Shown here one piece after another: positions 1 to 64,000 of a DNA stretch of 64,000 nucleotides; positions within the stretch are counted from its first letter, which is position 1; the number at the start of each line of letters is the position of its first letter. The stretch is from Octopus sinensis (lineage: Eukaryota). Made by a program: the position numbers and the translations under genes. Location of the stretch: positions 96,100,001 to 96,164,000 of the forward strand of contig NC_043004.1 of assembly GCF_006345805.1 (NCBI RefSeq), given 5' to 3'. The notes under the pieces are model-generated. The model saw only the letters and a list, made by a program, of their open reading frames with translations. It searched no databases and was not told the origin of the DNA.

Positions 1-75
1 GTAATCGACTTAATCTCTCTTTGTCCTTGTATGTCCCCTCTCTGTTTAGCCCCCTGTGGATAATAACGAAATAAA
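1..75 (+). mobile_element. SINE family B, 3' tail fragment (window edge)
   Basis: gtaatcgacttaat...tttagccccctgtggataataacgaaata matches the 3' end of the full copy at 37307-37537. Confidence 0.8.
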
Positions 76-507
76 TATCATTACATACATTTTTTTTTCT
101 TTTGCATTTTTGCATGCATGCCATTAGGATGATTTTGATAAACCACTTTGGAAATCCAGTTGGACAAAACATCAATGAAAGAATAGCTCATGTGTGATTG
201 CATCTATATTTGGATAAACAGAGAACAATCATCACAGCTTGTTTTGCAAACTTAATGGTCTTTGGTTATCAATGCATGCAGACGTCAACGGTATAATAAA
301 ACACATGCTTCTAAAACTAAAGGTTTCCATCCTCCTGAGGCCAGTGAACTTTAATCATGGTGACAGATGCATACCAAATAGATTGGCACCATTTATGACT
401 TTAGATGACACCATATGGTTGAATGTGAAATACACCTGGATTTCTTAGCTTTGCATTCTGAAAAAATGAAATCTAGAAAATATAAAATTATTTAAGAGAA
501 GATTGGT

Positions 508-735
508 TAACTCTTTTGATACCAACCCACCTGAGACCCCCCCCCCCTGGTTCTATGATACAAATTTCCTTGCTTTGAACTTATCTAGATTAAAATCGTT
601 CATTAAAATTTCCTATTAATTTAGGTTCCAAATACTGGCTTATTAATTACAATTTTAACTTATGAAATTCATCACTATTTTCAAAAATAATTGAAACAAG
701 GGCACAATATTTGAAAAGAAATGGTAACAATGGTT
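508..735. mobile_element. Diverged TTAA-flanked (piggyBac-like) MITE
   Basis: Starts ttaa-ctcttttgatacc; its right end (aataattgaaacaag...aaatggtaacaa) resembles the reverse complement of the left end of the 54771-55432 MITE. Confidence 0.5.
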
Positions 736-851
736 CCAAGTTCAGCTCCATTGTGTGACAACTTGGGCTGGTGGTGATTTTTACTATAGCCTCGGGCCAA
801 CCAAAACCTTGCGAGTGGATTTGGTAGATGAAAACTGAAAGAAGCCTGCCG

Positions 852-896
<45 letters not shown>

Positions 897-1180
897 CGCT
901 TTGTGTCTGTGTTTGTTCTCTCACTACCACGCAACAATCAATGTTGCTGTGTTGGTGTCAGTGTTTGTCCTCCCACCACAGTTTGACAACTGGTGTTGGT
1001 TTGTTTGAATCCCCTTAAGGTAGAGTTTCAGCAAAAGAGACCAATAGGCATGAGTACAAGGCTTTTAAAAGCAAAATAACTGAGGTTGAGTCATTGGACT
1101 TCAAAAAACAAAAAAAAAAACAAAAAAATCCGAGACAGTGCCCCAACATTTGCTGCAGTTCAATGACTAAAACAAACAAA
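731..1180 (+). mobile_element. SINE family A, diverged copy
   Basis: Contains gagtggatttggtagatgaaaactgaaagaagcc, an internal (TA)n(TG)n tract and the cagcaaaagagacc motif shared with other family A copies. Confidence 0.8.
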
Positions 1181-1332
1181 AATAAAAGATAAAATGGTTT
1201 AAAATGTTTCTTGTGACTTTTGATAAAGCTTAAATGTGGATTTGTACATAGAACTTCAAGCAAACACTATGCAAGCTCACATAAGATGCTTTGTAAGGTG
1301 GCGAGCTGGCAGAATTGTTAGCACGCTGGACG

Positions 1333-1725
1333 AAATCAAATCAAATCAAATCAAAATCGAAATCAATCAACATCAATGGAATTTGTAGTTTGTGGTACCA
1401 GTGCCAGTGGCACATAAGAGAACCATCCGAACGTGGCTGTAGCCAGCACCGTATCGACTGGCCTCCGTGCCGGTGGCACGTAAAAAGCATCATCCGAGCA
1501 TGGCCGTTCGCCAGCCTCGTCTGGCACCTGTGTTGGTGGCACATAAAAAGCACCCACTACACTCACGGAGTGGTTGGCGTTAGGAAGGGCATCCAGCTGT
1601 AGAAACACTGCCAGATCTGACTGGCCTGGTGCAGCCTTCGGGCTTCCCAGACCCCAGTTGAACCATCCAATCCATGCTAGCATGGAAAGCAGACGTTAAA
1701 CGATGATGATGATGATGATGATGAT
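1333..1725 (+). mobile_element. SINE family C (internal tggcacgtaaaaagcac repeats, (GAT)n tail)
   Basis: ggagtggttggcgttaggaagggcatccagctgtagaaac core and gacgttaaac(gat)n end; preceded by a 37-bp SINE B head at 1296-1332. Confidence 0.8.
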
Positions 1726-1886
1726 GGGCTTCTTTCAGTTTCTGTCGACCAAATCCACTCATAAAGCTTTTGTCAGTTCAAGGCTATAGTAGAAGACACT
1801 TGCCCAAGGTGCCATACAGTGGGACTGAACCTGGAACCATGTCATTGGGAAGCAAGCTTCTTACCACACAGCCACTCCTGCACCTA
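1726..1886 (-). mobile_element. SINE family A, 5' half
   Basis: Reverse complement of the aggtgcaggagtggctgtgtggtaag...ctgaaagaagccc head. Confidence 0.85.
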
Positions 1887-1889
1887 CAT

Positions 1890-2350
1890 ATCATCATCAT
1901 CATCATTGTTTAACGTCCGCTTTCCATGCTAGCATGGATTGGACGATTTGACTAAGGACTGGCGAACCAGATGGCTGCACCAGGCTCCAATCTGATCTGG
2001 CAGAGTTTCTACAGCTGAATGTGCCCTTCTTAACGCCAACCACTCTGTGAGTGTAGTGGGTGCTTTTACGTGCCACTGGCCTGAGGACCAGCCAGGCGGT
2101 ACTGGCAACGGCAACACTCAAGTGGTGTTTTTTATGTGCCACCAGCACAGGAGCCAGTCCAGCAGCACTGGAAAGAACCTCGCTCAAATGTTTTTTACGT
2201 GCCACCGACACATGTACCAGTAAGGCAACGCTGGTAACAATCACATTTGAATGGTGCTTTTTACATTCCACTAGCATGGAAGCCAGTCAGCTCTGGCAGC
2301 GATCACACTCGGATGGTGCTCTTACTGCTCCACTGGCACGGGTGCCAGAT
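1890..2350 (-). mobile_element. SINE family C
   Basis: (cat)n-gtttaacgtccgctttccatgctagcatgg start and several ttttacgtgccac repeats; reverse complement of 1333-1725. Confidence 0.8.
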
Positions 2351-2624
2351 ACCTTAATCAAATGATGGTTACATCGTTGTCAAAGGTTTCCATGTTAACA
2401 TGCTGGAGATTTGATAAGAAATGCATGGAAACCACAGAATGAGAGAACAAAAGGGAAAGCATATGTGAGAAGAAATAATATGTGAGTGGGTAAATATCTA
2501 AACTTGTAAAGGAAAAGACCAATATGAATTAAAGAAAAGAAGTTGGAAACAAGTGGGGGTAAAAATTTTGCATTATAGAAGCTGGCTGATGACACTGTAA
2601 CCTTCATTTATCTAAGGTATCTTT

Positions 2625-2708
2625 GGCCTGATGAGTAGCTAGCAGAGTACCCCGTGTTTAGGTAAGTACTACTTTCGAGATTCTGCTAGCTAGGAAACAT
2701 ATGTAGCC
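2625..2708 (+). ncRNA. Type I hammerhead ribozyme motif (long helix II; 11.1 C>G lesion)
   Basis: ggc CTGATGA g tagctagcagagt ... attctgctagcta g GAAAC ATAT GTA gcc: 13-bp helix II, palindromic helix-III loop, GUA site, ggc/gcc helix I. Confidence 0.8.
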
Positions 2709-3006
2709 TGGATTTTATTTACTCCATTCCCTAAATATGGATTTTTATTTGCATACAGAGCTATCCCAGTTGCTAAGCATGATCTATAACATAACCTTTT
2801 CCAGTTTATCAAACTTTGATAAGAGAAAAACTTACAACCTTCTGCTTCAATAAACAACAATTGTTCCTGAAGTTGTTTGTTATACCTTCTATGGACTGCT
2901 TGAAGCTTACTACCTTCCTACAGCTTGCTCCTTACATCTTATCTTTACACACACAAATATATCTATATATCTATCTATCTATATATATATATACATAATA
3001 ATAATG

Positions 3007-3069
<63 letters not shown>

Positions 3070-3449
3070 TAATAATAATAATGGGTAAAATTAATTAATT
3101 AATTAATAATTAATAATTTTATCAAGTAGTTCAGTATGTTAAAAGAACCATTATCGGTAAACTTATACAAAATTTCTATAATTATGGGTATAATTATAAT
3201 TAGGGTTCAGCAAAAATTTGCTTCACCACATACCGAAATTTAGAAATAGCAGTTAAAACTACCTATTTCACTACCATAAGAAAATTTCCCAGACAGCAAT
3301 ACTCAACAATTCATGCAGGCGAAGAGAAAAAAAATAACGAATCTACCCTGCTTTGATTAACTCTATACGTGTTTTGGAGTTAGAGAGATGTGATAATTAT
3401 AATTATACTCATAATTATAGAATTTATATAATATATATATATATATTAT

Positions 3450-3486
<37 letters not shown>

Positions 3487-4464
3487 GCTTGATGCACACA
3501 TACACACACACATGCACACAACAACGTAGCTTATTAGAGAAAGAAACACAGAATGTATATGTTTCATACAAGTGTAAACTCTCAGATTTATCAGAGAATG
3601 CACTAATTGTGGTCATTCCTAGTCCATTTATATTATTGAAATGAATTGGCCTCCACCGGGAATTGAAATTGGATTGCATAGACAGACAGTTCTCACTTGT
3701 CTTGTAACTCTACTCTTTGGCATGTCAATATGCCAAACCAAACTACAAACCCAATACTGATGAAAAAAAAAAATTAAAAAATATTGTAAAAAAGAAAGAC
3801 AAAAGCCAAAGAAGAAAGAAAAAATACTAGAGAACTAAAACATGATGTAATGAAGAAATTGAACAAATTTCAAAATCTTTTTCTGCCCAATTGTTTTAAA
3901 TGTCTGGCTTAAATGACTGAATCAGATATTTTTGGCAAAAAGTAAAATAAAAACAGCTGCTGGAGGACAAAATGGGTTGTCAGAGGATTAAAATTCAGAA
4001 GAGAAAACAATTAGAAGACATGGTGTGGCGATAGTGGGGACAAGAAAGCAATTTTATTGTGTAATCTGTTCATTGAATCATGTAATAGAATGTAGTGTAT
4101 GTTATAATTGTTTTATAGATTAGCCTACACACTTGATATATGAGTGTGTCTCTATGTGTATATATATATATGTACGGATATATATAAATGCATGTATATA
4201 TACATACACACACACACGTACACTCACCCCCTCACATATATAGCACATACATGCAAACATATATGTACATATATACATTGTGTGTGTGTATATATATATA
4301 TATATGTATATGTATAAATGTGTGTATATTTGTATGTATATATATATATATATACCTACATGCAAACATAGGCAGATACAGATTTATTTATATGCATTTT
4401 TATATATATTTGTATATACATGCTTTAGAAGAGTGCGTGCTCTCTATACATGCTTGTGTATTTG

Positions 4465-4504
<40 letters not shown>

Positions 4505-4861
4505 GATATGCATGTGTGTGTATGTATACATTTTCATCATATGAGCTTATAATAAAGAAGTTTGCTTCATAACTATGAGATCTCCATATTCAACCTAGCT
4601 ATATCGTATTTACCAAAGCTTCCAGGAATGTAATCCTCAGGTAGAATAAGCTTGAAGGCACATTTGACAAGGGGAAAACCTTTGAATCCCAAGTAAGCCT
4701 ACTCTGTAAACTTGTGAACACAATTGGGTTGACTCAAATAAGAAACCTGTTGGCTGACTCTACTTGGAAATCAAAGGGGCGAACTTTCACACATACTTTC
4801 AAGCTTATTCTGTCCGAGGATTACTTTAAGAATAGAAACATCATTAGAATACTCCACCACA

Positions 4862-5166
4862 TCTTTATATATAAAAGTGAAGTTGTGTGAGAGTCTGTCT
4901 ACTCCGATTTACATTCTTAACTACTCCCACATTTTGCGGTGCAGTTTAACCAAAAGCGGGTATCTTATAGTCGTGATTCATATCGAGCCCTTCTGGGTAT
5001 TAGCACGTGTCTACGATGAGTCTACGATTTAAAAAAAATATTACCATAATTTTTCCGCATTTTTAATGCATTTTTTGCTCGGTTTATATAAGGGAAGTAA
5101 CTCTCTAAAAATACTTATATAGTTATTTCCCTAACAAACCCGAGCAACGCCGGGCGATACTGCTAG
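4862..5166 (+). mobile_element. Non-autonomous Helitron
   Basis: 5' TC, subterminal hairpin cccgagcaacgccggg, 3' CTAG, inserted between A and T; two further copies in the window. Confidence 0.9.
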
Positions 5167-5240
5167 TTTAGTATAATTCAATTAGTAGACAGTTAAGTTG
5201 ACCAAAATATTTTAATACTTACATTCAAAACCATTTTATT

Positions 5241-5461
5241 TTAATCCGTTTGCATTCAGATTGCACTGTCAAATGTAATGCTTTATTTATACACATTGCT
5301 TCGAATTTATCAGGCATAATGTGGTAGCTTTGAAATTTTCCTGGTTGACGTTTAGAATGGCATTGTGAAATAAGTGTGAGAGGCCAGATCTAGCCAGTTT
5401 CAGCAGAAAACAGAAAGAATATTTGAGCCTGATATGACCAGTTCAAATGCTAAAGGACTAA
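5241..5461. mobile_element. Diverged TTAA-type MITE
   Basis: Imperfect terminal inverted repeats ttaatccgtttgcatt / aatgctaaaggactaa. Confidence 0.5.
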
Positions 5462-5568
5462 ATATAATTTGTCCTTTAGTGTCAATAATGACCAAGAATT
5501 AAATATGGTTCTATATCTACTCTATTTAATGAGGCCTGCATGTTTGGTCTGTTTGGGAAGGTGTACCA

Positions 5569-5744
5569 TCATCATCGTCATTGTTCGACCGTGGTTGAGA
5601 CAATGGAATTTACCATGCTACGCCAGACTTCACAGTCCATCATAGCATTACGGAGGTCCTGTTGCTGGATGCCTGTATCCCTGGAGATTACATCAGGATA
5701 GGAGAGTGTGCGCCCTCTGGTACTGCGAGTAGATGGCTTCCAGA
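5569..5744 (-). mobile_element. RTE-clade LINE, short 5'-truncated 3' end
   Basis: Near-identical to 9250-9429; (GAT)n tail; 13-bp TSD ggaaggtgtacca at 5556-5568 and 5745-5757. Confidence 0.9.
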
Positions 5745-6525
5745 GGAAGGTGTACCACTTGAGCACTTGTCGCACTAGCTTTGAAGTACAGGAATTTGGG
5801 GCACTATTGAAATATACTATATCAAAGCTTTATCAGTTTTTGACAAACAACACCCAGGAGTAAGCCACAATATTTACACATTTGAGTATATATCTGTATA
5901 TATCTGTCTGTCTGTGTCTGTTTGGCCCTTTCTCTCTCTCTCAACATACACACACATACGAGTAAGTAGACACACACATACGAGTAAGTAGACAAATAAA
6001 AGACTTTTCAATGATGTTTATAAATGACCTGGCCCTGAGTGCCTCTAACTGTCTTTTTACATGCTTATTTCTTACTTAATATATTCATTTTTCTTTTTGT
6101 CACTTGTGTGTGGCTTTTCTTGCATTTGTTCGTTATTGTATGTATAGAATTACAGTCTGAAGTGGGGTCATGTAGTGAGTCAAGAAAGCCATTATTTGTT
6201 GCCGCGGATCGGCATAGTTGTGCTTTGGCAACTGTAACCAATCAGAGCTGGTTGTGTACCTTTAAAAGCAGCAGTCATCAGCCCAGCAGGAGCGCACCTT
6301 TTGGCGATCAGTCAGTAGAAGACCTCGTCACCACACCTGTCAGCAAACTGATTTCCACAAACGTCTGCGGACAGATCTCCTCAACCGACAGCTCTTGACA
6401 TTTCACACTAGTCTTTCCCCTGAGCCCTACATATACACACTCACTTTTCTCAGCACTTGTCAACAATGCAAATAAAACTACTATGCTCCATTATCAATAA
6501 ACATGTCTTCTGACATTTATCTCTA

Positions 6526-6922
6526 CGTAGGAATGGCTGTGTGGTAATTAGCTTGCTGACCAACCACATGGTTCCGGGTTCAGTCCCACTGCGTGGCATC
6601 TTGGGCAAGTGTCTTCTACTATGGCCTCGGGCCGCCCAAAGCCTTGTGAGTGGATTTGGTAGACAGAAACTGAAAGAAGCCCGTCGTATATAGGAATATA
6701 TATATGTGTGTGTGTATGTTTGTGTTTCTGTGTTTGTCACCCTAGCATTGCTTGACAACCTATGCTGGTGTGTTTACGTTGCCGTCACCTAGCGGTTCGG
6801 CAAAAGAGATCGATAGAATAAGTACTGGGCTTCCAAAGAGTAAGTCCCGGGGTCGATTTGCTCGACTAAAGGCTGTGCTCCAGCATGGCCGCTGTCAAAT
6901 GACTGAAACAAGTAAAAGAGAG
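6526..6922 (+). mobile_element. SINE family A (tRNA-like head, CORE-like cttgggcaagtgtctt, internal microsatellite)
   Basis: Full-length match to other family A copies; A/B-box-like tggctgtgtgg / gggttcagtccc. Confidence 0.9.
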
Positions 6923-7223
6923 TACAGAGTATACACTTCATTCCACGTTATATTCGTGGCATTGTTACATTCGAACACGTTACATCCAACATCGTTACAG
7001 TTTTATGATTTGTGGTTGCTCAATATATTACAAGCAGCAGTTAACTCTTCTTCAAATTACTCTTTAGTGTCTTGGAAAATTATTCATTGTATAATATAAT
7101 CTTTGATAAATTTTATTTGAATAAAGAATGGAAAATTCTTTGTGGGAATGTCTTTGATTATAGGTTTATTTGATCTTACTTGAAACTATAACTGCAGCTT
7201 CTGTAGGGAGGCATTTAGTTAGT

Positions 7224-7432
7224 ATCATCATCATCCTCCTCCTCCTCCTCATCATCATCATTTAACGTCTGTTTTCCGTGCTGGCATGGGTTGGATGGTT
7301 TGACCGAAAACTGGTAAGCTGGGGAGCTGCATCAGATTCCACTCTGATGTGACAAGGTTTCTACGGCTGGATGCCCTTCCTAATGCCAACCACTCCGTGA
7401 GTGTAGTGGGTGTTTTCAATGTGCCACCAGCA
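7224..7432 (-). mobile_element. SINE family C, 3' part
   Basis: tttaacgtctgttttccgtgctggcatggg...ggatgcccttcctaatgccaaccactccgtgagtgtagtggg. Confidence 0.85.
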
Positions 7433-8027
7433 CGTATCTGCATATAAATGATTGCCTGTCTGCAGAAACTGCAGCTAAATACACTTCCCTCTAATAGCAT
7501 CTTATTTGCTATTATAGTAAAAGGAAGGACACATTGTGTAATGCAATCCTAGATACACTGTCTGGAAATAAAGAAAAAAGACAGACTGATTATATTTGGA
7601 ATACGTTTAATCTTAAGCTTTCTCATTTATGAGCAGATATTAGGCTAAACACAATCAATGACAACAGGAACAGCAGCCACAGAAATATCAACAACAGCAG
7701 CAGCAGTGGTGGCACATTGGGCTGCAGAATCAGTTTGACCAATGTTAATTTCTCAATGTTATTTTTGAGGTTCACATTCGTGTTTCTCTTTTGTTCATTT
7801 TTCAAGGTTTCCTTCGCATTTATATTGTATTTGTCCTCCGCTGATTTACTTTTTATATCTTGTACAGTCACTGGCAACTTCTGATGAAATTACATATAAC
7901 GTTTTTAATTTCCTTTTCTGATTGTAATGTGGCTATCACCGCATCTTCCAGCGGTTCCGCATTCTTCAGAATTAGTCTGGATAAGCCATCCGCATGGCAA
8001 ATTTTCTTAGAAGGAATGTACTCCAAC

Positions 8028-8369
8028 TTAAATTTGTAATTTTAAAATATTGTACCCCCAGGGTTGTAATCTGTTAGCTGAATGGGTGGGAATTCCTTTC
8101 TTCGAGCCAAAAATTGATAGTAACTGTCGAGGGTTCGTCTGAACCCAAAAACTTCTACAGTGGAGAAATCTGTGAAATTTCTTCACGGTAAAAATAATCA
8201 CTAGAGTTTCTTTCTGTATCTGACTGTAGCTTTTTCTGCTGCAATCAGGGCACGTGAGGCGTGAGCCACCGCCATTATATTTGTGTAACAAAACTGCGCC
8301 TACGACGTATTCAGAAGCGTCAGAAGCTATAAGAATCTCAACTGCAGGATCGAAATGACTTATCCACAA
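8028..8369 (-). pseudogene. Gypsy pol RNase H remnant
   Basis: IASDASEYVVGAVLLH...YSQIQKETLVIIFTVKKFHRFL...SANRLQPW. Confidence 0.9.
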
Positions 8370-8938
8370 ATCCGAATTTAATACTTTTTCAATTTCCTCA
8401 AAGGCCTTTTGACAGTTATTTGACCAATTCTAATATGGCGTTTTCTTTAGCAAATTATTAAGTGGCGCTCTCAATTCATACATGTTTGGTATGTAATTAT
8501 GATAATAGTTCGTTAGGCCAAGAAAAGCTTGTTATGTCGCTATGTTAGTTGGTGGGGAGGCATATTTTTAATTGCGTCTGCCCTCGATGGGTCAGGTCGT
8601 CTTCCATTTTTATCTATAATTTGTCCGAAATATTTAATATTAGGCAAAAAGAATTCACATTTCTCCTTACTGAATGTGAACCCATAATCTATCATCTTTT
8701 TAAAAAAACACACTCCACATGTTCGATATGCTGTTCACGATTCACTTTTAATTAATACATCATCGAGGTATGGAATTGAAAATTGTCTCCGCCAACATTG
8801 CATCCATTACCTGTTGAAATATTGCAGGTATGACCTTCAGACCAAACGGCAATGCGACCTTCAGACCAAATAGCAATCTATTATATTCGTTTAGTTATTT
8901 GTGCGTATTCAGTTAGAAGCTTCGAGTATTCCTCGACT

Positions 8939-9429
8939 GTAATGACATGCATAAGATCTGGTCATCAAATCTTAGTAGAGACTTCAAACTTGAAATCTTC
9001 AAAGCCACAGTCGAACCAATTCTACTATATGGCTCAAAAACCTGGACGTTATCAAAGAAGCTTGAGAGGCGGTTGGATGGAACCTACACTGGCCTCCTTA
9101 TGAGAGTTCAAAATCTCTCGTGGAAGCGCCATCCAACCAAAAGGCAAATATATGGGAAATTGCCACCTGTGTCATCTCTTGTGAAAGGTAGGAGAGTCCA
9201 GTTTGCTGGACATTGTTGTAGAGCTGAAAAAGAGGTAATTTCTACTCTTCTCCTCTGGAAGCCATCTACTCGCAATACCAGAAGGCGCACACTCTCCTAC
9301 CCTGATGTAATCTCCTGGGATACAGGCATCCAGCAACAGGACCTCCGTAATGCCATGATGGACCGTGAAGTCTGGCGTAGCATGGTAAATTCCATATTTC
9401 TCGACTAAGGTCGAACAATGATGATGATG
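8939..9429 (+). mobile_element. RTE-clade LINE 3' fragment nested in Gypsy RT
   Basis: ORF VEPILLYGSKTWTL..RRLDG..FAGHC..DREVWR; (GAT)n tail; 11-bp TSD attcctcgact at 8928-8938 and 9430-9440. Confidence 0.9.
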
Positions 9430-10303
9430 ATTCCTCGACTACTTTAATTTGTAGATACGCATCAGAGAGTTCCAATTTCGAAAATATTTTGCCACCAAAT
9501 TTTGCAAAAATATCCTCTGGAGTCGGCAGTGGATACAGGCACATTTTTAGACACTCATTCAAACCAGTAGAAAAATCGGAACGCACCCTGACTTCGTTTC
9601 TGTTTTTAATACAAACAGTTAGAATATTCATTTTTTAAAAATAATTTATAATTTTTCCTGGCTGTCAAATTCTTCCTCTATCTGCTTTATCGCAGCAAAT
9701 AGTACTTTTTTGTTGGGTTTGAATATAGTTACGACGTTTTCCTTTATTTGAAAACAGGCTTCAGTCTTACAACAGAGACCTAATTTTTCCGACAGCACTT
9801 TAGGTAACAAGTTTTTTAATCTTTTCTTCAATTCAGCCCCTGAGTTATTTTCACTGGTTGGACAGCCATTTATTTTTTACAGGACACACTTATGGGGAGG
9901 TCCCATAAGTCAAACAACTCCAGCTAGTCCGTTCCAAACAGATTGATTGCATTTTTTTATCAGGAATACTTTTGCTCTACAGGTTTTTCTCTGATCTGTG
10001 ATATCACTCCACATTTCGCCTACGATGTGTAGTTTTTCCCCTGTTACGCCTCGTGTAATTTTTATTATTTTTCATAACGTGGGTTTCCCAATTCTTATCC
10101 ACGTGTCAGTATTAATAGTCGAAATGTCACTACCAGTATCTAGTTGTAATTTAGTATTCACTTTGCTCTTTTTGGTGTCGCTTGTACTTTCCTTTGAGAA
10201 AACTGTAACATTTTTGTATTTTGAGGGGACAATCCTTCCTGAAATGTAGGGCTCCACATCCGTAGCATGGGTTGAGTCTTAACATTTTCTTTTGTTTATA
10301 CCT

Positions 10304-10539
10304 ATTTATTTATTACCCACAAGGGGCTAAACACAGAGGGAACAAACAAGGACAGACATAGGTATTAAGTCGATTACATCGACCCCAGTTCGTAACTGGT
10401 ACTTAATTTATCGACCCCGAAAGGATGAAAGGCAAAGTCGACCTCGGCGGAATTTGAAATCACAACGTAACGCAGACGAAATACCGCTAAGCATTTCGCC
10501 CGGCGTGCTAACGTTTCTGCCAGCTCGCCGCCTTACCAC
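10304..10539 (-). mobile_element. SINE family B, full length, nested in Gypsy
   Basis: Reverse complement of 37307-37537; 15-bp TSD cttttgtttatacct at 10289-10303 and 10540-10554. Confidence 0.92.
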
Positions 10540-11320
10540 CTTTTGTTTATACCTTCCAGTCGGCACGGTTGTACTTGTGAGAACTCGTTCTCCTAAATTT
10601 CTCTACGTCATGACATAAGTTTACCAGTCTATGACACTCCTCTTGATCTGTCTGCAGGGTTAAACTTTGGTCTACTTGTTCAAGTTTTGTGAGAATTCTT
10701 GCACGATTCTCCGCATCTTTGTTTGCCGTAAGCCCTTGTACAAAAATGGGGCGCCTAAACATATCAGGAGTTAGTTCCTTCAGTTTAAACCTTTTGCACA
10801 GTCGGTTTACTGTCCCGGCATCCTCTCTTCATCCTTTCTTTTAACTAGATTCCAACACTCTCATCGAGAGTTAAATAGGGAACTCTTATCACTGAATATT
10901 TTTGATAGCAGTTCGACTGTTTCCTGGAAACAAATTTACTTGTTTTTTTTTTGTTTCTTTTGTTTCTTTTTTTTTTGGTAGTATGAAATTATAATATTTT
11001 TCATGTTCAGCCAGCGCTAATTTACGTAATAATAGTCTTACTTTTTCATTGTCCGTCCACGACAAGCAATCATCCTTGAAGATTTCTTCGTACCTTCTAA
11101 AGTACGCTGCAAACTATATACCCTCCTCTCTGTCACAACTGATTTCTTTTATAGAGTTCGAAAACGAACTTATAGTGTTTCTGGACTTCTTAACTGTTGT
11201 AGTTTTCTTGTTGATGAAGTAGTTGTTTCTGCAACTCAACTTGCTGTTATTATCATTATTATTGTTGCTATTATTATTATTATTGTTGCTATTATTATTA
11301 TTGTTATTATTATTGTTATT

Positions 11321-11581
11321 CTATGTTTGACTTTTGCTTTACATTTGTACAAGTTGGCTCCAAGTCTCACCCAGAGACCTCAAGAGACAACAGGTTGGAA
11401 GTTCATGTTGTTGTTATGCCTAGTGTGCCATATATTTGGTTTTGTATTTGGTGTTGTACTAGTGAATGCTTTAAAAAAAACCATACGAAAATTATGTTTG
11501 TTTTAAAACTTGAGATTACATAGAAAGTATTTTGCGTAGGATATGAGCAGTTCCCATGAGCACTATCTTTTGAATTTCTGC

Positions 11582-11585
<4 letters not shown>
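11321..11585 (-). mobile_element. R4/Dong-like LINE, short 3'-end copy
   Basis: Duplicates the last codons (MAEIQKIVLMGTAHILRKILSM) and 3' UTR of the long copy; flanked by (TAA)n on both sides. Confidence 0.88.
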
Positions 11586-11651
<66 letters not shown>

Positions 11652-11652
<1 letters not shown>

Positions 11653-13417
11653 TATGTTTGACTTTTGCTTTATATTTGTACAAGTTGGCTCCAAGTCTCA
11701 CCCAGAGACCTCAAGAGACAACAGGGTTGGAAGTTCATGTTGTTGTTATGCCTAGTGTGCCATATATTTGGGGGGTGGGGATGTTGTACTAATGAATGTC
11801 TAAAAAAAAGGTTTTTTTTTTTTTTTTAACCGAAAATTATGTTTGTTTTAAACCTTGAGATTACATAGAGAGTATTTTGCGTAGGATATGAGCAGTTCCC
11901 ATGAGCACTATCTTTTGAACTTCTGCCATTTTGGGGTTTCCTGGTATCTGAGTTAGGTAGCTATCAGCCCCTTTTGCTATCATTCCCAGGGCACCTATGA
12001 CAACAGGTATTGTTTTAGTCTTCAGCTTCCACATTTTGCTGATTTCTATTTCAAGATCTTTATATTTGCTCAGTTTTTGGTAGGTCTTGACAGATACGTT
12101 TATATCGATTGGGACAGTCATATCAATGAGGAGGCATGTTCATTGTTTGAAGTCTTTCAATATGATGTCTGGCCTATTTGCATCTATCTTCCTGTCAGTT
12201 TGAATGGTGAAGTTCCAGAGGAGTGAGATGTGGTCATTTTCAAGCACTGGGGGTGGTTTGTGTTCCCACCAGTTTTTTTCATGGGGCAAGTCCAGGTTTT
12301 TACAGATTACCCAGTGAATATATTGTGCAGCTCTATCGTGCCTGTTGAGATACTCTGTAGGCGCTAGAAGACTGCACTTGGAGACCACATGGTCAATGGT
12401 TTCATTTTGTTGCTTGCATACACGACACGTTGGACTGCTTCTGATCTTTAATATGTTGGCCTGGTAGTTTCTTGTTGGTAGGCATTGATCTTGAGCTGCT
12501 ATGATAAACCCCTCTGTTTCAGATTTTAAGACAGAGGCCATTAGCCATTGATGGGTCAGGGCTTTGTCGATATCTGCATTATTCGCTCTCTTGGGTATTT
12601 GCCATAGAGAGGTTTTTCTTGCCATTTATTATTCAGAATATCTAAGGCCGCAGTTTTGGCACGGGTTTTCATGCGCCTAGCTTTTTCTGTGCTTGTTTCT
12701 TGTATATCTATCTCTAATTCCGAAATTGGTTGTATTCGGAATTCACTTAGATATTCCTTTGCCTGTTTTGTGACTAAGTATGATGCTTTCTTGTTTTCAT
12801 GTTTTGAGACAAGTTTTAGCATCCAGTCCTCAGAGTTTTTCAGGTAGGTGTCTAGGCCAATTGTAGCAATCTTCATTGTTATTGCCAGTTGCAAAAGACC
12901 ACGGCCTCCCTCTTTTCTTGGCAGATAGAGTCGTTCTGTATCTGCCTTAGGGTGGTGCATTCTATGCATTGTCAACAGTTTCCTTATTTTTCTGTCGAGC
13001 TGACATATTTCAGTAATTGACCAGTTAACAATATTGAAACTGTAAGTCACGACTGGTATAGCTAATGCATTGATTGCTTCAATCCTGTTTCTTGCATTCA
13101 GCTCTGTCTTGAGTATTGCTCTCACTCTTCGATAGCATTCTCTCCTGATCCTTTCCTTCATCTCTGAATGCCTTATTCCGTTCCCTTCAATTACCCCTAG
13201 GTACTTGTAGCTCTCCGCTGGGTCTAGTTCTTTTATGACATTCTGTTGGTCAAGGTTAACGTTAGATGTTTCTGTCATTTTCCCTTTGATAAAGGTAGCC
13301 TTTGCACATTTATCGAGGCCGAATTGCATTCTGATGTCGTCACTGAATTGTTTGACTATCGCTAGTAAGCCCTTGAGTTGTTGATCATTTTTCGCAAAAA
13401 GCTTTAAATCATCCATT
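11652..13417 (-). mobile_element. R4/Dong-like non-LTR retrotransposon, 5'-truncated (RT C-terminal half, CCHC zinc knuckle, RLE endonuclease)
   Basis: MDDLKLF..FGLDKC..YKYLG; CRVC..ETIDHVVSKC; RHD; RPDII; K..KYKDL; PVVIGALG; frameshift near 12600 and stop at 12140; (TAA)n on both flanks. Confidence 0.92.
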
Positions 13418-13635
13418 ATTATTATTATTATTATGTTTATTATTATTATTATTGTCATTATTATTATCGTCGTCGTCACCGTTGTTGTTGTTATCATCAT
13501 CATTATTATTATTTTCTTGCTGCTGTTTTTGCAACTGTATTATAGAAGCTAATGGGTTTTCCATCATTAACAACCTTGTACCACAAAAATTTGCTAACTG
13601 ACCTGCATGAACTTCGAAAATTCGTCGCCAATTAT

Positions 13636-13931
13636 TGTAGTATCGCCACTATTTATGACGATATTTCTTTACACTATAACAGTGAAGTAACAATAAAATA
13701 TATAACGATGCACTGTAACAACAACAACGTAACAATCCAACAAAGTCTCCCCGAACTATACACGAACCAACAAACGATATTCTAACAAACTACCAAAATC
13801 ACGCCTTACGACTTCCTGTGATTAACGCCTACTCTTCCCGCCTCTCATTGAGACAATTTATATTCTCTACTATTTATATTCGTTCGGTCAAGTCTATTCT
13901 CGCAGGGGGTGACATGACTCTCGCCATCACA
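13636..13931 (-). repeat. Gypsy 5' LTR
   Basis: TGT...ACA termini; followed on the minus strand after 5 nt by the PBS TGGCGACGAA (13630-13621). Confidence 0.75.
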
Positions 13932-13944
13932 AATGCACACCAGG

Positions 13945-14633
13945 TTAATCACATAATTGGAAAATCTGACATTGTTTGAAGTAGAACGTTTCCTAGCCCA
14001 AGATGTATGTGGCATTCATCTCTTTGAGCCAGTGACAAAGAGACATCCTATGCAGTGGAAAAACCCATCCTGACCTGCTCCAAAGAAGGCCATGGTCATT
14101 TCATCTGTGATGGCTACTGTTTATCAGGATGCAAAAGACATTGTGCTTAGTGACTACCTACAAAAGGGTCATCAAAGGAGAGTTGTATGCCAACTTGCTG
14201 AATAAGTTACGAAAGTTTATCAGGGTCAAATGCCCAAGAAAACTAATGAAAAGGGGGTTTTGTTTCATCAGGATTGTACTCTAGCACAGGAGTTGTTATT
14301 TTCAAGGGCTGCTGTGCATGATTGAGGTTTTGAACTGGTTGATCACCCTCCCTATTCTTCTGATTTTTCGCAGTCACAATCATCTGTTCGCCAATATGAG
14401 AAAACACTCCGTGGGGAACCAGTATTTCTGTGATGATGATGTCATAATACTGATGATAACTTTTTTGACCAACAGGATGAAAGCTTCTTCACCAATGAGA
14501 TTTAAGCACTGCAACGCTGACAGAAGTAGTGTGCCTGGGCTGCAAGGGGGAGTATATTGAAAAAATAAACCTCATTTGGTCACATTCCATGAGAGTGTTT
14601 TCTTTAGCCTATGAACTTTTCAAACAACACTTG
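13945..14633 (+). mobile_element. Mariner transposase relic (C-terminal half plus right TIR)
   Basis: Fragmentary IHLFEPVTKR..MQWK, VMATV..DYLQKG, DHPPYSSD (YSPDL-like), GEYIEK*; ends gaacttttcaaacaacacttg-TA. Confidence 0.85.
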
Positions 14634-14939
14634 TAGCAAGAGGTATATGAAAGCACTTATATGGAAGCATTCCATTTATACAAATGGCTATTTTGTTACC
14701 AAAGTACCAACCGACCAACAAACCAACCAATCAATCAGGCAGCTAACCAACACAGTATTCTCATACTCCATTGCATCCATCGACAATTGTAGAAATCTTA
14801 AACCACTCCTGTTTATCAAGTTCTTGTAATGACAGTAACAACAAATATAAAGAAATGCTTCGATAATTACCTCAAGAGATTGGCGCCAATTAACTGCAGA
14901 ATTTTTTTAGTATTCTTTGTTGTTGATTTTGTTAGTTTT

Positions 14940-14977
14940 TGTTTTTGTTGTTGTTGTTGCTGTTCTTCGTTCCTTTA

Positions 14978-15039
<62 letters not shown>

Positions 15040-15063
15040 GTTATTCTTGTTGTTGTTGTTGTA

Positions 15064-15096
<33 letters not shown>

Positions 15097-15100
15097 TTGT
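14940..15100. repeat. (TTG)n/(TTA)n microsatellite
   Basis: Seen directly. Confidence 0.95.
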
Positions 15101-15230
15101 TTCATAGTTCTAGCATCCTTTTATTAAGATTTATAATTTGATTTTATATAATTAGATTTTTTTCTATTTTTTTTTCTCCCTCTGATCGTAGAATTTTTCT
15201 AATTTCATCAGAACTTGGATATATCAGAGA

Positions 15231-15270
<40 letters not shown>

Positions 15271-15479
15271 AAGGGGAGGGAGAGAGGGAAAATGAAAGTA
15301 GGAGAGGGGAAAAGAGAGAGAAAGAAAGAAATCAATTATATAAATGAAAAATATATATAATAAAACAAATAACCCCTAGTATATATTTCTGAGAATGGTT
15401 AGCACTCTGGTAAATCAAAGAATGTATTAAATGTTAATAGTGAAACAGTTATTTAGCAAGCTTCACGTTAGCTGCCACA

Positions 15480-15552
15480 TGTGTATGAATGCATGTGCAT
15501 ACACATGCATACATACACTCACATGCAAACATCCTCCCTTATATATACATGC

Positions 15553-15583
<31 letters not shown>

Positions 15584-15813
15584 TGTATGTATATACATAC
15601 ATGTATATGCATATATATATATAATATATATATAATGTACGAGTTTCTTTGGCCATACACATGTATGTGTGCATATATATACATATATATATACATATAT
15701 ATATATACATATACATATATATATATATATATACATACATATGCATATATATATGTATATATATATATATTGTTGCAAATAACCCTTTATTATAATTAAA
15801 TATATATATATAT

Positions 15814-15888
<75 letters not shown>

Positions 15889-15891
15889 TAT

Positions 15892-15927
<36 letters not shown>

Positions 15928-16560
15928 TATAGATATAGATATATACATATATATATATACATATATATATATACATATATATACACACATATATATACAT
16001 ATATATATATATATACAGTTACAATGCATTAAATGATGTGGATCTATACAATTACACATATTCTCAAATATGTGTATGTATATCTTTATACGCAGGCAAG
16101 CACAAGCAACCATACAAGAAGATGCATACAAAGAAATACACATATGTATGACATGCGTGTGAGACACACACACAAACCACTGCATCCCATTGCAACTAGA
16201 ATCAATTTCTCATGCACAAAATCATATGAAAATACATAGAAACGCTTGTGCACACATACTGACACACACATGCATGCACACACACATACAAACACACTTA
16301 AGCATACATGCATGCAAACACAATCACACATACAAATCATATGCATGTACACACATATACTTAGACAGGCACATGCAGACGTATGCACAATATCATTCAG
16401 AAACTTATATACACTTACTTATATACAGACATACACTTGCACACACAGCTGCAGGCACAGAATGACACAGAGGTGCATACACACAAACACATATAGAAAG
16501 ATATTTAAAATATACACACACAAATATTCAATCCAACAATCATGAACATAATTACGCAAT
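15480..16560. repeat. Compound (TA)n/(CA)n low-complexity tract
   Basis: Seen directly; source of spurious YI/CV ORFs. Confidence 0.9.
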
Positions 16561-16645
16561 AACGAAGTTATTATCGCATAACATGCACTCACACTTATGA
16601 AATACAGTAGAAATGCACAAATGCATATGTAGGTGCAAACACATA

Positions 16646-17262
16646 TGACGGGGTGCCGAAAAGTTTGTGGCTTTCGGTTAAAACAAAATGCAGGAGGATC
16701 AGTTAATTACGATTTTATTCAATACTAGCAGTATCGCCCGGCGTTGCTCGGGTTTGTAAGGGAAATAACTATATAAGCATTTTTAGAGATATAAAGTATA
16801 ATAGCCATCTCAATATGGCTAACCACAAATGGGGGGGGGTTACTGTAGCTTTTTACGTTCTGAGATATAATAATAAATTTTTAGAGATTTACTTCCCTTA
16901 TATATGCTAAAAATGCATTAAATATCGGAAAAAAATTATGGTAATTTTTTTTTAAATCGTAGACTCATCGTATATATATATACACCCAGAAGGGCTCGAT
17001 ATGAATCACGACTATAAGATACCCGCTTTTGGTTAAACTGCACCGCAAAATGTGGGAGTAGTTAGGAATCTAAATCGTAGGAGACAGACACTCACACAAC
17101 TTCACTTTTATATATAAAGATATTCCCCTCTCAGATTCACACATTTATTGCATTGATCCTTCAGTTCTCCTAACCCCTGTTAAAGAACTTGGAAGGTTGG
17201 GCCTCCAACCAAACCTTTCGTGATAACCTTCAAGCCAGGAAATCTTCTGCACTGTCTTATAC
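16646..17262. mobile_element. Mariner-derived MITE interrupted by a Helitron
   Basis: Colinear with the intact copy at 36259-36474 once 16725-17120 is removed. Confidence 0.85.
16725..17120 (-). mobile_element. Non-autonomous Helitron (long variant)
   Basis: Minus-strand TC...cccgagcaacgccggg-cgatactg-CTAG; A|T insertion site. Confidence 0.9.
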
Positions 17263-17379
17263 ATGTGTAAAAATGCAACAAGTTCAAGGAGATATGCTTA
17301 CATTATCATTCATAGCTTCAGGTATACACACAAATTCACTGATATGTAAAACTGCACATATAAAAATCTGCATACACTT

Positions 17380-17472
17380 ACAAATACCCATAATACATAT
17401 GTAAACTCATATAGTATATGTACATCTGGATGTATGTATAACAAATATATACCCACATATACATACACCTTC

Positions 17473-17532
<60 letters not shown>

Positions 17533-17594
17533 GTGTGTGTAATATATACATACATACATAAATATATATATATTTATATATATACATATACATA

Positions 17595-17657
<63 letters not shown>

Positions 17658-18050
17658 ATATACACGTGTATATATATATGTATATATGTATGTGTATGTA
17701 TATGTATATATACACAAAAGCATGCATTCACAAATATAGTAACGCAGATATTCCTGAAAGCACATGCATTTATGGGAACATCTACTATCATATATGCGAA
17801 CCTGCATCACATATATTGTACATGCATATGCACATGTGCAATCATATATGCATGTGTACACATACACATAAACATATACACAGAAGCACACATACACACA
17901 CACACACATTATATAGATACATATTTCCATGTATGCACAAGCACACCCACACCGAAACATACACACATAAGTACATGCACACACACACACATGCACACAC
18001 ACAAATACATATACTAACTCACACACACATATGTACATTCACTGAGCACA
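17380..18050. repeat. Compound (TA)n/(TG)n/(CA)n tract
   Basis: Seen directly. Confidence 0.9.
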
Positions 18051-19011
18051 CACAAAATCTAATCTCGTCATCACTTTTTTTCTGTATTTCAGAAAACCTT
18101 TTCTTTCTCTCTGACATAATTAATAGTGACTGCACATAGTCATTGTTAAAGAACTGCTTCTATTTATGGGTTGGTCTTCTTTTTAGTGTTATTTGTTTCT
18201 ATTTTATCTGTGTTTTTCTTTTCTCTTCTTTTTCTTTTTACATGTATATATTTATGGTTGTAATAGTATTATTATATTATTGGCTGAAGACAGACCTATA
18301 TAGATTTGTCTGATTGTAGATTCTATTTCTTCTATTTTAACTTTTATGGAAGTTATTTGCTGGGTTTACTTTTTAAATTATTAGGTGTGGCATGAAAAAA
18401 AGTGTCTTTTTAAATAAATAATAAAAAAAAACTGGCAAAAAATGCAGAAAAAATGTATACCAAACCCCAAAAAATGAAAAAAATACCCATTTACCTCTGA
18501 TAAAGAAAAAAGGTAAAAATCAGCAAGGTGAGATAAAAGGTTGTTAATTGGACAATTGACTGCTGACATGCTTTATTTTTATTAGTTAGAGGTTTTTCTG
18601 GATTGTAGTGATCAAAGCTGGCGTTGGATGGAGGTAGAATGGGTGATGGCACAGTGCTTTGCTGGGATTGTGTGCAATAAATGTTTCCTTGTGTATTTCA
18701 TTTCATAATGCTCTCTTCAGCATCATTATAAAAAATAAAAAAACAGAAACAATGTTAAAAAACAAATATAGAAAAATGTGTAAAAATAAACAGACAAAAG
18801 ATAAATAACTGCACCTGTTTTTTTGGCGTTTTTTTTTGCCTTTTGGCTGCACCTCTTGTGATGAATTCCATTGTTTTGCTCCTGCAGAAAAAGAAAAAAA
18901 AATGCATATAGAACTTTTAATGACTGTTTCTTGCTGTCAATATAGAATTATTATCGGTAACATAATAGCGCAATTATACTAAAAAAAAAAAAATAATGAA
19001 AAAAGATAACA

Positions 19012-19042
<31 letters not shown>

Positions 19043-19560
19043 TGATGATGATAACAATAATAATAATAATAAATAGAAAAATAAAATAAAACACAAACGA
19101 ATTGAAGAACAAATCAATTTGCAAAAAGTAAAAGAATAGCAAATCAGATGATACATAGAGGAAGATGGCAAAGAAAAGGTTAAGTACTCAAAAGACAAAA
19201 ACCAAAATAACTAGTCATTGTGAAATACCATTTATTTTTAGGGGTTCCTTGCTGGGCATTTTTCTGGGCTTTTTCTTTTTTTTTTTTTCTTTTAGTTCTC
19301 CTGGCAGTAAAAATATTTTGCTGATTCTTGCGTGATTATCAATTTATTGATTTCTTCAAGAGAGGAAAAATCCCTCATATCATCGTAGTATATTATAAAA
19401 CTATGTGTGTGTGTGGGTGCATGTGTGTGTGAAGGAAGCACAAACCAGTTAATGAGAGTAGGGTAAAAAGGCAGCTAGCATGAAATAGTTGGAGGAAAAA
19501 AAAAAGCAACAAAAACAAAACAAATAATCTACTATATTATATAATTGATTATATCTATTG

Positions 19561-19633
<73 letters not shown>

Positions 19634-20177
19634 TTGTAAGAATAGGAGAGTGTAAGCATCATAAAAGGAAAGGCAATGATGAAAGGCTGCTGGTGTGAAA
19701 GAAGCACCAAAAGGAAACAGTTGGTATATTACATATGAGACTGGCTTCACTTTCACAAAAGAAGGAGATAAATGCAGACTGCAAAAGGAAAGGTGTCGAA
19801 CAGGGTACATAAAATGAGGAAGTGTAATATCAGAAGTAGCATGAAAGAAACAAAAACTACTACCAAGAGAAAAAGACTGAAGAACGATACGATGTATAAA
19901 TCTCAGAGACGCATACTACTGATATTCTCAGATTGTTTATTACAGCAGTGAATTAAATTTCACTCTAAAGAAATCTGTTTTTATTTCCCTGCTTCATTTT
20001 ATGTGTATTTAATTTATGTTTGGTTGAAACTTAAGGAAATAATATGTATCTTGTTGAAGTCACAGAAAGAGGATTACAATGTATATTTTTCAGTTTGTTA
20101 ATTGAAAGTGTCCTTAAAATAAATGAATATTGGTTGAAATGAACAATATCCCAAAGTTCACCAGCTTCTTATAAACA

Positions 20178-20595
20178 GCACAGGAGTGGCTGTGTGGTAA
20201 GTAGCTTGTTTACCAACCACATGGTTCCGGGTTCAGTCCTACTGCATGGCACCTTAGGCAAGTGTCTTCTGCTATAGCCCCGGGCTGACCAATGCCTTGT
20301 GAGTGGATTTGGTAGACGGAAACTGAAAGAAGCCTGTCGTTATATATGTGTATATATATAAGTGTGTGTGTATATGTTTGTGTGTCTGTGTTTGTCCCCC
20401 TAGCATTGCTTGACAACCGATGCTGGTGTGTTTACGTCCCTGTCACTTAGCGGTTCGGCAAAAGAGACTGATAGAATAAGTACTGGGCTTACAAAAAATA
20501 AGTCCCGGGGTCGATTTGCTCGACTAAAGGCGGTGCTCCAGCATGGCCGCAGTCAAATGACTGAAACAAGTAAAAGAGTAAAAAGAGTAAAGAGT
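20178..20595 (+). mobile_element. SINE family A, full length
   Basis: Match to family consensus; (aaagagt)n tail. Confidence 0.92.
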
Positions 20596-20953
20596 AAACA
20601 AAAACAGAAGACAATGATTTTGTCTAGCTAATTGAGCAGTTATAACACTGACTACATTCTCCTCATGTGCATATGTGTGTGAATTTGTAAAACTTGTGAC
20701 TGTTCAGGTGGTTTCATTTAGGATATCAGATAAGATCCATTTCCTAAGCTGACATAATTCTTGTTGGTGGTAGAGATAGCGATAATGTTGCACTCATAAT
20801 GCAGGAGTTGAGACATGTTGTTGAGAGAACTGTTTCATAATTTTATTAGCAAAACTGATTTTCCTGTTAATAGGTGTTGGATATATTTGTACTTGGTAAA
20901 ATCTTTGGTTTCTCTGAAATAATACCTGGTTACCCAAAACTTTATGTAGAATT

Positions 20954-21378
20954 TGTGGTGTGGTAAGAAGCTTGCTTCCCAACCACATGGTTCTGGGTTC
21001 AGTTCCACTGCGTGACACCTTGGGCAAGTGTCTTCTACTATAGCCTCCGGCCGACCAAAGCCTTGTGAGTGGATTTGGGAGAAGAAAACTGAAGGAAGCC
21101 TGTCGTATATATATACATGTGTATGTGTGTGTATGTGTGCATGTGTGTGCATGTGTGTGCGTGTGCGTGTCTGTGTTTGTCCCCCATCATCGCTTGATAA
21201 CTGATGTTGGTGTGTTTATGTCCCCATGACATAGCAGTCTGGCAAAAGAGACTGATAGAATAAGTACTAGGCTTACAAAGAATAAGTCCTGGGCTTGATT
21301 TGTTCGACTAAAGATAGTGCTCCATCATGGCCACAGTCAAATGGCTGAGACAGGTAAAAGAATGGAAGAATAAAAGAA
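20954..21378 (+). mobile_element. SINE family A, older copy
   Basis: Colinear but diverged match. Confidence 0.88.
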
Positions 21379-21686
21379 TGTGAAAAACGTTGCATTACCT
21401 TTACATATTTTTGTTTCAAATTCTGGAATATCATTTGCAAAGCATGAGCAAGATTTAATCAGTTAGTCTCTTTTTTATTCAGTTATTCACTAGCAAGAAG
21501 AAAATATAGTTTAAGTACAGATAATCTATAATTTAAATAAAGAATGAAAATGTAAAAGTCTATGTAAAAATGCTGAACACGTTAAGTGAATGAAGTATTA
21601 AAACAACTTCATTTGAGTTGTCTTTAAAAAGGACATGAATATCATGACATTCCAATTTCTCATCAGATAATAATATTAAATAACAT

Positions 21687-22095
21687 GTCATCATCGTCGT
21701 CATCGTCATCATCATCATCATCATTTAACACCTGTTTTTCTTGCTGGGATAGGTTGCATGGTATGGCATGAGTTGGCCAGCTGGAGAGCTGCCCAAACCC
21801 CAATTGTCTGTTTTGGCATGGTTTCTATGTCTGTATGCCCTTTCCAGTGCCAACCACATAATAGAGAGCTCAGGATATTTTTTTACATGGCATGGTTGTT
21901 TTCACGTGGCACCAACGTGGGTGCTCTTATGTGACTCCACCATGGGTGCCTTTATGTATCACACGCATGGCTGCATTTTACATGGCACCATCATGGGTGC
22001 TTCCCTATGTGACACTGATGCGAGTGCTTTTTACATGACATTCAAATGGGTGCTTTATATGTGACGCCAAATCAGGTGCTTTTTACATGGCAAGA
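21687..22095 (-). mobile_element. SINE family C, diverged
   Basis: (cat)n-tttaacacctgttt start; gcccttt ccagtgccaaccac; repeated ttttacatggcac units. Confidence 0.65.
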
Positions 22096-22386
22096 CAAAG
22101 ACCTCTTGGCTGAGAGAGGGAGTGGGACATAAGCCTGTATGCCTGACCTATGGATGGCCACAATTTTACTTAGTGTCACGTGTCTACTGAAGCACTGCAA
22201 ATTGGCATATGTCTTTGTCCCTTGTCATCACTTCAGTAAGGCTCAAAACCTGAATATCCATTCTCACTACATTGTCCCATGTCTTCCTGGGTCTCCACTT
22301 TCTACAAGTTCCCTCCACAATTAGAAATCAGCAGTTCTAAGTTAAAAGGCATTAGAATGTGAAAATTATTATATATGTAATTATCT

Positions 22387-22781
22387 CTCTTTTACTCTTT
22401 ACTCTTTTACTTGTTTCAGTCATTTGACTGTGGCCATGCTGGAGCACCGCCTTTAGTCGAGCAAATCGACCCCGGGACTTATTCTTTGTAAGCCCAGTAC
22501 TTATTCTATCAGTCTCTTTTTGCTAAACCGCTAAGTGACGGGGACATAAACACACCAGCAACGGTTGTCAAGCAATGATAGGGGTACAAACACATACATA
22601 TATATATACATATATACAACGGGCTTCTTTCAGTTTCTGCCTACCAAATCCACTCACAAGGCTTTGGTCGGTCTGAGGCTATAGTAGAAGACACTTGCCC
22701 AAGGTGCCATGCAGTGGGACTGAACCCGGAACCATGTGGTTGGTAAACAAGCTACTTACCACACAGCCACTCCTGCGCCTA
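22387..22781 (-). mobile_element. SINE family A, full length
   Basis: Reverse-complement match to consensus. Confidence 0.92.
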
Positions 22782-23431
22782 TCTATATATAATTTTAAAA
22801 ACTTTTTAGTGATATTTTACTGATATTATTTCAACTTAGTGTTTCAATTTCAGATTTTAATAACTAGCAGTTACACACGGTCAGTTTGGTAGAATGTTAT
22901 TTTACTAGCTGAAAGGGTTATAGTTTCTATTTTGTAATCTGTCATGGACAAATTCTCAATCGTCAAAACAGATAAATTGCACTGATAAAGGTTATACAGC
23001 TATCTATTGAAAAAACAAAAATGAAGACAGTTCATAAATAATATTTTTACTTTCATTACAAACATTTTGTTACCAAAGTAAAAACATCAAGAGTACTGTA
23101 AATGAAGTAATATATTTATAATAGAAAATAGCCTGTAGGCATACGACATTGACATTTTTTGCTCAGAAATATTCTGCTATATCCTTGGGCAAGATGTTTC
23201 ACTCCAGTGTTTCAACATATGTAAATAGAGGTACACTGTAAGATATGGTATAGCATCAGAGTAGGAAAAAATATTTTATTATTAATAGTTTGTAGTGTTG
23301 ATATTGAATTCTGTCTTACATGTCTTCCGACTCATGCAGACATTGAAAAGTGGATGTTAAAATGAAGACAGTCGCAGAAGAGGTAACAAGTATCATGTAT
23401 GTACATGAATGTGTATGATTAGATATGTGTA

Positions 23432-23600
23432 TAGGTGCAGTCATGGCTGTGTGGTAAGAAGTCTGCTCTCCAACAACATGGTTCTGGGTTCAGTCCTACT
23501 GCATTGCACCTTGGGTAAGTGTCTTCTACTACAGCTTCAGGCCGACCAAAGCCTTGTGAGTGGATTTGGTAGACGGAAACTGAAAGAAACCTGTTATATA
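23432..23600 (+). mobile_element. SINE family A, 5' half
   Basis: Head through ctgaaagaaacctg, ending at (TA). Confidence 0.85.
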
Positions 23601-23942
23601 TGATTCAGCACTCTGAGCTTAAAAAGGTCTGTTGCAAAGGAACAATTGGAAGTGAAGTCAACAGTGAACATTAGATATGTATTATAACTTTAGAAGAGAT
23701 GGGTTCTCTCGAGTTGAAAAAATCCTAGATAAACTACAGAAACACAAAATATTCAGTGAAATCCTATAAACTTAGTGGGTTTTGGAAATCACTGTCACCA
23801 TTTTCTTAATGGTGGCAGTGACTGTAGTTTAGATTAACTTCACATATAACTTAGAAAGCATATGAAACACTTCCTTTAAGAATCTTAAGAACGTATATTC
23901 TTGGATGTATGGGTTATATGTCTATCTATAATTCTATTAATC

Positions 23943-23981
<39 letters not shown>

Positions 23982-24240
23982 TACATAAATGTAAATATAT
24001 CTATGTGTATATATATATAAATATATATATTTACCTGTAAAATTTCTGTCATATAAGCAGTCAATATAATTATTCTATGTACATCAGTAAAATATGTAAG
24101 CTTTCACACACTTGCACACACACACCTTGATATATAAAAGTGTATAAGTGGGATCACACATGGAAGTGTGTGTGTGCATCTATCTATCTATCTATCTATC
24201 TATCTATATATATATACATATATATACACACACATATATA

Positions 24241-24282
<42 letters not shown>

Positions 24283-24909
24283 CACACACATATATATCTA
24301 CATATATATATATATATATACATATACATACATATGAATACATACAAGTATATGCATATATATATTTATATATGAATACATGCGAATATATGAATATATA
24401 TATAAACACACACACACACATATATATATATGCATATACATATATACATACATACATATGTGTGTACGTACGTGTGAGTGTTTGTTCCAAGCAATGGCAT
24501 ATACAAATACAAAAATGCGTAAATGCATCTCTTATGATAAGAAAGAAAATTCTAAAACAAAAACCAGTAAGGAAATAAAAAACAAGGCTGAAAATCGCAA
24601 GGCTATCAAAAAGGAAAACAGTATTTCTAAGATTGGAAACAATTTTTATAAAACAAGCCAATGTATATCTTGGTTATAAATGATAGATCTATGTGATATC
24701 TCACTTTTGAACATAAGAAAGTATCCAGGATTATATGGCACCTTATATGTTCTCAGGTGGATTCAGCAGATTTCTATTAACAGAAATAGTTTTAGTATCT
24801 GTGTTTTACGGATGTATGTATGTGCATGTGTGTGAATATGTATATTTTATATCATATATATAATATATATGTATGTATGTAGATATATATGTATATACGT
24901 GTGTTTGTG

Positions 24910-24999
<90 letters not shown>

Positions 25000-25098
25000 T
25001 AGCTTATAAATGAGAGACAAATATATCATAAGTTATATATATATTGAATTCAATCACATGTATATAAGTAAATCATACAATATATATATATCATAAGT

Positions 25099-25130
<32 letters not shown>

Positions 25131-25244
25131 GTATTATATTATATAATATTTTATACATAAATGGTAAATATATGTGTGTGTATATATATATCTATATAAA
25201 TATATGTGTGTGTATATATATATATATCTATATATAATTATATA

Positions 25245-26182
25245 TATAATAGATGACATAGATGCCAATTTAAAGAATGCCACAGTATTGAAATATGCAG
25301 ACGACATCAAGCTGTACCTTGAAATCAAGAGGACTGATCCTGATGTTTACAACTCTTTCCTGCAATCAGACCTAGACACAATGCAGCAATGGATCACAGA
25401 CTGGCAACTGAAACTGGCTGTGGACAAGTGTACCACCATGCATTTTAGGAGAAAAAACCCTGCGTCCACATACTCCCTCCACAACACTGATATCAAGAAA
25501 TCCTCTTGCGAGCGTGACCTAGGCATCACTGTCAGCAGTGATTTGCGTTGGAAAAAAGCATATCTCTAAAATTGTCAAGAAGGCCGAGGGTGTCTTGGCA
25601 TCACTCAGTAAGACTTTTGTTAGCCGCTCTCCAGCCATCTATTTAAAACTGTATACAGCTATGGTACGACCACACTTGGAATTCGCATCATCAGTTTGGA
25701 ATCCCTATCTTGCTCAGAACATTGACCTCCTGGAATCTGTCCAGAGACGTGCAACCAAACGCATACCCTCCATCAGACACCTACCATATTCTGAGCGTCT
25801 TGTTTCCCTGGGCATGGATTCACTGAAGCTCCGGCGTCTGGCGACGGACTTGGTAAACACCCACAAGGTTATCAACCACCTCACCAACAACAACACTGAA
25901 CACCTTTTTGATCTCCATGTGTCTAACACACATGGACATGCCTACAAAGTCAGAAAACAACACAGCTCCCATGACTTTCGGAAACATTTTTTCACGCTCA
26001 GGGTTGCTGAAGCGTGGAATAAACTGCCTGCATCAGTTGTTGACTGCCATGACACTGCATCCTTTAAGGCCCTCATGCTTCCCGAAATCCGTCGAAACTA
26101 CACCTGATTATATATACACTTTAGATGAGTTGTAGTGCACCTGAGCACTGTACACAATTATTATTATTATTATTATTATTAT
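25245..26182 (+). mobile_element. CR1-group LINE, 5'-truncated RT 3' end
   Basis: KYADDIKL..LQSDL..DKC..ERDLG..VRPHLEFASSVWNPY..LESVQRRATK..WNKLP; one frameshift near 25555; stop at 26107; (TTA)n tail. Confidence 0.92.
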
Positions 26183-26341
26183 AATGAATATATATATATA
26201 TATATGAACTAGATAATTTATATATTAAATGTATTAAATATTTACAGCTGTATATATTATTTGAATACCTATATCTATGACGTATGCATATATATGCAAG
26301 CAACATTTTCATGTATATATGTCATATTTGCATATATACAC

Positions 26342-26435
26342 AAAAGACTTTTTCTATTCCTGAGCGTTATACTAATACATCTGTTTGTTTTGTACACCAC
26401 CTGTCTTCGTCTTTTGTTTTTTGAGAACTCCCCCC
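26342..26435 (+). mobile_element. Solo 3' part of the Penelope pLTR family P
   Basis: Reverse complement of 32630-32723. Confidence 0.8.
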
Positions 26436-26539
26436 CCCTATATATATATATATATATATATATTTACAAACATGTATGTATTTATATGTGCATATATATA
26501 TATGTATGTGTGTTTGTGTGTCTGTATATATATATTAAC

Positions 26540-27400
26540 ATTGCCTTGGACCACACTATTTTCGCATTCTCCAGCTCAGTCATCTAGAAACTCACCGACT
26601 CTAAGCCCTACCTTGAATTCTCCTTGCACTCACCCACTTCAAGTTTTCTGTTTTGTATTCTGAATTCCTTTGTTGCCAGTGCCTCTACAGTTGTACGTAC
26701 AACTTCAAGATGCATGCTCCAAACATGACTCATTCCTACCTTTTACTTGCTTGCCCACCCACTCTTATCGAATGTGCCCTCCCCCATCTGCTGTTTACCA
26801 CCCCACAGCTGTTACACCATGCACATGTAATTTCACTCAACACATTCCCCTTTCCTTGACCTACTACCCCACTCACTTGCCTTTACAGCACATCGTCCTC
26901 CGTCTTTTCCACTACTAACACTCCGACTCTGCCACATCCTGCTTCTTCCCTCTTTCATCAATTACTTTCTTTAAACATTCCTGCTACCATTGCAATATCC
27001 TTGTCCATAGCTCTTCTTTCAGCGCAAGCCATCTTTTTCATGGTTCCCCCTTGATCCTGTCCTTGCAGCTTTTCTTTCTAACACTACCACTCTTATCAGC
27101 CTCAGCCACTGAACTTTCCACATTAAAGATTCCTCTACAAAACTGATTTATGCACTCCAGTGTTCTTCCTGAAATAGCATCTACATCAAACTGTCTGCCA
27201 AATTGCTTATGGAACACCTCAGAAATATCTCGCTTGACAACAGGTCACCTGTCTCTCAACACTTCCACTCCACCAACCGTTTCTTGCAAAATAATCTGGT
27301 TTTCTTTGTAGCTGCAACCAACCTGTCACCATCCCATTGCTCTCTTCATTTCTCCTCCCCCATCTTTCAGTCCAAATTTTCCTCCTCGATATTTAAAGGT
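26540..27400 (+). mobile_element. Highly decayed Penelope-like element (RT C-terminus / GIY-YIG region)
   Basis: EHLRNI..PVSQHFHS and ILVHS motifs; C-rich composition like 30700-31950. Confidence 0.55.
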
Positions 27401-27548
27401 TTTTCTCCCCGTCTGCTTCCTGACTATACACATCTTGCTCTTCTATCAAACTACTCCTATGCACACCACTCACATTCATTCCTTCCCCCACTAATTATGT
27501 CTCCCCACTAATTCTTATACTCATGCATGTGTCCTCAACCCACCAATA

Positions 27549-27709
27549 CCTATTTCTTTATTACCCACAAGGGGCTAAACACAGAGGGGACAAACAAGGA
27601 CAGACATAGGTATTAAGTCGATTACATCGACCCCAGTGCGTAACTGGTACTTAATTTATCGACCCCGAAAGGATGAAAGGCAAAGTCGACCTCGGCGGAA
27701 TTTGAACTC
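27549..27709 (-). mobile_element. SINE family B, 5'-truncated
   Basis: Near-identical to 10304-10460. Confidence 0.9.
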
Positions 27710-28352
27710 CACCATTTCCACATACACTCCTCCCTGCTAACGAATCCCCACACCTTTTCGTCTCTCCTTGATACTTTCACATACACACCTCTCCCTTTTA
27801 TTATCTTGTCCACTTGACACACCCAATAACCCATGACGGTCAGCATACATAACCCTACGCACCATTGTATTGACATGCACACCCATACATATCTACTCTC
27901 CACACACATATCATCACCATGTACTCACATTTGATCTCCCTGACACATATACACTTACCTGTTTCCTTTGTTCTCTCTACACCCATTCTGTCTGTCTCTC
28001 ACTCTGTCCCTTATTCTCTCCAGCATCTGATTAAGTACTATTTGTATAGCTCCTGGTTTCTACCATAACTTGCTTCTTTAACAAATCATCATCATATCAC
28101 TACGTATCACACGCGTTACCTGAGCAACCACATCCCAACACTTTCACTTTCATATACTCTATCAATCAACCAGACCAGACCAGACCTGACGATATGAAGA
28201 GGGACTCTATATATATAGTCATTCAATGCTAACCAGACCACATTTGCACAAATTTCTGTTTGACAAAGAACCCCCCACATACACATTCATAATGTGTGCA
28301 TGTTGCACTTATATACACACAAGCGCAAGAAGGCGTACCGATATTATATATA

Positions 28353-28420
<68 letters not shown>

Positions 28421-28423
<3 letters not shown>

Positions 28424-28818
28424 TCTTTACTCTTTTACTTGTTTCAGTCATTTGACTGCGGCCATGCTGGAGCACCACCTTTAGTCGAGCAACTCGACCC
28501 CGGGACTTATTCTTTGTAAGCCCAGTACTTATTCTATCGGTCTCTTTTGCCGAACCGCTAAGTGACGGGGACGTAAACACACCAGCATCGGTTGTCAAGC
28601 AATGCTAGGGGGACAAACACAAACACACACACACATATATATATACATATATACGACAGGCTTCTTTCAGTTTCCGTCTACCAAATCCACTCACAAGGCA
28701 TTGGTCGGCCCGGGGCTATAGCAGAAGACACTTGCCCAAGATGCCACGCAGTGGGACTGAACCCGGAACCATGTGGTTGGTTAGCAAGCTACTTACCACA
28801 CAGCCACTCCTGCGCCTA
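28421..28818 (-). mobile_element. SINE family A, full length
   Basis: Reverse-complement match to consensus. Confidence 0.92.
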
Positions 28819-29259
28819 TATATATATATATTATATATATATATACACCTGTACACATGTTTGTTCATTCACTCACACACATATCTCCTTCTGCTACTTC
28901 CAATTTACTTGGCAACTGTGTTTCATAACAAACTTGCTAACCCACATACACACTCCCAACACCTACATTAATTTCTCTTCACTATTCTGTCGAAAGATAG
29001 GCACTTTTCTATCACATGATACCTTACTCTTCTACATCATACATTCTGGCTTTGCTCTCTTCAGCTGATTTCTCCTGATTTTCCTTCCTGCTAGATTTAC
29101 TAGTTCTTCCAGGATTTTCAAACAGCTGTAAAAATTAATTTTATTTTCTCTTTATTCTTTCTTCATTTATCAGTGATTTAGCTTGCTCATACAACTACCA
29201 TTAACAACTCCTCATCATCTATGGACAATTTCACCTTTCTGAACTTGATAGCAGCTATA

Positions 29260-29732
29260 TAATCTCGAAAGCGTCCAGAAGCTGGATATCCGCATGGTTC
29301 TTGGTCTCAAGTATTTGTCTTATGAAGAAAGGCTGAAGACGCTCGACCTTTATTCTCTAGAAAAACGACGACGCCGTGGTGATCTCATTCTTGCTCACAA
29401 CATCATAAGCGGAAAGTGTAACCTCTCGAAAGAGCTGTTCTTCACTCCTGCTCCAGAGCGTCGGCTGCGGGGTCATTCCGAAAAGCTCTATCTGCGACGA
29501 TTTCATCTCAATCGAAGGAGAGGGGCTTTCTCCGTCCGGATTGCGGATCCGTGGAATAAGCTACCGGACGAGATAGTGAAGATGTCGACGACTGCTCGGT
29601 TCAAAGTCTCTCTTGACCAGAAATGGCCTGAACTCTTTGCATGAACACCCTCCCTGTACATAACTCCATGTCCCCCTACATGACCTTCTCTTTTTGCTTT
29701 TTAAGCCCAAAAATAACTTAACTTAACTTAAC
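29260..29732 (+). mobile_element. Second CR1-group LINE 3' end
   Basis: LESVQ..LSYEERLKTLDLYSLEKRRRRGDLI..RGHS..FSVR..WNKLP; (taact)n tail; sequence distinct from 25245-26182. Confidence 0.9.
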
Positions 29733-29832
29733 CTCCCTGGACATTTTATCTGCATTATTTTGTATTCATCATCATCATTTAACGTCTGTGTTCCATATTT
29801 TTTCTCACAATGGTTTTGACATAAGCACCACT

Positions 29833-29907
<75 letters not shown>

Positions 29908-30044
29908 AGTGGTGCTTATGTCAAAGGAGGCGAGAGCTGAGTGAGAGAAGTGAGAGTCAAATTATAGAAAATCAGAGAAAGATTAATTACAATACAACAC
30001 TGATATAAAATTTAAAAAAGCATTACATAGTTGAAATTTACAGA

Positions 30045-31950
30045 AAAACAAAAGATGAAGACAGGTGTATAAACAACAAGCAAGTGTATTATATTCACGC
30101 TCGGGAAGGTGAGAAAGTCTTTTACGTTTCGAACCTACACTCTTCAACAGAAAGGAACACGAAGAAATAAACAGAGAGAAAATAAACTTTTGGATTTAGC
30201 GGTCAATCATGGCGACTGGTTGGACAAAGGTAGTTAGACAGGAGAGATAGGAAGAAGGGGAGATATAAAAGTACTGGTAATCCCAAAATGAAGGTGCGTG
30301 TGCGTGTGTGTATGTGAGAATGTGTGTGTGTGCATGTGGATAGGGGCTGGTGACTGACGTGTGCATGTGTGCGTGTGTAAATGTGTGCGTCTGTAATGTG
30401 TAGGTGTGTGGATGATGGTGTGGGTGCTGGGAAGTGGTCAGTGCTAGTGTGTGCGGAGTGGTGTGGGATGGTGTGATATGATGTGGTGGTGTTGGGTGCA
30501 GGTTTAGGTTGAGGATGTGGGGTAGCGGTGAGGTGTGTGGGAGTGGAGTATGGATGGAGGGGTTATCAACGAAAGGAGAAGGTGGGTAGGAGTGAAGAGA
30601 GCAAGTAGGTGTCAGATGAAGAGAGGAGAGGAGGGCGGTCAGATGAAAAGGGGAGGAGAGTTTAGCCCGTGTGTCACAAAGGAGCGAAGAGAAAAAATAA
30701 ATCCTGTTCACGGCGAAGGTGAGAATCCAGATGGCCCCTGTACAAGAATCCGGATGGCCCCTGTGTCTGAACACAGACAGGTGTTGTAATGAATGGCCGA
30801 GAGAGCGGAAATAGCGTGAGACTGGGGTGTCACTACTAACTCTAATGTCTCAGAGGTCCTCCGCGAACTGGTCAGCCAAGCGGCGTTCAGTTTGACCAAC
30901 TTACAAGGAAGGACACAAAGAGTAGGAGATGCAGTAAATGATGTTGATAGCAGTGCAGGTAAAGGAGTCAGTGATATGATAAGGACGATGATGGGTGCCT
31001 GTGAAGATGGTAGTGTTGGAGAGTTAGGTGCAAGTGCGGCAGCATGAGTAGGCGCAGAGGAACGAGCCAGATTGGGAGGTGGGGTTAGGGAAGAAACTTT
31101 GGACCAGGATATCACGTAGGTTGTGGGCTCGTTTTAAGGTGGGAAGGGGTAGGTTGGGAAGATGTGCAAAGTAGAGGGGTCGAACCGGGGTCACCGGAAG
31201 GCTCAGAGAATGGTGCGTTGAGGGGCGGGATGGAGGAGTAGTAGATGAGGGGAATGGGGGGTGGGTAATGGAGAACCAGTTGCGAGGAGAGAGAGCAGTG
31301 GTATGGTCCACTGAACGTGCTCTGGCAAGGGTGGTGTGGATAGTGGTGATGGGATATCCACGAAGAATGAATGAAGGGGCGAGCCACGAGTTGAGACTGA
31401 GTCTCAAAGTCATGGTTGTCACTTCTTCCATCCTGCCCTCGAATTCTCCTGCACCATTTCCAAAACTTCCGTCGCCTTTCTCGACATTTTGGTTAACAAA
31501 CACAGCTCAACTCTCATTACCTCCATCCACTACAAACACATCGAGTTACACTCGTACCTGCACAGATGGAGAACTTGGTGTGAGTAGGGTAGAGGGAGGA
31601 GAAGTTGAGGTATGAGTGTGAGTCGGTGTGAGTTGCGTATGTTGACCGAAATGTCGAGAAAGGTGACTGAAGTTTTGGAAATCCATCGAGGGAAGGATGG
31701 AAGGATTGAATAAAAGAGAGGAAGGAGTCTAGTTGTTCACGGGAGAGCGAAGTTGCATCGATACTGTCATCAACATAACGACCGTATAGTTCGGCAGTGG
31801 GACCAGTGAATCGTGAAAATATTTAGACCTCAATGTAACCAACGAACAGGTTCGCATAGTTGGGGCCCGTTCTCATTATCATAGCTATTCCCGAGACCTG
31901 TTGGTCAAACTACCCCACAAACGAGAAGCAGTAAAGGGAGAGAACAAGTT
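30045..31950 (-). mobile_element. Penelope-like element remnant with terminal pLTR (family P)
   Basis: RT motifs GPNYANLFVGYIE and YGRYVDD (~31760-31870); HNLRDILVQS..C..CCRTC linker; pLTR carrying an HHR-like motif at 30116-30156. Confidence 0.85.
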
Positions 31951-32032
31951 CAGCCACACATGTTTATACATGGATATCTATACATACACATATAAACACA
32001 TGTACATATGCATCTATCTATCTATCTATCTA

Positions 32033-32095
<63 letters not shown>

Positions 32096-32126
32096 ATCTA
32101 TCTATCTATCTATCTATTATATATAT

Positions 32127-32182
<56 letters not shown>

Positions 32183-32273
32183 TATGTATATATATATATG
32201 TATATGTATATATGTATATATATATGAATGACATCTTCATTCATATATGTATAAATATATACATGTATATATA

Positions 32274-32434
32274 TAGCTGTGTGGTAAGTAGCTTGCTAAC
32301 CAACTACATGGTTCCGGGTTCAGTCCCACTGCGTGGCATCTTGGGCAAATGTCTTCTGCTATAGCCCCGGGCCGACCAATGCCTTGTGAGTGGATTTGGT
32401 AGACGGAAACTGAAAGAAGCCTGTCGTATATGTG

Positions 32435-32465
<31 letters not shown>

Positions 32466-32612
32466 ATCTGTTTGTGTGTCTGTGTTTGTCCCCCTAGCAT
32501 TGCTTGACAACCAAAAGAGACCGATAGAATAAGTACTGGGCTTACAAAGAATAAGTCCCGGGGTCGGGTGCTCCAGCATGGCCGCAGTCAAATGACTGAA
32601 ACAAGTAAAAGA
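32274..32612 (+). mobile_element. SINE family A with internal deletions
   Basis: Consensus match lacking two internal blocks. Confidence 0.9.
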
Positions 32613-32627
32613 ATATATATGTATATA

Positions 32628-32820
32628 GGGAGATTTTATGAAAAAAAACAAAAGACGAAGACAGGTGGTGTACAAAACAAACAGATGTATTAGTATAAAG
32701 CTCAGAAATAGAAAAGGTCTTTTACGTTTCGAGCCTACGCTCTTCTACAGAAAGGGACCCAGAAAAAACAAAGAGAGAAAAGAATGCGTGTAGTGGCTAA
32801 CGATCTATCATGGCGACTGA
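32628..32820 (-). mobile_element. Penelope pLTR family P, solo copy with minimal HHR motif
   Basis: Minus strand: cttt CTGTAGA A GAGC gtag GCTC GAAAC GTA aaag. Confidence 0.8.
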
Positions 32821-32897
32821 TAGACTTTATATTAAAATTTTATGTATTGATTAAGTCTTTTCTTGTTTGGTTTTAAAATAGTGGTTTTGTCTCGAAT

Positions 32898-32967
<70 letters not shown>

Positions 32968-33641
32968 GCACACACATACATATATATTTCTATTGCATAA
33001 ATGAAGAGTGTCTGTCAATTTTTGTTTGTGAAATTCACTCAAAAGGCTTTATACTCCCTAGAGCTATAATTGATGACACTTACCCGTGGTCCATGAAATG
33101 GGACTGAACCTGAAGTCACGTGGTTTGGAAGCAAAGTTCCTAGCCACACAGCTATGTTTGCGTACACGTGCACACACACACATATACACAGACATACACA
33201 CACACACTTATGTATAGAAGAGATGTTTTCTGAACTTCTTTGACATGCAACGGAATTCTTTCACATAATAGAGAGGAAAAAAGAATGTCAAAAATTAGAT
33301 ATAGCGCTATAACAATTGGTAACATGTGTGATGGCAGCTCAGGCTAAGAAACAAAATATCACAAAGAAATGCAGTAATTAATAAGTAACTTTTCACTTGT
33401 ATATATAAACAAACACAAACAGATGAATAGGTAGGTATGAGGTAGGTATTTGTGATAGATGAAAAGGAAATAGAATGATGGAGCAGACTATACAGGTAAA
33501 TCTATGAAGTCAGACATACAGATGGTAAAAGAAAGTTGAACGAGTGCAGAAGATTCTTGTGTATTTCAATGCGTGCTTGTTTGTGTGTGGGTGTGATTAC
33601 ATAACAGATTATTTTTTGTATGCATGCACATATATACATAC

Positions 33642-33676
<35 letters not shown>

Positions 33677-34379
33677 CATACAAATATATTTATATATATA
33701 CATATATATATAAATATATACATTATATACATATGTATATAGACACACACATATATATGTATGTATGTGTGTATATGTATATACATATACATAAACCCAT
33801 ACATATATATATATATATGTGTGTGTGTGATCTGTGTCGGTGCATGTTCGTTTTGAGGGAGGGGATACATAAACGCATCAGTCTGTTTTGTTTGTGATAT
33901 ATTTATGGTATTTGTGTAGAATTCTTTAGGGTTTTTTATATCTTTCTGTATGAAGTTGCTAGAGAAAAGCGAAATACTCTGTATGTTTATGTGAGAAAAT
34001 GAGCCTCTACGTGTGGAATCTTGGTGTTTCAATGGTTCTAAATATGTCCATGTTCACTTCTGTGCTGGTATGAGTCTATAGGTGTACATGCACAATAGTG
34101 TTTGTGTGTATATACATACATCTATTATCATAATGCTGAGTCCATTTGTCCAAGCCTGTACATGTCATAAGTATCATTTTCAGCACTACAACTTGGATAT
34201 GCAATTATATGTGCAGTTAAGAAATAGAAAATTGGTGTTCAGATTGTGGCATCACCATTTCAGGTAAAGTATATCCCTGTACTATTTTTAATCATCTCTA
34301 GTCCAGAGATTTGCAAACTGTATGTGTGTGTGTGGAGGGGTGATAAATGTAATATCTATATATATTCTTTTATTCCTTT

Positions 34380-34572
34380 ACTTGTAAGCCCAGTACTTAT
34401 TCTATCGGTCTCTTTTGCCGAACCGCTAAGTGACGGGGACGTAAACACACCAGCATCGGTTGTCAAGCAATGCTAGACACACAAACATATACACACACAT
34501 ACATATATATATACATATATACGACGGGCTTCTTTCAGTTTCCGTCTACCAAATCCACTCACAAGGCATTGG
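34380..34572 (-). mobile_element. SINE family A, internal fragment
   Basis: Consensus match. Confidence 0.88.
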
Positions 34573-35169
34573 TGTGTATGTATGTGTATACATACATACA
34601 TACATACATGTCTGAGTGTATATATATATGTATATATATTTAGAAAGTTGTTTGTAAAAGTAGTCAGAGAGTGATCATTTGCTTACATAATTGACTTGTC
34701 AAACTCAAAAGGCTTGAGGCACATAACATCTCTATCACTGGAAGGAGGAAAACGTCATGGTCAGTTAATTTTGTAAACAAAAATATTCCAGAACGAAACT
34801 CTACTGGTAAAAGCGTGGGCGGATTATATTCACGGTCTCTGCTAGAGACACCTGAAGCCGATAGCATTTCCTTAGTCGTCAAGTCGGGAATTCTAAGTAT
34901 CCAGCACGAGTTTCATCTGATGAGGACACTGAATAAACATCTCTTTTTGGAGTTTAAAAAGGTTTCCGAGTCAAGTGACTTTTTCCTTACACTTTCTCAT
35001 TCAGTTGGCTTCTATTGAGGTATGGCTCCAGTTGTTTTAGGATCCTCTATTTAATTACGTATGATGTATCTTCCTCTTTTAAATGCCATACGTAGCTGAC
35101 CAGAGACGTGACGTTTAAACTTATTCCTTCTGGCAATAGGCACAAGGCCTAAAATTTTGAAGAAGAAGG

Positions 35170-35332
35170 CAAGTCGATTATATAAGTATCACTGCTTGAC
35201 TGGTACTTGCTTCAGTGACCCCCAAAAGATAAAAGGCAAAGTCGATCTTGGCAGAATATGTACTCAGAACGTAAAAACAATTGAAATACTGCTAAGTATC
35301 TGGAATACTAACGATTCTGTCAACTTGGTACC
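35170..35332 (-). mobile_element. SINE family B, diverged
   Basis: aagtcgatta..tggtactt..gaccccaaaagataaaaggcaaagtcgatcttggcagaat. Confidence 0.75.
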
Positions 35333-36258
35333 TTACATACATGTATACTTACATACCTGTTCTTTCGAGGTTTCTAATTTGTTTATGGATGACCATACCT
35401 TGATATTTCACATCGTCAATGATAATCTTTTCTTGAATATGAGTTATTTGGATTACTTGAGGAATTACATTTATCATCATTCAAGAGAAATAATCATCAC
35501 TATTTAGACCAAGACCTTGCTTATTTAAATCCTCTTGCAGCATCTTACTATTTAGACACCCAAAGTCTTTGATCTATTGCCAAAGAGTAGAAAGTTGTGA
35601 GACTTATGAGATATGTATAATGTATCTTTGCATACAAAATTGTGTACGAATTTGGCATACATTTTTCAAGAGGTGTATATCTACATATAGTTTTAGTTAT
35701 ATCACCTTGTCCATTTCTGTATATCTCTGGCATTCGTATATGAGGAAAACCGTATTTATTGTTCAACATGATTCGCTCTTTTGGCATTTTTCATATTCTT
35801 TTATAAAACCCATTGACTTTTATAAACGTATTTGCTTATATTTATGTGCATGTATTTGCATGTGTTTGAGTGTACAAGCAGAAGAAAAAAACATACGATA
35901 CATGTGAAGTTTATTTATTCATTCCAAGCTGATAATACATTACTTTTGGTTATTTATTTTTGTGATATGACAAGTCTTCTAACTCTTCATGCTTCTTTAT
36001 ATCACACGAATGAAGTATTTAAAGGTAGGAAACTTGGAGTAGCAATGGTGTGAATCAGAAGCTTAAAATGTTTGCGTTGATATCTATGCATATACTCATA
36101 CAATATTTTTTTTGACATGCCACTCTATACTGATATACATACATGTGCGTGCATATATGTATATATATAAAATATGATGTAAGAAATATATTATATATGT
36201 AAAGTATATTGTAACATATAAACATGCATAATCATACACACATACACATACACACACA

Positions 36259-36469
36259 CGCAAGGGGGTGTTGAAAAGTTCCTGGCTTTGAGTAAGACAA
36301 AATACAGGGGATTCGGTTATGATTTGATTCAAAATATTCCCCTCTCAGATTCACGTACTTATTGTAGTGGCCCTTCAGTTTTTCTAAGCCCTGTAAAGGA
36401 ACTCAGAAGTTTGGGACACCAACCAGGCCTTTTGTGCTACCCTTAAAGCCAGGAACTATTCACTACTCC

Positions 36470-36474
<5 letters not shown>
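36259..36474. mobile_element. Mariner-derived MITE (uninterrupted)
   Basis: TIRs gggggtgttgaaaagttcctggcttt / aaagccaggaactattcactactccc; internal gtgaatctgagaggggaata (minus) resembles a mariner transposase C-terminus (VNLRGEY). Confidence 0.85.
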
Positions 36475-36512
<38 letters not shown>

Positions 36513-36592
36513 GCACATACATACACACACAAACACACACACATATATATAAATATATGTATGTGTATATATATATATATATATATGTATAT

Positions 36593-36762
36593 GGGCGCAG
36601 GAGTGGCTGTGTGGTAAGTAGCTTGCTAACCAACCACATGGTTCCGGGTTCAGTCCCACTGCGTGGCATCTTGGGCAAGTGTCTTCTGCTATAGCCCCGG
36701 GCCGACCAATGCCTTGTGAGGGGATTTGGTAGACGGAAACTTAAAGAAGCCTGTCGTATATG

Positions 36763-36794
<32 letters not shown>

Positions 36795-37012
36795 CGAGAG
36801 TGTTTCTATGTCTGTGTTTGTCCCCCTAGCATTGCTTGACAACCGATGCTGGTGTGTTTACGTCCCCGTCACTTAGCGGTTCGGCAAAAGAGACCGATAG
36901 AATAAGTACTGTGCTTACAAAGAATAAGTCCCGGGGTCGATTTGCTCGACTAAATGCGGTGCTCCAGCATGGCCGCAGTCAAATGACTGAAACAAGTAAA
37001 AGAATAAAAGAA
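36593..37012 (+). mobile_element. SINE family A, full length
   Basis: Consensus match. Confidence 0.92.
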
Positions 37013-37081
37013 TACATATATATATATATACACACACACATAAATATTATGTATACATATTTTTATGCAGTTAGGTATATA

Positions 37082-37234
37082 TCATAGAGGGACCAATGAT
37101 CTTGTATCTATAAAGCGCATAGCTTTATGGACGACTCGTCAGTCTCTATGTAGGACTTGCCAGAGATTAGAGTTTGACAAGTCATCCATAAAACTATATG
37201 TTCTATGGATGCGAAACCATTGGTCAGTCTATGA
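37082..37234. ncRNA. Head-to-head pair of hammerhead ribozyme motifs forming a palindrome with 67-bp arms
   Basis: Plus arm: tagagt TTGACAA g tcatccataaaac tatat gttctatggatg c GAAAC cattg GTC agtcta. The minus arm has an intact CTGACGA but a decayed GAAAC. Confidence 0.7.
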
Positions 37235-37306
37235 CTGGACATATATCTAACTGCATGTAAATACATTAATGTTCTATATTTTACAGTGTGCTTCTTCTGC
37301 GGTTAT

Positions 37307-37537
37307 AGGCGGCGAGCTGGCAGAAACGTTAGCGGGCCGGGCGAAATGCTTAGCGGTATTTCGTCTGTCGTTACGTTCTGAGTTCAAATTCCACCAAGGT
37401 CGACTTTGCCTTTCATCCTTTCGGGGTCGATAAATAAAGTACAAGTTTCGCACTGGGGTCGATGTAATCGACTCAATCCCTTTGTCTGTCCTTGCTTGTC
37501 CCCTCTATGTCTAGCCCCTTGTGGGTAGTAAAGAAAT
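37307..37537 (+). mobile_element. SINE family B, full length
   Basis: aggcggcgagctggcagaaacgttagc head, gagttcaaattcc B-box-like motif, gtcgactttgcctttcatcctttcggggtcgataaa central domain. Confidence 0.92.
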
Positions 37538-37714
37538 ATATATGATACACTGACGATATACACTGTATATGTGTGTGTGTTTATATGTGTGCGTGTGTAT
37601 AGATAGATAGATACAAAAATACATACATACATACATGCATCCTTGTTAGAAACCGGTTCCCTCTGTGGACGATTTAGAATACCTAAAAAACAAAAGAGAC
37701 ATATATATTATTCA

Positions 37715-38460
37715 AATTTACAGAGAACAAAAGACGAAGATAGGTGTAGGAACAACAAGCAGGTGTATTAGTTTAATGTTTGGCAAGAATGGAAAAGCTT
37801 TTTATGTTTCAAGCCTACGCTCTTCGGCGGAAAGGATTAAAAGGAACAAAAAAAGGAGAGAGAATGAAAAAAAAGTGGGGAGAGAAAACGAATTTGTTAA
37901 CGATTAACGAGTCAACATGACGATATAGCCAGAAGTCTGAATGAAAGGGAGATAGTTACAGTGATCCGGCCGAGCGAATTTATTCTCTTGAACGTGTGTG
38001 TATGTGAGAATGGTGTGTGTTTGTGAATGGGGGTGAGTGTGTGAATATATGTGAGCGAGCTGAAAAATATATGGACCGTGTGTGTGTGTGTGTAAGCGAC
38101 CCAGTGCATACATTAAGTAGAATGCATACATTACATGTGCGGTTTTCATGTGTGTGTGCAAATCCATTGATCTGGGTGTGCGTGTGTGTAATGGTCTGGG
38201 AAGTGAGTCATGAGTTGAACAGTGTGTATGGGTGTTTGTATAGTGGTGTGAGTGTGGTGAGGGTACAGAAGTAGGCGATATGCAGGTTTGTAGGTGGAGG
38301 GAAGAGGCAGGTGAATATGGGAGGCGTGTGAGAATCTGTGAGATGGGGTCAGATGAAGAGAAGTAGTGAGTTGAGTCCAAGAGGCACAAAGGAACGAAGG
38401 GAGAAGATTAATTCTCGTTCATGACGAAGGCGAGAGTCCAGGTGACCCCTGTGCAGAGAT
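37715..38460 (-). mobile_element. Penelope family P, 3' region with pLTR
   Basis: 37720-37925 matches 30045-30215; 38415-38458 matches 30703-30746. Confidence 0.8.
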
Positions 38461-40395
38461 AGTCCTAACACAGACACGCACACACACACATATGTATGCA
38501 AGTATATATATATATTTAGCAATAATTATAACGATGCTGAACATGGAGATTTGTTCATCCTCAAAATGTATTTCATCCTATTTCACAATTTTATACACCA
38601 TATTATGGACCTACACGTGTTTCCAGATTACGAGCACAGATTACGAGCAACTGCTAATGCAGCCTGGTACAATTTCGGTGCAGCTTTTTTCAGGATCTAT
38701 CCATTTGACTAATTTCGAAATGAACGGAGTGGGATTAGTTTTTTGTTAGTTAGGTTCCTGGAAAGGTGGGGTTGTAGTTTTGAAACTGAAATCTGATCCG
38801 TTTGTAGGCTTGTGCTGTTGAGCTCAAATTCACACCAGGTGCTGTCCGACTTGCAGGTTCGATCTAATTAGGTCAAATTTGATGTTAGTATTTTCACAGG
38901 GCTCCTAGTTCTTTTGAGCCACCACGGTATCTGCCTACATGATATATCCCTCCAAACTCCCATTTGTATACACACACACACATACACTCACATAGATATA
39001 TGATATACATAGGCATGACTGTGGGACGTGTTAGTTCATTTGCAGTCATGGGGTCTCAGAGTTCGTCAAACTGTATGCTACTTTGAGCATATGTCTTTTA
39101 TAATTCCAGTACAAACTAAGCCAAGTGATGACGCTTATTTGCAATCTTGCTGGAATACACATCTGGGTATTCTGTTATTTGTGTCTAAAGGAAGCGAAGA
39201 AATATCAGCTTGCATGGAAATCAATAAGTGTGGGCACCAGGAAGAGCGTGGAAAAATGGAAGATCTGCTAGAAGGAATTTTGTCTGACACAGGTAAACGT
39301 AGAAAAGTGAATATGAAGATGATACAAGAAAAGACATGTATTCATGCACGCACACACACACACACACACACATATGCACATATACTTGCACACACAGTCT
39401 GATCCATGCAAGCATGAATATGTAAATATTACAACATTGATGATGTATATGTGTATGCGTGTGCATGTGCGTGCCTGCGCGTGTTTGTGTGCGTGTGTGT
39501 GTGTGTGTCTGTGTGTATGTATGTGCATATTAACGCTTGGTTTTATCTGTAATTACGTATAAACACAATTTAACATTAAACTGAAAGATTACTCAATGCA
39601 TTTTAGTTGAGTACATATTTATTATGACTGCAAATAAGCTGAAACTTCAAAGACACTGTCAACCTTAACTTTGTAAAAATTGATGTGTACGTGCATGTGT
39701 ATGTGTGTGTGTGTATGAGAGAGAAAGAGAGAGAGATAGAGAGAGTAAACATGCATCTACTGATACACATACCAACATCTGTCACCAAATGAAAATAATT
39801 CTACAAAGCTAGGGATGTGAACATCAAAGTCAATTAAGATGTTATTAGACCAATAACGAGTTTTCCAATTAAGTGAAACTCCTTGCACAAACCACATAAA
39901 TGAAGGTAAATTTCTTCATTCTAATGCCTTTATGACACTCGCAAATGACCTAATTTAATGGAAGTTACAGACACCTCAGTGTAAACAGATTGTTTACAAA
40001 ATGTTACCAAATACAACACACTAGCTATATACTGTATCGGAAAAAATCTTTTGCTTCCTCCTTCTTGATTTTAGTCCCTGGACTGCAGCCCTGCTGGAGT
40101 TTAATGGAAGTTGGTTTTAAAAGACTGCAAAATTTTAAGCAAAAAACACGCAATTGGAAATATTTTATTGACATAGATACCAAGTTAGTGTATACTATAA
40201 TATATATATGTATATATATATGTGTATATTGACTGCTGTAATTTATTAGCTGCAGGGTAGATTTCCGATCTCAGCGCGCCAAAGTGAATGCATTTGAAAG
40301 ATACACATAAATATAATTTGTTGAGCTCTATGCATGCGGGACTCCGGTCAAACGTTATGTATCTAGTTCTGGAAATTATGTTTGTATACGACAGA

Positions 40396-40470
40396 CTATG
40401 CTGATGATCTTGCAGATTTTCGCGTATGCATATACGTGAATATTAACAAGTGAAACTGATCGGTACATAG
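40396..40470 (+). ncRNA. Type I hammerhead ribozyme motif
   Basis: CTATG CTGATGA t CTTG...CAAG t GAAAC TGATCG GTA CATAG: perfect 5-bp helix I, intact core, near-palindromic loop III. Confidence 0.85.
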
Positions 40471-40724
40471 GTAATCATTTTTATTTCGTATATTTTTATT
40501 TGTCTTGCTTATTTTTTACACTTTGGTTTTGTGCTGAGTTTTTTCTTGAGAACACATTCTTCGTGGAAAATAGCGATTTTGACGTCTATATCTAGCATAT
40601 TGACCGTCCACTTTTAGTGGTCAGTCCTTTAAATTTTGTATGTAAAAAATATTTCAAACTTCGGATTTTAAAAAATGCTAGGCCACTGGTTTTAATTGAT
40701 TAAAATCAATTTCTACCCTTATTC

Positions 40725-40759
<35 letters not shown>

Positions 40760-40763
<4 letters not shown>

Positions 40764-42170
40764 AAATATAGGGTAGCGAATTTTTTCCAGAAATTTCACT
40801 ACCAGTGGCCTAGCATGAATAAAAAGGCAATAGAGAATATATTCTCAATATAAAATAGTGTACATTTAAACACAAGAGAAACTGCCTTCAACAAGTAGTT
40901 TTACACGCTAGAAGAAGTAGTCAAAATGACCAAAACCACATTTAAGAGCAATCTTCAAAAGGAATGAAAAATAAAAACTTTTACCTTGTTATTGTGTTCC
41001 GGTCAGACCTTGGTTTCAAAATTTTTTTTAGCAAATAAAATAATTTGCTAGGCGAATTTCTCATCAGTAACTGCGCCATAACACTAACATATAACTAAGA
41101 GACGAATAACATGTGTCTCATCGTTATACATTATAATTTTCCAAATTCACCGCGCGAGCGCAGTTTTAGTCCGCAGTGAATGAATATATGCTGAACCAAT
41201 CTTCTAAAAATTGTTAAAAACATATACGTAAAATATAGGGTAGCGAGTTATTTTTTTTTAGAAACTTCACTACCAGTGGCCTAGCATGTATAAAAAGTCA
41301 ATAGACAACATATTCTTAATATAAAATAGTGAACATTTAAATATTTAATCTTTTCTTTTGAAGATTGCTCTTAAATGTGATTTTGGTCGTTTTGACTACT
41401 TCTAGCATGTAAAACTGCTTGTTGAAGGCAGTTTCTCTTGTGTTTAAATTTACAACTTTTCGAACCCTAAATTTATTATCAAATTTGATAATTGATTTTC
41501 TAGTTGCTAAAACTACATTAATTTCATTGTGGATGAGGCCAGATTTATTATGCACGAACCATAGGGTTTTATTAAGTTTGATATGATTAATAGAGGAATA
41601 AAAACTACAAATATCAAACTGGATAAATTTAGTGCTTAGTTTATTATCAATAGAGTTGAACCAGTCTTTAACCGTGAATGAATTAGACCATAAATTAAGT
41701 TTTTTTTTAAAGTTAAGGACGGAATGTACTTATCAATAATATTTTTACTAAGTACACCAATATCAAAGCTAGAAGGACTGATAAGACGGAGAGCTGGGTT
41801 ACTGAAGAAGTTAGGTTTGTGGTCTTGCTGTTAATTTCCTTGGTGATATTATGTAGATATCTCAGATGTTTATTCCTTAAGGAGAAACGATGGAATTTAA
41901 CATTCTTAACAATAGACTAGAGGTGAGCTTCAAACTGTTTTAATCTTGGGTTAGGAGGAGGATTGTTTTTAGATTTGAACAATTTACTGAATTCAGAAAT
42001 TTGGTCATTGGAAGGAGGTTCGATATTCTTATTATCTAAGAAGAAAGCTTGCCATCTGATACGATTAATAAAAGAGTTGGTCTCATTACTGAGTTGTTTA
42101 AGGAATACCTTTCTTGGGGAAATAAGTATATCCTTAAGAGAGGCGTTTATATTAGAGGTTTCCATTTGCA
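40760..42170 (-). mobile_element. Penelope-like element (second family) with tandem and inverted pLTR pieces
   Basis: SLKDI..FINRIRWQAFF..FKSKNNPP..LKQFE; DHKPNF..RLISPS; RT motif A FIQFDICSFYSSI; direct repeat 40762-40870/41229-41341; inverted repeat 40866-40961/41355-41448. Confidence 0.85.
41002..41071 (-). ncRNA. Type I hammerhead ribozyme motif within a PLE pLTR
   Basis: GTTA CTGATGA GAAATT cgcc TAGCAAAT tatttt ATTTGCTA aaaaa AATTTT GAAAC CAAG GTC TGAC. Confidence 0.85.
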
Positions 42171-42890
42171 GTAACTAGTTCAGTTTCAGGTTTTGATACT
42201 GAAAATCCTTGTATATATATATATATATATGTTTAATTTACAAGAAAAGATCCGGAGAAATAGTTACCATGGCATTCAAATGTCACATAAGAACTTTAAA
42301 ATATTAGTAACCACACATACATGGATAATAATTCGAAGGAGAAGTGAGACGTATTTTGGAGAACATAAGAGAAATGGAAAATGGAAATAAACACACAATA
42401 TGTTATTTAAATCATTTATATCACCGACATATATGTTTCGATGGATATATTAAAATTAATCCTCGAGGAAAAATTATGTGGCAAGAGATTATAAACAACA
42501 GTGTTCATTAATAAGCCACTTTTATATATGTAAGAAATTAAGAAATTATAAAATATAATATATAATATATGATAAAACAAAAGCTGGATAGAGAACGCTA
42601 GTAATTTTAAAATACCGTTAAGAAATTTGACGTCATAGGACGAGAGAAGAGAAGGAATCTATTTCAATTAATGTATGTCCCCTTTGCCTAATAACTAACT
42701 TTCACTTGATTATTTTCATTCCATATATCCCATTCATTGCTTAGTCATTTCTATCCATTTGTTTATTTCTCTATTACTCCTTTAATTTGCTTTCTCACTT
42801 CTTCCTCTTCTTCTTTCGTCCCATGACGTCAAAATTCTTAACGGTATATTAAAGTTACTAGCGTTCTCTATCCACCTTTTGTTTTTCATA

Positions 42891-43283
42891 TCTATATATA
42901 TAAAAGTGAGGTTGTGTGGTGTCTGTCTCCTACGATTTAGATTCCTAACTACTCCTACATTTTGCGGTACAGTTTAACCAAAACCCGGTATCTTATAGTT
43001 GTGATTCATATCGAGCCCTTCTGGGTATTAGCGCGCGTCTACGATGAGTCTACGATTTAAAAAATAATTTACCATAATTTTTTCCCATTTTTAATGCATT
43101 TTTGGCATATATAAGGGAAGTAACTCTCTAAAAATGTATTATTAAATCTCAGAACGTAAAAAGCTACAGTAACACCCCCCTTTGTGGTTAGCCATATTGA
43201 AATGGCTATTATACTTTACATCTCTAAAAATGCTTATATAGTTATTTCCCTTACAAACCCGAGCAACGCCGCGATACTGCTAG
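42891..43283 (+). mobile_element. Non-autonomous Helitron (long variant)
   Basis: TC start, CTAG end, A|T site; matches 4862-5166 and 16725-17120. Confidence 0.9.
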
Positions 43284-43358
43284 TATAATATATTATATAT
43301 TATAATTTCTTGCATCTGTAAAAGTGGCTTATTAATGAAGACTGTTATTTATAATCTC

Positions 43359-43447
43359 CTCCCTGACAAGATTGATACATTATTCCACATTAATTTTTTC
43401 CTCCCGGGTTAATTTTAATGTATCCATCGAAAAATATATATGTCAGC
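43359..43447 (+). ncRNA. Degenerate hammerhead ribozyme motif
   Basis: CTGACAA gattgatacatta ... taatgtatccatc GAAA aatatatat GTC; the partner arm (42423-42460, minus) keeps GAAAC ATATAT GTC. Confidence 0.7.
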
Positions 43448-43847
43448 GATATAAATGATTTAAATAACATCTTGTGCGTGTGTCTCCATTTTCCATTTCT
43501 CCTATGCTGTCCTAATCACGTCTCACTTCTCCTTCAAATTATTACCAATGTATGTGTGCTTACCAATATCGTAATGTGCTTTTGTGACATTTGACTACCC
43601 TGGTGACTATTTCTCTGGATCTTTCCTTATATATATATTTAAGTGTAGGTTTGTTCCTAGTAGTGTGCCAATAAAGCACGTTCACTGTCTATGGCTACAA
43701 GGCGTCATCCACTGTAATTGCATAATTGTCACTGGATCTATCTCAAGAATTCCTCAGTGTACGATGAGTGTAAAATAAATGATGGAGATAGAAAATGCAA
43801 TATACAGGAAAGTTTATGGCTCACAATGATCGTTTCAACACACCTTT

Positions 43848-43911
<64 letters not shown>

Positions 43912-43920
43912 ATATGTATA

Positions 43921-44134
43921 TCCAAAATGTGACCGCGTGTGTACCGTTGGCTATTTTTTCCCTCCATCTTCCCTTCTTTGGATCTTTCCTTTTCCTATGT
44001 TTATGATGAAGAGCTCCGCTCGAAACGTTAAACCCTCTTTCTTTCCTCCTTTCCTGAGCGTCCAATAATACTATACTTGTTCCACGTCCTCGCGCTGTTG
44101 TGTTTTCTCTTTTTCTTTTCATGTTTGGATTAAC

Positions 44135-44135
<1 letters not shown>
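43921..44135 (+). mobile_element. pLTR related to family P, with minimal HHR motif, inserted in (TA)n
   Basis: GTTT aTGATGA A GAGC tcc GCTC GAAAC GTT AAAC at 43999-44033, followed by ttcctgagcgtc..aatac as in family P. Confidence 0.75.
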
Positions 44136-44170
<35 letters not shown>

Positions 44171-44942
44171 ATATATATATAAGGAAGAAGTAGAGCTAGA
44201 ACCCAGAAAAATCAAGTTATATGATAGTCAATTTCATATTGCCTACGTATGTTTCAATTTCTTACCTTCATTCATATTTTGCAATTAAGATTACATTGTG
44301 CATTTAAAAGGTAAAAATCTCTTTATGGTAAAAGTTGACTAAAATTTGTAAAAATTAATTTTCATCGTAATGGATGGAGAATTGCTTACCAACTGAAATA
44401 GCAGCATGTGCATGTTTGTTTGTTTGTGTCAGCATATGTGTCTTTTGGATTGCTTTCTAAGAATAGCTTGAGGTGAAGCTACGACCATAGTGGACAATGG
44501 CTAGTTGCAGTTTTGGTGAACTGGGTCATATTACCATTCCCCTTAATTGAATGTAGATCGGTTTATGAAAGAGAAAGAGGTTTTACTTGCCCATATTGGA
44601 TTAAGTATATCTTTAATAAATTCAAATGAATAAAATTATAAAAGACAGTATAGAAATAGATATACGTCTAGTAATTCCTAATGAATATAATTGAATAGGC
44701 CTTATGTGAATAAATAAATATCTAGAACTAGTAATTCTATATTAATCAAATGGAGGAATACACATTGAAACCCTCACTATCAGCTGATGTATCAAAATAA
44801 ATAATTGAACAATTATACTAAATAAATGGTGGATAGAGAACTTGATATATTCATAAGGAAAGGGAAATGTATATATGTGTATATACAGATACATACATAC
44901 ATATATATAATATATATATATATATATAATATATATATATAT

Positions 44943-45155
44943 AACGGGAAGCTTTATGAAAATAAACAAAAGACGAAGGCAGGTGGAAAACAAACGAACA
45001 ATTGTATTAGTATGGCGCTCAGGAAATATAAATAAAACAAGTCTTTAACGTTTCGAGCCTATGCTCTTCAACAGAAAGATACACAGAGAGAGAAAAACAC
45101 AGAAAGAAGGAGAGAAAAAAAATGCGTGCAGTAGCTAACGAATCAACATGGCGAT
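44943..45155 (-). mobile_element. Penelope pLTR family P, solo copy in (TA)n
   Basis: Minus strand: tcttt CTGTTGA A GAGC atag GCTC GAAAC GTT aaaga. Confidence 0.8.
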
Positions 45156-45268
45156 ATATATATATATATATTGGTAAAAACGGTAAGATAACAAAAGATA
45201 GAAAGAGACCTCAATATTATGTAAATAGAGAAATTTATCTGTAAAATAATATGATAATTATTTTACAG

Positions 45269-45308
<40 letters not shown>

Positions 45309-45337
45309 ATGTGTGTGTGTGAGTGTGTGTGTGTGTG

Positions 45338-45975
45338 CTAGGTTGTCATACATGAAATGTATTTTTAATTACTAGTTATTTCAGTCATTTAAAAGCAATT
45401 ATGTATACCCTTGCATTAAATCTTGACTCTTTTTATTTCCAAACAATATTGGTATGCAAAATTTGCGCCCACAGACATTATGAAAATAATTACAACCAAA
45501 CAATGTTAAATGATTTTTTTGTATGAGTACAAACTGGATCACTCTGCTACAGAAGCTCTAGAGAATATCAAGCGGGCCTTTGGTAATGGTTTTGTTGACA
45601 TCAGAACTGTTCAGTGATAGTTCCAAAGATCTCGTCCAGGAGATGATGGCCTTGAAAATGAACCAAGGGGGAGGCCAAAGATCAGTTACTCGGCATGATG
45701 AATGAAATGCTTTGATTGAACAAAATCTGAGAAAATGGTCCGAAAACTTTCATCAGAACTCCAAACATGTCGCACAACTGTTTCTCAACACCTGAAAAAA
45801 ACTGGAAAGTTAACAAAATGGATAGGCTTGTTCCACATCAACTGAAAGGGATAAAAGAAAAGCACAAGTTCCTCGATGTGTGCTCGTATTGCTTTCTCGA
45901 CTGAAAAAAAGGACCATTTTTGCATCAAATTACATGTGAAGAAAAAGGGATACTTTGGTGTGTGGAGATAATAAG
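45338..45975 (+). mobile_element. Mariner transposase relic (N-terminal half, different subfamily from 13945)
   Basis: IFLYEYKLDHSATEA..NIKRAFG..RTVQ..F..LENEPRGRP, VPHQL, ITCEEKGIL; multiple stops. Confidence 0.85.
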
Positions 45976-46999
45976 AACTGATTGTCCAGACTCTGAGCAC
46001 AACACAAAACTAATAGCTATTAATACACCTTTCATTTCTAGAAAGGAAATATATTTACAAACAGAGGCTATGGATCTCCAGAAAATGATAAATATAATTT
46101 CAGTTGTATGGCATTTCCAAAGGCTCTGGGACTCAGATCTACAAAGACTAGAATTGAACTCATAACTATAAAGGCTGAAAAATATCTATTTTTTTTTTAT
46201 CAGTGTGACTGATGGCATACTATTTAAAATTCTTAGTTTTATGCCAACTAATGATCTGATACACATTTGCATATGCACATACATGTATATAACTTCAAGG
46301 TCAAGGAGCAATATTGCTACTCAGATGGTTAAGCATTCTAAACTTAGTACTATGGTTATATTTCACTCATGGACGAAGCATATAAATCTATTTGTCTTAG
46401 TTTGCTTGAGCTGAGAGACAAGTTAGGCTCATTCTTCATGGATGAGTGGCTATCAGTAAGAAGGGCACCTAACTGGAAAAACAATTGCTCCAGTTGCTTC
46501 CTATGTTAATACAGATGTCGTGATTTACAGAAACAATCTCTGTTACAACTATGGAAAAAATGTATGTCAAACAGTGAATATGTGTGTGTGTATTTGTGCA
46601 CGTGTATGTCTATATGTATAAACGCACAAACACATACATATATGTAGATATGTATATATATGTATTTATGTATGAGTGTTTGTATGTGCAAACACATATA
46701 TTTCTTCAAGGTCTGTTTCTTTCTGAATGAGATTTTTAAGTTAAAGGCCACGTTTGACCATTTTGTTAGTGAACCAACTCTTTTGGTCATCTATATCTTT
46801 TCCCTTCGATTCACTGCTCCCAACAAGACATTTTGGCAACCAACTATATTGGCAGCAGCAGTAGCAGTGGTTGCAGCAGCAGCAGCAGCATTAGCAGCAG
46901 CTTCAATACTGACAGCAACAACAAAAGTAGCAACGATATCAATGGTCATTGAAATCTGAGACATGACATCATGTCGAGAGTATTAGAGATGCACTGATG

Positions 47000-47059
47000 C
47001 CCACACAAATACAAATATACACCCAGACACACACATGCACACATACTTTCACTCACATA

Positions 47060-47099
<40 letters not shown>

Positions 47100-47317
47100 A
47101 CACATACACATATATATATTCCAAAGACAAGTATACTTCACTACCAATGTATACAGAATATCCTCACAAATATAATGCATACAGATACAAATGCACGTAC
47201 AGACATACATATATACACACACACACACACACATACATACACATATATACAGACATATGTATATGTATATATATCTTTATCTATTTATCTACCAATCAAT
47301 CTTTCTATATACATGTC

Positions 47318-47381
<64 letters not shown>

Positions 47382-47478
47382 ATACATATATATATATATA
47401 CATACATATATATATATATCTGCAAGTCTGCATTTGCAACTATATATATATATAATATATCTGCATGTCTGCATTTGC

Positions 47479-47510
<32 letters not shown>

Positions 47511-48940
47511 TATATGCATATAGATTCATACATACATATATATATATATATGCATGTATGTATATGTACACAGATATAAATGTATGTCTATGCATATTCA
47601 TAAACATACATGTATAAATATATTTAGTTGTGTAAATGTGTATGTATACATTGTATACATATACATGCATTTCTCTCCAATTGTATATGAAGACACATTT
47701 CTATTTACACAAACACATATACATACACATTTAGAGAAAATATTCTTTTTGTCCATACATGCACAATCTGCATAGAAACAAACTAAGAAGTGTATGCACG
47801 TGCACACACACATATATAACACACATACAGATATGAATGCATAGTGATGCTGTAAACCATACACACATGATCACACAAAGACAAAGAAATATACATACTT
47901 ATACACAGGTATTAAATCTATATGCATTCGCTCAAAATAATAGATGTCTAAGCCGGTCTATACACAGATACACACACACACACATAAACGTATTTGAATG
48001 ATTACATCTAATGTCATACATACATGTATGCAAACTTTATAAAACTAGTGCACATGCATGAATACACACAGATATATAAAAATAAAGACATACTAACATC
48101 AAAAGCTTATGCATATACATGGTTATACACACACCCTAATGTGTACACAAAATATAGCATCTAATCACACACACACACAGAGACAGACATATGAGTAACA
48201 GTCAGCTATGTTGTAGTAGGCAAATATAAATGCATGCATTTAAATATACACTCATTTCCATACAGGCACACAATAATATTTATGTGTGCATACATGCATG
48301 TAAAAAACACAAAGATATACACATACACACAAAAAAATATAGAATCCTCTCTCTCCCTACACACGTACACATGCAATCACACACACACACATATATTCTC
48401 TACATACAGACATACACCATACACAGCCTACACATCTATGTTCTTCAGTAATCGCATACGAACACAAGCATGTGCAGAAAATAGAAGATGCCTACACATA
48501 CATATTGACATACATATATTTATATATATGCATGTGTGTGTGTATATATATATATGTATATGTTTGCGTATGTGTGTATATATATATGTATGTATGTGTA
48601 TGTATGTGTGTGTATGTATGTGTGTATAAATATGTATGTATGTGTATGTATATGTATGTGTATATATATGTATGTGTATATATATGTGTATATATATGTG
48701 TGTATATATATGTGTGTATATATGTGTATGTATATGTATGTGTGTATATATATGTATGTGTGTGTATGTATATGTATGTATGTATGTATGTACACACATA
48801 TATCAGCACATATATACACACATATATATAGACGCACATATATATTCCCTCTGTGCATAAACACAAAATCTACACATACATACAAAAACATAGAAAATAC
48901 GTACACATCTACATTCGTATGTATATATATATATACACCC
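47000..48940. repeat. Large compound (TA)n/(CA)n/(TG)n low-complexity tract
   Basis: Seen directly. Confidence 0.9.
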
Positions 48941-49285
48941 AAAACAAAGAGAAGGAGAAGAAGAAGAAAAAGATATAAGTGTATTGTACAGAATAAATGC
49001 AAATAGATTTTAAGAAACAGTCTCAAAGAATTTCTCAAAGCTTCGTCTTTCTTTGGCATTGGATTTAATTACAGTCATTTGATTCTGTTTTCCTTCTGAA
49101 TTCACAGATCAGGGATGGTGCTCTGGTTCACCAGAATCTCCAGGGTGGTTTACATAGATCTAACTAGCCTTCAACGGTAGTGTGAGCATTTGATTTGTCC
49201 TTCCTTCGTATCTACTCCATCACTATCCACTCAAGTAACTCACACTTGTTCCCTTTCTTATTCTCATTTTTCCTTCATAACTCCA

Positions 49286-49324
<39 letters not shown>

Positions 49325-50035
49325 GGTGTCATCTTTCTCTTCATCTCTCTCCCACCACTTTTTTTTGTTCCTTCATTTTCGCTCTTGTGCAAATTTTGGT
49401 CAGTGTTTTATGTGTATGTGTGTGTAAGTGTGTACTTGCCTTTGTGTGTCTGTGTGTGTATGTGTTTGTATGTGTGTGTATCTGTGTGTTTTTTGGGTAT
49501 GTATGTGATCATGGAAGTTAGAGACACTTAGTGCCATTTCGTAATTCATGGTTTGCTTTACATTTGTGATGGTTGTTTAGTGTAAGCTGTTATTTTTTTT
49601 TGTTTTGTTACCCAGGCATTGTGTTATGGTAGGTGTTCTCTATGGACAAACGAACATAGATTAGTTGGATGATGTTAAACCTCTTTAAAGCCTTGTTTTG
49701 GTTTGCAGTGCAATGCAGGAATAATGCAGGAAGTGATTTACCGTTATAAAGTGCATCAAAAAAAAAAAAAATGAAGCAAAACACAAACATAGAAACAAAA
49801 TGGCAATATTTCCTAATGTGCAATGGACTGATTTGTTAAACTGTTCTCAACACAGCAGAAATAGATACTTTTAAATGTCAGCTCTAGTATCTGGCTGAAA
49901 AGAGAAATACAAATTGTTATTTTTACTATTGGAAACATCCTGGGCATGCATGCCTGTTAGTATAAATGCATCTGGGGAAACGAGCCACGTGAGGAGAAGA
50001 GGTTTCTGTAGTGAGTGTTACTCTTTTTTTTTTTT

Positions 50036-50433
50036 TCTCTTTTTACTTGTTTCAGTCATTTTGACTGCGGCCATGCTGGTGCACCGCCTTTAGTCGAATC
50101 AAATCGACCCCGGGATTTATTCTTTTGTAAGCCCAGTACTTATTCTATCGGTCTCTTTTGCCGAACCGCTAAGTGATGGGGACATAAACACACCAGCATC
50201 GGTTGTCAAGCAATGCTAGGGGGACAAACACAGACACACAAACATACACGCACATACATATATATACATATATACGACGGGCTTCTTTTCAGTTTCCGTG
50301 TACCAAATCCATTCACAAGGATTTGGTCGGCCCGAGGCTATAGTAGAAGACACTTGCCCAAGGTGCCATGCAGTGGGACTGAACCCGGAACCATGTGATT
50401 GGTAAACAAGCTACTTATCACACAGCCACTCCT
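50036..50433 (-). mobile_element. SINE family A, full length
   Basis: Consensus match. Confidence 0.92.
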
Positions 50434-50934
50434 GGTCATTTTCTGCAGCAACACCATCATGGTCATTACTCCAGCGTGCAGTTTAGCACACCATTTATTC
50501 ACATCTCCCCCTCCCTCTTCTGCTTTTTTCTTTTCTCTCTTTTCTGTTTTTATCGCCCTCCTTTTTCGGTTGCTTTGTATTTGAATGTTATGATTTAAAA
50601 AGTGGTCTGTTACATAACTGAATGTAAAAAAAATTTTTTAATTAAACAAAAAAAAAGCAAAAATAATGATTGGTCAATGCATTCTACTTCTCATCTTTAT
50701 CATTACCAGCATTTCAAGATGGCATTAATAAATCTCCGAACGAGATGTAAACAGTAACCGCTCGACAACGTAAAGTGAACTAGCCATCTCAATGTGGCTA
50801 GCCACTGGGGGTGGGTGTTACTGAAGCTTTTAGCCCCAGGAGATCATCATCTCCAGCTGGCTTTAGACAAACTTTCTGTGCCCTTATGATATTCGCAAAG
50901 GGAGGTCATCCCCTCTCGAAAACCTAAGTGATAC

Positions 50935-50977
50935 GCACGGACTATAGTTTCGAGGTTTTTGCCTCTTATCAACGTAC
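50935..50977 (-). ncRNA. Minimal type I hammerhead ribozyme, U3-A8 variant
   Basis: GTACG TTGATAA GAGG caaaaa CCTC GAAAC TATA GTC CGTGC. Confidence 0.85.
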
Positions 50978-51072
50978 GGTAATCACCGGTTTATCAGTGA
51001 CAGTGGTTGCTGGGAAAAACATTACATAAATATTCGCAAACAGGTCTCTCCAATCGAAAACCGGTGATTACT

Positions 51073-51115
51073 GTATGTTGACGAGAGACAAAACCCTCGA
51101 AACTATAGTCCGTGT
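51073..51115 (+). ncRNA. Minimal type I hammerhead ribozyme, U3-G8 variant
   Basis: GTATG TTGACGA GAGa caaaac cCTC GAAAC TATA GTC CGTGT. Confidence 0.75.
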
Positions 51116-51359
51116 GTATCACTTAGGTTTTCAAGAGGGGATGACCTCCCTTTGCAAATATCAGAAGGGCACAGAAAGTGTGTCTAAAATCAGCTGGAGA
51201 TGATGATCTCCTGGGGCTAAAAGCTTCAGTAACACCCACCCCCAGTGGCTAGCCACATTGAGATGGCTAGTACACTTTACATTTCAAGATGGTTTTCATG
51301 TTATAACAGGTATCTATTTTGTGGGGTTTAGTGTTATGACCAAATTAATTCTTTGGCCT

Positions 51360-51502
51360 ATTTTGGTACTTATTTCATCGACCATGAAAGGATAAAAGGC
51401 AAAGTCAACCTTGGTGGAATTTGAACTCAGTGCATAAAAACAGATGAAATGCCACAAAGCCCCTCATCCAGCCTGTTAACAATTCTACCAGTTTGTTGCC
51501 TT
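51360..51502 (-). mobile_element. SINE family B, diverged
   Basis: tggtacttatttcatcgaccatgaaaggataaaaggcaaagtcaaccttggtggaatttgaactcag. Confidence 0.8.
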
Positions 51503-51521
51503 AATCATGCATTCATAAAAA

Positions 51522-51852
51522 GAGAAAGGACACTTTTCAGTCATAAATGACCATGGGATGGCACCTAGAAACCTACCCTCCGAGGCACAAGTCCAGATAA
51601 GGTTGTTTATGGAAGACCAGCAGTCGCCCATGCACACCAGCCCCTCCTCTCCATGCCACCAGTATAATCCAAGAGAAAGGCAAAGGCCAATACAGCTTGG
51701 CACCAGTGACATTGCAATTCATTTCTACAGCTGAGTGAACTGGAGCACCAAGAAATAAAGTGTCTTGCTCAAGAACACAACACACAACCTGCTCCAGGAG
51801 TTGAACTCACTACCTCATGATTGTGAGCTCAATGCTCTAACCACTGAGCTAT
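51522..51852 (-). mobile_element. SINE family D (tRNA-derived head plus CORE-like block)
   Basis: Minus strand: tagctcagtggttagagca (A box) ... gagttcaactcc (B box) ... cttgagcaagacact. Confidence 0.8.
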
Positions 51853-52018
51853 TGTGAGTAAATCAGTAAAGTTGCTTCTTCTTTGTACACAAGGGCCTTT
51901 TTTTGACTCATTTCTTTAAAGCTTTTCTCAAATGTTAACGTTGCATATTTGAATGTCTTTTTCTCCTTAACTGGTCCCTCTCCATGTTTTCCAACTCGAC
52001 ATCATAACAATTCTTTCA

Positions 52019-52277
52019 CAGGCATAGGAGTGAATGTGTGGTAAGTAGCTTGCTTGCCAACCACATGGTTCCACGTTCAGTCACACTGCGTGGCACCTTG
52101 AGCAAGTGTCCCCTACAATAGCCTCGGGCTGACCAAAGTTTGTGAGTTGATTTGGTAGATGGAAACTGGAAGAAGCCTGTCATATATATGTATATACATA
52201 TCATCATCATCATCATCATCATCATCGTTTAACGTCCGTTTTCTGCGCTAGCACGGGTTGGACGGATATATGTATAT

Positions 52278-52331
<54 letters not shown>

Positions 52332-52552
52332 CGTGTGTGTATATGTTTGTGTGTCCGTGTTTGTCCCGCCAACATCACTTGATAACCGATGGTGGTGTGT
52401 CACATCACTGTAACGTAGCGGTTTGGCAAAAGAGACTGATAGAATAAGCACTAGGCTTCCAAAGAATAAGCCTTGGGTGTGATTTGCTCGACTAAAAGTG
52501 GTGCTCCAGCATGGCCACAGTCAAATGACTGAAACAAGTAAAAGAGTAAAGA
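52019..52552 (+). mobile_element. SINE family A with a SINE C 3' fragment (52200-52266, minus) inside its microsatellite
   Basis: The two halves of A are separated by (cat)n-gtttaacgtccgttttc..cacgggttggacgg. Confidence 0.85.
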
Positions 52553-52879
52553 ATATGTCTTTTTATATAATCTATCTCTTCAAAGAAAATAGAAATCATT
52601 TGTCATATATTGTAAACAAAAGAAGCAGTCCTGGGTCCATTATCACTCTTTTCCAACCACCTCCACAGCACTATTTCAAGCACCGTTTCTAGTAGTTATG
52701 TCACTGAGACAACTGATGTATGTATTCTTTACTCTCTACAAGGCATTCAATTAATCAATGACTAATATTCAAAACTAATATTGATGCTGGTTACGTCTCT
52801 ATTTCTGGTGTTGATAAAAATCAAGCCTTTTTTTTAGTATCATTGTATAATATCTATTTGAAAATGCATGCCTAGCTCA

Positions 52880-53275
52880 TGATGTCGTCATCATTGTCGT
52901 CGTCGTCATCATCATCATTACCATCATCATCTTCACCACAATCATCATCATCCTCATCATCATCATCACCAACATCAACACCATCATCATCATCATCCTC
53001 ATCTTCATCACCACCACCATCACCATCATCCTCCTCATCATCATCGTCATCATCATCATCCTCATCCCCACCACCATCACCATCATCATCATCACCATCA
53101 CCATCATCATCATCATCATCACCACCACCATCACCATCATCATCATCATCATCATCATCATCATTGTCATCATCATTATCATCATCATCATCTACATCAT
53201 CATCATCCCCACCATCACCACTACTGCTGCCGCTGCTGCCACTCCACACCACTATCATTGTCATCGCTGTCACCA
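52880..53275. repeat. Degenerate (CAT/CAC)n trinucleotide repeat
   Basis: Seen directly. Confidence 0.92.
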
Positions 53276-53784
53276 TAATGTCTACATTTCAATTCTTGCA
53301 TAGGCCAGCTGGAAAATATACTGGGATAGATTTTTCTGCTTTTGGAAAAATCCTTTTGGCAATCTGCATCCGTTTCCAAGAGAAGCAATTAGTTGTTCAG
53401 GAGAATGGACATCGATTACATCCACCCAATTACATGACTGGTACTTATTTTATCAACCTCAAAAAGATGAAAAGCAAAGAGAGATTATATATAATCTCTC
53501 AATCTATCAAACAACAAACAGCCTAGACATGTATACATGCAGAACTGGAAATAGATGACAACAGAGTGATGAGCTTTTCTATATAAGATTGTGTAACATA
53601 TGACATTTCAAGAATCCCAGAAATATTTACATGGTGGACTTCTGGCAAATGAAGCTATTGTTTATAAAGCAGCATGTGAAACAGACAGGTAAACAATGAA
53701 ATATGAACACGCTCTCATGAATACACATACAGACATACACATATGCACACACACACATACATACATACGCATGCATATATATAC

Positions 53785-53876
<92 letters not shown>

Positions 53877-54015
53877 ATATATATATATATACATACATAT
53901 ATACATACATATATACATACATACATATATATATACATACATACATATATATACATACATACATATATTATACATACATACATATATATATACATACATA
54001 TATATATACATACAT

Positions 54016-54049
<34 letters not shown>

Positions 54050-54094
54050 TATATACACATATATATACACATATATATTATGTATGTATATAGA

Positions 54095-54320
54095 TCAAAT
54101 TTACAGAAAACAAAAAACGAAAACAGGTGAAGGAACAACAAGCAGGTGTATAGTTTGATGCTTGGGAACAATGGAACAGTCTTTGACATTTTGAGTCTAG
54201 AGTCTATGCTCTTTGACAGAATGAATTGGAAGGATAAAAAGAGGAGAGAGAACAGCAAAAAAATAATAATAAAATGGAGAAAGAAAAAATGTATAGGGAT
54301 TAATGATTCAACATGAAGAA
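54095..54320 (-). mobile_element. Penelope pLTR family P, diverged; an inverted partial copy lies at 54487-54570
   Basis: aaaacgaaaacaggtgaaggaacaacaagcaggtgtat..ctatgctctttgacagaa. Confidence 0.7.
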
Positions 54321-54770
54321 ATATATATATATGAATTATTTATAGAAGGTTGATTGTTATGGCCAGTCAAGAAACGGCCATTGGTTTTGTTCCTATAAAA
54401 TGCTTAGCTGTATAGGTTACTTGCCAGACTCCTGCCGATGTGTGTGTGTCTGTGTGTGTATACAAGGAGAGAGAGAGAGAGAGATACAAAATGCTAAAGA
54501 TGTTTCCCGTTCTTTCCTGAGTTTTAAACTAATACAACCTGTTTGTTGTTCTTACACCTGTCTTAGATTTTTTCTATATTTCATATAAGTTATGATTATG
54601 AAGTCAAAGCAAATGGTGATATTTTGCAATCTTTAATACATACATATTCTGAAATTTTTTAATACATCCATAAAGTCGGACATTCTTTAGTTAAACCAAA
54701 TCTAAATATGTTGTAAATGATTTCAAAATATTATATCGCTATTTGGCTTGTCTTTATTATTACAACTTAA

Positions 54771-55432
54771 CTCTTTCGTTACCGTATTTATTTTGAGATG
54801 TTCTGTGTTTCTTTCAATTAATTTTAAATACCCTCTCTCTTTTTCTTTTACTCTTTTACTTGTTTCAGTCATTTGACTGCGGCCATGCTGGAGCACCGCC
54901 TTTAATCGAGCAACTCGACCCCGGGACTTATTCTTTTGTAAGCCCAGTACTTATTCTATCGGTCTCTTTTGCTGAACTGCTAAGTAACGGGGACATAAAC
55001 ACACCAGCATCGGTTGTCAAGCAATGCTAGGGGGACAAACACAGACACAAAAACACACACACATACACACATATATATATATACATATATACGACAGGCT
55101 TCTTTCAGTTTCCGTCTACCAAATCCACTCACAAGGCACTGGTCGGCCCGGGGCTATAGCAGAAGACACTTGCCCAAGATGCCATGCAGTGGGACTGAAC
55201 CCTGAACCATGTGGTTGGTTAGCAAGCTACTTACCACACAGCCACTCCTGCGCCTAATATAACAAAAAATATAACAAAACATTTAGTAAAATAACTTAGT
55301 TATCATTCAGCTAGTGTTAGTAAGATAGATTGGGACTAAGGTTTGGTGGAAGATTTTAATTAAAAATTTATGAAAACAAGACATTTGTACTCAGAGCCAG
55401 AACCGGTTTCAGCCAGGTTAGTAATGAAAGGG
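54771..55432. mobile_element. TTAA-flanked piggyBac-like MITE containing a SINE A
   Basis: TTAA at 54767-54770 and 55433-55436; TIRs ctctttcgttacc / agtaatgaaaggg. Confidence 0.75.
54845..55255 (-). mobile_element. SINE family A, full length
   Basis: Consensus match. Confidence 0.92.
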
Positions 55433-55568
55433 TTAATGCCCGTACAAACTAACCAGTCCAGACACCACTTATGTGGACAACAGTTTGGAGTAATTTGTTA
55501 CATTTCACTTAAATCAAAACTTTCAGTACTGTGCATCTCTTCTTAGTGTTACATGGAATTTATATATA

Positions 55569-55950
55569 TAGGCGCAGGAGTGGCTGTGTGGTAAGTAGCC
55601 TGCTAACCAACCACATGGTTCCGGATTCAGTCCCACTGCGTGGCATCACAATGCCTTGTGAGTGGATTTGGTAGACGGAAACTGAAAGAAGCCTGTCGTA
55701 TATATGTATATATATACATATGTGTGTGTGTGTTTGTGTGTCTGTTCTGTGTTTGTCCCCCTAGCATTGCTTGACAACCGATGCTGGTGTGTTTACATCC
55801 CCGTCACTTAGCGGTTCGGCAAAAGAGACCGATAGAATAAGTACTGGGCTTACAAAGAATAAGTCCCGGGGTTGATTTGCTCGACTAAAGGCGGTGCTCC
55901 AGCATGGCCGCAGTCAAATGACTGAAACAAGTAAAAGAGTAAAGAGAGTA
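55569..55950 (+). mobile_element. SINE family A with deletion of the CORE-like block
   Basis: gcgtggcatc joined directly to acaatgccttgtg. Confidence 0.92.
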
Positions 55951-56116
55951 ATATATAGGATGACATGCAATGCTTAAGCATATAAAAGAATATATCATCA
56001 TTATCATCGTTTAACGTCCGTTTTCCGTGCCACCGGCATAGGTATCACAACTACAATTTCCATTTGATATTTATTTTGATGCTGATCTACTTGACTCAAT
56101 AGGTCTCAAGAATACG

Positions 56117-56164
<48 letters not shown>

Positions 56165-57371
56165 CCAAATTCAATCACAGAGCCTGGAGCTATAGTAGGA
56201 ACACTTAAACGCCTCCCTGAAGTGCCATGCAATAGGATTGAAACCAAAACCTTGTGGTTGGAAAACGAATATCTTAACCACACAACTAAGCCTATAGTAG
56301 CTGGCAATTAGTATCATTTGGAAGTGTCTCTAGTTTAATATATTTTCATTTTCCTTAATAATAAGATAATAGTTCCTAAATTAATATCAGATATTTTCTA
56401 AGTAGACTTGTCAATAATTAAAATTCATCAGCTACTGAATCTATTTTAAAGTATTTATATTTTGATAACCCCAGTAACGTTCTTATATGATTCTGCTCAT
56501 CTTCAAAAAACATAACCTCTAGGGAAAGATTAACTGGCAATGTTTCATGTACTGATTTGTGACTCAAGATCACGGATATGGGTGATATAAACTGTTGGCT
56601 GCATTGATCTAATACTGGGCATGTAATTATCTCATTGACCCTGGAGGAATAAAAAGCAATTTAGCAGGATTCAAACTGAACTGAATGCCTCTTCAACTTA
56701 ATATAATGGCAATAACTATAATGGAAGATTCTCATAACAAATAAGTAATCTAAGGATCACAACCAAATGTTAGCACTGGATTCAATATAAGCACCATAAA
56801 TTGGATGTCTAATATATATATGCTTCAATATGTACATAAAAATATACATGCATTTATAACATGCATATAAATATACATGCACATAGACATACACACTTTT
56901 ATATATACACACACATGTATACACACATAAAAGATATATATATTTAATATATTGAATTAGACCATAATCACTGGAAAAATATATCCACTGAATTTAAGAG
57001 CTCAATTGTCGAACATGTTGTTAAACTCCAATATATTACTTCTACAACCCAATATCCATAGAAGGAATGAGGTTGCATAGCAACAAATTGGTTAAAATGA
57101 GAAGAAAATATTTAGGAGAATAAAAAGGTTTCAATGATATTCTAAAATTTCATTATTAATCTCTACAGCTGTTTTCATAATTAACATACAAATATTTCCA
57201 TCCATATAATCATTACATAATTAATTTATTAAAAAAAAGGGCATAATTCATTCATTTGAATGAGAAGAATAAGTCATTTCATCAGGGGCTAAAAATCGAA
57301 ATATGAAAACCAAAACACTGTTGCTGTTTGGAAGAAATAAACAAGAGAAGATATATAAAGTTTGTGAAGTA

Positions 57372-57788
57372 AGGAGTGGCTGTGTGGTAAGTAGCTTGCT
57401 AACCAACCACATGGTTCCGGGTTCAGTCCCACTGCGTGGCATCTTGGGCAAGTGTCTTCTGCTATAGCCCCAGGCCGACCAATGCCTTGTGAGTGGATTT
57501 GGTAGACGGAAACTGAAAGAAGCCTGTCGTATATATGTATATATATATATGTATGTGTGTGTATGTGTTTGTGTGTCTGTGTTTGTCCCCCTAGCATTGC
57601 TTGACAACTGATGCTGGTGTGTTTACGTCCCCGTCACTTAGCGGTTCAGCAAAAGAGACCGATAGAATAAGTACTGGGCTTACAAAGAATAAGTCCCGGG
57701 GTCGATTTGCACAACTAAAAAAAAAAAGGCGGTGCTCCAGCATGGCCGCAGTCATATTACTAAAACAAGTAAAAGAGTAAAAGAGTAA
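57372..57788 (+). mobile_element. SINE family A, full length
   Basis: Consensus match. Confidence 0.92.
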
Positions 57789-58365
57789 GCAAAGAAGAAA
57801 AACTATATTACAAAATATTTTGGTAAGACAGGTGGCTGACACACCAAGTCAGTACTCTTAGGTGTAGTGTGTATAAAAGGGAACTGAAAAGATAAAGAAA
57901 GACAGCTATGATAAAGGTGAGAGGTAAAATAAGAAGAAGGGAGAAAGACAATGAAATAAGGGACTGAATATAATTAAAAATATCTAACTAGGTGTTAGGG
58001 ATCTGTAAAGTGGTGCAGAAGTGGAAGGGTTAGGGTAAAAATTCATTCAAACTACAATTAAGGCAGAAGTAGGTAACAAGGTAATGCTATAGTTGGGAGG
58101 TATGTCGTAGGTATGAATTAATGTTAAGTTAAGAATATGAGTTAGATCTCTGAAAAAACAAAAGCAGATTAACAAGCCCAAAATTTATGCAGTTAAAATA
58201 TGTAAACTAGAGATAGAAGTGCATTATAAATGATTAATCTCGTCCATGTCAAAAATACCATTTATTATTATTTTTATTATTATTATTTATTTTGAATCTG
58301 TACATAAGGAAGAATAAGTACACAAATTATTTTTGGAGATATGATTTATTATGAAGTTACTGATA

Positions 58366-58535
58366 TAGGCGCAGGAGTGGCTGTGTGGTAAGTAGCTTGC
58401 TTACCAACCACATGGTTCCGGGTTCAGTCCCACTGCATGGCATGTTGGGAAAGTGTCTTCTACTATAACCTCAAGCTGACCAAAGCCTTGTGAGTGGATT
58501 TGGTAGATGGAAACTGAAAGAAGCCTGTTGTATAT
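58366..58535 (+). mobile_element. SINE family A, 5' half
   Basis: Ends in (TA)n. Confidence 0.88.
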
Positions 58536-58574
58536 ATGTAAATATATATGTGTATATATATATGTATATATATA

Positions 58575-58605
<31 letters not shown>

Positions 58606-58818
58606 CTCAGGATGATCCTTTCTCTAGATTTCACTATATAAGGTTCAAACTACAACATCATGTCTCACAGGCATGTTGTACAATGAGGACATTTTAAAAC
58701 TGCAACATATGATACGGGTGACATCTTCAATGTTAATTGCAGAGTCTGAGTTAGTCACTATATCGAAGTAGTTTACTGACATCCCAGTCCTTTTTGAGCA
58801 TCAAGTATTTTCTTGTTA

Positions 58819-60297
58819 CCATAAAAACCCATGTAAACTGCACACCTGTGTAATTTATGCAATTTATGCAGGTGATTCTCAAGATAAAATTTTTTTTAAA
58901 ATGCTTCTTCTCATGTAAAATTCACATCCAGAAGTTTTCAGAATTGCTGATATAACCAGGGGAAAAGGCTTTAAATTTAGTTGTATTTAGCATAAATTCA
59001 CTTACTTATGATTAAATTTTCTTAAATTTTCATTAAATAAAAATAATTTCTGTTTAAGAGGTATCACATTGAAAGCTATTAAATTACTAAGTCTTTGTGT
59101 TGTTTATAATAAACTTTATTTTACATTTCTTGCCCACAAGGGATTATGTCTGATCTTTAGCATACTGCTGTGTCTTCTAACATCACAATCACAGGAAAGT
59201 TGTTGATAAGAATTACTAAAAAAACAAAGCTGATAAATATGCAGAGGTGTTGAAAATTAAACTTAATTACCAGTAAACATCAACCAACAGAGGAAGGTGA
59301 CCGATCTAACTGATTATGTAAACAGGGTTCTTTTCCACTTATTCTTGTCGGAACCTTCAATACAGAGTATTGAAATTTTAATCCCATTCACACTTATAAA
59401 ATGTCAAGCAAACTTATAAATTTGTCATTACTGTTATTGTCAGAAGTTATTAATCATTTACTGCGAAGGAGAAATTAAATATGTTGAATATGCATTTGAA
59501 TGTGGCAATAGTGCCGATGTTCAAAATTGGCGTAAACAGTATGACAAACTCAAAACTGTGCCTAGTAATAAACAGACCAAAATAAAAACATACAATCAAG
59601 ATTATCCATATAATTACATTTTTTCCAGTCAGGAATATCCATATCATTATGTATGTCAATGGTACTCAATTGTGATACTCCAAGCAACTCCAAGCAATGG
59701 AAAATACAGCCTGGCATGCTTACCTATTTCTTTATTACCCACAAGGGGCTAAACATAGAGGGGACAAACAAGGACAGACATAGGTATTAAGTCGATTACA
59801 TCTACTCCAATACGTAACTGGTACTTAATTTATCGACCCCGAAAGGATGAAAGGTAAAGTCGACCTTGGCGGAATTTGAACTCTCAACGTAACGGCAGAC
59901 GAAATACTGCTAAGCATTTCGCCCGACGTGCTAACGTTTCTGCTAGCTCGCCGCCTTGTTTACCAGCTGGCATGTTTACCAGCATGACCGTCAGATTTCA
60001 AAATGTAGTTAACCATTTAATTGTTTCAGTAAATTTATACAGAAAATTTAAGCATTATACTGTCCAACATAGATAAAAGTCAACTTCATATTTAAGCCAT
60101 TATTTTTCCTGTAAAAACCTATTCTGACATTAAATGAGTCAACTTCTGGTACAAATGTTTATGCTTTGTATATCTTTTTGCAGCAAAAAAAAATTTCCAA
60201 AATTCTGGAAAGGATCTACTCATGTAATTTATGCATCCACAAAAATTTACTTTTATTTTTGCGAAAAAAAGTGCGCAAATTACATGGGTTTTTACGG
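58819..60297 (+). mobile_element. pogo-like DNA transposon deletion derivative
   Basis: 27-bp TIRs ccataaaaacccatgtaaactgcacac / gtgcgcaaattacatgggtttttacgg; subterminal tgtaatttatgca repeats; remnant FTAKEKL..YVEYAFECGNSA..VQNWRKQ (~59455-59540) resembling a Brinker-type DNA-binding domain. Confidence 0.75.
59724..59957 (-). mobile_element. SINE family B, full length, nested in the pogo-like element
   Basis: Consensus match; imperfect TSD ctggcatg(c/t)ttacc. Confidence 0.92.
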
Positions 60298-60871
60298 AAT
60301 TTTCTGCTTTTGTTTTGTAAAAGCATATCTTTCAAAGTTACAGCTAATATCCCAATTGCTAGTCCAACATAAACTACTCTGGTTGTCAATGTGTGTATGT
60401 AAATCTGTCTGTCCATCTGTCTATATGTCTATCTATCTATCTATTAATATATATCATATGTTAAGCTCTTATATATATATAAACGGCGGTGCATCAGCAT
60501 GGCCGCAGCTCTGAGCTGAAACTAGAAAAATATATATATATATGTATGTATGTATGTTTCCATAATATAGACAATAGAATGCTAGGCTAAATGTCTCAAT
60601 ATATTTTGTTTGGTGCATCAATTTTTTGAGTTCAAAAGCTGCCAGGATGAACATAGTCTTTCATCTCTCTGGGGGAAGGTCAATAAAATAAGTGTCTCTA
60701 ATATACTGGTTTTAATTCATTCCGATATAAGTCCTCCTTCAAAACATCTCTTCTTATTAGTTAAAAGAAAATATTAATTTTAAGTGCTTCCATTGCAATA
60801 AAATACGAGCTTGGTTGTTAGAAAAGTGACAGGGGCATTTTTGTATGAGTTTAGTTAGGCCTTTGTGTACG

Positions 60872-60914
<43 letters not shown>

Positions 60915-61094
60915 TTGTGTGTGTGTGTGTGCATGTGTGTGTGTGTGTGTGTGTGTTGTGTATTGTCTCATTCATTCATTCATTCATTTATTTGCATCCC
61001 TTCAGGAAATCTATGTGGAGACTTTTTAGAGTGTTTTTCAGATTTTCAACATAACCTTGATTGGATCTGACAAACAATAGAGTGCTGGGCATCT

Positions 61095-61113
61095 GCAAAG
61101 CAACAACTCTACT

Positions 61114-61181
<68 letters not shown>

Positions 61182-61183
61182 CA

Positions 61184-61216
<33 letters not shown>

Positions 61217-61217
61217 G

Positions 61218-61263
<46 letters not shown>

Positions 61264-61304
61264 TATATATATATATATACATATATATATACATATATAT
61301 ATAC

Positions 61305-61339
<35 letters not shown>

Positions 61340-61475
61340 CATGCACACACACACATATATGTATACACATACATACAGATACATATATATACATATATAC
61401 ATATTTATATACACACACATATATATATATATATGTACATATATATATACATATATACACATACATATACATATG

Positions 61476-61517
<42 letters not shown>

Positions 61518-61600
61518 CACATACATATATATATGCACACACACACACATACACACATATACATATACATGTATGTATGTATATATACATGTTATGTGTA
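61095..61600. repeat. (TA)n/(CA)n tract
   Basis: Seen directly. Confidence 0.92.
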
Positions 61601-61969
61601 TGTGGTCTCTTTTTTCAATATTCTCACAATCTATTCAATATTTATTTCCGCTGGCTTAAGTCTATAAATGTATTTATCTGGAGCCACTGAATAAGACAAA
61701 GAAAGTTAAATTGTTAAGAAGAATGAACCTAAAACTTGAGATTTTTCAGGGTAGGGCAAATGAGAAGTCATTGCATTATTGGCCTTTCCTTAGGTCAGGA
61801 GTAAATGAAAGCAAATCCAAATAGACCTAACTGGGAATCTCTGTCTGGTCTTGCTGAGAGATAAATAATCAACATAATCTGTCAAAAGTGATTCACATAC
61901 TGGAAGATTAATAGCCGCTATAGTTTTGCATCGTTGCTCACCACACTGCATTTGATAAACAACAAAAAC

Positions 61970-62051
61970 AGCAGCAGCGCTAGTAGTAGTAGTAGTAGTA
62001 GTATTAGTATTAGTATTAGTATTAGTAGTAGTAGTATTAGTAGTAGTAGTA

Positions 62052-62082
<31 letters not shown>

Positions 62083-62241
62083 TGTAGTAGTAGTAGTAGC
62101 AGCAGTAGCAGTAGCAGCCACAGCAGTGGCAGCAGCAGCAGTAGTAGTAGTAGTAGTAGCAGCAGTGGCAGTAGTAGTAGTAGTAGTAGTAGCAGCAGCA
62201 GCCACAGCAGTGGCAGCAGCAGTAGTAGTAGTAGTAGTAGT

Positions 62242-62314
<73 letters not shown>

Positions 62315-62325
62315 ATGTAGTGGTA
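61970..62325. repeat. (TAG)n/(CAG)n compound trinucleotide repeat with a duplicated gcagccacagcagtggca unit
   Basis: Seen directly. Confidence 0.92.
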
Positions 62326-62699
62326 GTTGGTTTTTCTGTTTTTTTGGTGGGCTTGGGATCTCGTTAAATTTCTTGCAACCACTTGAAATATTGCAAATTT
62401 TCTCCACATAATTTTCAGACAAATGTTGTTTTGCATGCTAAAGACAACCGGCTAAAATTATGTAACTTTAAATACTTGTAATATGTTTCTTTATTGAAAA
62501 TAAAAAAATAAAAAATGAATGCAATTTTCACCATCAGCAGGCAAAACTACTACATCAAAACTATAATTTTTTGAAAATAATGTGATGAAAATTTAAAATT
62601 CTTTAAGTGCCTGGGAGAAATTTTACAGGAGAATTTTCCCTTTCATTCCCTTATAAAATTTTGTTGTATCTTCAAATGGTAATTTAATATCAAAGACAT

Positions 62700-62781
62700 A
62701 AGACGGTAGTGAGCTGGCATAAACATTAGCACGCTGGGTGAAACGCTTAGTGGTATTTCGTCTGTCTGAGATAAGATGGAT

Positions 62782-62853
<72 letters not shown>

Positions 62854-62855
62854 AA
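62700..62855 (+). mobile_element. SINE family B head followed by (GATA)n
   Basis: gagctggcataaacattagcacgctgggtgaaacgcttagtggtatttcgtctgtc. Confidence 0.75.
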
Positions 62856-63853
62856 GACAGATGCTGTCTCCTGTGGTATTAGTCACCCAGGTTCCGTAAA
62901 TGATACCACTTAGGTTTGTTTTATATTTTTATGTTTACAAAATGTGCATTTTTTAAAGGAAGTAAAAATTGGCTATAATAACGTAGTCTTTCAGTCTCAT
63001 TGCTAGGAAGGTATGATGTTGTGAGGGAAAAATTGGAGGGTATATTTACAGAGGTTTAAAGATCAGAAAAACTCTGTATTTTCAGCCAATAACGAGACAG
63101 ATTTTTTTTGTGGTTAGTGGAGTGGTGTCAACTTTAAGGTTGTACCCTGTGAAATTTATAGTTTAGCATCTGTGACATGACCTGTTCATTGTTGGTTTCT
63201 AAATAAACAGAAATACTTAATAAAATCAAAATGTATCATCCTACTGTTTCTTTTGCCACCTCATTGTTTGTATGTTTTATTATTTTTTAAAATTTGTTAT
63301 ATTAATATATAATATATTAATGTGTTTACTTTATGCATATTTCAGTATCATGTATACCTATCATGTATTTGTGTACATCATTAATACATAAGTGCATGTG
63401 GGTGTATGTATTCATATATAAGCTTATATGTACAGTTATGCATTCATGTGTGTATGTATATGCGTGTGTGAAGGGGGCATCTGTCTCTAAAACTCCAAAG
63501 CTGAGTAACGTTTTCATGCTTGGATTTGTAAACTCTGATGAGAATAACACTGGTCAACAAAGAATTTGTCCCAAGAAAAAGAATACCTCTATCTTATATG
63601 TTTTTCATGCAGAATTCAAAAATAATGTCAAATTATCTGTATCACCCACAGTTTCTCTCTTCCACAATATCCCTCTCAGTTCCTATTACATGTGCTAAAT
63701 TTCAGTTAAGCTGTTGAAATGTGAAGCTAACGGTTTAAGAAATGCACCTAGTTTAAATTTTTCTGAATAGAATTAACCTAGTGAAATCATAAATCCAGAA
63801 ATTAGCATGTGTGTATGTATAGATAGATAGACAGAGAGACAAATGGACAGCCA

Positions 63854-64000
<147 letters not shown>

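What the first reader, a model, noticed from the sequence alone, without database searches (positions are those of the whole stretch)
2625..54222. Dense, multi-family array of minimal hammerhead ribozymes (PLE/retrozyme system)
Seen: about 16 motifs with type I HHR topology (helix I, CUGANGA-like core, helix II, GAAAC, short loop, GUH, helix I'). They lie at 2625+, 30116-, 32716-, 37082-, 37168+, 37796-, 38608-, 40396+, 41002-, 42423- (partial), 43359+, 43999+, 45041-, 50935-, 51073+ and 54179-. Their helix II sequences fall into roughly seven unrelated types, yet helix-III loops are (near-)palindromic (ATAT, TATA, ACGT, ATATAT, TGATCG) or absent. Established: Penelope-like elements carry minimal type I HHRs in their pLTRs, with palindromic loop III that favours dimeric cleavage. 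Inference: many independent, mostly non-coding HHR-bearing lineages coexist here at about one per 4 kb, often at (TA)n. They may be an under-described retrozyme or non-autonomous PLE radiation in this genome.
Basis: partly seen in the sequence, partly recalled or inferred. Interest (0 to 1): 0.85.

Follow-up and report, generated by a model that had tools for sequence, protein, structure and literature searches.

The report
Decayed Penelope hammerheads, one altered-core family
This stretch of likely octopus DNA holds 15 worn-down copies of small RNA motifs, predicted to cut themselves, that were likely left by several families of a known kind of jumping gene; the unusual point is that the commonest family has lost a normally fixed letter of the cutting centre, which would likely weaken or retune it.

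Summary
The motifs are real. Ten of 16 claimed sites pass a relaxed type I hammerhead descriptor, five more are decayed homologues of passing copies, and one (38608-) is unsupported. Near-perfect hits number 8, against about 1.1-1.2 in shuffles. They are not an array or retrozymes: there is no tandem unit. They are dispersed, decayed pseudo-LTR ends of about 7-8 Penelope-like (PLE) families. Two PLE coding remnants and a third PLE 3' end lie directly upstream of hammerheads, and three pairs form the PLE-typical inverted repeat. Cervera & de la Pena 2014 describe this pattern, and this scan noted a PLE hammerhead in another genome. The host is likely an octopod. New point: the dominant family has U or C instead of the conserved A6 in 5 of 5 copies, against 2 of 62 comparable hammerheads elsewhere. 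I found no such family in the papers I could read, but Lunse 2017 was not available. Cleavage is untested.

The parts
2625..2708 (+). Family C hammerhead: canonical core, long helix II, palindromic helix III; single copy
26338..26423 (+). Family A pLTR 3' piece without the hammerhead core
   Evidence: nhmmer E 6e-18
30027..30225 (-). Family A pLTR at the 3' end of a PLE remnant; hammerhead at 30119-30154 with U6, extra A after A9 and no loop III
30691..31910 (-). 5'-truncated, broken PLE ORF: RT YxDD region, thumb, CX4CxxC linker, GIY-YIG-type endonuclease; Neptune/Nematis-like by the linker (inferred)
   Evidence: motifs read directly; tblastn from L007 E 7e-18 and L033 E 1.6e-6; no Pfam hit
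32719..32754 (-). Family A hammerhead (U6, otherwise perfect) in a solo pLTR of about 32640-32822
37082..37149 (-). Family D hammerhead: 5' box perfect, GAAA box decayed; inverted partner of 37174+
37168..37231 (+). Family D hammerhead with U3-A8
37799..37834 (-). Family A hammerhead, decayed (C6)
37940..38479 (-). Second PLE 3' end (endonuclease C-terminus plus 3' UTR) upstream of the 37830 hammerhead
   Evidence: nhmmer E 1.4e-20 to the 30230-31950 body
38606..38662 (-). Claimed site; 3' half only, not supported as a hammerhead
40396..40470 (+). Family H hammerhead: canonical core, near-palindromic 6-nt loop III
41002..41071 (-). Family F hammerhead: canonical core; an inverted copy of its pLTR end at 41349-41454 adjoins the RT break
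41457..42165 (-). Broken N-terminal half of a Hydra-clade-like PLE ORF
   Evidence: (domain E 5e-23 and 2e-21)
42423..42490 (-). Family E hammerhead, 5' box deleted; inverted partner of 43363+
43355..43455 (+). Family E hammerhead, decayed (G8 to A, C15.2 to A)
43999..44033 (+). Family B hammerhead (relative of A) with canonical A6 and extra A; C3 decayed; compensatory helix I pair relative to A
45042..45079 (-). Family A hammerhead (U6) in a solo pLTR flanked by (TA)n
   Evidence: E 2.5e-9
50934..50978 (-). Family G hammerhead with U3-A8; arm of the inverted repeat 50767-51283
51072..51116 (+). Family G hammerhead with U3; other arm
54179..54223 (-). Family A hammerhead, heavily decayed (U6)
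54357..54432 (-).
   Evidence: E 9e-5

Best explanation
The motifs are decayed type I minimal hammerheads, likely lying in the pseudo-LTR ends of about 7-8 Penelope-like retrotransposon families and likely left as 5'-truncated or inverted insertions, and the commonest family carries a pyrimidine instead of A6 that would likely weaken its cleavage. Steps: (1) shown: the motifs, their families, three divergent inverted pairs, and PLE coding remnants upstream of three sites on the same strand; (2) inferred from known PLE biology: the element's RT-endonuclease nicks AT-rich or (TA)n DNA and reverse-transcribes from a site downstream of the hammerhead, often stopping early, which leaves a solo pLTR; (3) shown: family A copies extend about 95 nt past the predicted cut site, so inferred: the template was not cut at that hammerhead; (4) inferred: in active ancestors the ribozymes could cleave only as dimers through the palindromic helix III, slowly or with protein help; (5) inferred: most or all copies in this window are inactive fossils.
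For: Excess over shuffles. An EN-containing ORF remnant directly upstream of 30150- matches ORFs that sit upstream of same-architecture hammerheads in L007 and L033. A second PLE 3' end lies upstream of 37830-. The remnant at 41457-42165 matches full-length proteins of about 700 aa with RWR and DKT motifs, the Hydra-clade marks of PMC8557442. The inverted pairs match the PLE layout. In public contigs laid on 30150-, 90-99% of depth restores the two helix II pairs that this copy has weakened (places 30133 and 30139, 4 of 4 runs), and the hammerhead bin is the deepest of 30 bins in all four runs. Predicted self-dimers of 40401+ and 50972- keep helices I and II and pair through helix III (2 of 8 sites folded gave this clean picture). 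PMC11167929 found hammerhead cleavage dispensable for insertion in vitro and dependent on added protein.
Against: Only families A and F (and B, by homology to A) are tied to coding remnants; C, D, E, G and H are assigned to PLEs by architecture alone. Neither remnant has a Pfam hit, and three word-index protein searches found nothing. L007 and L033 have no Pfam or NCBIfam hit either, so their PLE label rests on motifs and layout. Covariation among the six A/B copies is not significant (1 compensatory pair; 84-148 of 500 shuffles as high). Minimum-energy folds of 30150-, 32750-, 45074-, 2628+ and 51078+ do not give the clean hammerhead junction. Three of four solo A/B copies start right at a (TA)n run, and the solo family A copies begin at about the same point, which hints at a defined short element rather than random truncation. 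There is no genome-wide count (no genome held) and no cleavage or RNA-end data.
Confidence: 0.82

Rival explanations
1. Some families, above all A, spread mainly as short non-autonomous elements made of the pLTR alone, transcribed from the pLTR promoter and mobilised in trans by PLE proteins.
For: Solo family A copies share an approximate 5' start 70-110 nt upstream of the core and sit between TA runs. Summed contig depth on the hammerhead bin (1.6 million in X1) far exceeds that on the ORF bins (0.5-37 thousand), though the tool warns this is no copy number.
Against: Two of five family A hammerheads are still attached to a PLE body. Ordinary 5' truncation gives the same excess of 3' ends. Diverged ORFs fall below the 80% laying limit and would inflate the ratio.
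Confidence: 0.3
2. They are non-LTR retrozymes that replicate through small circular RNAs.
For: Type I topology with palindromic helix III is shared with retrozymes, which are thought to derive from PLEs.
Against: None of the 44 tandem-repeat rows is an HHR-bearing unit. The nearest same-family, same-strand copies are 2.6 kb apart and 70% identical. Close pairs are on opposite strands and so cannot dimerise within one transcript.
Confidence: 0.05
3. The motifs are chance matches in AT-rich repetitive DNA.
For: Hits with up to 2 mismatches are not clearly above shuffles (29 vs about 18.5, max 32). No Rfam hammerhead match was seen.
Against: Strict classes exceed every one of 400 shuffles. Majority alleles in public contigs restore pairing. 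A model built only from outside loci finds four sites at E of 0.002 or less, with the next hit at E 1.6.
Confidence: 0.02

Closest known systems
Minimal type I hammerheads (min-HHR) of metazoan Penelope-like elements (Cervera & de la Pena 2014, PMC4209133; parts 1-2 of 4 of the main text and parts 1-2 of 3 of the supplement read)
   Same: Topology, extra base between A9 and 10.1, palindromic 15.2-16.2/loop 3, many variable families per genome, mostly single copies, opposite-strand pairs, and the U3-A8 core variant (37174+, 50972-). Their Acropora Neptune row has the same short architecture as families A and B.
   Different: No cephalopod is in their alignment. Every row that I saw in their Fig. 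S3 (12, the rest) has A at position 6, whereas family A has U or C. Several families here (C, E, F, H) have much longer helix II hairpins.
Hydra clade of PLEs (Craig et al. 2021, PMC8557442; passages and the Hydra section read)
   Same: RW[RK] and DKT motifs and C-terminal endonuclease in the relatives of the 41457-42165 remnant; canonical hammerhead nearby; (TA)n neighbourhood.
   Different: The copy here is broken and rearranged; no tree was built, so clade membership rests on motifs of its relatives.
Poseidon element of Anolis (Frangieh et al. 2024, PMC11167929; parts 1-2 of 4 read)
   Same: Hammerhead in the pLTR, AT-rich targets, inserted copies that extend past the ribozyme cut site.
   Different: Different clade; that hammerhead was assayed, and these were not.
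A6C hammerhead of phage Bcep176 (Naghdi et al. 2020, PMC7151607; passages read)
   Same: Natural loss of A6. There it strongly reduces cleavage in Mg2+ but allows it in Mn2+.
   Different: A single phage ribozyme with C6, versus a high-copy animal retrotransposon family with U6 in 4 and C6 in 1 of 5 copies; U6 was not tested in the passages I saw.
Non-LTR retrozymes (Cervera & de la Pena 2020, PMC7229834, passages; Li et al. 2026, bioRxiv 10.64898/2026.07.22.740005, parts 1-2 of 5)
   Same: Type I hammerheads, no coding capacity in most copies.
   Different: They are head-to-tail tandem repeats with a hammerhead in each unit; none are present here.

Membership tests
PLE minimal type I hammerhead | CUGANGA(H) and GAAAN..NUH boxes with helices I and II | tested here: met
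   10 of 16 sites within 2 mismatches, 3 of them with none; above shuffles for up to 1 mismatch
PLE minimal type I hammerhead | A6 in the core (all rows of the published alignment) | tested here: not met
   Family A only: U6 in 4 and C6 in 1 of 5 copies. Met in families B-H where the box survives.
PLE minimal type I hammerhead | Palindromic or absent loop III | tested here: met
PLE minimal type I hammerhead | Location in a pLTR next to a PLE RT/endonuclease ORF | tested here: met
   Met for 30150-, 37830- and 41067-; no ORF seen for families C, D, E, G and H
PLE minimal type I hammerhead | Covariation of helices across copies | tested here: inconclusive
   Not significant in 6 window copies; majority alleles restore pairing; helix I covaries in 57 outside loci, 0 of 500 shuffles as high
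PLE minimal type I hammerhead | Self-cleavage as a dimer | not testable with these tools
   needs an assay
Non-LTR retrozyme | Head-to-tail tandem units of about 150-450 bp, each with a hammerhead | tested here: not met
Non-LTR retrozyme | Abundant circular RNA monomers | not testable with these tools
   only contigs were available
Hydra-clade PLE (41457-42165) | RW[RK] motif and DKG changed to DKT | tested here: inconclusive
   DKT in 9 and RW[RK] in 7 of 14 long relatives; this stretch is decayed or deleted in the window copy
Neptune/Nematis-clade PLE (30691-31910) | CX2-5CxxC linker before a C-terminal GIY-YIG endonuclease | tested here: met
   Read directly; homology to L007 and L033. The two clades were not told apart.

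The most novel reading that the evidence does not exclude
The most abundant Penelope family of octopods amplified to very high copy number with a hammerhead whose otherwise fixed A6 is replaced by U or C while both helices and the rest of the core stay conserved: a natural, undescribed low-activity or Mn2+-tuned ribozyme, or a fold kept for protein binding rather than cutting. It would be a natural experiment on why PLEs keep hammerheads at all.
Probability: 0.4. Interest if true: 0.6.

Novelty: new variant of a known kind. Interest (0 to 1): 0.38.

Why it matters
The general picture is known and mainly adds octopods, for which I found no PLE-hammerhead description (searches; the 2026 Octopus vulgaris repeat paper has no occurrence of 'hammerhead' or 'ribozyme' in its main text). 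What PLE hammerheads do is an open question: cleavage is slow, and it was dispensable for insertion in vitro. A high-copy family that keeps the fold but has lost A6, sitting beside a sister family that keeps it (B), makes that question testable with a one-base swap. It also means that standard CUGANGA descriptors would miss what is the commonest hammerhead family in this window.

Tried and rejected
No genome is held, so there is no genome-wide count. Rfam: no hammerhead family among the rows shown. Pfam on 252 of 326 stop-free frames of at least 55 aa (I left out 74, mostly within SINE copies or antisense to obvious ORFs): no PLE domain. Word-index protein searches: nothing. No RNA holder was listed among public runs; X16 is only guessed to be RNA and all runs are contigs, so nothing is concluded on expression or RNA ends. 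The exact family A motif has 0 matches in the metagenome, genome and viral collections. An alternative register for family A, with the core three bases downstream and so canonical, was rejected: it needs a 3-nt bulge in helix I and breaks helix II, whereas the chosen register gives perfect 4-bp helices and aligns with family B. A general (TA)n preference is not significant. Position 6 (place 30147) is not among the 40 rows shown, and 135 rows are hidden. The rows shown all reach about 92% in at least one run, so this argues only against A6 being nearly fixed, not against a sizeable A6 fraction. The Fisher test printed is not used, because related copies are not independent. A weak new candidate at 44326- scores within the chance range. 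Lunse et al. 2017, the main survey of PLE hammerhead variants, is not held, so it may already contain this variant. A search for 'A6U' with 'hammerhead' listed only a twister paper (listing only). A protein-atlas comparison of the 30691-31910 remnant was not obtained, so its label rests on motifs and on homology to L007 and L033.
Full report
Setting. The window is 35% G+C, rich in microsatellites and dispersed repeats. No whole genome is held. The closest protein relative of one remnant (65% identity over 51 residues) is from Octopus bimaculoides, and two others are from Argonauta hians, so the host is likely an octopod. The family A element is held by public runs under several organism labels and was laid from three of them.

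Noticed in passing
window 35008-35115 (-): A further faint remnant resembling the endonuclease of Hydra-like PLEs (profile domain E 5e-4; frames); no clear hammerhead downstream.
   Followed up: partly
window 44239-44331 (-): Weak extra hammerhead candidate (two core mismatches, long helix II, near-palindromic loop III), single copy, score within the chance range.
   Followed up: partly
window 50767-50831 and 51219-51283; 16790-16857; 43155-43221: The outer ends of the family G inverted repeat share about 65 bp with an internal hairpin region of another dispersed repeat (copies at 4858-5176, 16715-17123, 42887-43292), one copy of which sits between the two family E arms. Unexplained.
   Followed up: no
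window 8031-11113 (-): Decayed LTR-retrotransposon pol remnant (RT_RNaseH_2 E 4e-18; DUF7083), with a piece of another retroelement on the opposite strand at 8917-9405.
   Followed up: no
window 12143-13539 (-), 25168-26104 (+), 29252-29641 (+): Fragments of non-LTR retrotransposons (RVT_1 and zf-RVT hits for the first two; the third by resemblance only).
   Followed up: no
window 6526-6931, 20178-20590, 22370-22791, 28366-28848, 36563-37066, 50021-50434, 54835-55261, 57372-57788 and others: A SINE-like repeat of about 410 bp in more than 15 full or partial copies, the fullest ones 85-93% alike, and a second one of about 235 bp in several copies. That these are the common octopus SINEs is recalled and comes from no call.
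   Followed up: no
window 31419-31710: Internal inversion within the PLE ORF remnant.
   Followed up: no
P0012, P0016: Public records named 'GATA zinc finger domain-containing protein' in Octopus and Argonauta align to the PLE RT remnant, so they are likely misnamed PLE proteins.
   Followed up: partly
L015 and L089: Two outside hammerheads of the same architecture with C6 and U6, each a single copy among A6 relatives.
   Followed up: no

Follow-up and report, generated by a model that had tools for sequence, protein, structure and literature searches.

How did a fragment that joins the two ends of one mobile element come to lie, at the same site, inside two copies of another? The question is raised by a 64,000-nt stretch of the Octopus sinensis genome (assembly GCF_006345805.1, contig NC_043004.1, positions 96,100,001 to 96,164,000; this whole stretch is the window in what follows, and positions are counted from its first letter). 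It contains three copies, here Hel1, Hel2 and Hel3, of a Helitron-like repeat of about 300 bp, and a hairpin element at 50723-51280 whose ends recur in a short insertion, or stub, within Hel2 and Hel3 (Table 1).

Table 1. Positions of the Helitron-like copies, the stub and the long hairpin element in the window
Feature	Position	Strand	Remarks
Hel1, Helitron-like copy 1	4862-5166	+	empty site 5102-5113; 3′ hairpin 12 nt before end
Hel2, Helitron-like copy 2, filled	16725-17120	-	86-bp insert 16875-16790; TSD copies 16887-16876 and 16789-16778
Hel3, non-autonomous Helitron-like copy 3, filled	42891-43283	+	5′ TC, 3′ CTAG, A and T flanks, no TSD
TSD of stub in Hel3, left copy, 12 bp	43125-43136	+	
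Stub piece 1: outermost 20 nt of tail, antisense to element RNA	43137-43156	+	17/20 to 50723-50742
Stub piece 2: final ~63 nt of arm up to inner terminus, sense	43157-43220	+	blastn/alignment to 51219-51281
TSD of stub in Hel3, right copy, 12 bp	43221-43232	+	
Left TSD of long element, 13 bp	50710-50722	+	in the window, word only here and at 51280
One-sided tail, 47 bp, 3′ extension of inverted copy	50723-50769	-	5-bp hairpin near tip
Inverted 5′-truncated arm, likely pLTR	50770-50992	-	93% complementary to right arm
Predicted type I hammerhead motif, core U3-A8, short palindromic stem III	50918-50990	-	Rfam Hammerhead_HH9 and descriptor scan
Extra 5′ stretch of longer direct copy, 65 bp	50993-51057	+	loose ends before 50993 in 3/4 runs
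Direct arm without tail, predicted second hammerhead ~51060-51132 (core U3-G8)	51058-51280	+	
Right TSD of long element, 13 bp	51280-51292	+	first base also readable as arm's last base

All three copies of the host repeat start with TC, end with CTAG and lie between an A and a T without a TSD. Their flanks are unrelated, similarity ending at TC and at CTAG, and the alignment of the three copies in the window revealed no flank similarity beyond those ends. A subterminal 3′ hairpin (6-bp stem, −4.5 kcal/mol) lies 12 nt from the end of Hel1 and Hel2 and has been lost from Hel3 through a 2-bp deletion. The anatomy is that of canonical non-autonomous Helitrons, for which a 5′ TC, a 3′ CTRR, a single 3′ hairpin and insertion between A and T with no TSD are described (PMC8969392; this and the other papers cited below are drawn on in the parts of their text that were available). 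The mirror arm of a palindrome surrounding Hel3 has the same site without Hel3 and without any duplication. That palindrome (42236-42657 / 42802-43634), which holds Hel3 in its right arm, has arms of about 420 bp that are 78-89% alike and a 144-bp centre; it adjoins TA runs and may itself be a MITE or foldback element. The bodies of Hel2 and Hel3 differ by 4.5% and Hel1 differs from these two by 4.4% and 6.8%, with about 12 substitutions and one 5-bp indel, spread over the body, common to Hel2 and Hel3 against Hel1. This fits two subfamilies, as far as can be judged from three copies without an outgroup, from which the ancestral state is not readable.

An earlier note on this DNA had asked for a three-way alignment of the Helitron copies, and it yields two filled sites and one empty one. 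As that note had claimed, the filled copies carry a mini-insertion between direct repeats: 84 bp in Hel3 (43137-43220), flanked by exact 12-bp repeats, and 86 bp in Hel2, with repeats that agree at 11 of 12 bases. Hel1, which it had called empty at about 5102, has the repeat motif there once, with 11 of the 12 bases as in Hel3. The 11-bp core of this TSD occurs five times in the window, each time at one of the Hel1, Hel2 or Hel3 sites. Over its first 20 nt the insert agrees with 50723-50742 at 17 positions, a level that, apart from the insert copies themselves, no 20-mer elsewhere on the two strands of the window reaches; for the remainder, alignment to 51219-51281 gives 53 matches, 9 mismatches and 2 gaps (about 85%, blastn E 9e-14). 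On the template the two pieces are non-overlapping, and hence they form no palindrome. The proposal that the insert's ends match 50723 and 51281 is thus borne out on the left and needs adjustment on the right, where the element part runs to 51279/51280 and the last 'CA' belongs to the TSD; the right ends of the stub and of the long element agree within 1-2 nt, not letter for letter. Similarly, the match to what had been called a '50.7-kb ribozyme element' is real; the figure is a position, and the stub contains no ribozyme, both hammerheads of the long element being outside the shared part. Folding z-scores of the stub and of the hammerheads are weak (−2.2 to +0.7). At one junction of both insertions the element's 3′ end is followed by CATTT (50710-50714 on the plus strand, 43136-43132 on the minus strand), a possible cut-site preference seen with n=2.

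The stub and the long element had been proposed to be two independent insertions, and the evidence agrees: their TSDs are unrelated, and the Hel3 stub differs from the left arm of the long copy by 11 substitutions, of which at least 7 are family variants among the 40 of 67 variant positions listed. Because 7 of the 11 are listed family variants, a sister subfamily is the likely source of the stub, rather than the 50723-51280 locus, as judged by comparison of sequences. The further claim that a Helitron amplified the fragment is supported by the unrelated flanks, the A|T targets and the divergence of the insert between Hel2 and Hel3, which at 4.8% is close to the 4.5% of the bodies. Helitrons are described as carrying foreign fragments (PMC4067079); unlike the captured cargo of that account, the cargo here is a nested insertion with its own TSD.

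The long element is 558 bp, with inverted arms of 223 bp each and a direct copy that is 65 bp longer. In a 601-bp search, Rfam Hammerhead_HH9 matched 50918-50990 on the minus strand with 38 bits (E 4.6e-8), under the gathering score of 52, and a hammerhead descriptor found three matches in the window, two of them in the arms of the long element, against 0-1 per shuffle in 20 shuffles. The predicted cores in the long element are U3-A8 and U3-G8, not C3-G8. In the Rfam search of the whole window, the 150 of 248 matches listed contained only microsatellite-driven miRNA look-alikes, all below the gathering score. At 44003-44036 on the plus strand lies a third hammerhead-like motif, of minimal form, whose core has A at position 3; it is unrelated to the 50723-51280 family, and an end similar to it occurs near 30130 on the minus strand.

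Coding potential is slight. An open frame of 24 codons (50993-51064) ends with a stop just before the hammerhead and matched no Pfam family; by eye it resembles what we take to be a GIY-YIG C-terminus. The 39-residue frame 50948-51064, whose first 15 residues are from the inverted arm, gave four phmmer hits (E 3e-5 to 4e-4), all to unrelated repetitive proteins; these were rejected as chance, and the GIY-YIG resemblance is treated as a lead only. Pfam and protein searches with the element's short frame found no reverse transcriptase (RT) or GIY-YIG gene tied to the family. A 26-letter family motif had no match in metagenome, viral and prokaryote contigs, and no phage match for the long element was found.

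What kind of element is it? Four structural features, namely an inverted truncated arm, a tail at one end, a TSD and a hammerhead in the pLTR, make it likely that the family is a Penelope-like element (PLE). What has been called the 'typical Penelope structure' has in rotifers a TSD of 9-10 bp, a tail of 31 bp and an inverted pLTR lying adjacent (Arkhipova et al. 2013, PMC3846280), and a tail of 30-40 bp at one end is found across PLE clades (Craig et al. 2021, PMC8557442). The long element shares with the EN+ PLE insertion unit of these accounts the head-to-head inverted 5′-truncated copies, the extension at one end, the TSD of about 10 bp and the hammerhead in the repeat. It differs in having no ORF between the arms and a tail of 47 bp rather than 30-40, and the stub differs in that its pieces are non-overlapping and form no palindrome. 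The hammerheads also fit. At truncated PLEs, paired opposite-strand hammerheads 100-700 bp apart are known, and a U3-A8 variant has been described (Cervera and De la Pena 2014, PMC4209133); the predicted motifs here resemble those of metazoan PLEs in being type I with a short palindromic helix III, in occurring as an opposite-strand pair and in having U3-A8 in the left arm, and depart from them in the U3-G8 of the right arm and in the lack of a motif in the stub.

The closest mechanistic counterpart is Poseidon of Anolis carolinensis (PAc), for which both target strands are cut and extended in vitro (Frangieh et al. 2024, PMC11167929). Its RT starts at two internal sites, the tail is the sequence between them, and the genomic ends coincide with them (PMC11167929). 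The octopus family similarly has a tail downstream of the hammerhead, bounded by two termini that may be fixed, with both strands seemingly primed, and the targets are AT-rich in both systems, each of the two TSDs here containing ATT on one strand. The likeness drawn here is one of anatomy, and in the available text of the PAc study the inverted structure is not derived and non-overlapping stubs are not described. The origin of the inverted copy of PLEs is still called unresolved (PMC8557442), and self-priming on an antisense template has been proposed for it (PMC3846280). The geometry of tail, inverted arm and TSD is not new, having been described since at least 2013 and partly explained in vitro in 2024.

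Sequencing runs provide a wider view of the family. Contigs of four runs, one from each of organisms A-D, were mapped on 50660-51075 at 80% likeness, and 1985, 2099, 1199 and 806 contigs were placed, so that the family is abundant in all four organisms. The long element is partly present, with at most 0.46 of its words, in 20 of the 24 runs listed; none of the listed runs that contain it is an RNA run, which says nothing on expression. In run X2, 271 contigs fit partly, and 25 of these are clipped at 50722; their loose ends are long (median length 81) and AT-rich and agree with one another at 0.49, in contrast to the loose ends made of family sequence at 50851, which agree at 0.85-0.94. Copies that terminate at this point in unrelated DNA would be expected to give such clipping with low-agreement flanks. 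The pile-up at the tail tip is seen in one of the four runs, X2, among the 24 of 485 loose-end positions listed, and the same 24 include no pile-up at the inner terminus. For that terminus there is a single X8 contig, of 272 nt, which starts to fit at 50770 after 159 other letters (contigs were up to 272 nt among the 32 pieces listed). The earlier note had concluded that the ends, and with them the geometry of tail plus inverted arm, are fixed by the mechanism; the 25 contigs uphold this for the tail end, and for the inner end there are the one contig and the copies in the window. The note was probably right to infer a fixed geometry, yet what it describes is an already known PLE signature.

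Other features of the contigs bear on how copies are built. In three of the four runs the loose ends before 50993 share sequence, so that the family extends upstream beyond the direct copy. At 10 of the 13 listed sites at which the X1 majority differs, both arms of the long copy have one and the same non-majority letter, and these common letters imply that both arms were copied from one source variant. Of the five opposite-strand joints found, two reflect the arm running on into the 65-bp piece, as it naturally does; of the three informative ones, two have an end at 50772 or 50774, which is 3-5 nt beyond the border of tail and arm, each being a single contig, with no orientation given and no shared letters, at the repeat-prone 80% likeness. 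They may be tail-only first cDNAs, or may be one family copy nested in another, which would look alike. Loose ends before 50828 (21 contigs in X1 and 18 in X2, agreement about 0.5) lie beside the stub's arm break at about 50832 and could mark a third preferred breakpoint or an indel variant; in part they read like a small indel, and they are given no weight here. The depth of X1 falls about 30-50-fold from 50856-50869 to 50996-51023, which looks like 5′ truncation and is not counted as evidence, contig depth not being copy number. The unique left flank at 50660-50715 has a flat depth of 30.2 in X2 (organism B) and none in the other three runs, and organism B may hold the locus of the long element or its empty site.

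That a PLE is involved and that a Helitron carried its fragment can be held with high confidence. For the stub itself the reading we favour, with a probability of roughly 0.55, is that it arose by a single PLE insertion from two fixed start sites and was afterwards copied passively by its host. The PLE enzyme would have cut the non-autonomous Helitron at an AT-rich place, with a stagger of 12 bp. Priming of one target strand at the outer site would have given 20 nt before synthesis stopped, and priming of the other at the inner site about 63 nt; the two cDNAs would then have been joined head to head by repair within the staggered cut. With cDNAs of about 270 and 288 nt, the same reaction would have produced the long copy. 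To judge from flanks and divergence, the host Helitron would later have moved, at least once, and taken the stub along as neutral cargo. In the long copy the TSD, tail, inverted arms and hammerheads can all be read directly, and in the stub the TSD, the tip of the tail and the end of the arm. The two start sites and the extension on two strands are taken from the in vitro study of another PLE (PMC11167929), and double priming at the octopus locus is what we infer by analogy with it.

A comparable scheme exists outside PLEs. In the twin priming of LINE-1, reportedly set out by Ostertag and Kazazian in 2001, two nicks are said to prime two cDNAs and so to give an inversion and sequence loss within one TSD. 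Common to that scheme and the one favoured here are the two primed cDNAs and the inversion with internal loss in one TSD; they differ in that the octopus element would itself set both priming sites, which in twin priming are found by chance annealing, and in that it has no poly(A) tail. A literature search that reached few subscription papers found none with a twin-priming model for PLEs or with short non-overlapping PLE stubs.

The strongest competitor keeps both the PLE origin and the Helitron carriage and takes the stub for the remnant of a longer tail-plus-palindrome insertion after asymmetric internal deletion, with 27 nt of the tail, one whole arm and most of the other lost before the Helitron subfamily spread. 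Its probability is appreciable, if under one half, and it accounts for the data nearly as well as double priming does. Outer ends and a TSD outlast any internal deletion, and long palindromes are prone to deletion, the more so in the single-stranded intermediate of a Helitron. An exact copy of the 8-mer at the stub's junction (43153-43160) lies where tail and arm of the long copy meet (50767-50774), the 8-mer occurring seven times in the window; this opens a route via two 4-bp repeats and fits microhomology-mediated deletion, a process reported in Penelope copies (PMC3846280). Against this, no direct repeat spans the junction for a single step in the sequence of the long copy, so that two steps or another subfamily would be needed, and the window has no longer precursor, though only two filled copies are there. 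Whether the stub was born at its present size, as double priming would have it, we consider an even question. Still more tentatively, and below even odds, it can be put forward as the minimal in vivo footprint of PLE double priming: non-overlapping cDNAs of 20 and 63 nt, of opposite strands and within one TSD, possibly from one RNA.

Two other explanations seem improbable. Rather than a truncated autonomous PLE, the family could be a non-coding parasite in its own right, either retrozyme-like or a DNA element of foldback/MITE type, with the hammerhead as an incidental feature, and such an origin would sit well with the canonical-type hammerhead and its short palindromic stem III, with the type I hammerheads of animal retrozymes (bioRxiv 10.64898/2026.07.22.740005) and with the coding partner not found by the searches. 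But the window has no head-to-tail tandem units of the long element, the copy being an inverted pair, the one-sided tail and the 12-13-bp TSDs fit PLE insertion and not terminal inverted repeats, and the family goes on 5′ of 50993; moreover, the same preprint derives retrozymes from PLE pLTRs, so that a PLE enzyme would still do the mobilizing. More improbable again is that Hel2 and Hel3 share the stub through gene conversion or segmental duplication instead of Helitron transposition, a scenario to which the number of filled copies known (just two, 26 kb apart on opposite strands) lends something, and with which three observations are at odds: the similarity ends at TC and CTAG, the palindrome around Hel3 has the empty site in its other arm, and the substitutions and 5-bp indel that set Hel2 and Hel3 apart from Hel1 extend across the body.

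As it stands, the finding matters little, being a nested insertion of one mobile element in another. The stub does mark a Helitron subfamily and gives an order of events, in which the family was active, the insertion followed and the Helitron then spread, its copies now being about 4.5% apart. If the stub was born at its present size it matters somewhat more, with a bearing on how PLEs make their inverted copy: fixed ends without overlapping sequence cannot come from fold-back self-priming, and the inverted pLTR would then arise from two primings. If so, insertions of tail only plus arm would be a recurring class, to which the joints at 50772/50774 may belong. Counting such stubs in a good assembly would directly test models of PLE inverted-copy formation.

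Elsewhere in the window a region at 30100-31900 on the minus strand has, by eye, what we take to be the decayed remains of a second PLE family, with a YVDD-type RT motif, a cysteine linker, a GIY-YIG-like segment and then a repeat end. Two pieces of it (31027-31506 and 30721-31020) gave no homologue and no Pfam family, and the region has no DNA similarity to the 50723-51280 family. The open frames 41337-41729 (minus strand) and 27173-27511 (plus strand), which by their look resemble fragments of a PLE RT and endonuclease, had no Pfam hit. Pfam fragments are present at 12140-13539 (minus strand), 8917-9408 (plus strand) and 8028-8429 (minus strand), and correspond to a LINE-type RT with zf-RVT, DUF6451 and an LTR-type RNase H. 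The Rfam output also drew attention to a TA microsatellite at 29815-29925, which with a 20-bp inverted repeat on its flanks forms a small palindrome.

Follow-up and report, generated by a model that had tools for sequence, protein, structure and literature searches.

Retrozymes, and LINEs that target other transposons, are already known (PMC7229834, PMC4494074). Either LINEs or Penelope-like elements (PLEs) have been named as the source of the enzymes that move animal retrozymes (PMC7229834), and a preprint argues for a PLE origin of retrozymes from co-occurrence and pLTR similarity (bioRxiv 10.64898/2026.07.22.740005). PLE insertions contain an inverted, 5'-truncated copy and a tail of 30 to 40 bp at one end (PMC8557442, PMC3846280). 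In vitro, a PLE protein cuts and extends both DNA strands; it starts at two neighboring positions on the RNA, which mark the limits of the tail (PMC11167929). Among LINEs, the target-specific members of the Tx1 clade include Tx1L in Tx1D, Tx1-Mar in Mariner-N4, Tx1-8_Crp in LTR elements, and Keno in U2 (PMC4494074). As for hammerhead ribozymes, covariation at U3-A8 has been recognized (PMC3088659), and both U3-A8 cores and opposite-strand hammerhead pairs 100 to 700 bp apart have been reported in Schistosoma (PMC4209133). A recent annotation of octopus repeats includes L1-Tx1 and Penelope families, with no word on ribozymes in its main text (PMC13282606). Here we describe a hammerhead-bearing insertion in a 64,000-nucleotide stretch of the Octopus sinensis genome (the window) and the repeat family to which it belongs.

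RESULTS

Structure of the window copy

The element lies between two copies of CATTTCAAGATGG, a target-site duplication (TSD) that matches at 13 of 13 positions (50710-50722 and 51280-51292). Allowing for 340 placements, the chance of such a match is about 1.5e-5. In contigs from sequencing runs, whose listed matches scarcely extended into the flanks and so bear on neither expression nor polymorphism, no junction lacking the element was found. The features, in window coordinates, are as follows.

50710..50722, plus strand: left TSD, 13 bp
50723..50769, minus strand: tail, segment T of a 355-bp unit; its 3' end faces outward and is likely the distal start of reverse transcription (two such starts are described in PMC11167929)
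50770..50992, minus strand: left arm, segment A, inverted and 5'-truncated within the LINE target site
50934..50978, minus strand: minimal type I hammerhead with a U3-A8 core and every stem paired; predicted cut between 50940 and 50939, with a dimer predicted to be necessary
50993..51057, plus strand: spacer, segment S, which lies directly upstream of arm A in tandem copies
51050..51063, plus strand: empty LINE target site, CCAATCGAAAACCG, located on the 5' strand of the extended stem I; in other copies, LINE and gag-only insertions have it duplicated on either side
51058..51279, plus strand: right arm, segment A, whose tail-less end is likely the proximal start of reverse transcription
51072..51116, plus strand: second hammerhead with the family-typical U3·G8 core and two private stem/loop II changes, one of which breaks a pair; predicted cut between 51110 and 51111
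51280..51292, plus strand: right TSD, 13 bp, whose first C also fits the next base of the family

The original prediction had described a 13-bp TSD, inverted arms around a 65-nt spacer, an extension on one side, a lack of coding capacity, and one hammerhead in each arm, all of which we recovered. A repeat search returned arms of 226 nt at 93% identity (50767-50992 and 51058-51283). With the bases that overlap the TSD set aside, the arms span 222 nt and are 93.7% alike, CpG accounting for 7 of their 14 mismatches. The spacer measures 65 nt, and the extension of 47 to 48 nt occurs on the left side alone. The longest ATG-initiated open reading frame (ORF) in the element is 42 aa. Scanning the 64-kb window on both strands for the hammerhead pattern gave two sites and no others, one in each arm of the element. 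The description of the copy as young was not borne out, as its 93.7% arm identity compares with 99.5% in locus L057 and 98.2% in L100. Arm identity ranges from 90.9 to 99.5% in nine other palindromic copies, and two of the nine are more decayed. The window copy is a genuine but partly decayed, ordinary member of its family.

A larger inverted pair at 50124-50433 and 52026-52463 was considered as the TIRs of the element and rejected, as we took it for two copies of an abundant SINE-like repeat. These oppositely oriented copies flank the element and could add an outer duplex in read-through RNA.

The 355-bp unit and its family

Mapping the tail, arm, and spacer onto 30 loci resolved a repeating unit of 355 bp with the order T(48)-X(20)-S(65)-A(222). 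The unit occurs as tandems, truncations, and head-to-head inversions whose inner junctions differ between copies, and its tandem arrays hold 2 to 4 units. The window copy consists of an inverted T-A joined to S-A. This changes the view of the palindrome, which had been taken as the transposing unit: it is the 355-bp monomer that moves instead, and the palindrome would arise as a by-product of insertion. Exact patterns detected 548 tails, 258 tail-to-X junctions, and 44 young-type hammerheads, and the reversed control patterns detected 0. In older subfamilies, the two arms of an insertion resemble one another (97.3% in L005 and 96.7% in L026) more than they resemble the window copy. A natural unit monomer folds at a z score of -5.0. 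The element is an insertion of a non-coding hammerhead repeat, classed here as a non-LTR retrozyme. Its tandem unit falls within the 150 to 450 bp of retrozymes, carries a type I hammerhead, and has no ORF above 42 aa, and the TSDs exceed the 4 bp used to define such elements, most being 11 to 15 bp with a mode of 12.

The window also contains mini-copies of about 85 bp at 43125-43232 and 16779-16888, with the A-end/T-end layout and 12-bp TSDs. Because both share the TSD and have similar flanks, they probably descend from a single old insertion that was amplified as part of another repeat. Such amplified mini-copies may inflate the 3693 family candidates of the genome search. Besides the family of the window copy (family A), we encountered two other hammerhead repeat families (flanks of L165-L187, and L203 and L204). 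Family B has a U3-A8 core and a CATG loop, and family C has a CCGACGA core and a CACGTG loop.

Insertion ends carry a Penelope-type footprint

In 41 of 43 two-ended insertions, the tail is present at one end only, and TSDs are about 12 bp; this is the inverted, 5'-truncated copy with a one-ended tail that typifies Penelope-type insertions. Among the loci ranked by score (47 clusters, window copy included), 20 of 21 two-ended insertions combine an A-end with a T-end, and one has two A-ends. Among the loci ranked by position (46 clusters), the combination is found in 21 of 22, the remaining one having two T-ends. Truncated or interrupted ends were left out of these counts (26 of 47 clusters, or 25 of 46 minus the window copy, and 24 of 46, respectively), and the asymmetry among the insertions counted has a P of about 1e-10 against 0.5. 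TSDs of at least 11 bp were found in 19 of 20 score-ranked and 18 of 21 position-ranked insertions versus 35 of 300 mismatched-flank controls, with several TSDs falling in (TA)n and hence carrying little information. Two fixed points, separated by 48 nt, mark where the insertions stop, one at either end. Their ends lack poly(A) and lie in unrelated, varied AT-rich DNA.

The tail asymmetry, the TSDs of mostly 11 to 15 bp, and the covariation of the hammerhead bear out the proposal of a non-autonomous PLE-type or retrozyme insertion as opposed to a MITE. The symmetric TIRs, uniform length, and fixed TSD of a MITE or TIR DNA transposon are not seen; because the ends are asymmetric and both structure and TSD are variable, we ruled out this class. 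By analogy with the PLE protein studied in vitro, we infer that the two-start-site mechanism (PMC11167929) operates here too.

Hammerheads of the window copy

The minus-strand hammerhead (50978-50934) is one base wider at either end than originally predicted. As predicted, it is fully paired; it has a 6-bp stem I, the core UUGAUAA (U3-A8), a 4-bp stem II, the palindrome CUAUAG, and GUC. The plus-strand hammerhead has the core UUGACGA (U3·G8) and a stem II of 3 bp only. Rfam gave no hammerhead match within 50880-51180, and the 150 of 248 matches listed for the whole window were microsatellite driven only. The U3-A8 core had been regarded as covariant. However, 42 of 44 exact matches in the subfamily of the window copy are U3·G8, and TTGATAA occurs in the window arm only. 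Both core changes fall in one CpG, so the U3-A8 pair of the window likely reflects decay of the CpG at both bases, by which a Watson-Crick pair was restored by chance. In another subfamily, U3-A8 is genuine.

The claim that the element could yield both long dsRNA and self-cleaving RNA from either strand fared poorly in structure prediction. The full window transcript folds at -413 kcal/mol, and the predicted pairing probability of stem I is 0.000 in both full-length transcripts. For transcripts starting in the spacer, predicted stem I pairing is 0.37 to 0.46 on the minus strand and below 0.01 on the plus strand. Given this loss of stem I in full transcripts, dsRNA and cleavage are predicted alternatives. 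Read-through RNA of the window copy would fold into a 222-bp duplex that masks both ribozymes. In cofolding, two copies of the minus-strand motif form the intermolecular stem III of a double hammerhead, which the plus-strand motif fails to do. As substrates, the young U3·G8 copies L057 and L100 represent the family better, and the window minus-strand motif is a useful U3-A8 comparison.

The ribozyme across the family

We parsed 131 of 145 distinct arms, comprising 84 with U3·G8, 29 with U3-A8, and 18 with C3-G8, the core type of L026. Loop III is palindromic in 125 of the 131. A set of 25 hand-picked variants, which includes two from a distant family, shows two-sided changes at 15 of 20 pairs versus 0 in 500 shuffles, a contrast that relatedness inflates. 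The family thus shows the conserved core, stems I and II, palindromic loop III, and covariation of a minimal type I hammerhead. U3·G8 is a wobble pair, and our literature search found no paper on the activity of hammerheads that carry it.

Two of 20 internal 3' ends lie exactly after GUC, one at L111/L112 (a duplicated locus, counted once) and one at L255. Both cut-ended segments also begin at most 7 nt from the previous cut (P of about 0.005, post hoc). Internal 5' starts showed no enrichment at the cut site among 67 starts. Genomic copies that end at the predicted cut are a hint, drawn from sequence, of cleavage in vivo. For an anole PLE, RNA-seq did not show such cleavage (PMC11167929). Cut-bounded genomic copies bear on whether weak minimal hammerheads cleave in vivo. 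At L111:9259-9260 and in L112, the hammerhead stops precisely at GUC, where it is joined to the 5' region of a gag-only element, as expected of a template jump onto a cleaved RNA end.

Search for an autonomous PLE partner

No autonomous PLE sharing the unit or its ends was found at 64 sampled loci (14 Hydra-like, 8 Poseidon-like, and 30 GIY-YIG plus 12 longer stretches), a small sample against 4213, 20183, and 5029 candidates. The footprint by itself therefore carries the case for mobilization by PLEs. The labels Hydra-like, Poseidon-like, and Neptune-like were assigned from motifs. Hydra-like PLEs (L086-L099) have intact ORFs of 778 to 906 aa, hammerhead cores with a long stem II, and TA targets. 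The Poseidon-like PLE (L188-L195) is very abundant, with the 20183 candidates, and no hammerhead was found in the repeats of the 8 loci. A young Neptune-like PLE (L307-L318), encountered in the GIY-YIG search, has intact ORFs of 780 to 781 aa, most copies being 97 to 99% alike, and carries its own U3-A8 minimal hammerhead. The young intact PLEs that we saw end in (TA)n, in contrast to the varied AT-rich sites of the retrozyme. The unit also matches at L081, L191, L294, and L314, in what seem to be independent insertions; of these, we inspected L081 and L314. Broken PLE copies also occur in the window, one Hydra-like at 40900-42300 and one Poseidon-like at 30100-31900.

A LINE and a gag-only element in the retrozyme

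Longer loci of the family carry a 5.5-kb LINE and a 1.65-kb gag-only element between S and A, and CCAATCGAAAACCG is duplicated on both sides of these insertions. In the LINE, ORF1 has a CCHC knuckle below the cutoff, and ORF2 has Exo_endo_phos (APE), RVT_1, and zf-RVT domains above it. The closest solved structure to its reverse transcriptase is human L1 ORF2p. Its nearest named homologue, from Argonauta hians, is 56% identical among the 120 homologues listed, which include no named Tx1 reference. ORF2 was uninterrupted at none of 11 loci with LINE copies, though six copies are 98.8 to 99.7% alike. The possibility that the unit had captured LINE ORFs as cargo, in the manner of Terminons, was rejected on account of the target duplications on both sides.

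Target specificity was counted from 3' UTR searches, using the best 30 of 40 scored loci for each element (246 and 314 candidates); loci were classed by eye, and the query loci and one duplicate pair were counted in. For the LINE, 28 of 30 3' ends are on target, 23 directly before a hammerhead arm and 5 before the target plus a stacked element, and 2 are off target. This exceeds the more than 20% of flanks by which a Tx1-clade LINE is considered target specific (PMC4494074). For the gag-only element, 26 of 30 3' ends are on target (7 in family A, 14 in family B, and 5 in family C), and 4 are elsewhere. In all three families, the insertion point lies 32 to 38 nt upstream of the ribozyme core. 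Families B and C have almost no sequence that can be aligned with A, yet a similar extended stem is predicted.

Independent insertion is evident from three kinds of loci. A 5'-truncated LINE with a 13-bp TSD lies inside a tandem array (L131/L200), and insertions of different elements are stacked in a single target site. A second LINE family, 65 to 83% alike to the first, is stacked in the same site (L298 and L299). A composite of 7.85 kb, made of unit, LINE, and gag-only element, is bounded by one 14-bp TSD (L100). The 3' variants of the LINE track the target subfamily. Six on-target truncated gag-only copies lack the upstream target, which indicates that some gag-only copies hitchhiked or were later deleted. 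Another LINE copy (L300:1036-6583) is inserted, with a TSD of its own, at the 5' end of a gene that Rfam scores as U2 snRNA (183.6 bits); the first bases of the gene resemble the retrozyme target. The 5' end of this LINE copy carries 17 nt of the retrozyme target, and these suggest that its transcription began within the retrozyme. We infer that the LINE and its gag-only derivative are site-specific parasites of the retrozyme that are transcribed from within it.

DISCUSSION

We read the window element as a head-to-head insertion of two partial 355-bp copies, likely made in one event by PLE-like enzymes acting in trans, of a repeat that elsewhere carries L1/Tx1-like LINEs at a fixed site; we put the probability of this reading at about 0.8. 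For the insertion itself, we picture a unit RNA, multimeric or circular, that is copied into cDNA at each of the two cut DNA strands; synthesis would begin at the T end in one cDNA and at the A end in the other, and both products, being truncated, would be joined head to head. The ribozyme, predicted to act as a dimer, would cut tandem transcripts down to RNAs of unit length.

The resident L1/Tx1-like LINE, not a PLE, might instead move the retrozyme, with the inversion produced by twin priming and the unit serving as a LINE terminal repeat. The LINE is the only reverse transcriptase found physically within the unit, its TSDs (about 13 to 19 bp) overlap the retrozyme TSDs in length, the L100 composite sits inside one 14-bp TSD, and the sampled loci yielded no PLE partner; LINEs are, moreover, among the mobilizers named for animal retrozymes (PMC7229834). 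We nevertheless consider mobilization by the LINE unlikely. LINE ends are site specific (28 of 30, plus the similar motif at the U2 gene), whereas retrozyme ends lie in unrelated AT-rich DNA and lack poly(A), and the combination of two fixed starts, separated by 48 nt, and a tail on one side has been described as specific to PLEs (PMC11167929, PMC8557442). To a MITE or foldback DNA transposon with a chance hammerhead-like motif in its TIRs we give almost no weight. Long inverted arms, a TSD, and no ORF would suit such an element, as would the recurrence of the T-A/S-A layout in L005, L013/14, and L026. Against it stand ends that are asymmetric in 41 of 43 insertions, inner junctions that vary by copy, common tandem direct units and 5' truncations, variable TSD length, and a covarying ribozyme.

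The association with the LINE and gag-only element could also reflect hitchhiking, in which a few ancestral insertions were amplified as retrozyme composites without ongoing site specificity. A single composite insertion is what L100 resembles, and both the correspondence of LINE 3' variants to target subfamily and the missing upstream target of the six truncated gag-only copies fit this account. It would not explain the independent 5'-truncated insertion with a TSD in an array (L131/L200), the stacking of different elements at one site, the second LINE family (65 to 83% alike) at that site, the gag-only element at the corresponding position in families B and C, despite their near-total lack of sequence in common with A, or the copy with its own TSD at the U2 gene. 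Hitchhiking is therefore improbable in our view, marginally more so than movement of the retrozyme by the LINE.

Returning to site-specific parasitism of a PLE-mobilized retrozyme, we tentatively propose, at somewhat less than an even chance, a three-tier system made of PLE enzymes, a retrozyme RNA with a PLE footprint, and a LINE/gag-only clade specialized on hammerhead retrozymes. The LINE would enter three retrozyme families, diverged almost beyond alignment, at the base of their extended stem I. Its TSD would rebuild the stem, so that the LINE would be transcribed from the retrozyme, and the host ribozyme would trim the LINE RNA about 60 nt downstream. A position kept across diverged targets bears on whether the endonuclease reads sequence or structure. 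Retrozymes add a target class for site-specific LINEs. In the main texts of the literature, we found no report of LINEs that target retrozymes or hammerhead repeats, or of Tx1 elements that target Penelope. The targeting of a retrozyme by a LINE is apparently new, and an earlier annotation, for instance in Repbase, is possible.

HAL1 (half-L1) is an ORF1-only LINE derivative. The gag-only element, an ORF1-only LINE derivative of about 1.65 kb, is like HAL1 in this respect; it differs in sharing the site specificity and the 3' motif of its LINE. The LINE itself resembles Tx1-clade elements (PMC4494074) in being an APE-RT LINE with a zinc-knuckle ORF1, inserted at a fixed position in another repeat, with stacks and TSDs. 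Unlike the targets described there, the octopus target is a ribozyme-bearing retrozyme, and the position is kept across three families with different target sequences; membership in the clade is putative, on the basis of domains and targeting.

The retrozyme shares with PLEs (PMC11167929, PMC8557442, PMC3846280, PMC4209133) partial tandems, an inverted 5'-truncated copy, a one-ended tail, AT-rich targets, and a minimal hammerhead with a palindromic loop III. It differs in that the unit has no RT/GIY-YIG ORF and no partner among the sampled loci, the tail is 47 to 48 nt versus 30 to 40, and the TSDs are about 12 bp versus 8 to 10 in Adineta. Like the animal non-LTR retrozymes (PMC7229834; bioRxiv 10.64898/2026.07.22.740005), the octopus family has a non-coding tandem unit (355 bp versus 350 to 390 bp in mussel), a type I hammerhead, TSDs above 4 bp, a self-paired monomer, and coexistence with PLEs. 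In contrast to those families, most octopus copies bear a PLE footprint directly, being short, joined head to head, and tailed on one side, and the cores are mostly U3·G8. Targeting by a LINE, seen in the octopus family, appears in the available text of neither PMC7229834 nor bioRxiv 10.64898/2026.07.22.740005. The octopus family bears on which enzymes move retrozymes through a mechanistic footprint, the pair of fixed ends, separated by 48 nt, that 41 of 43 insertions display.
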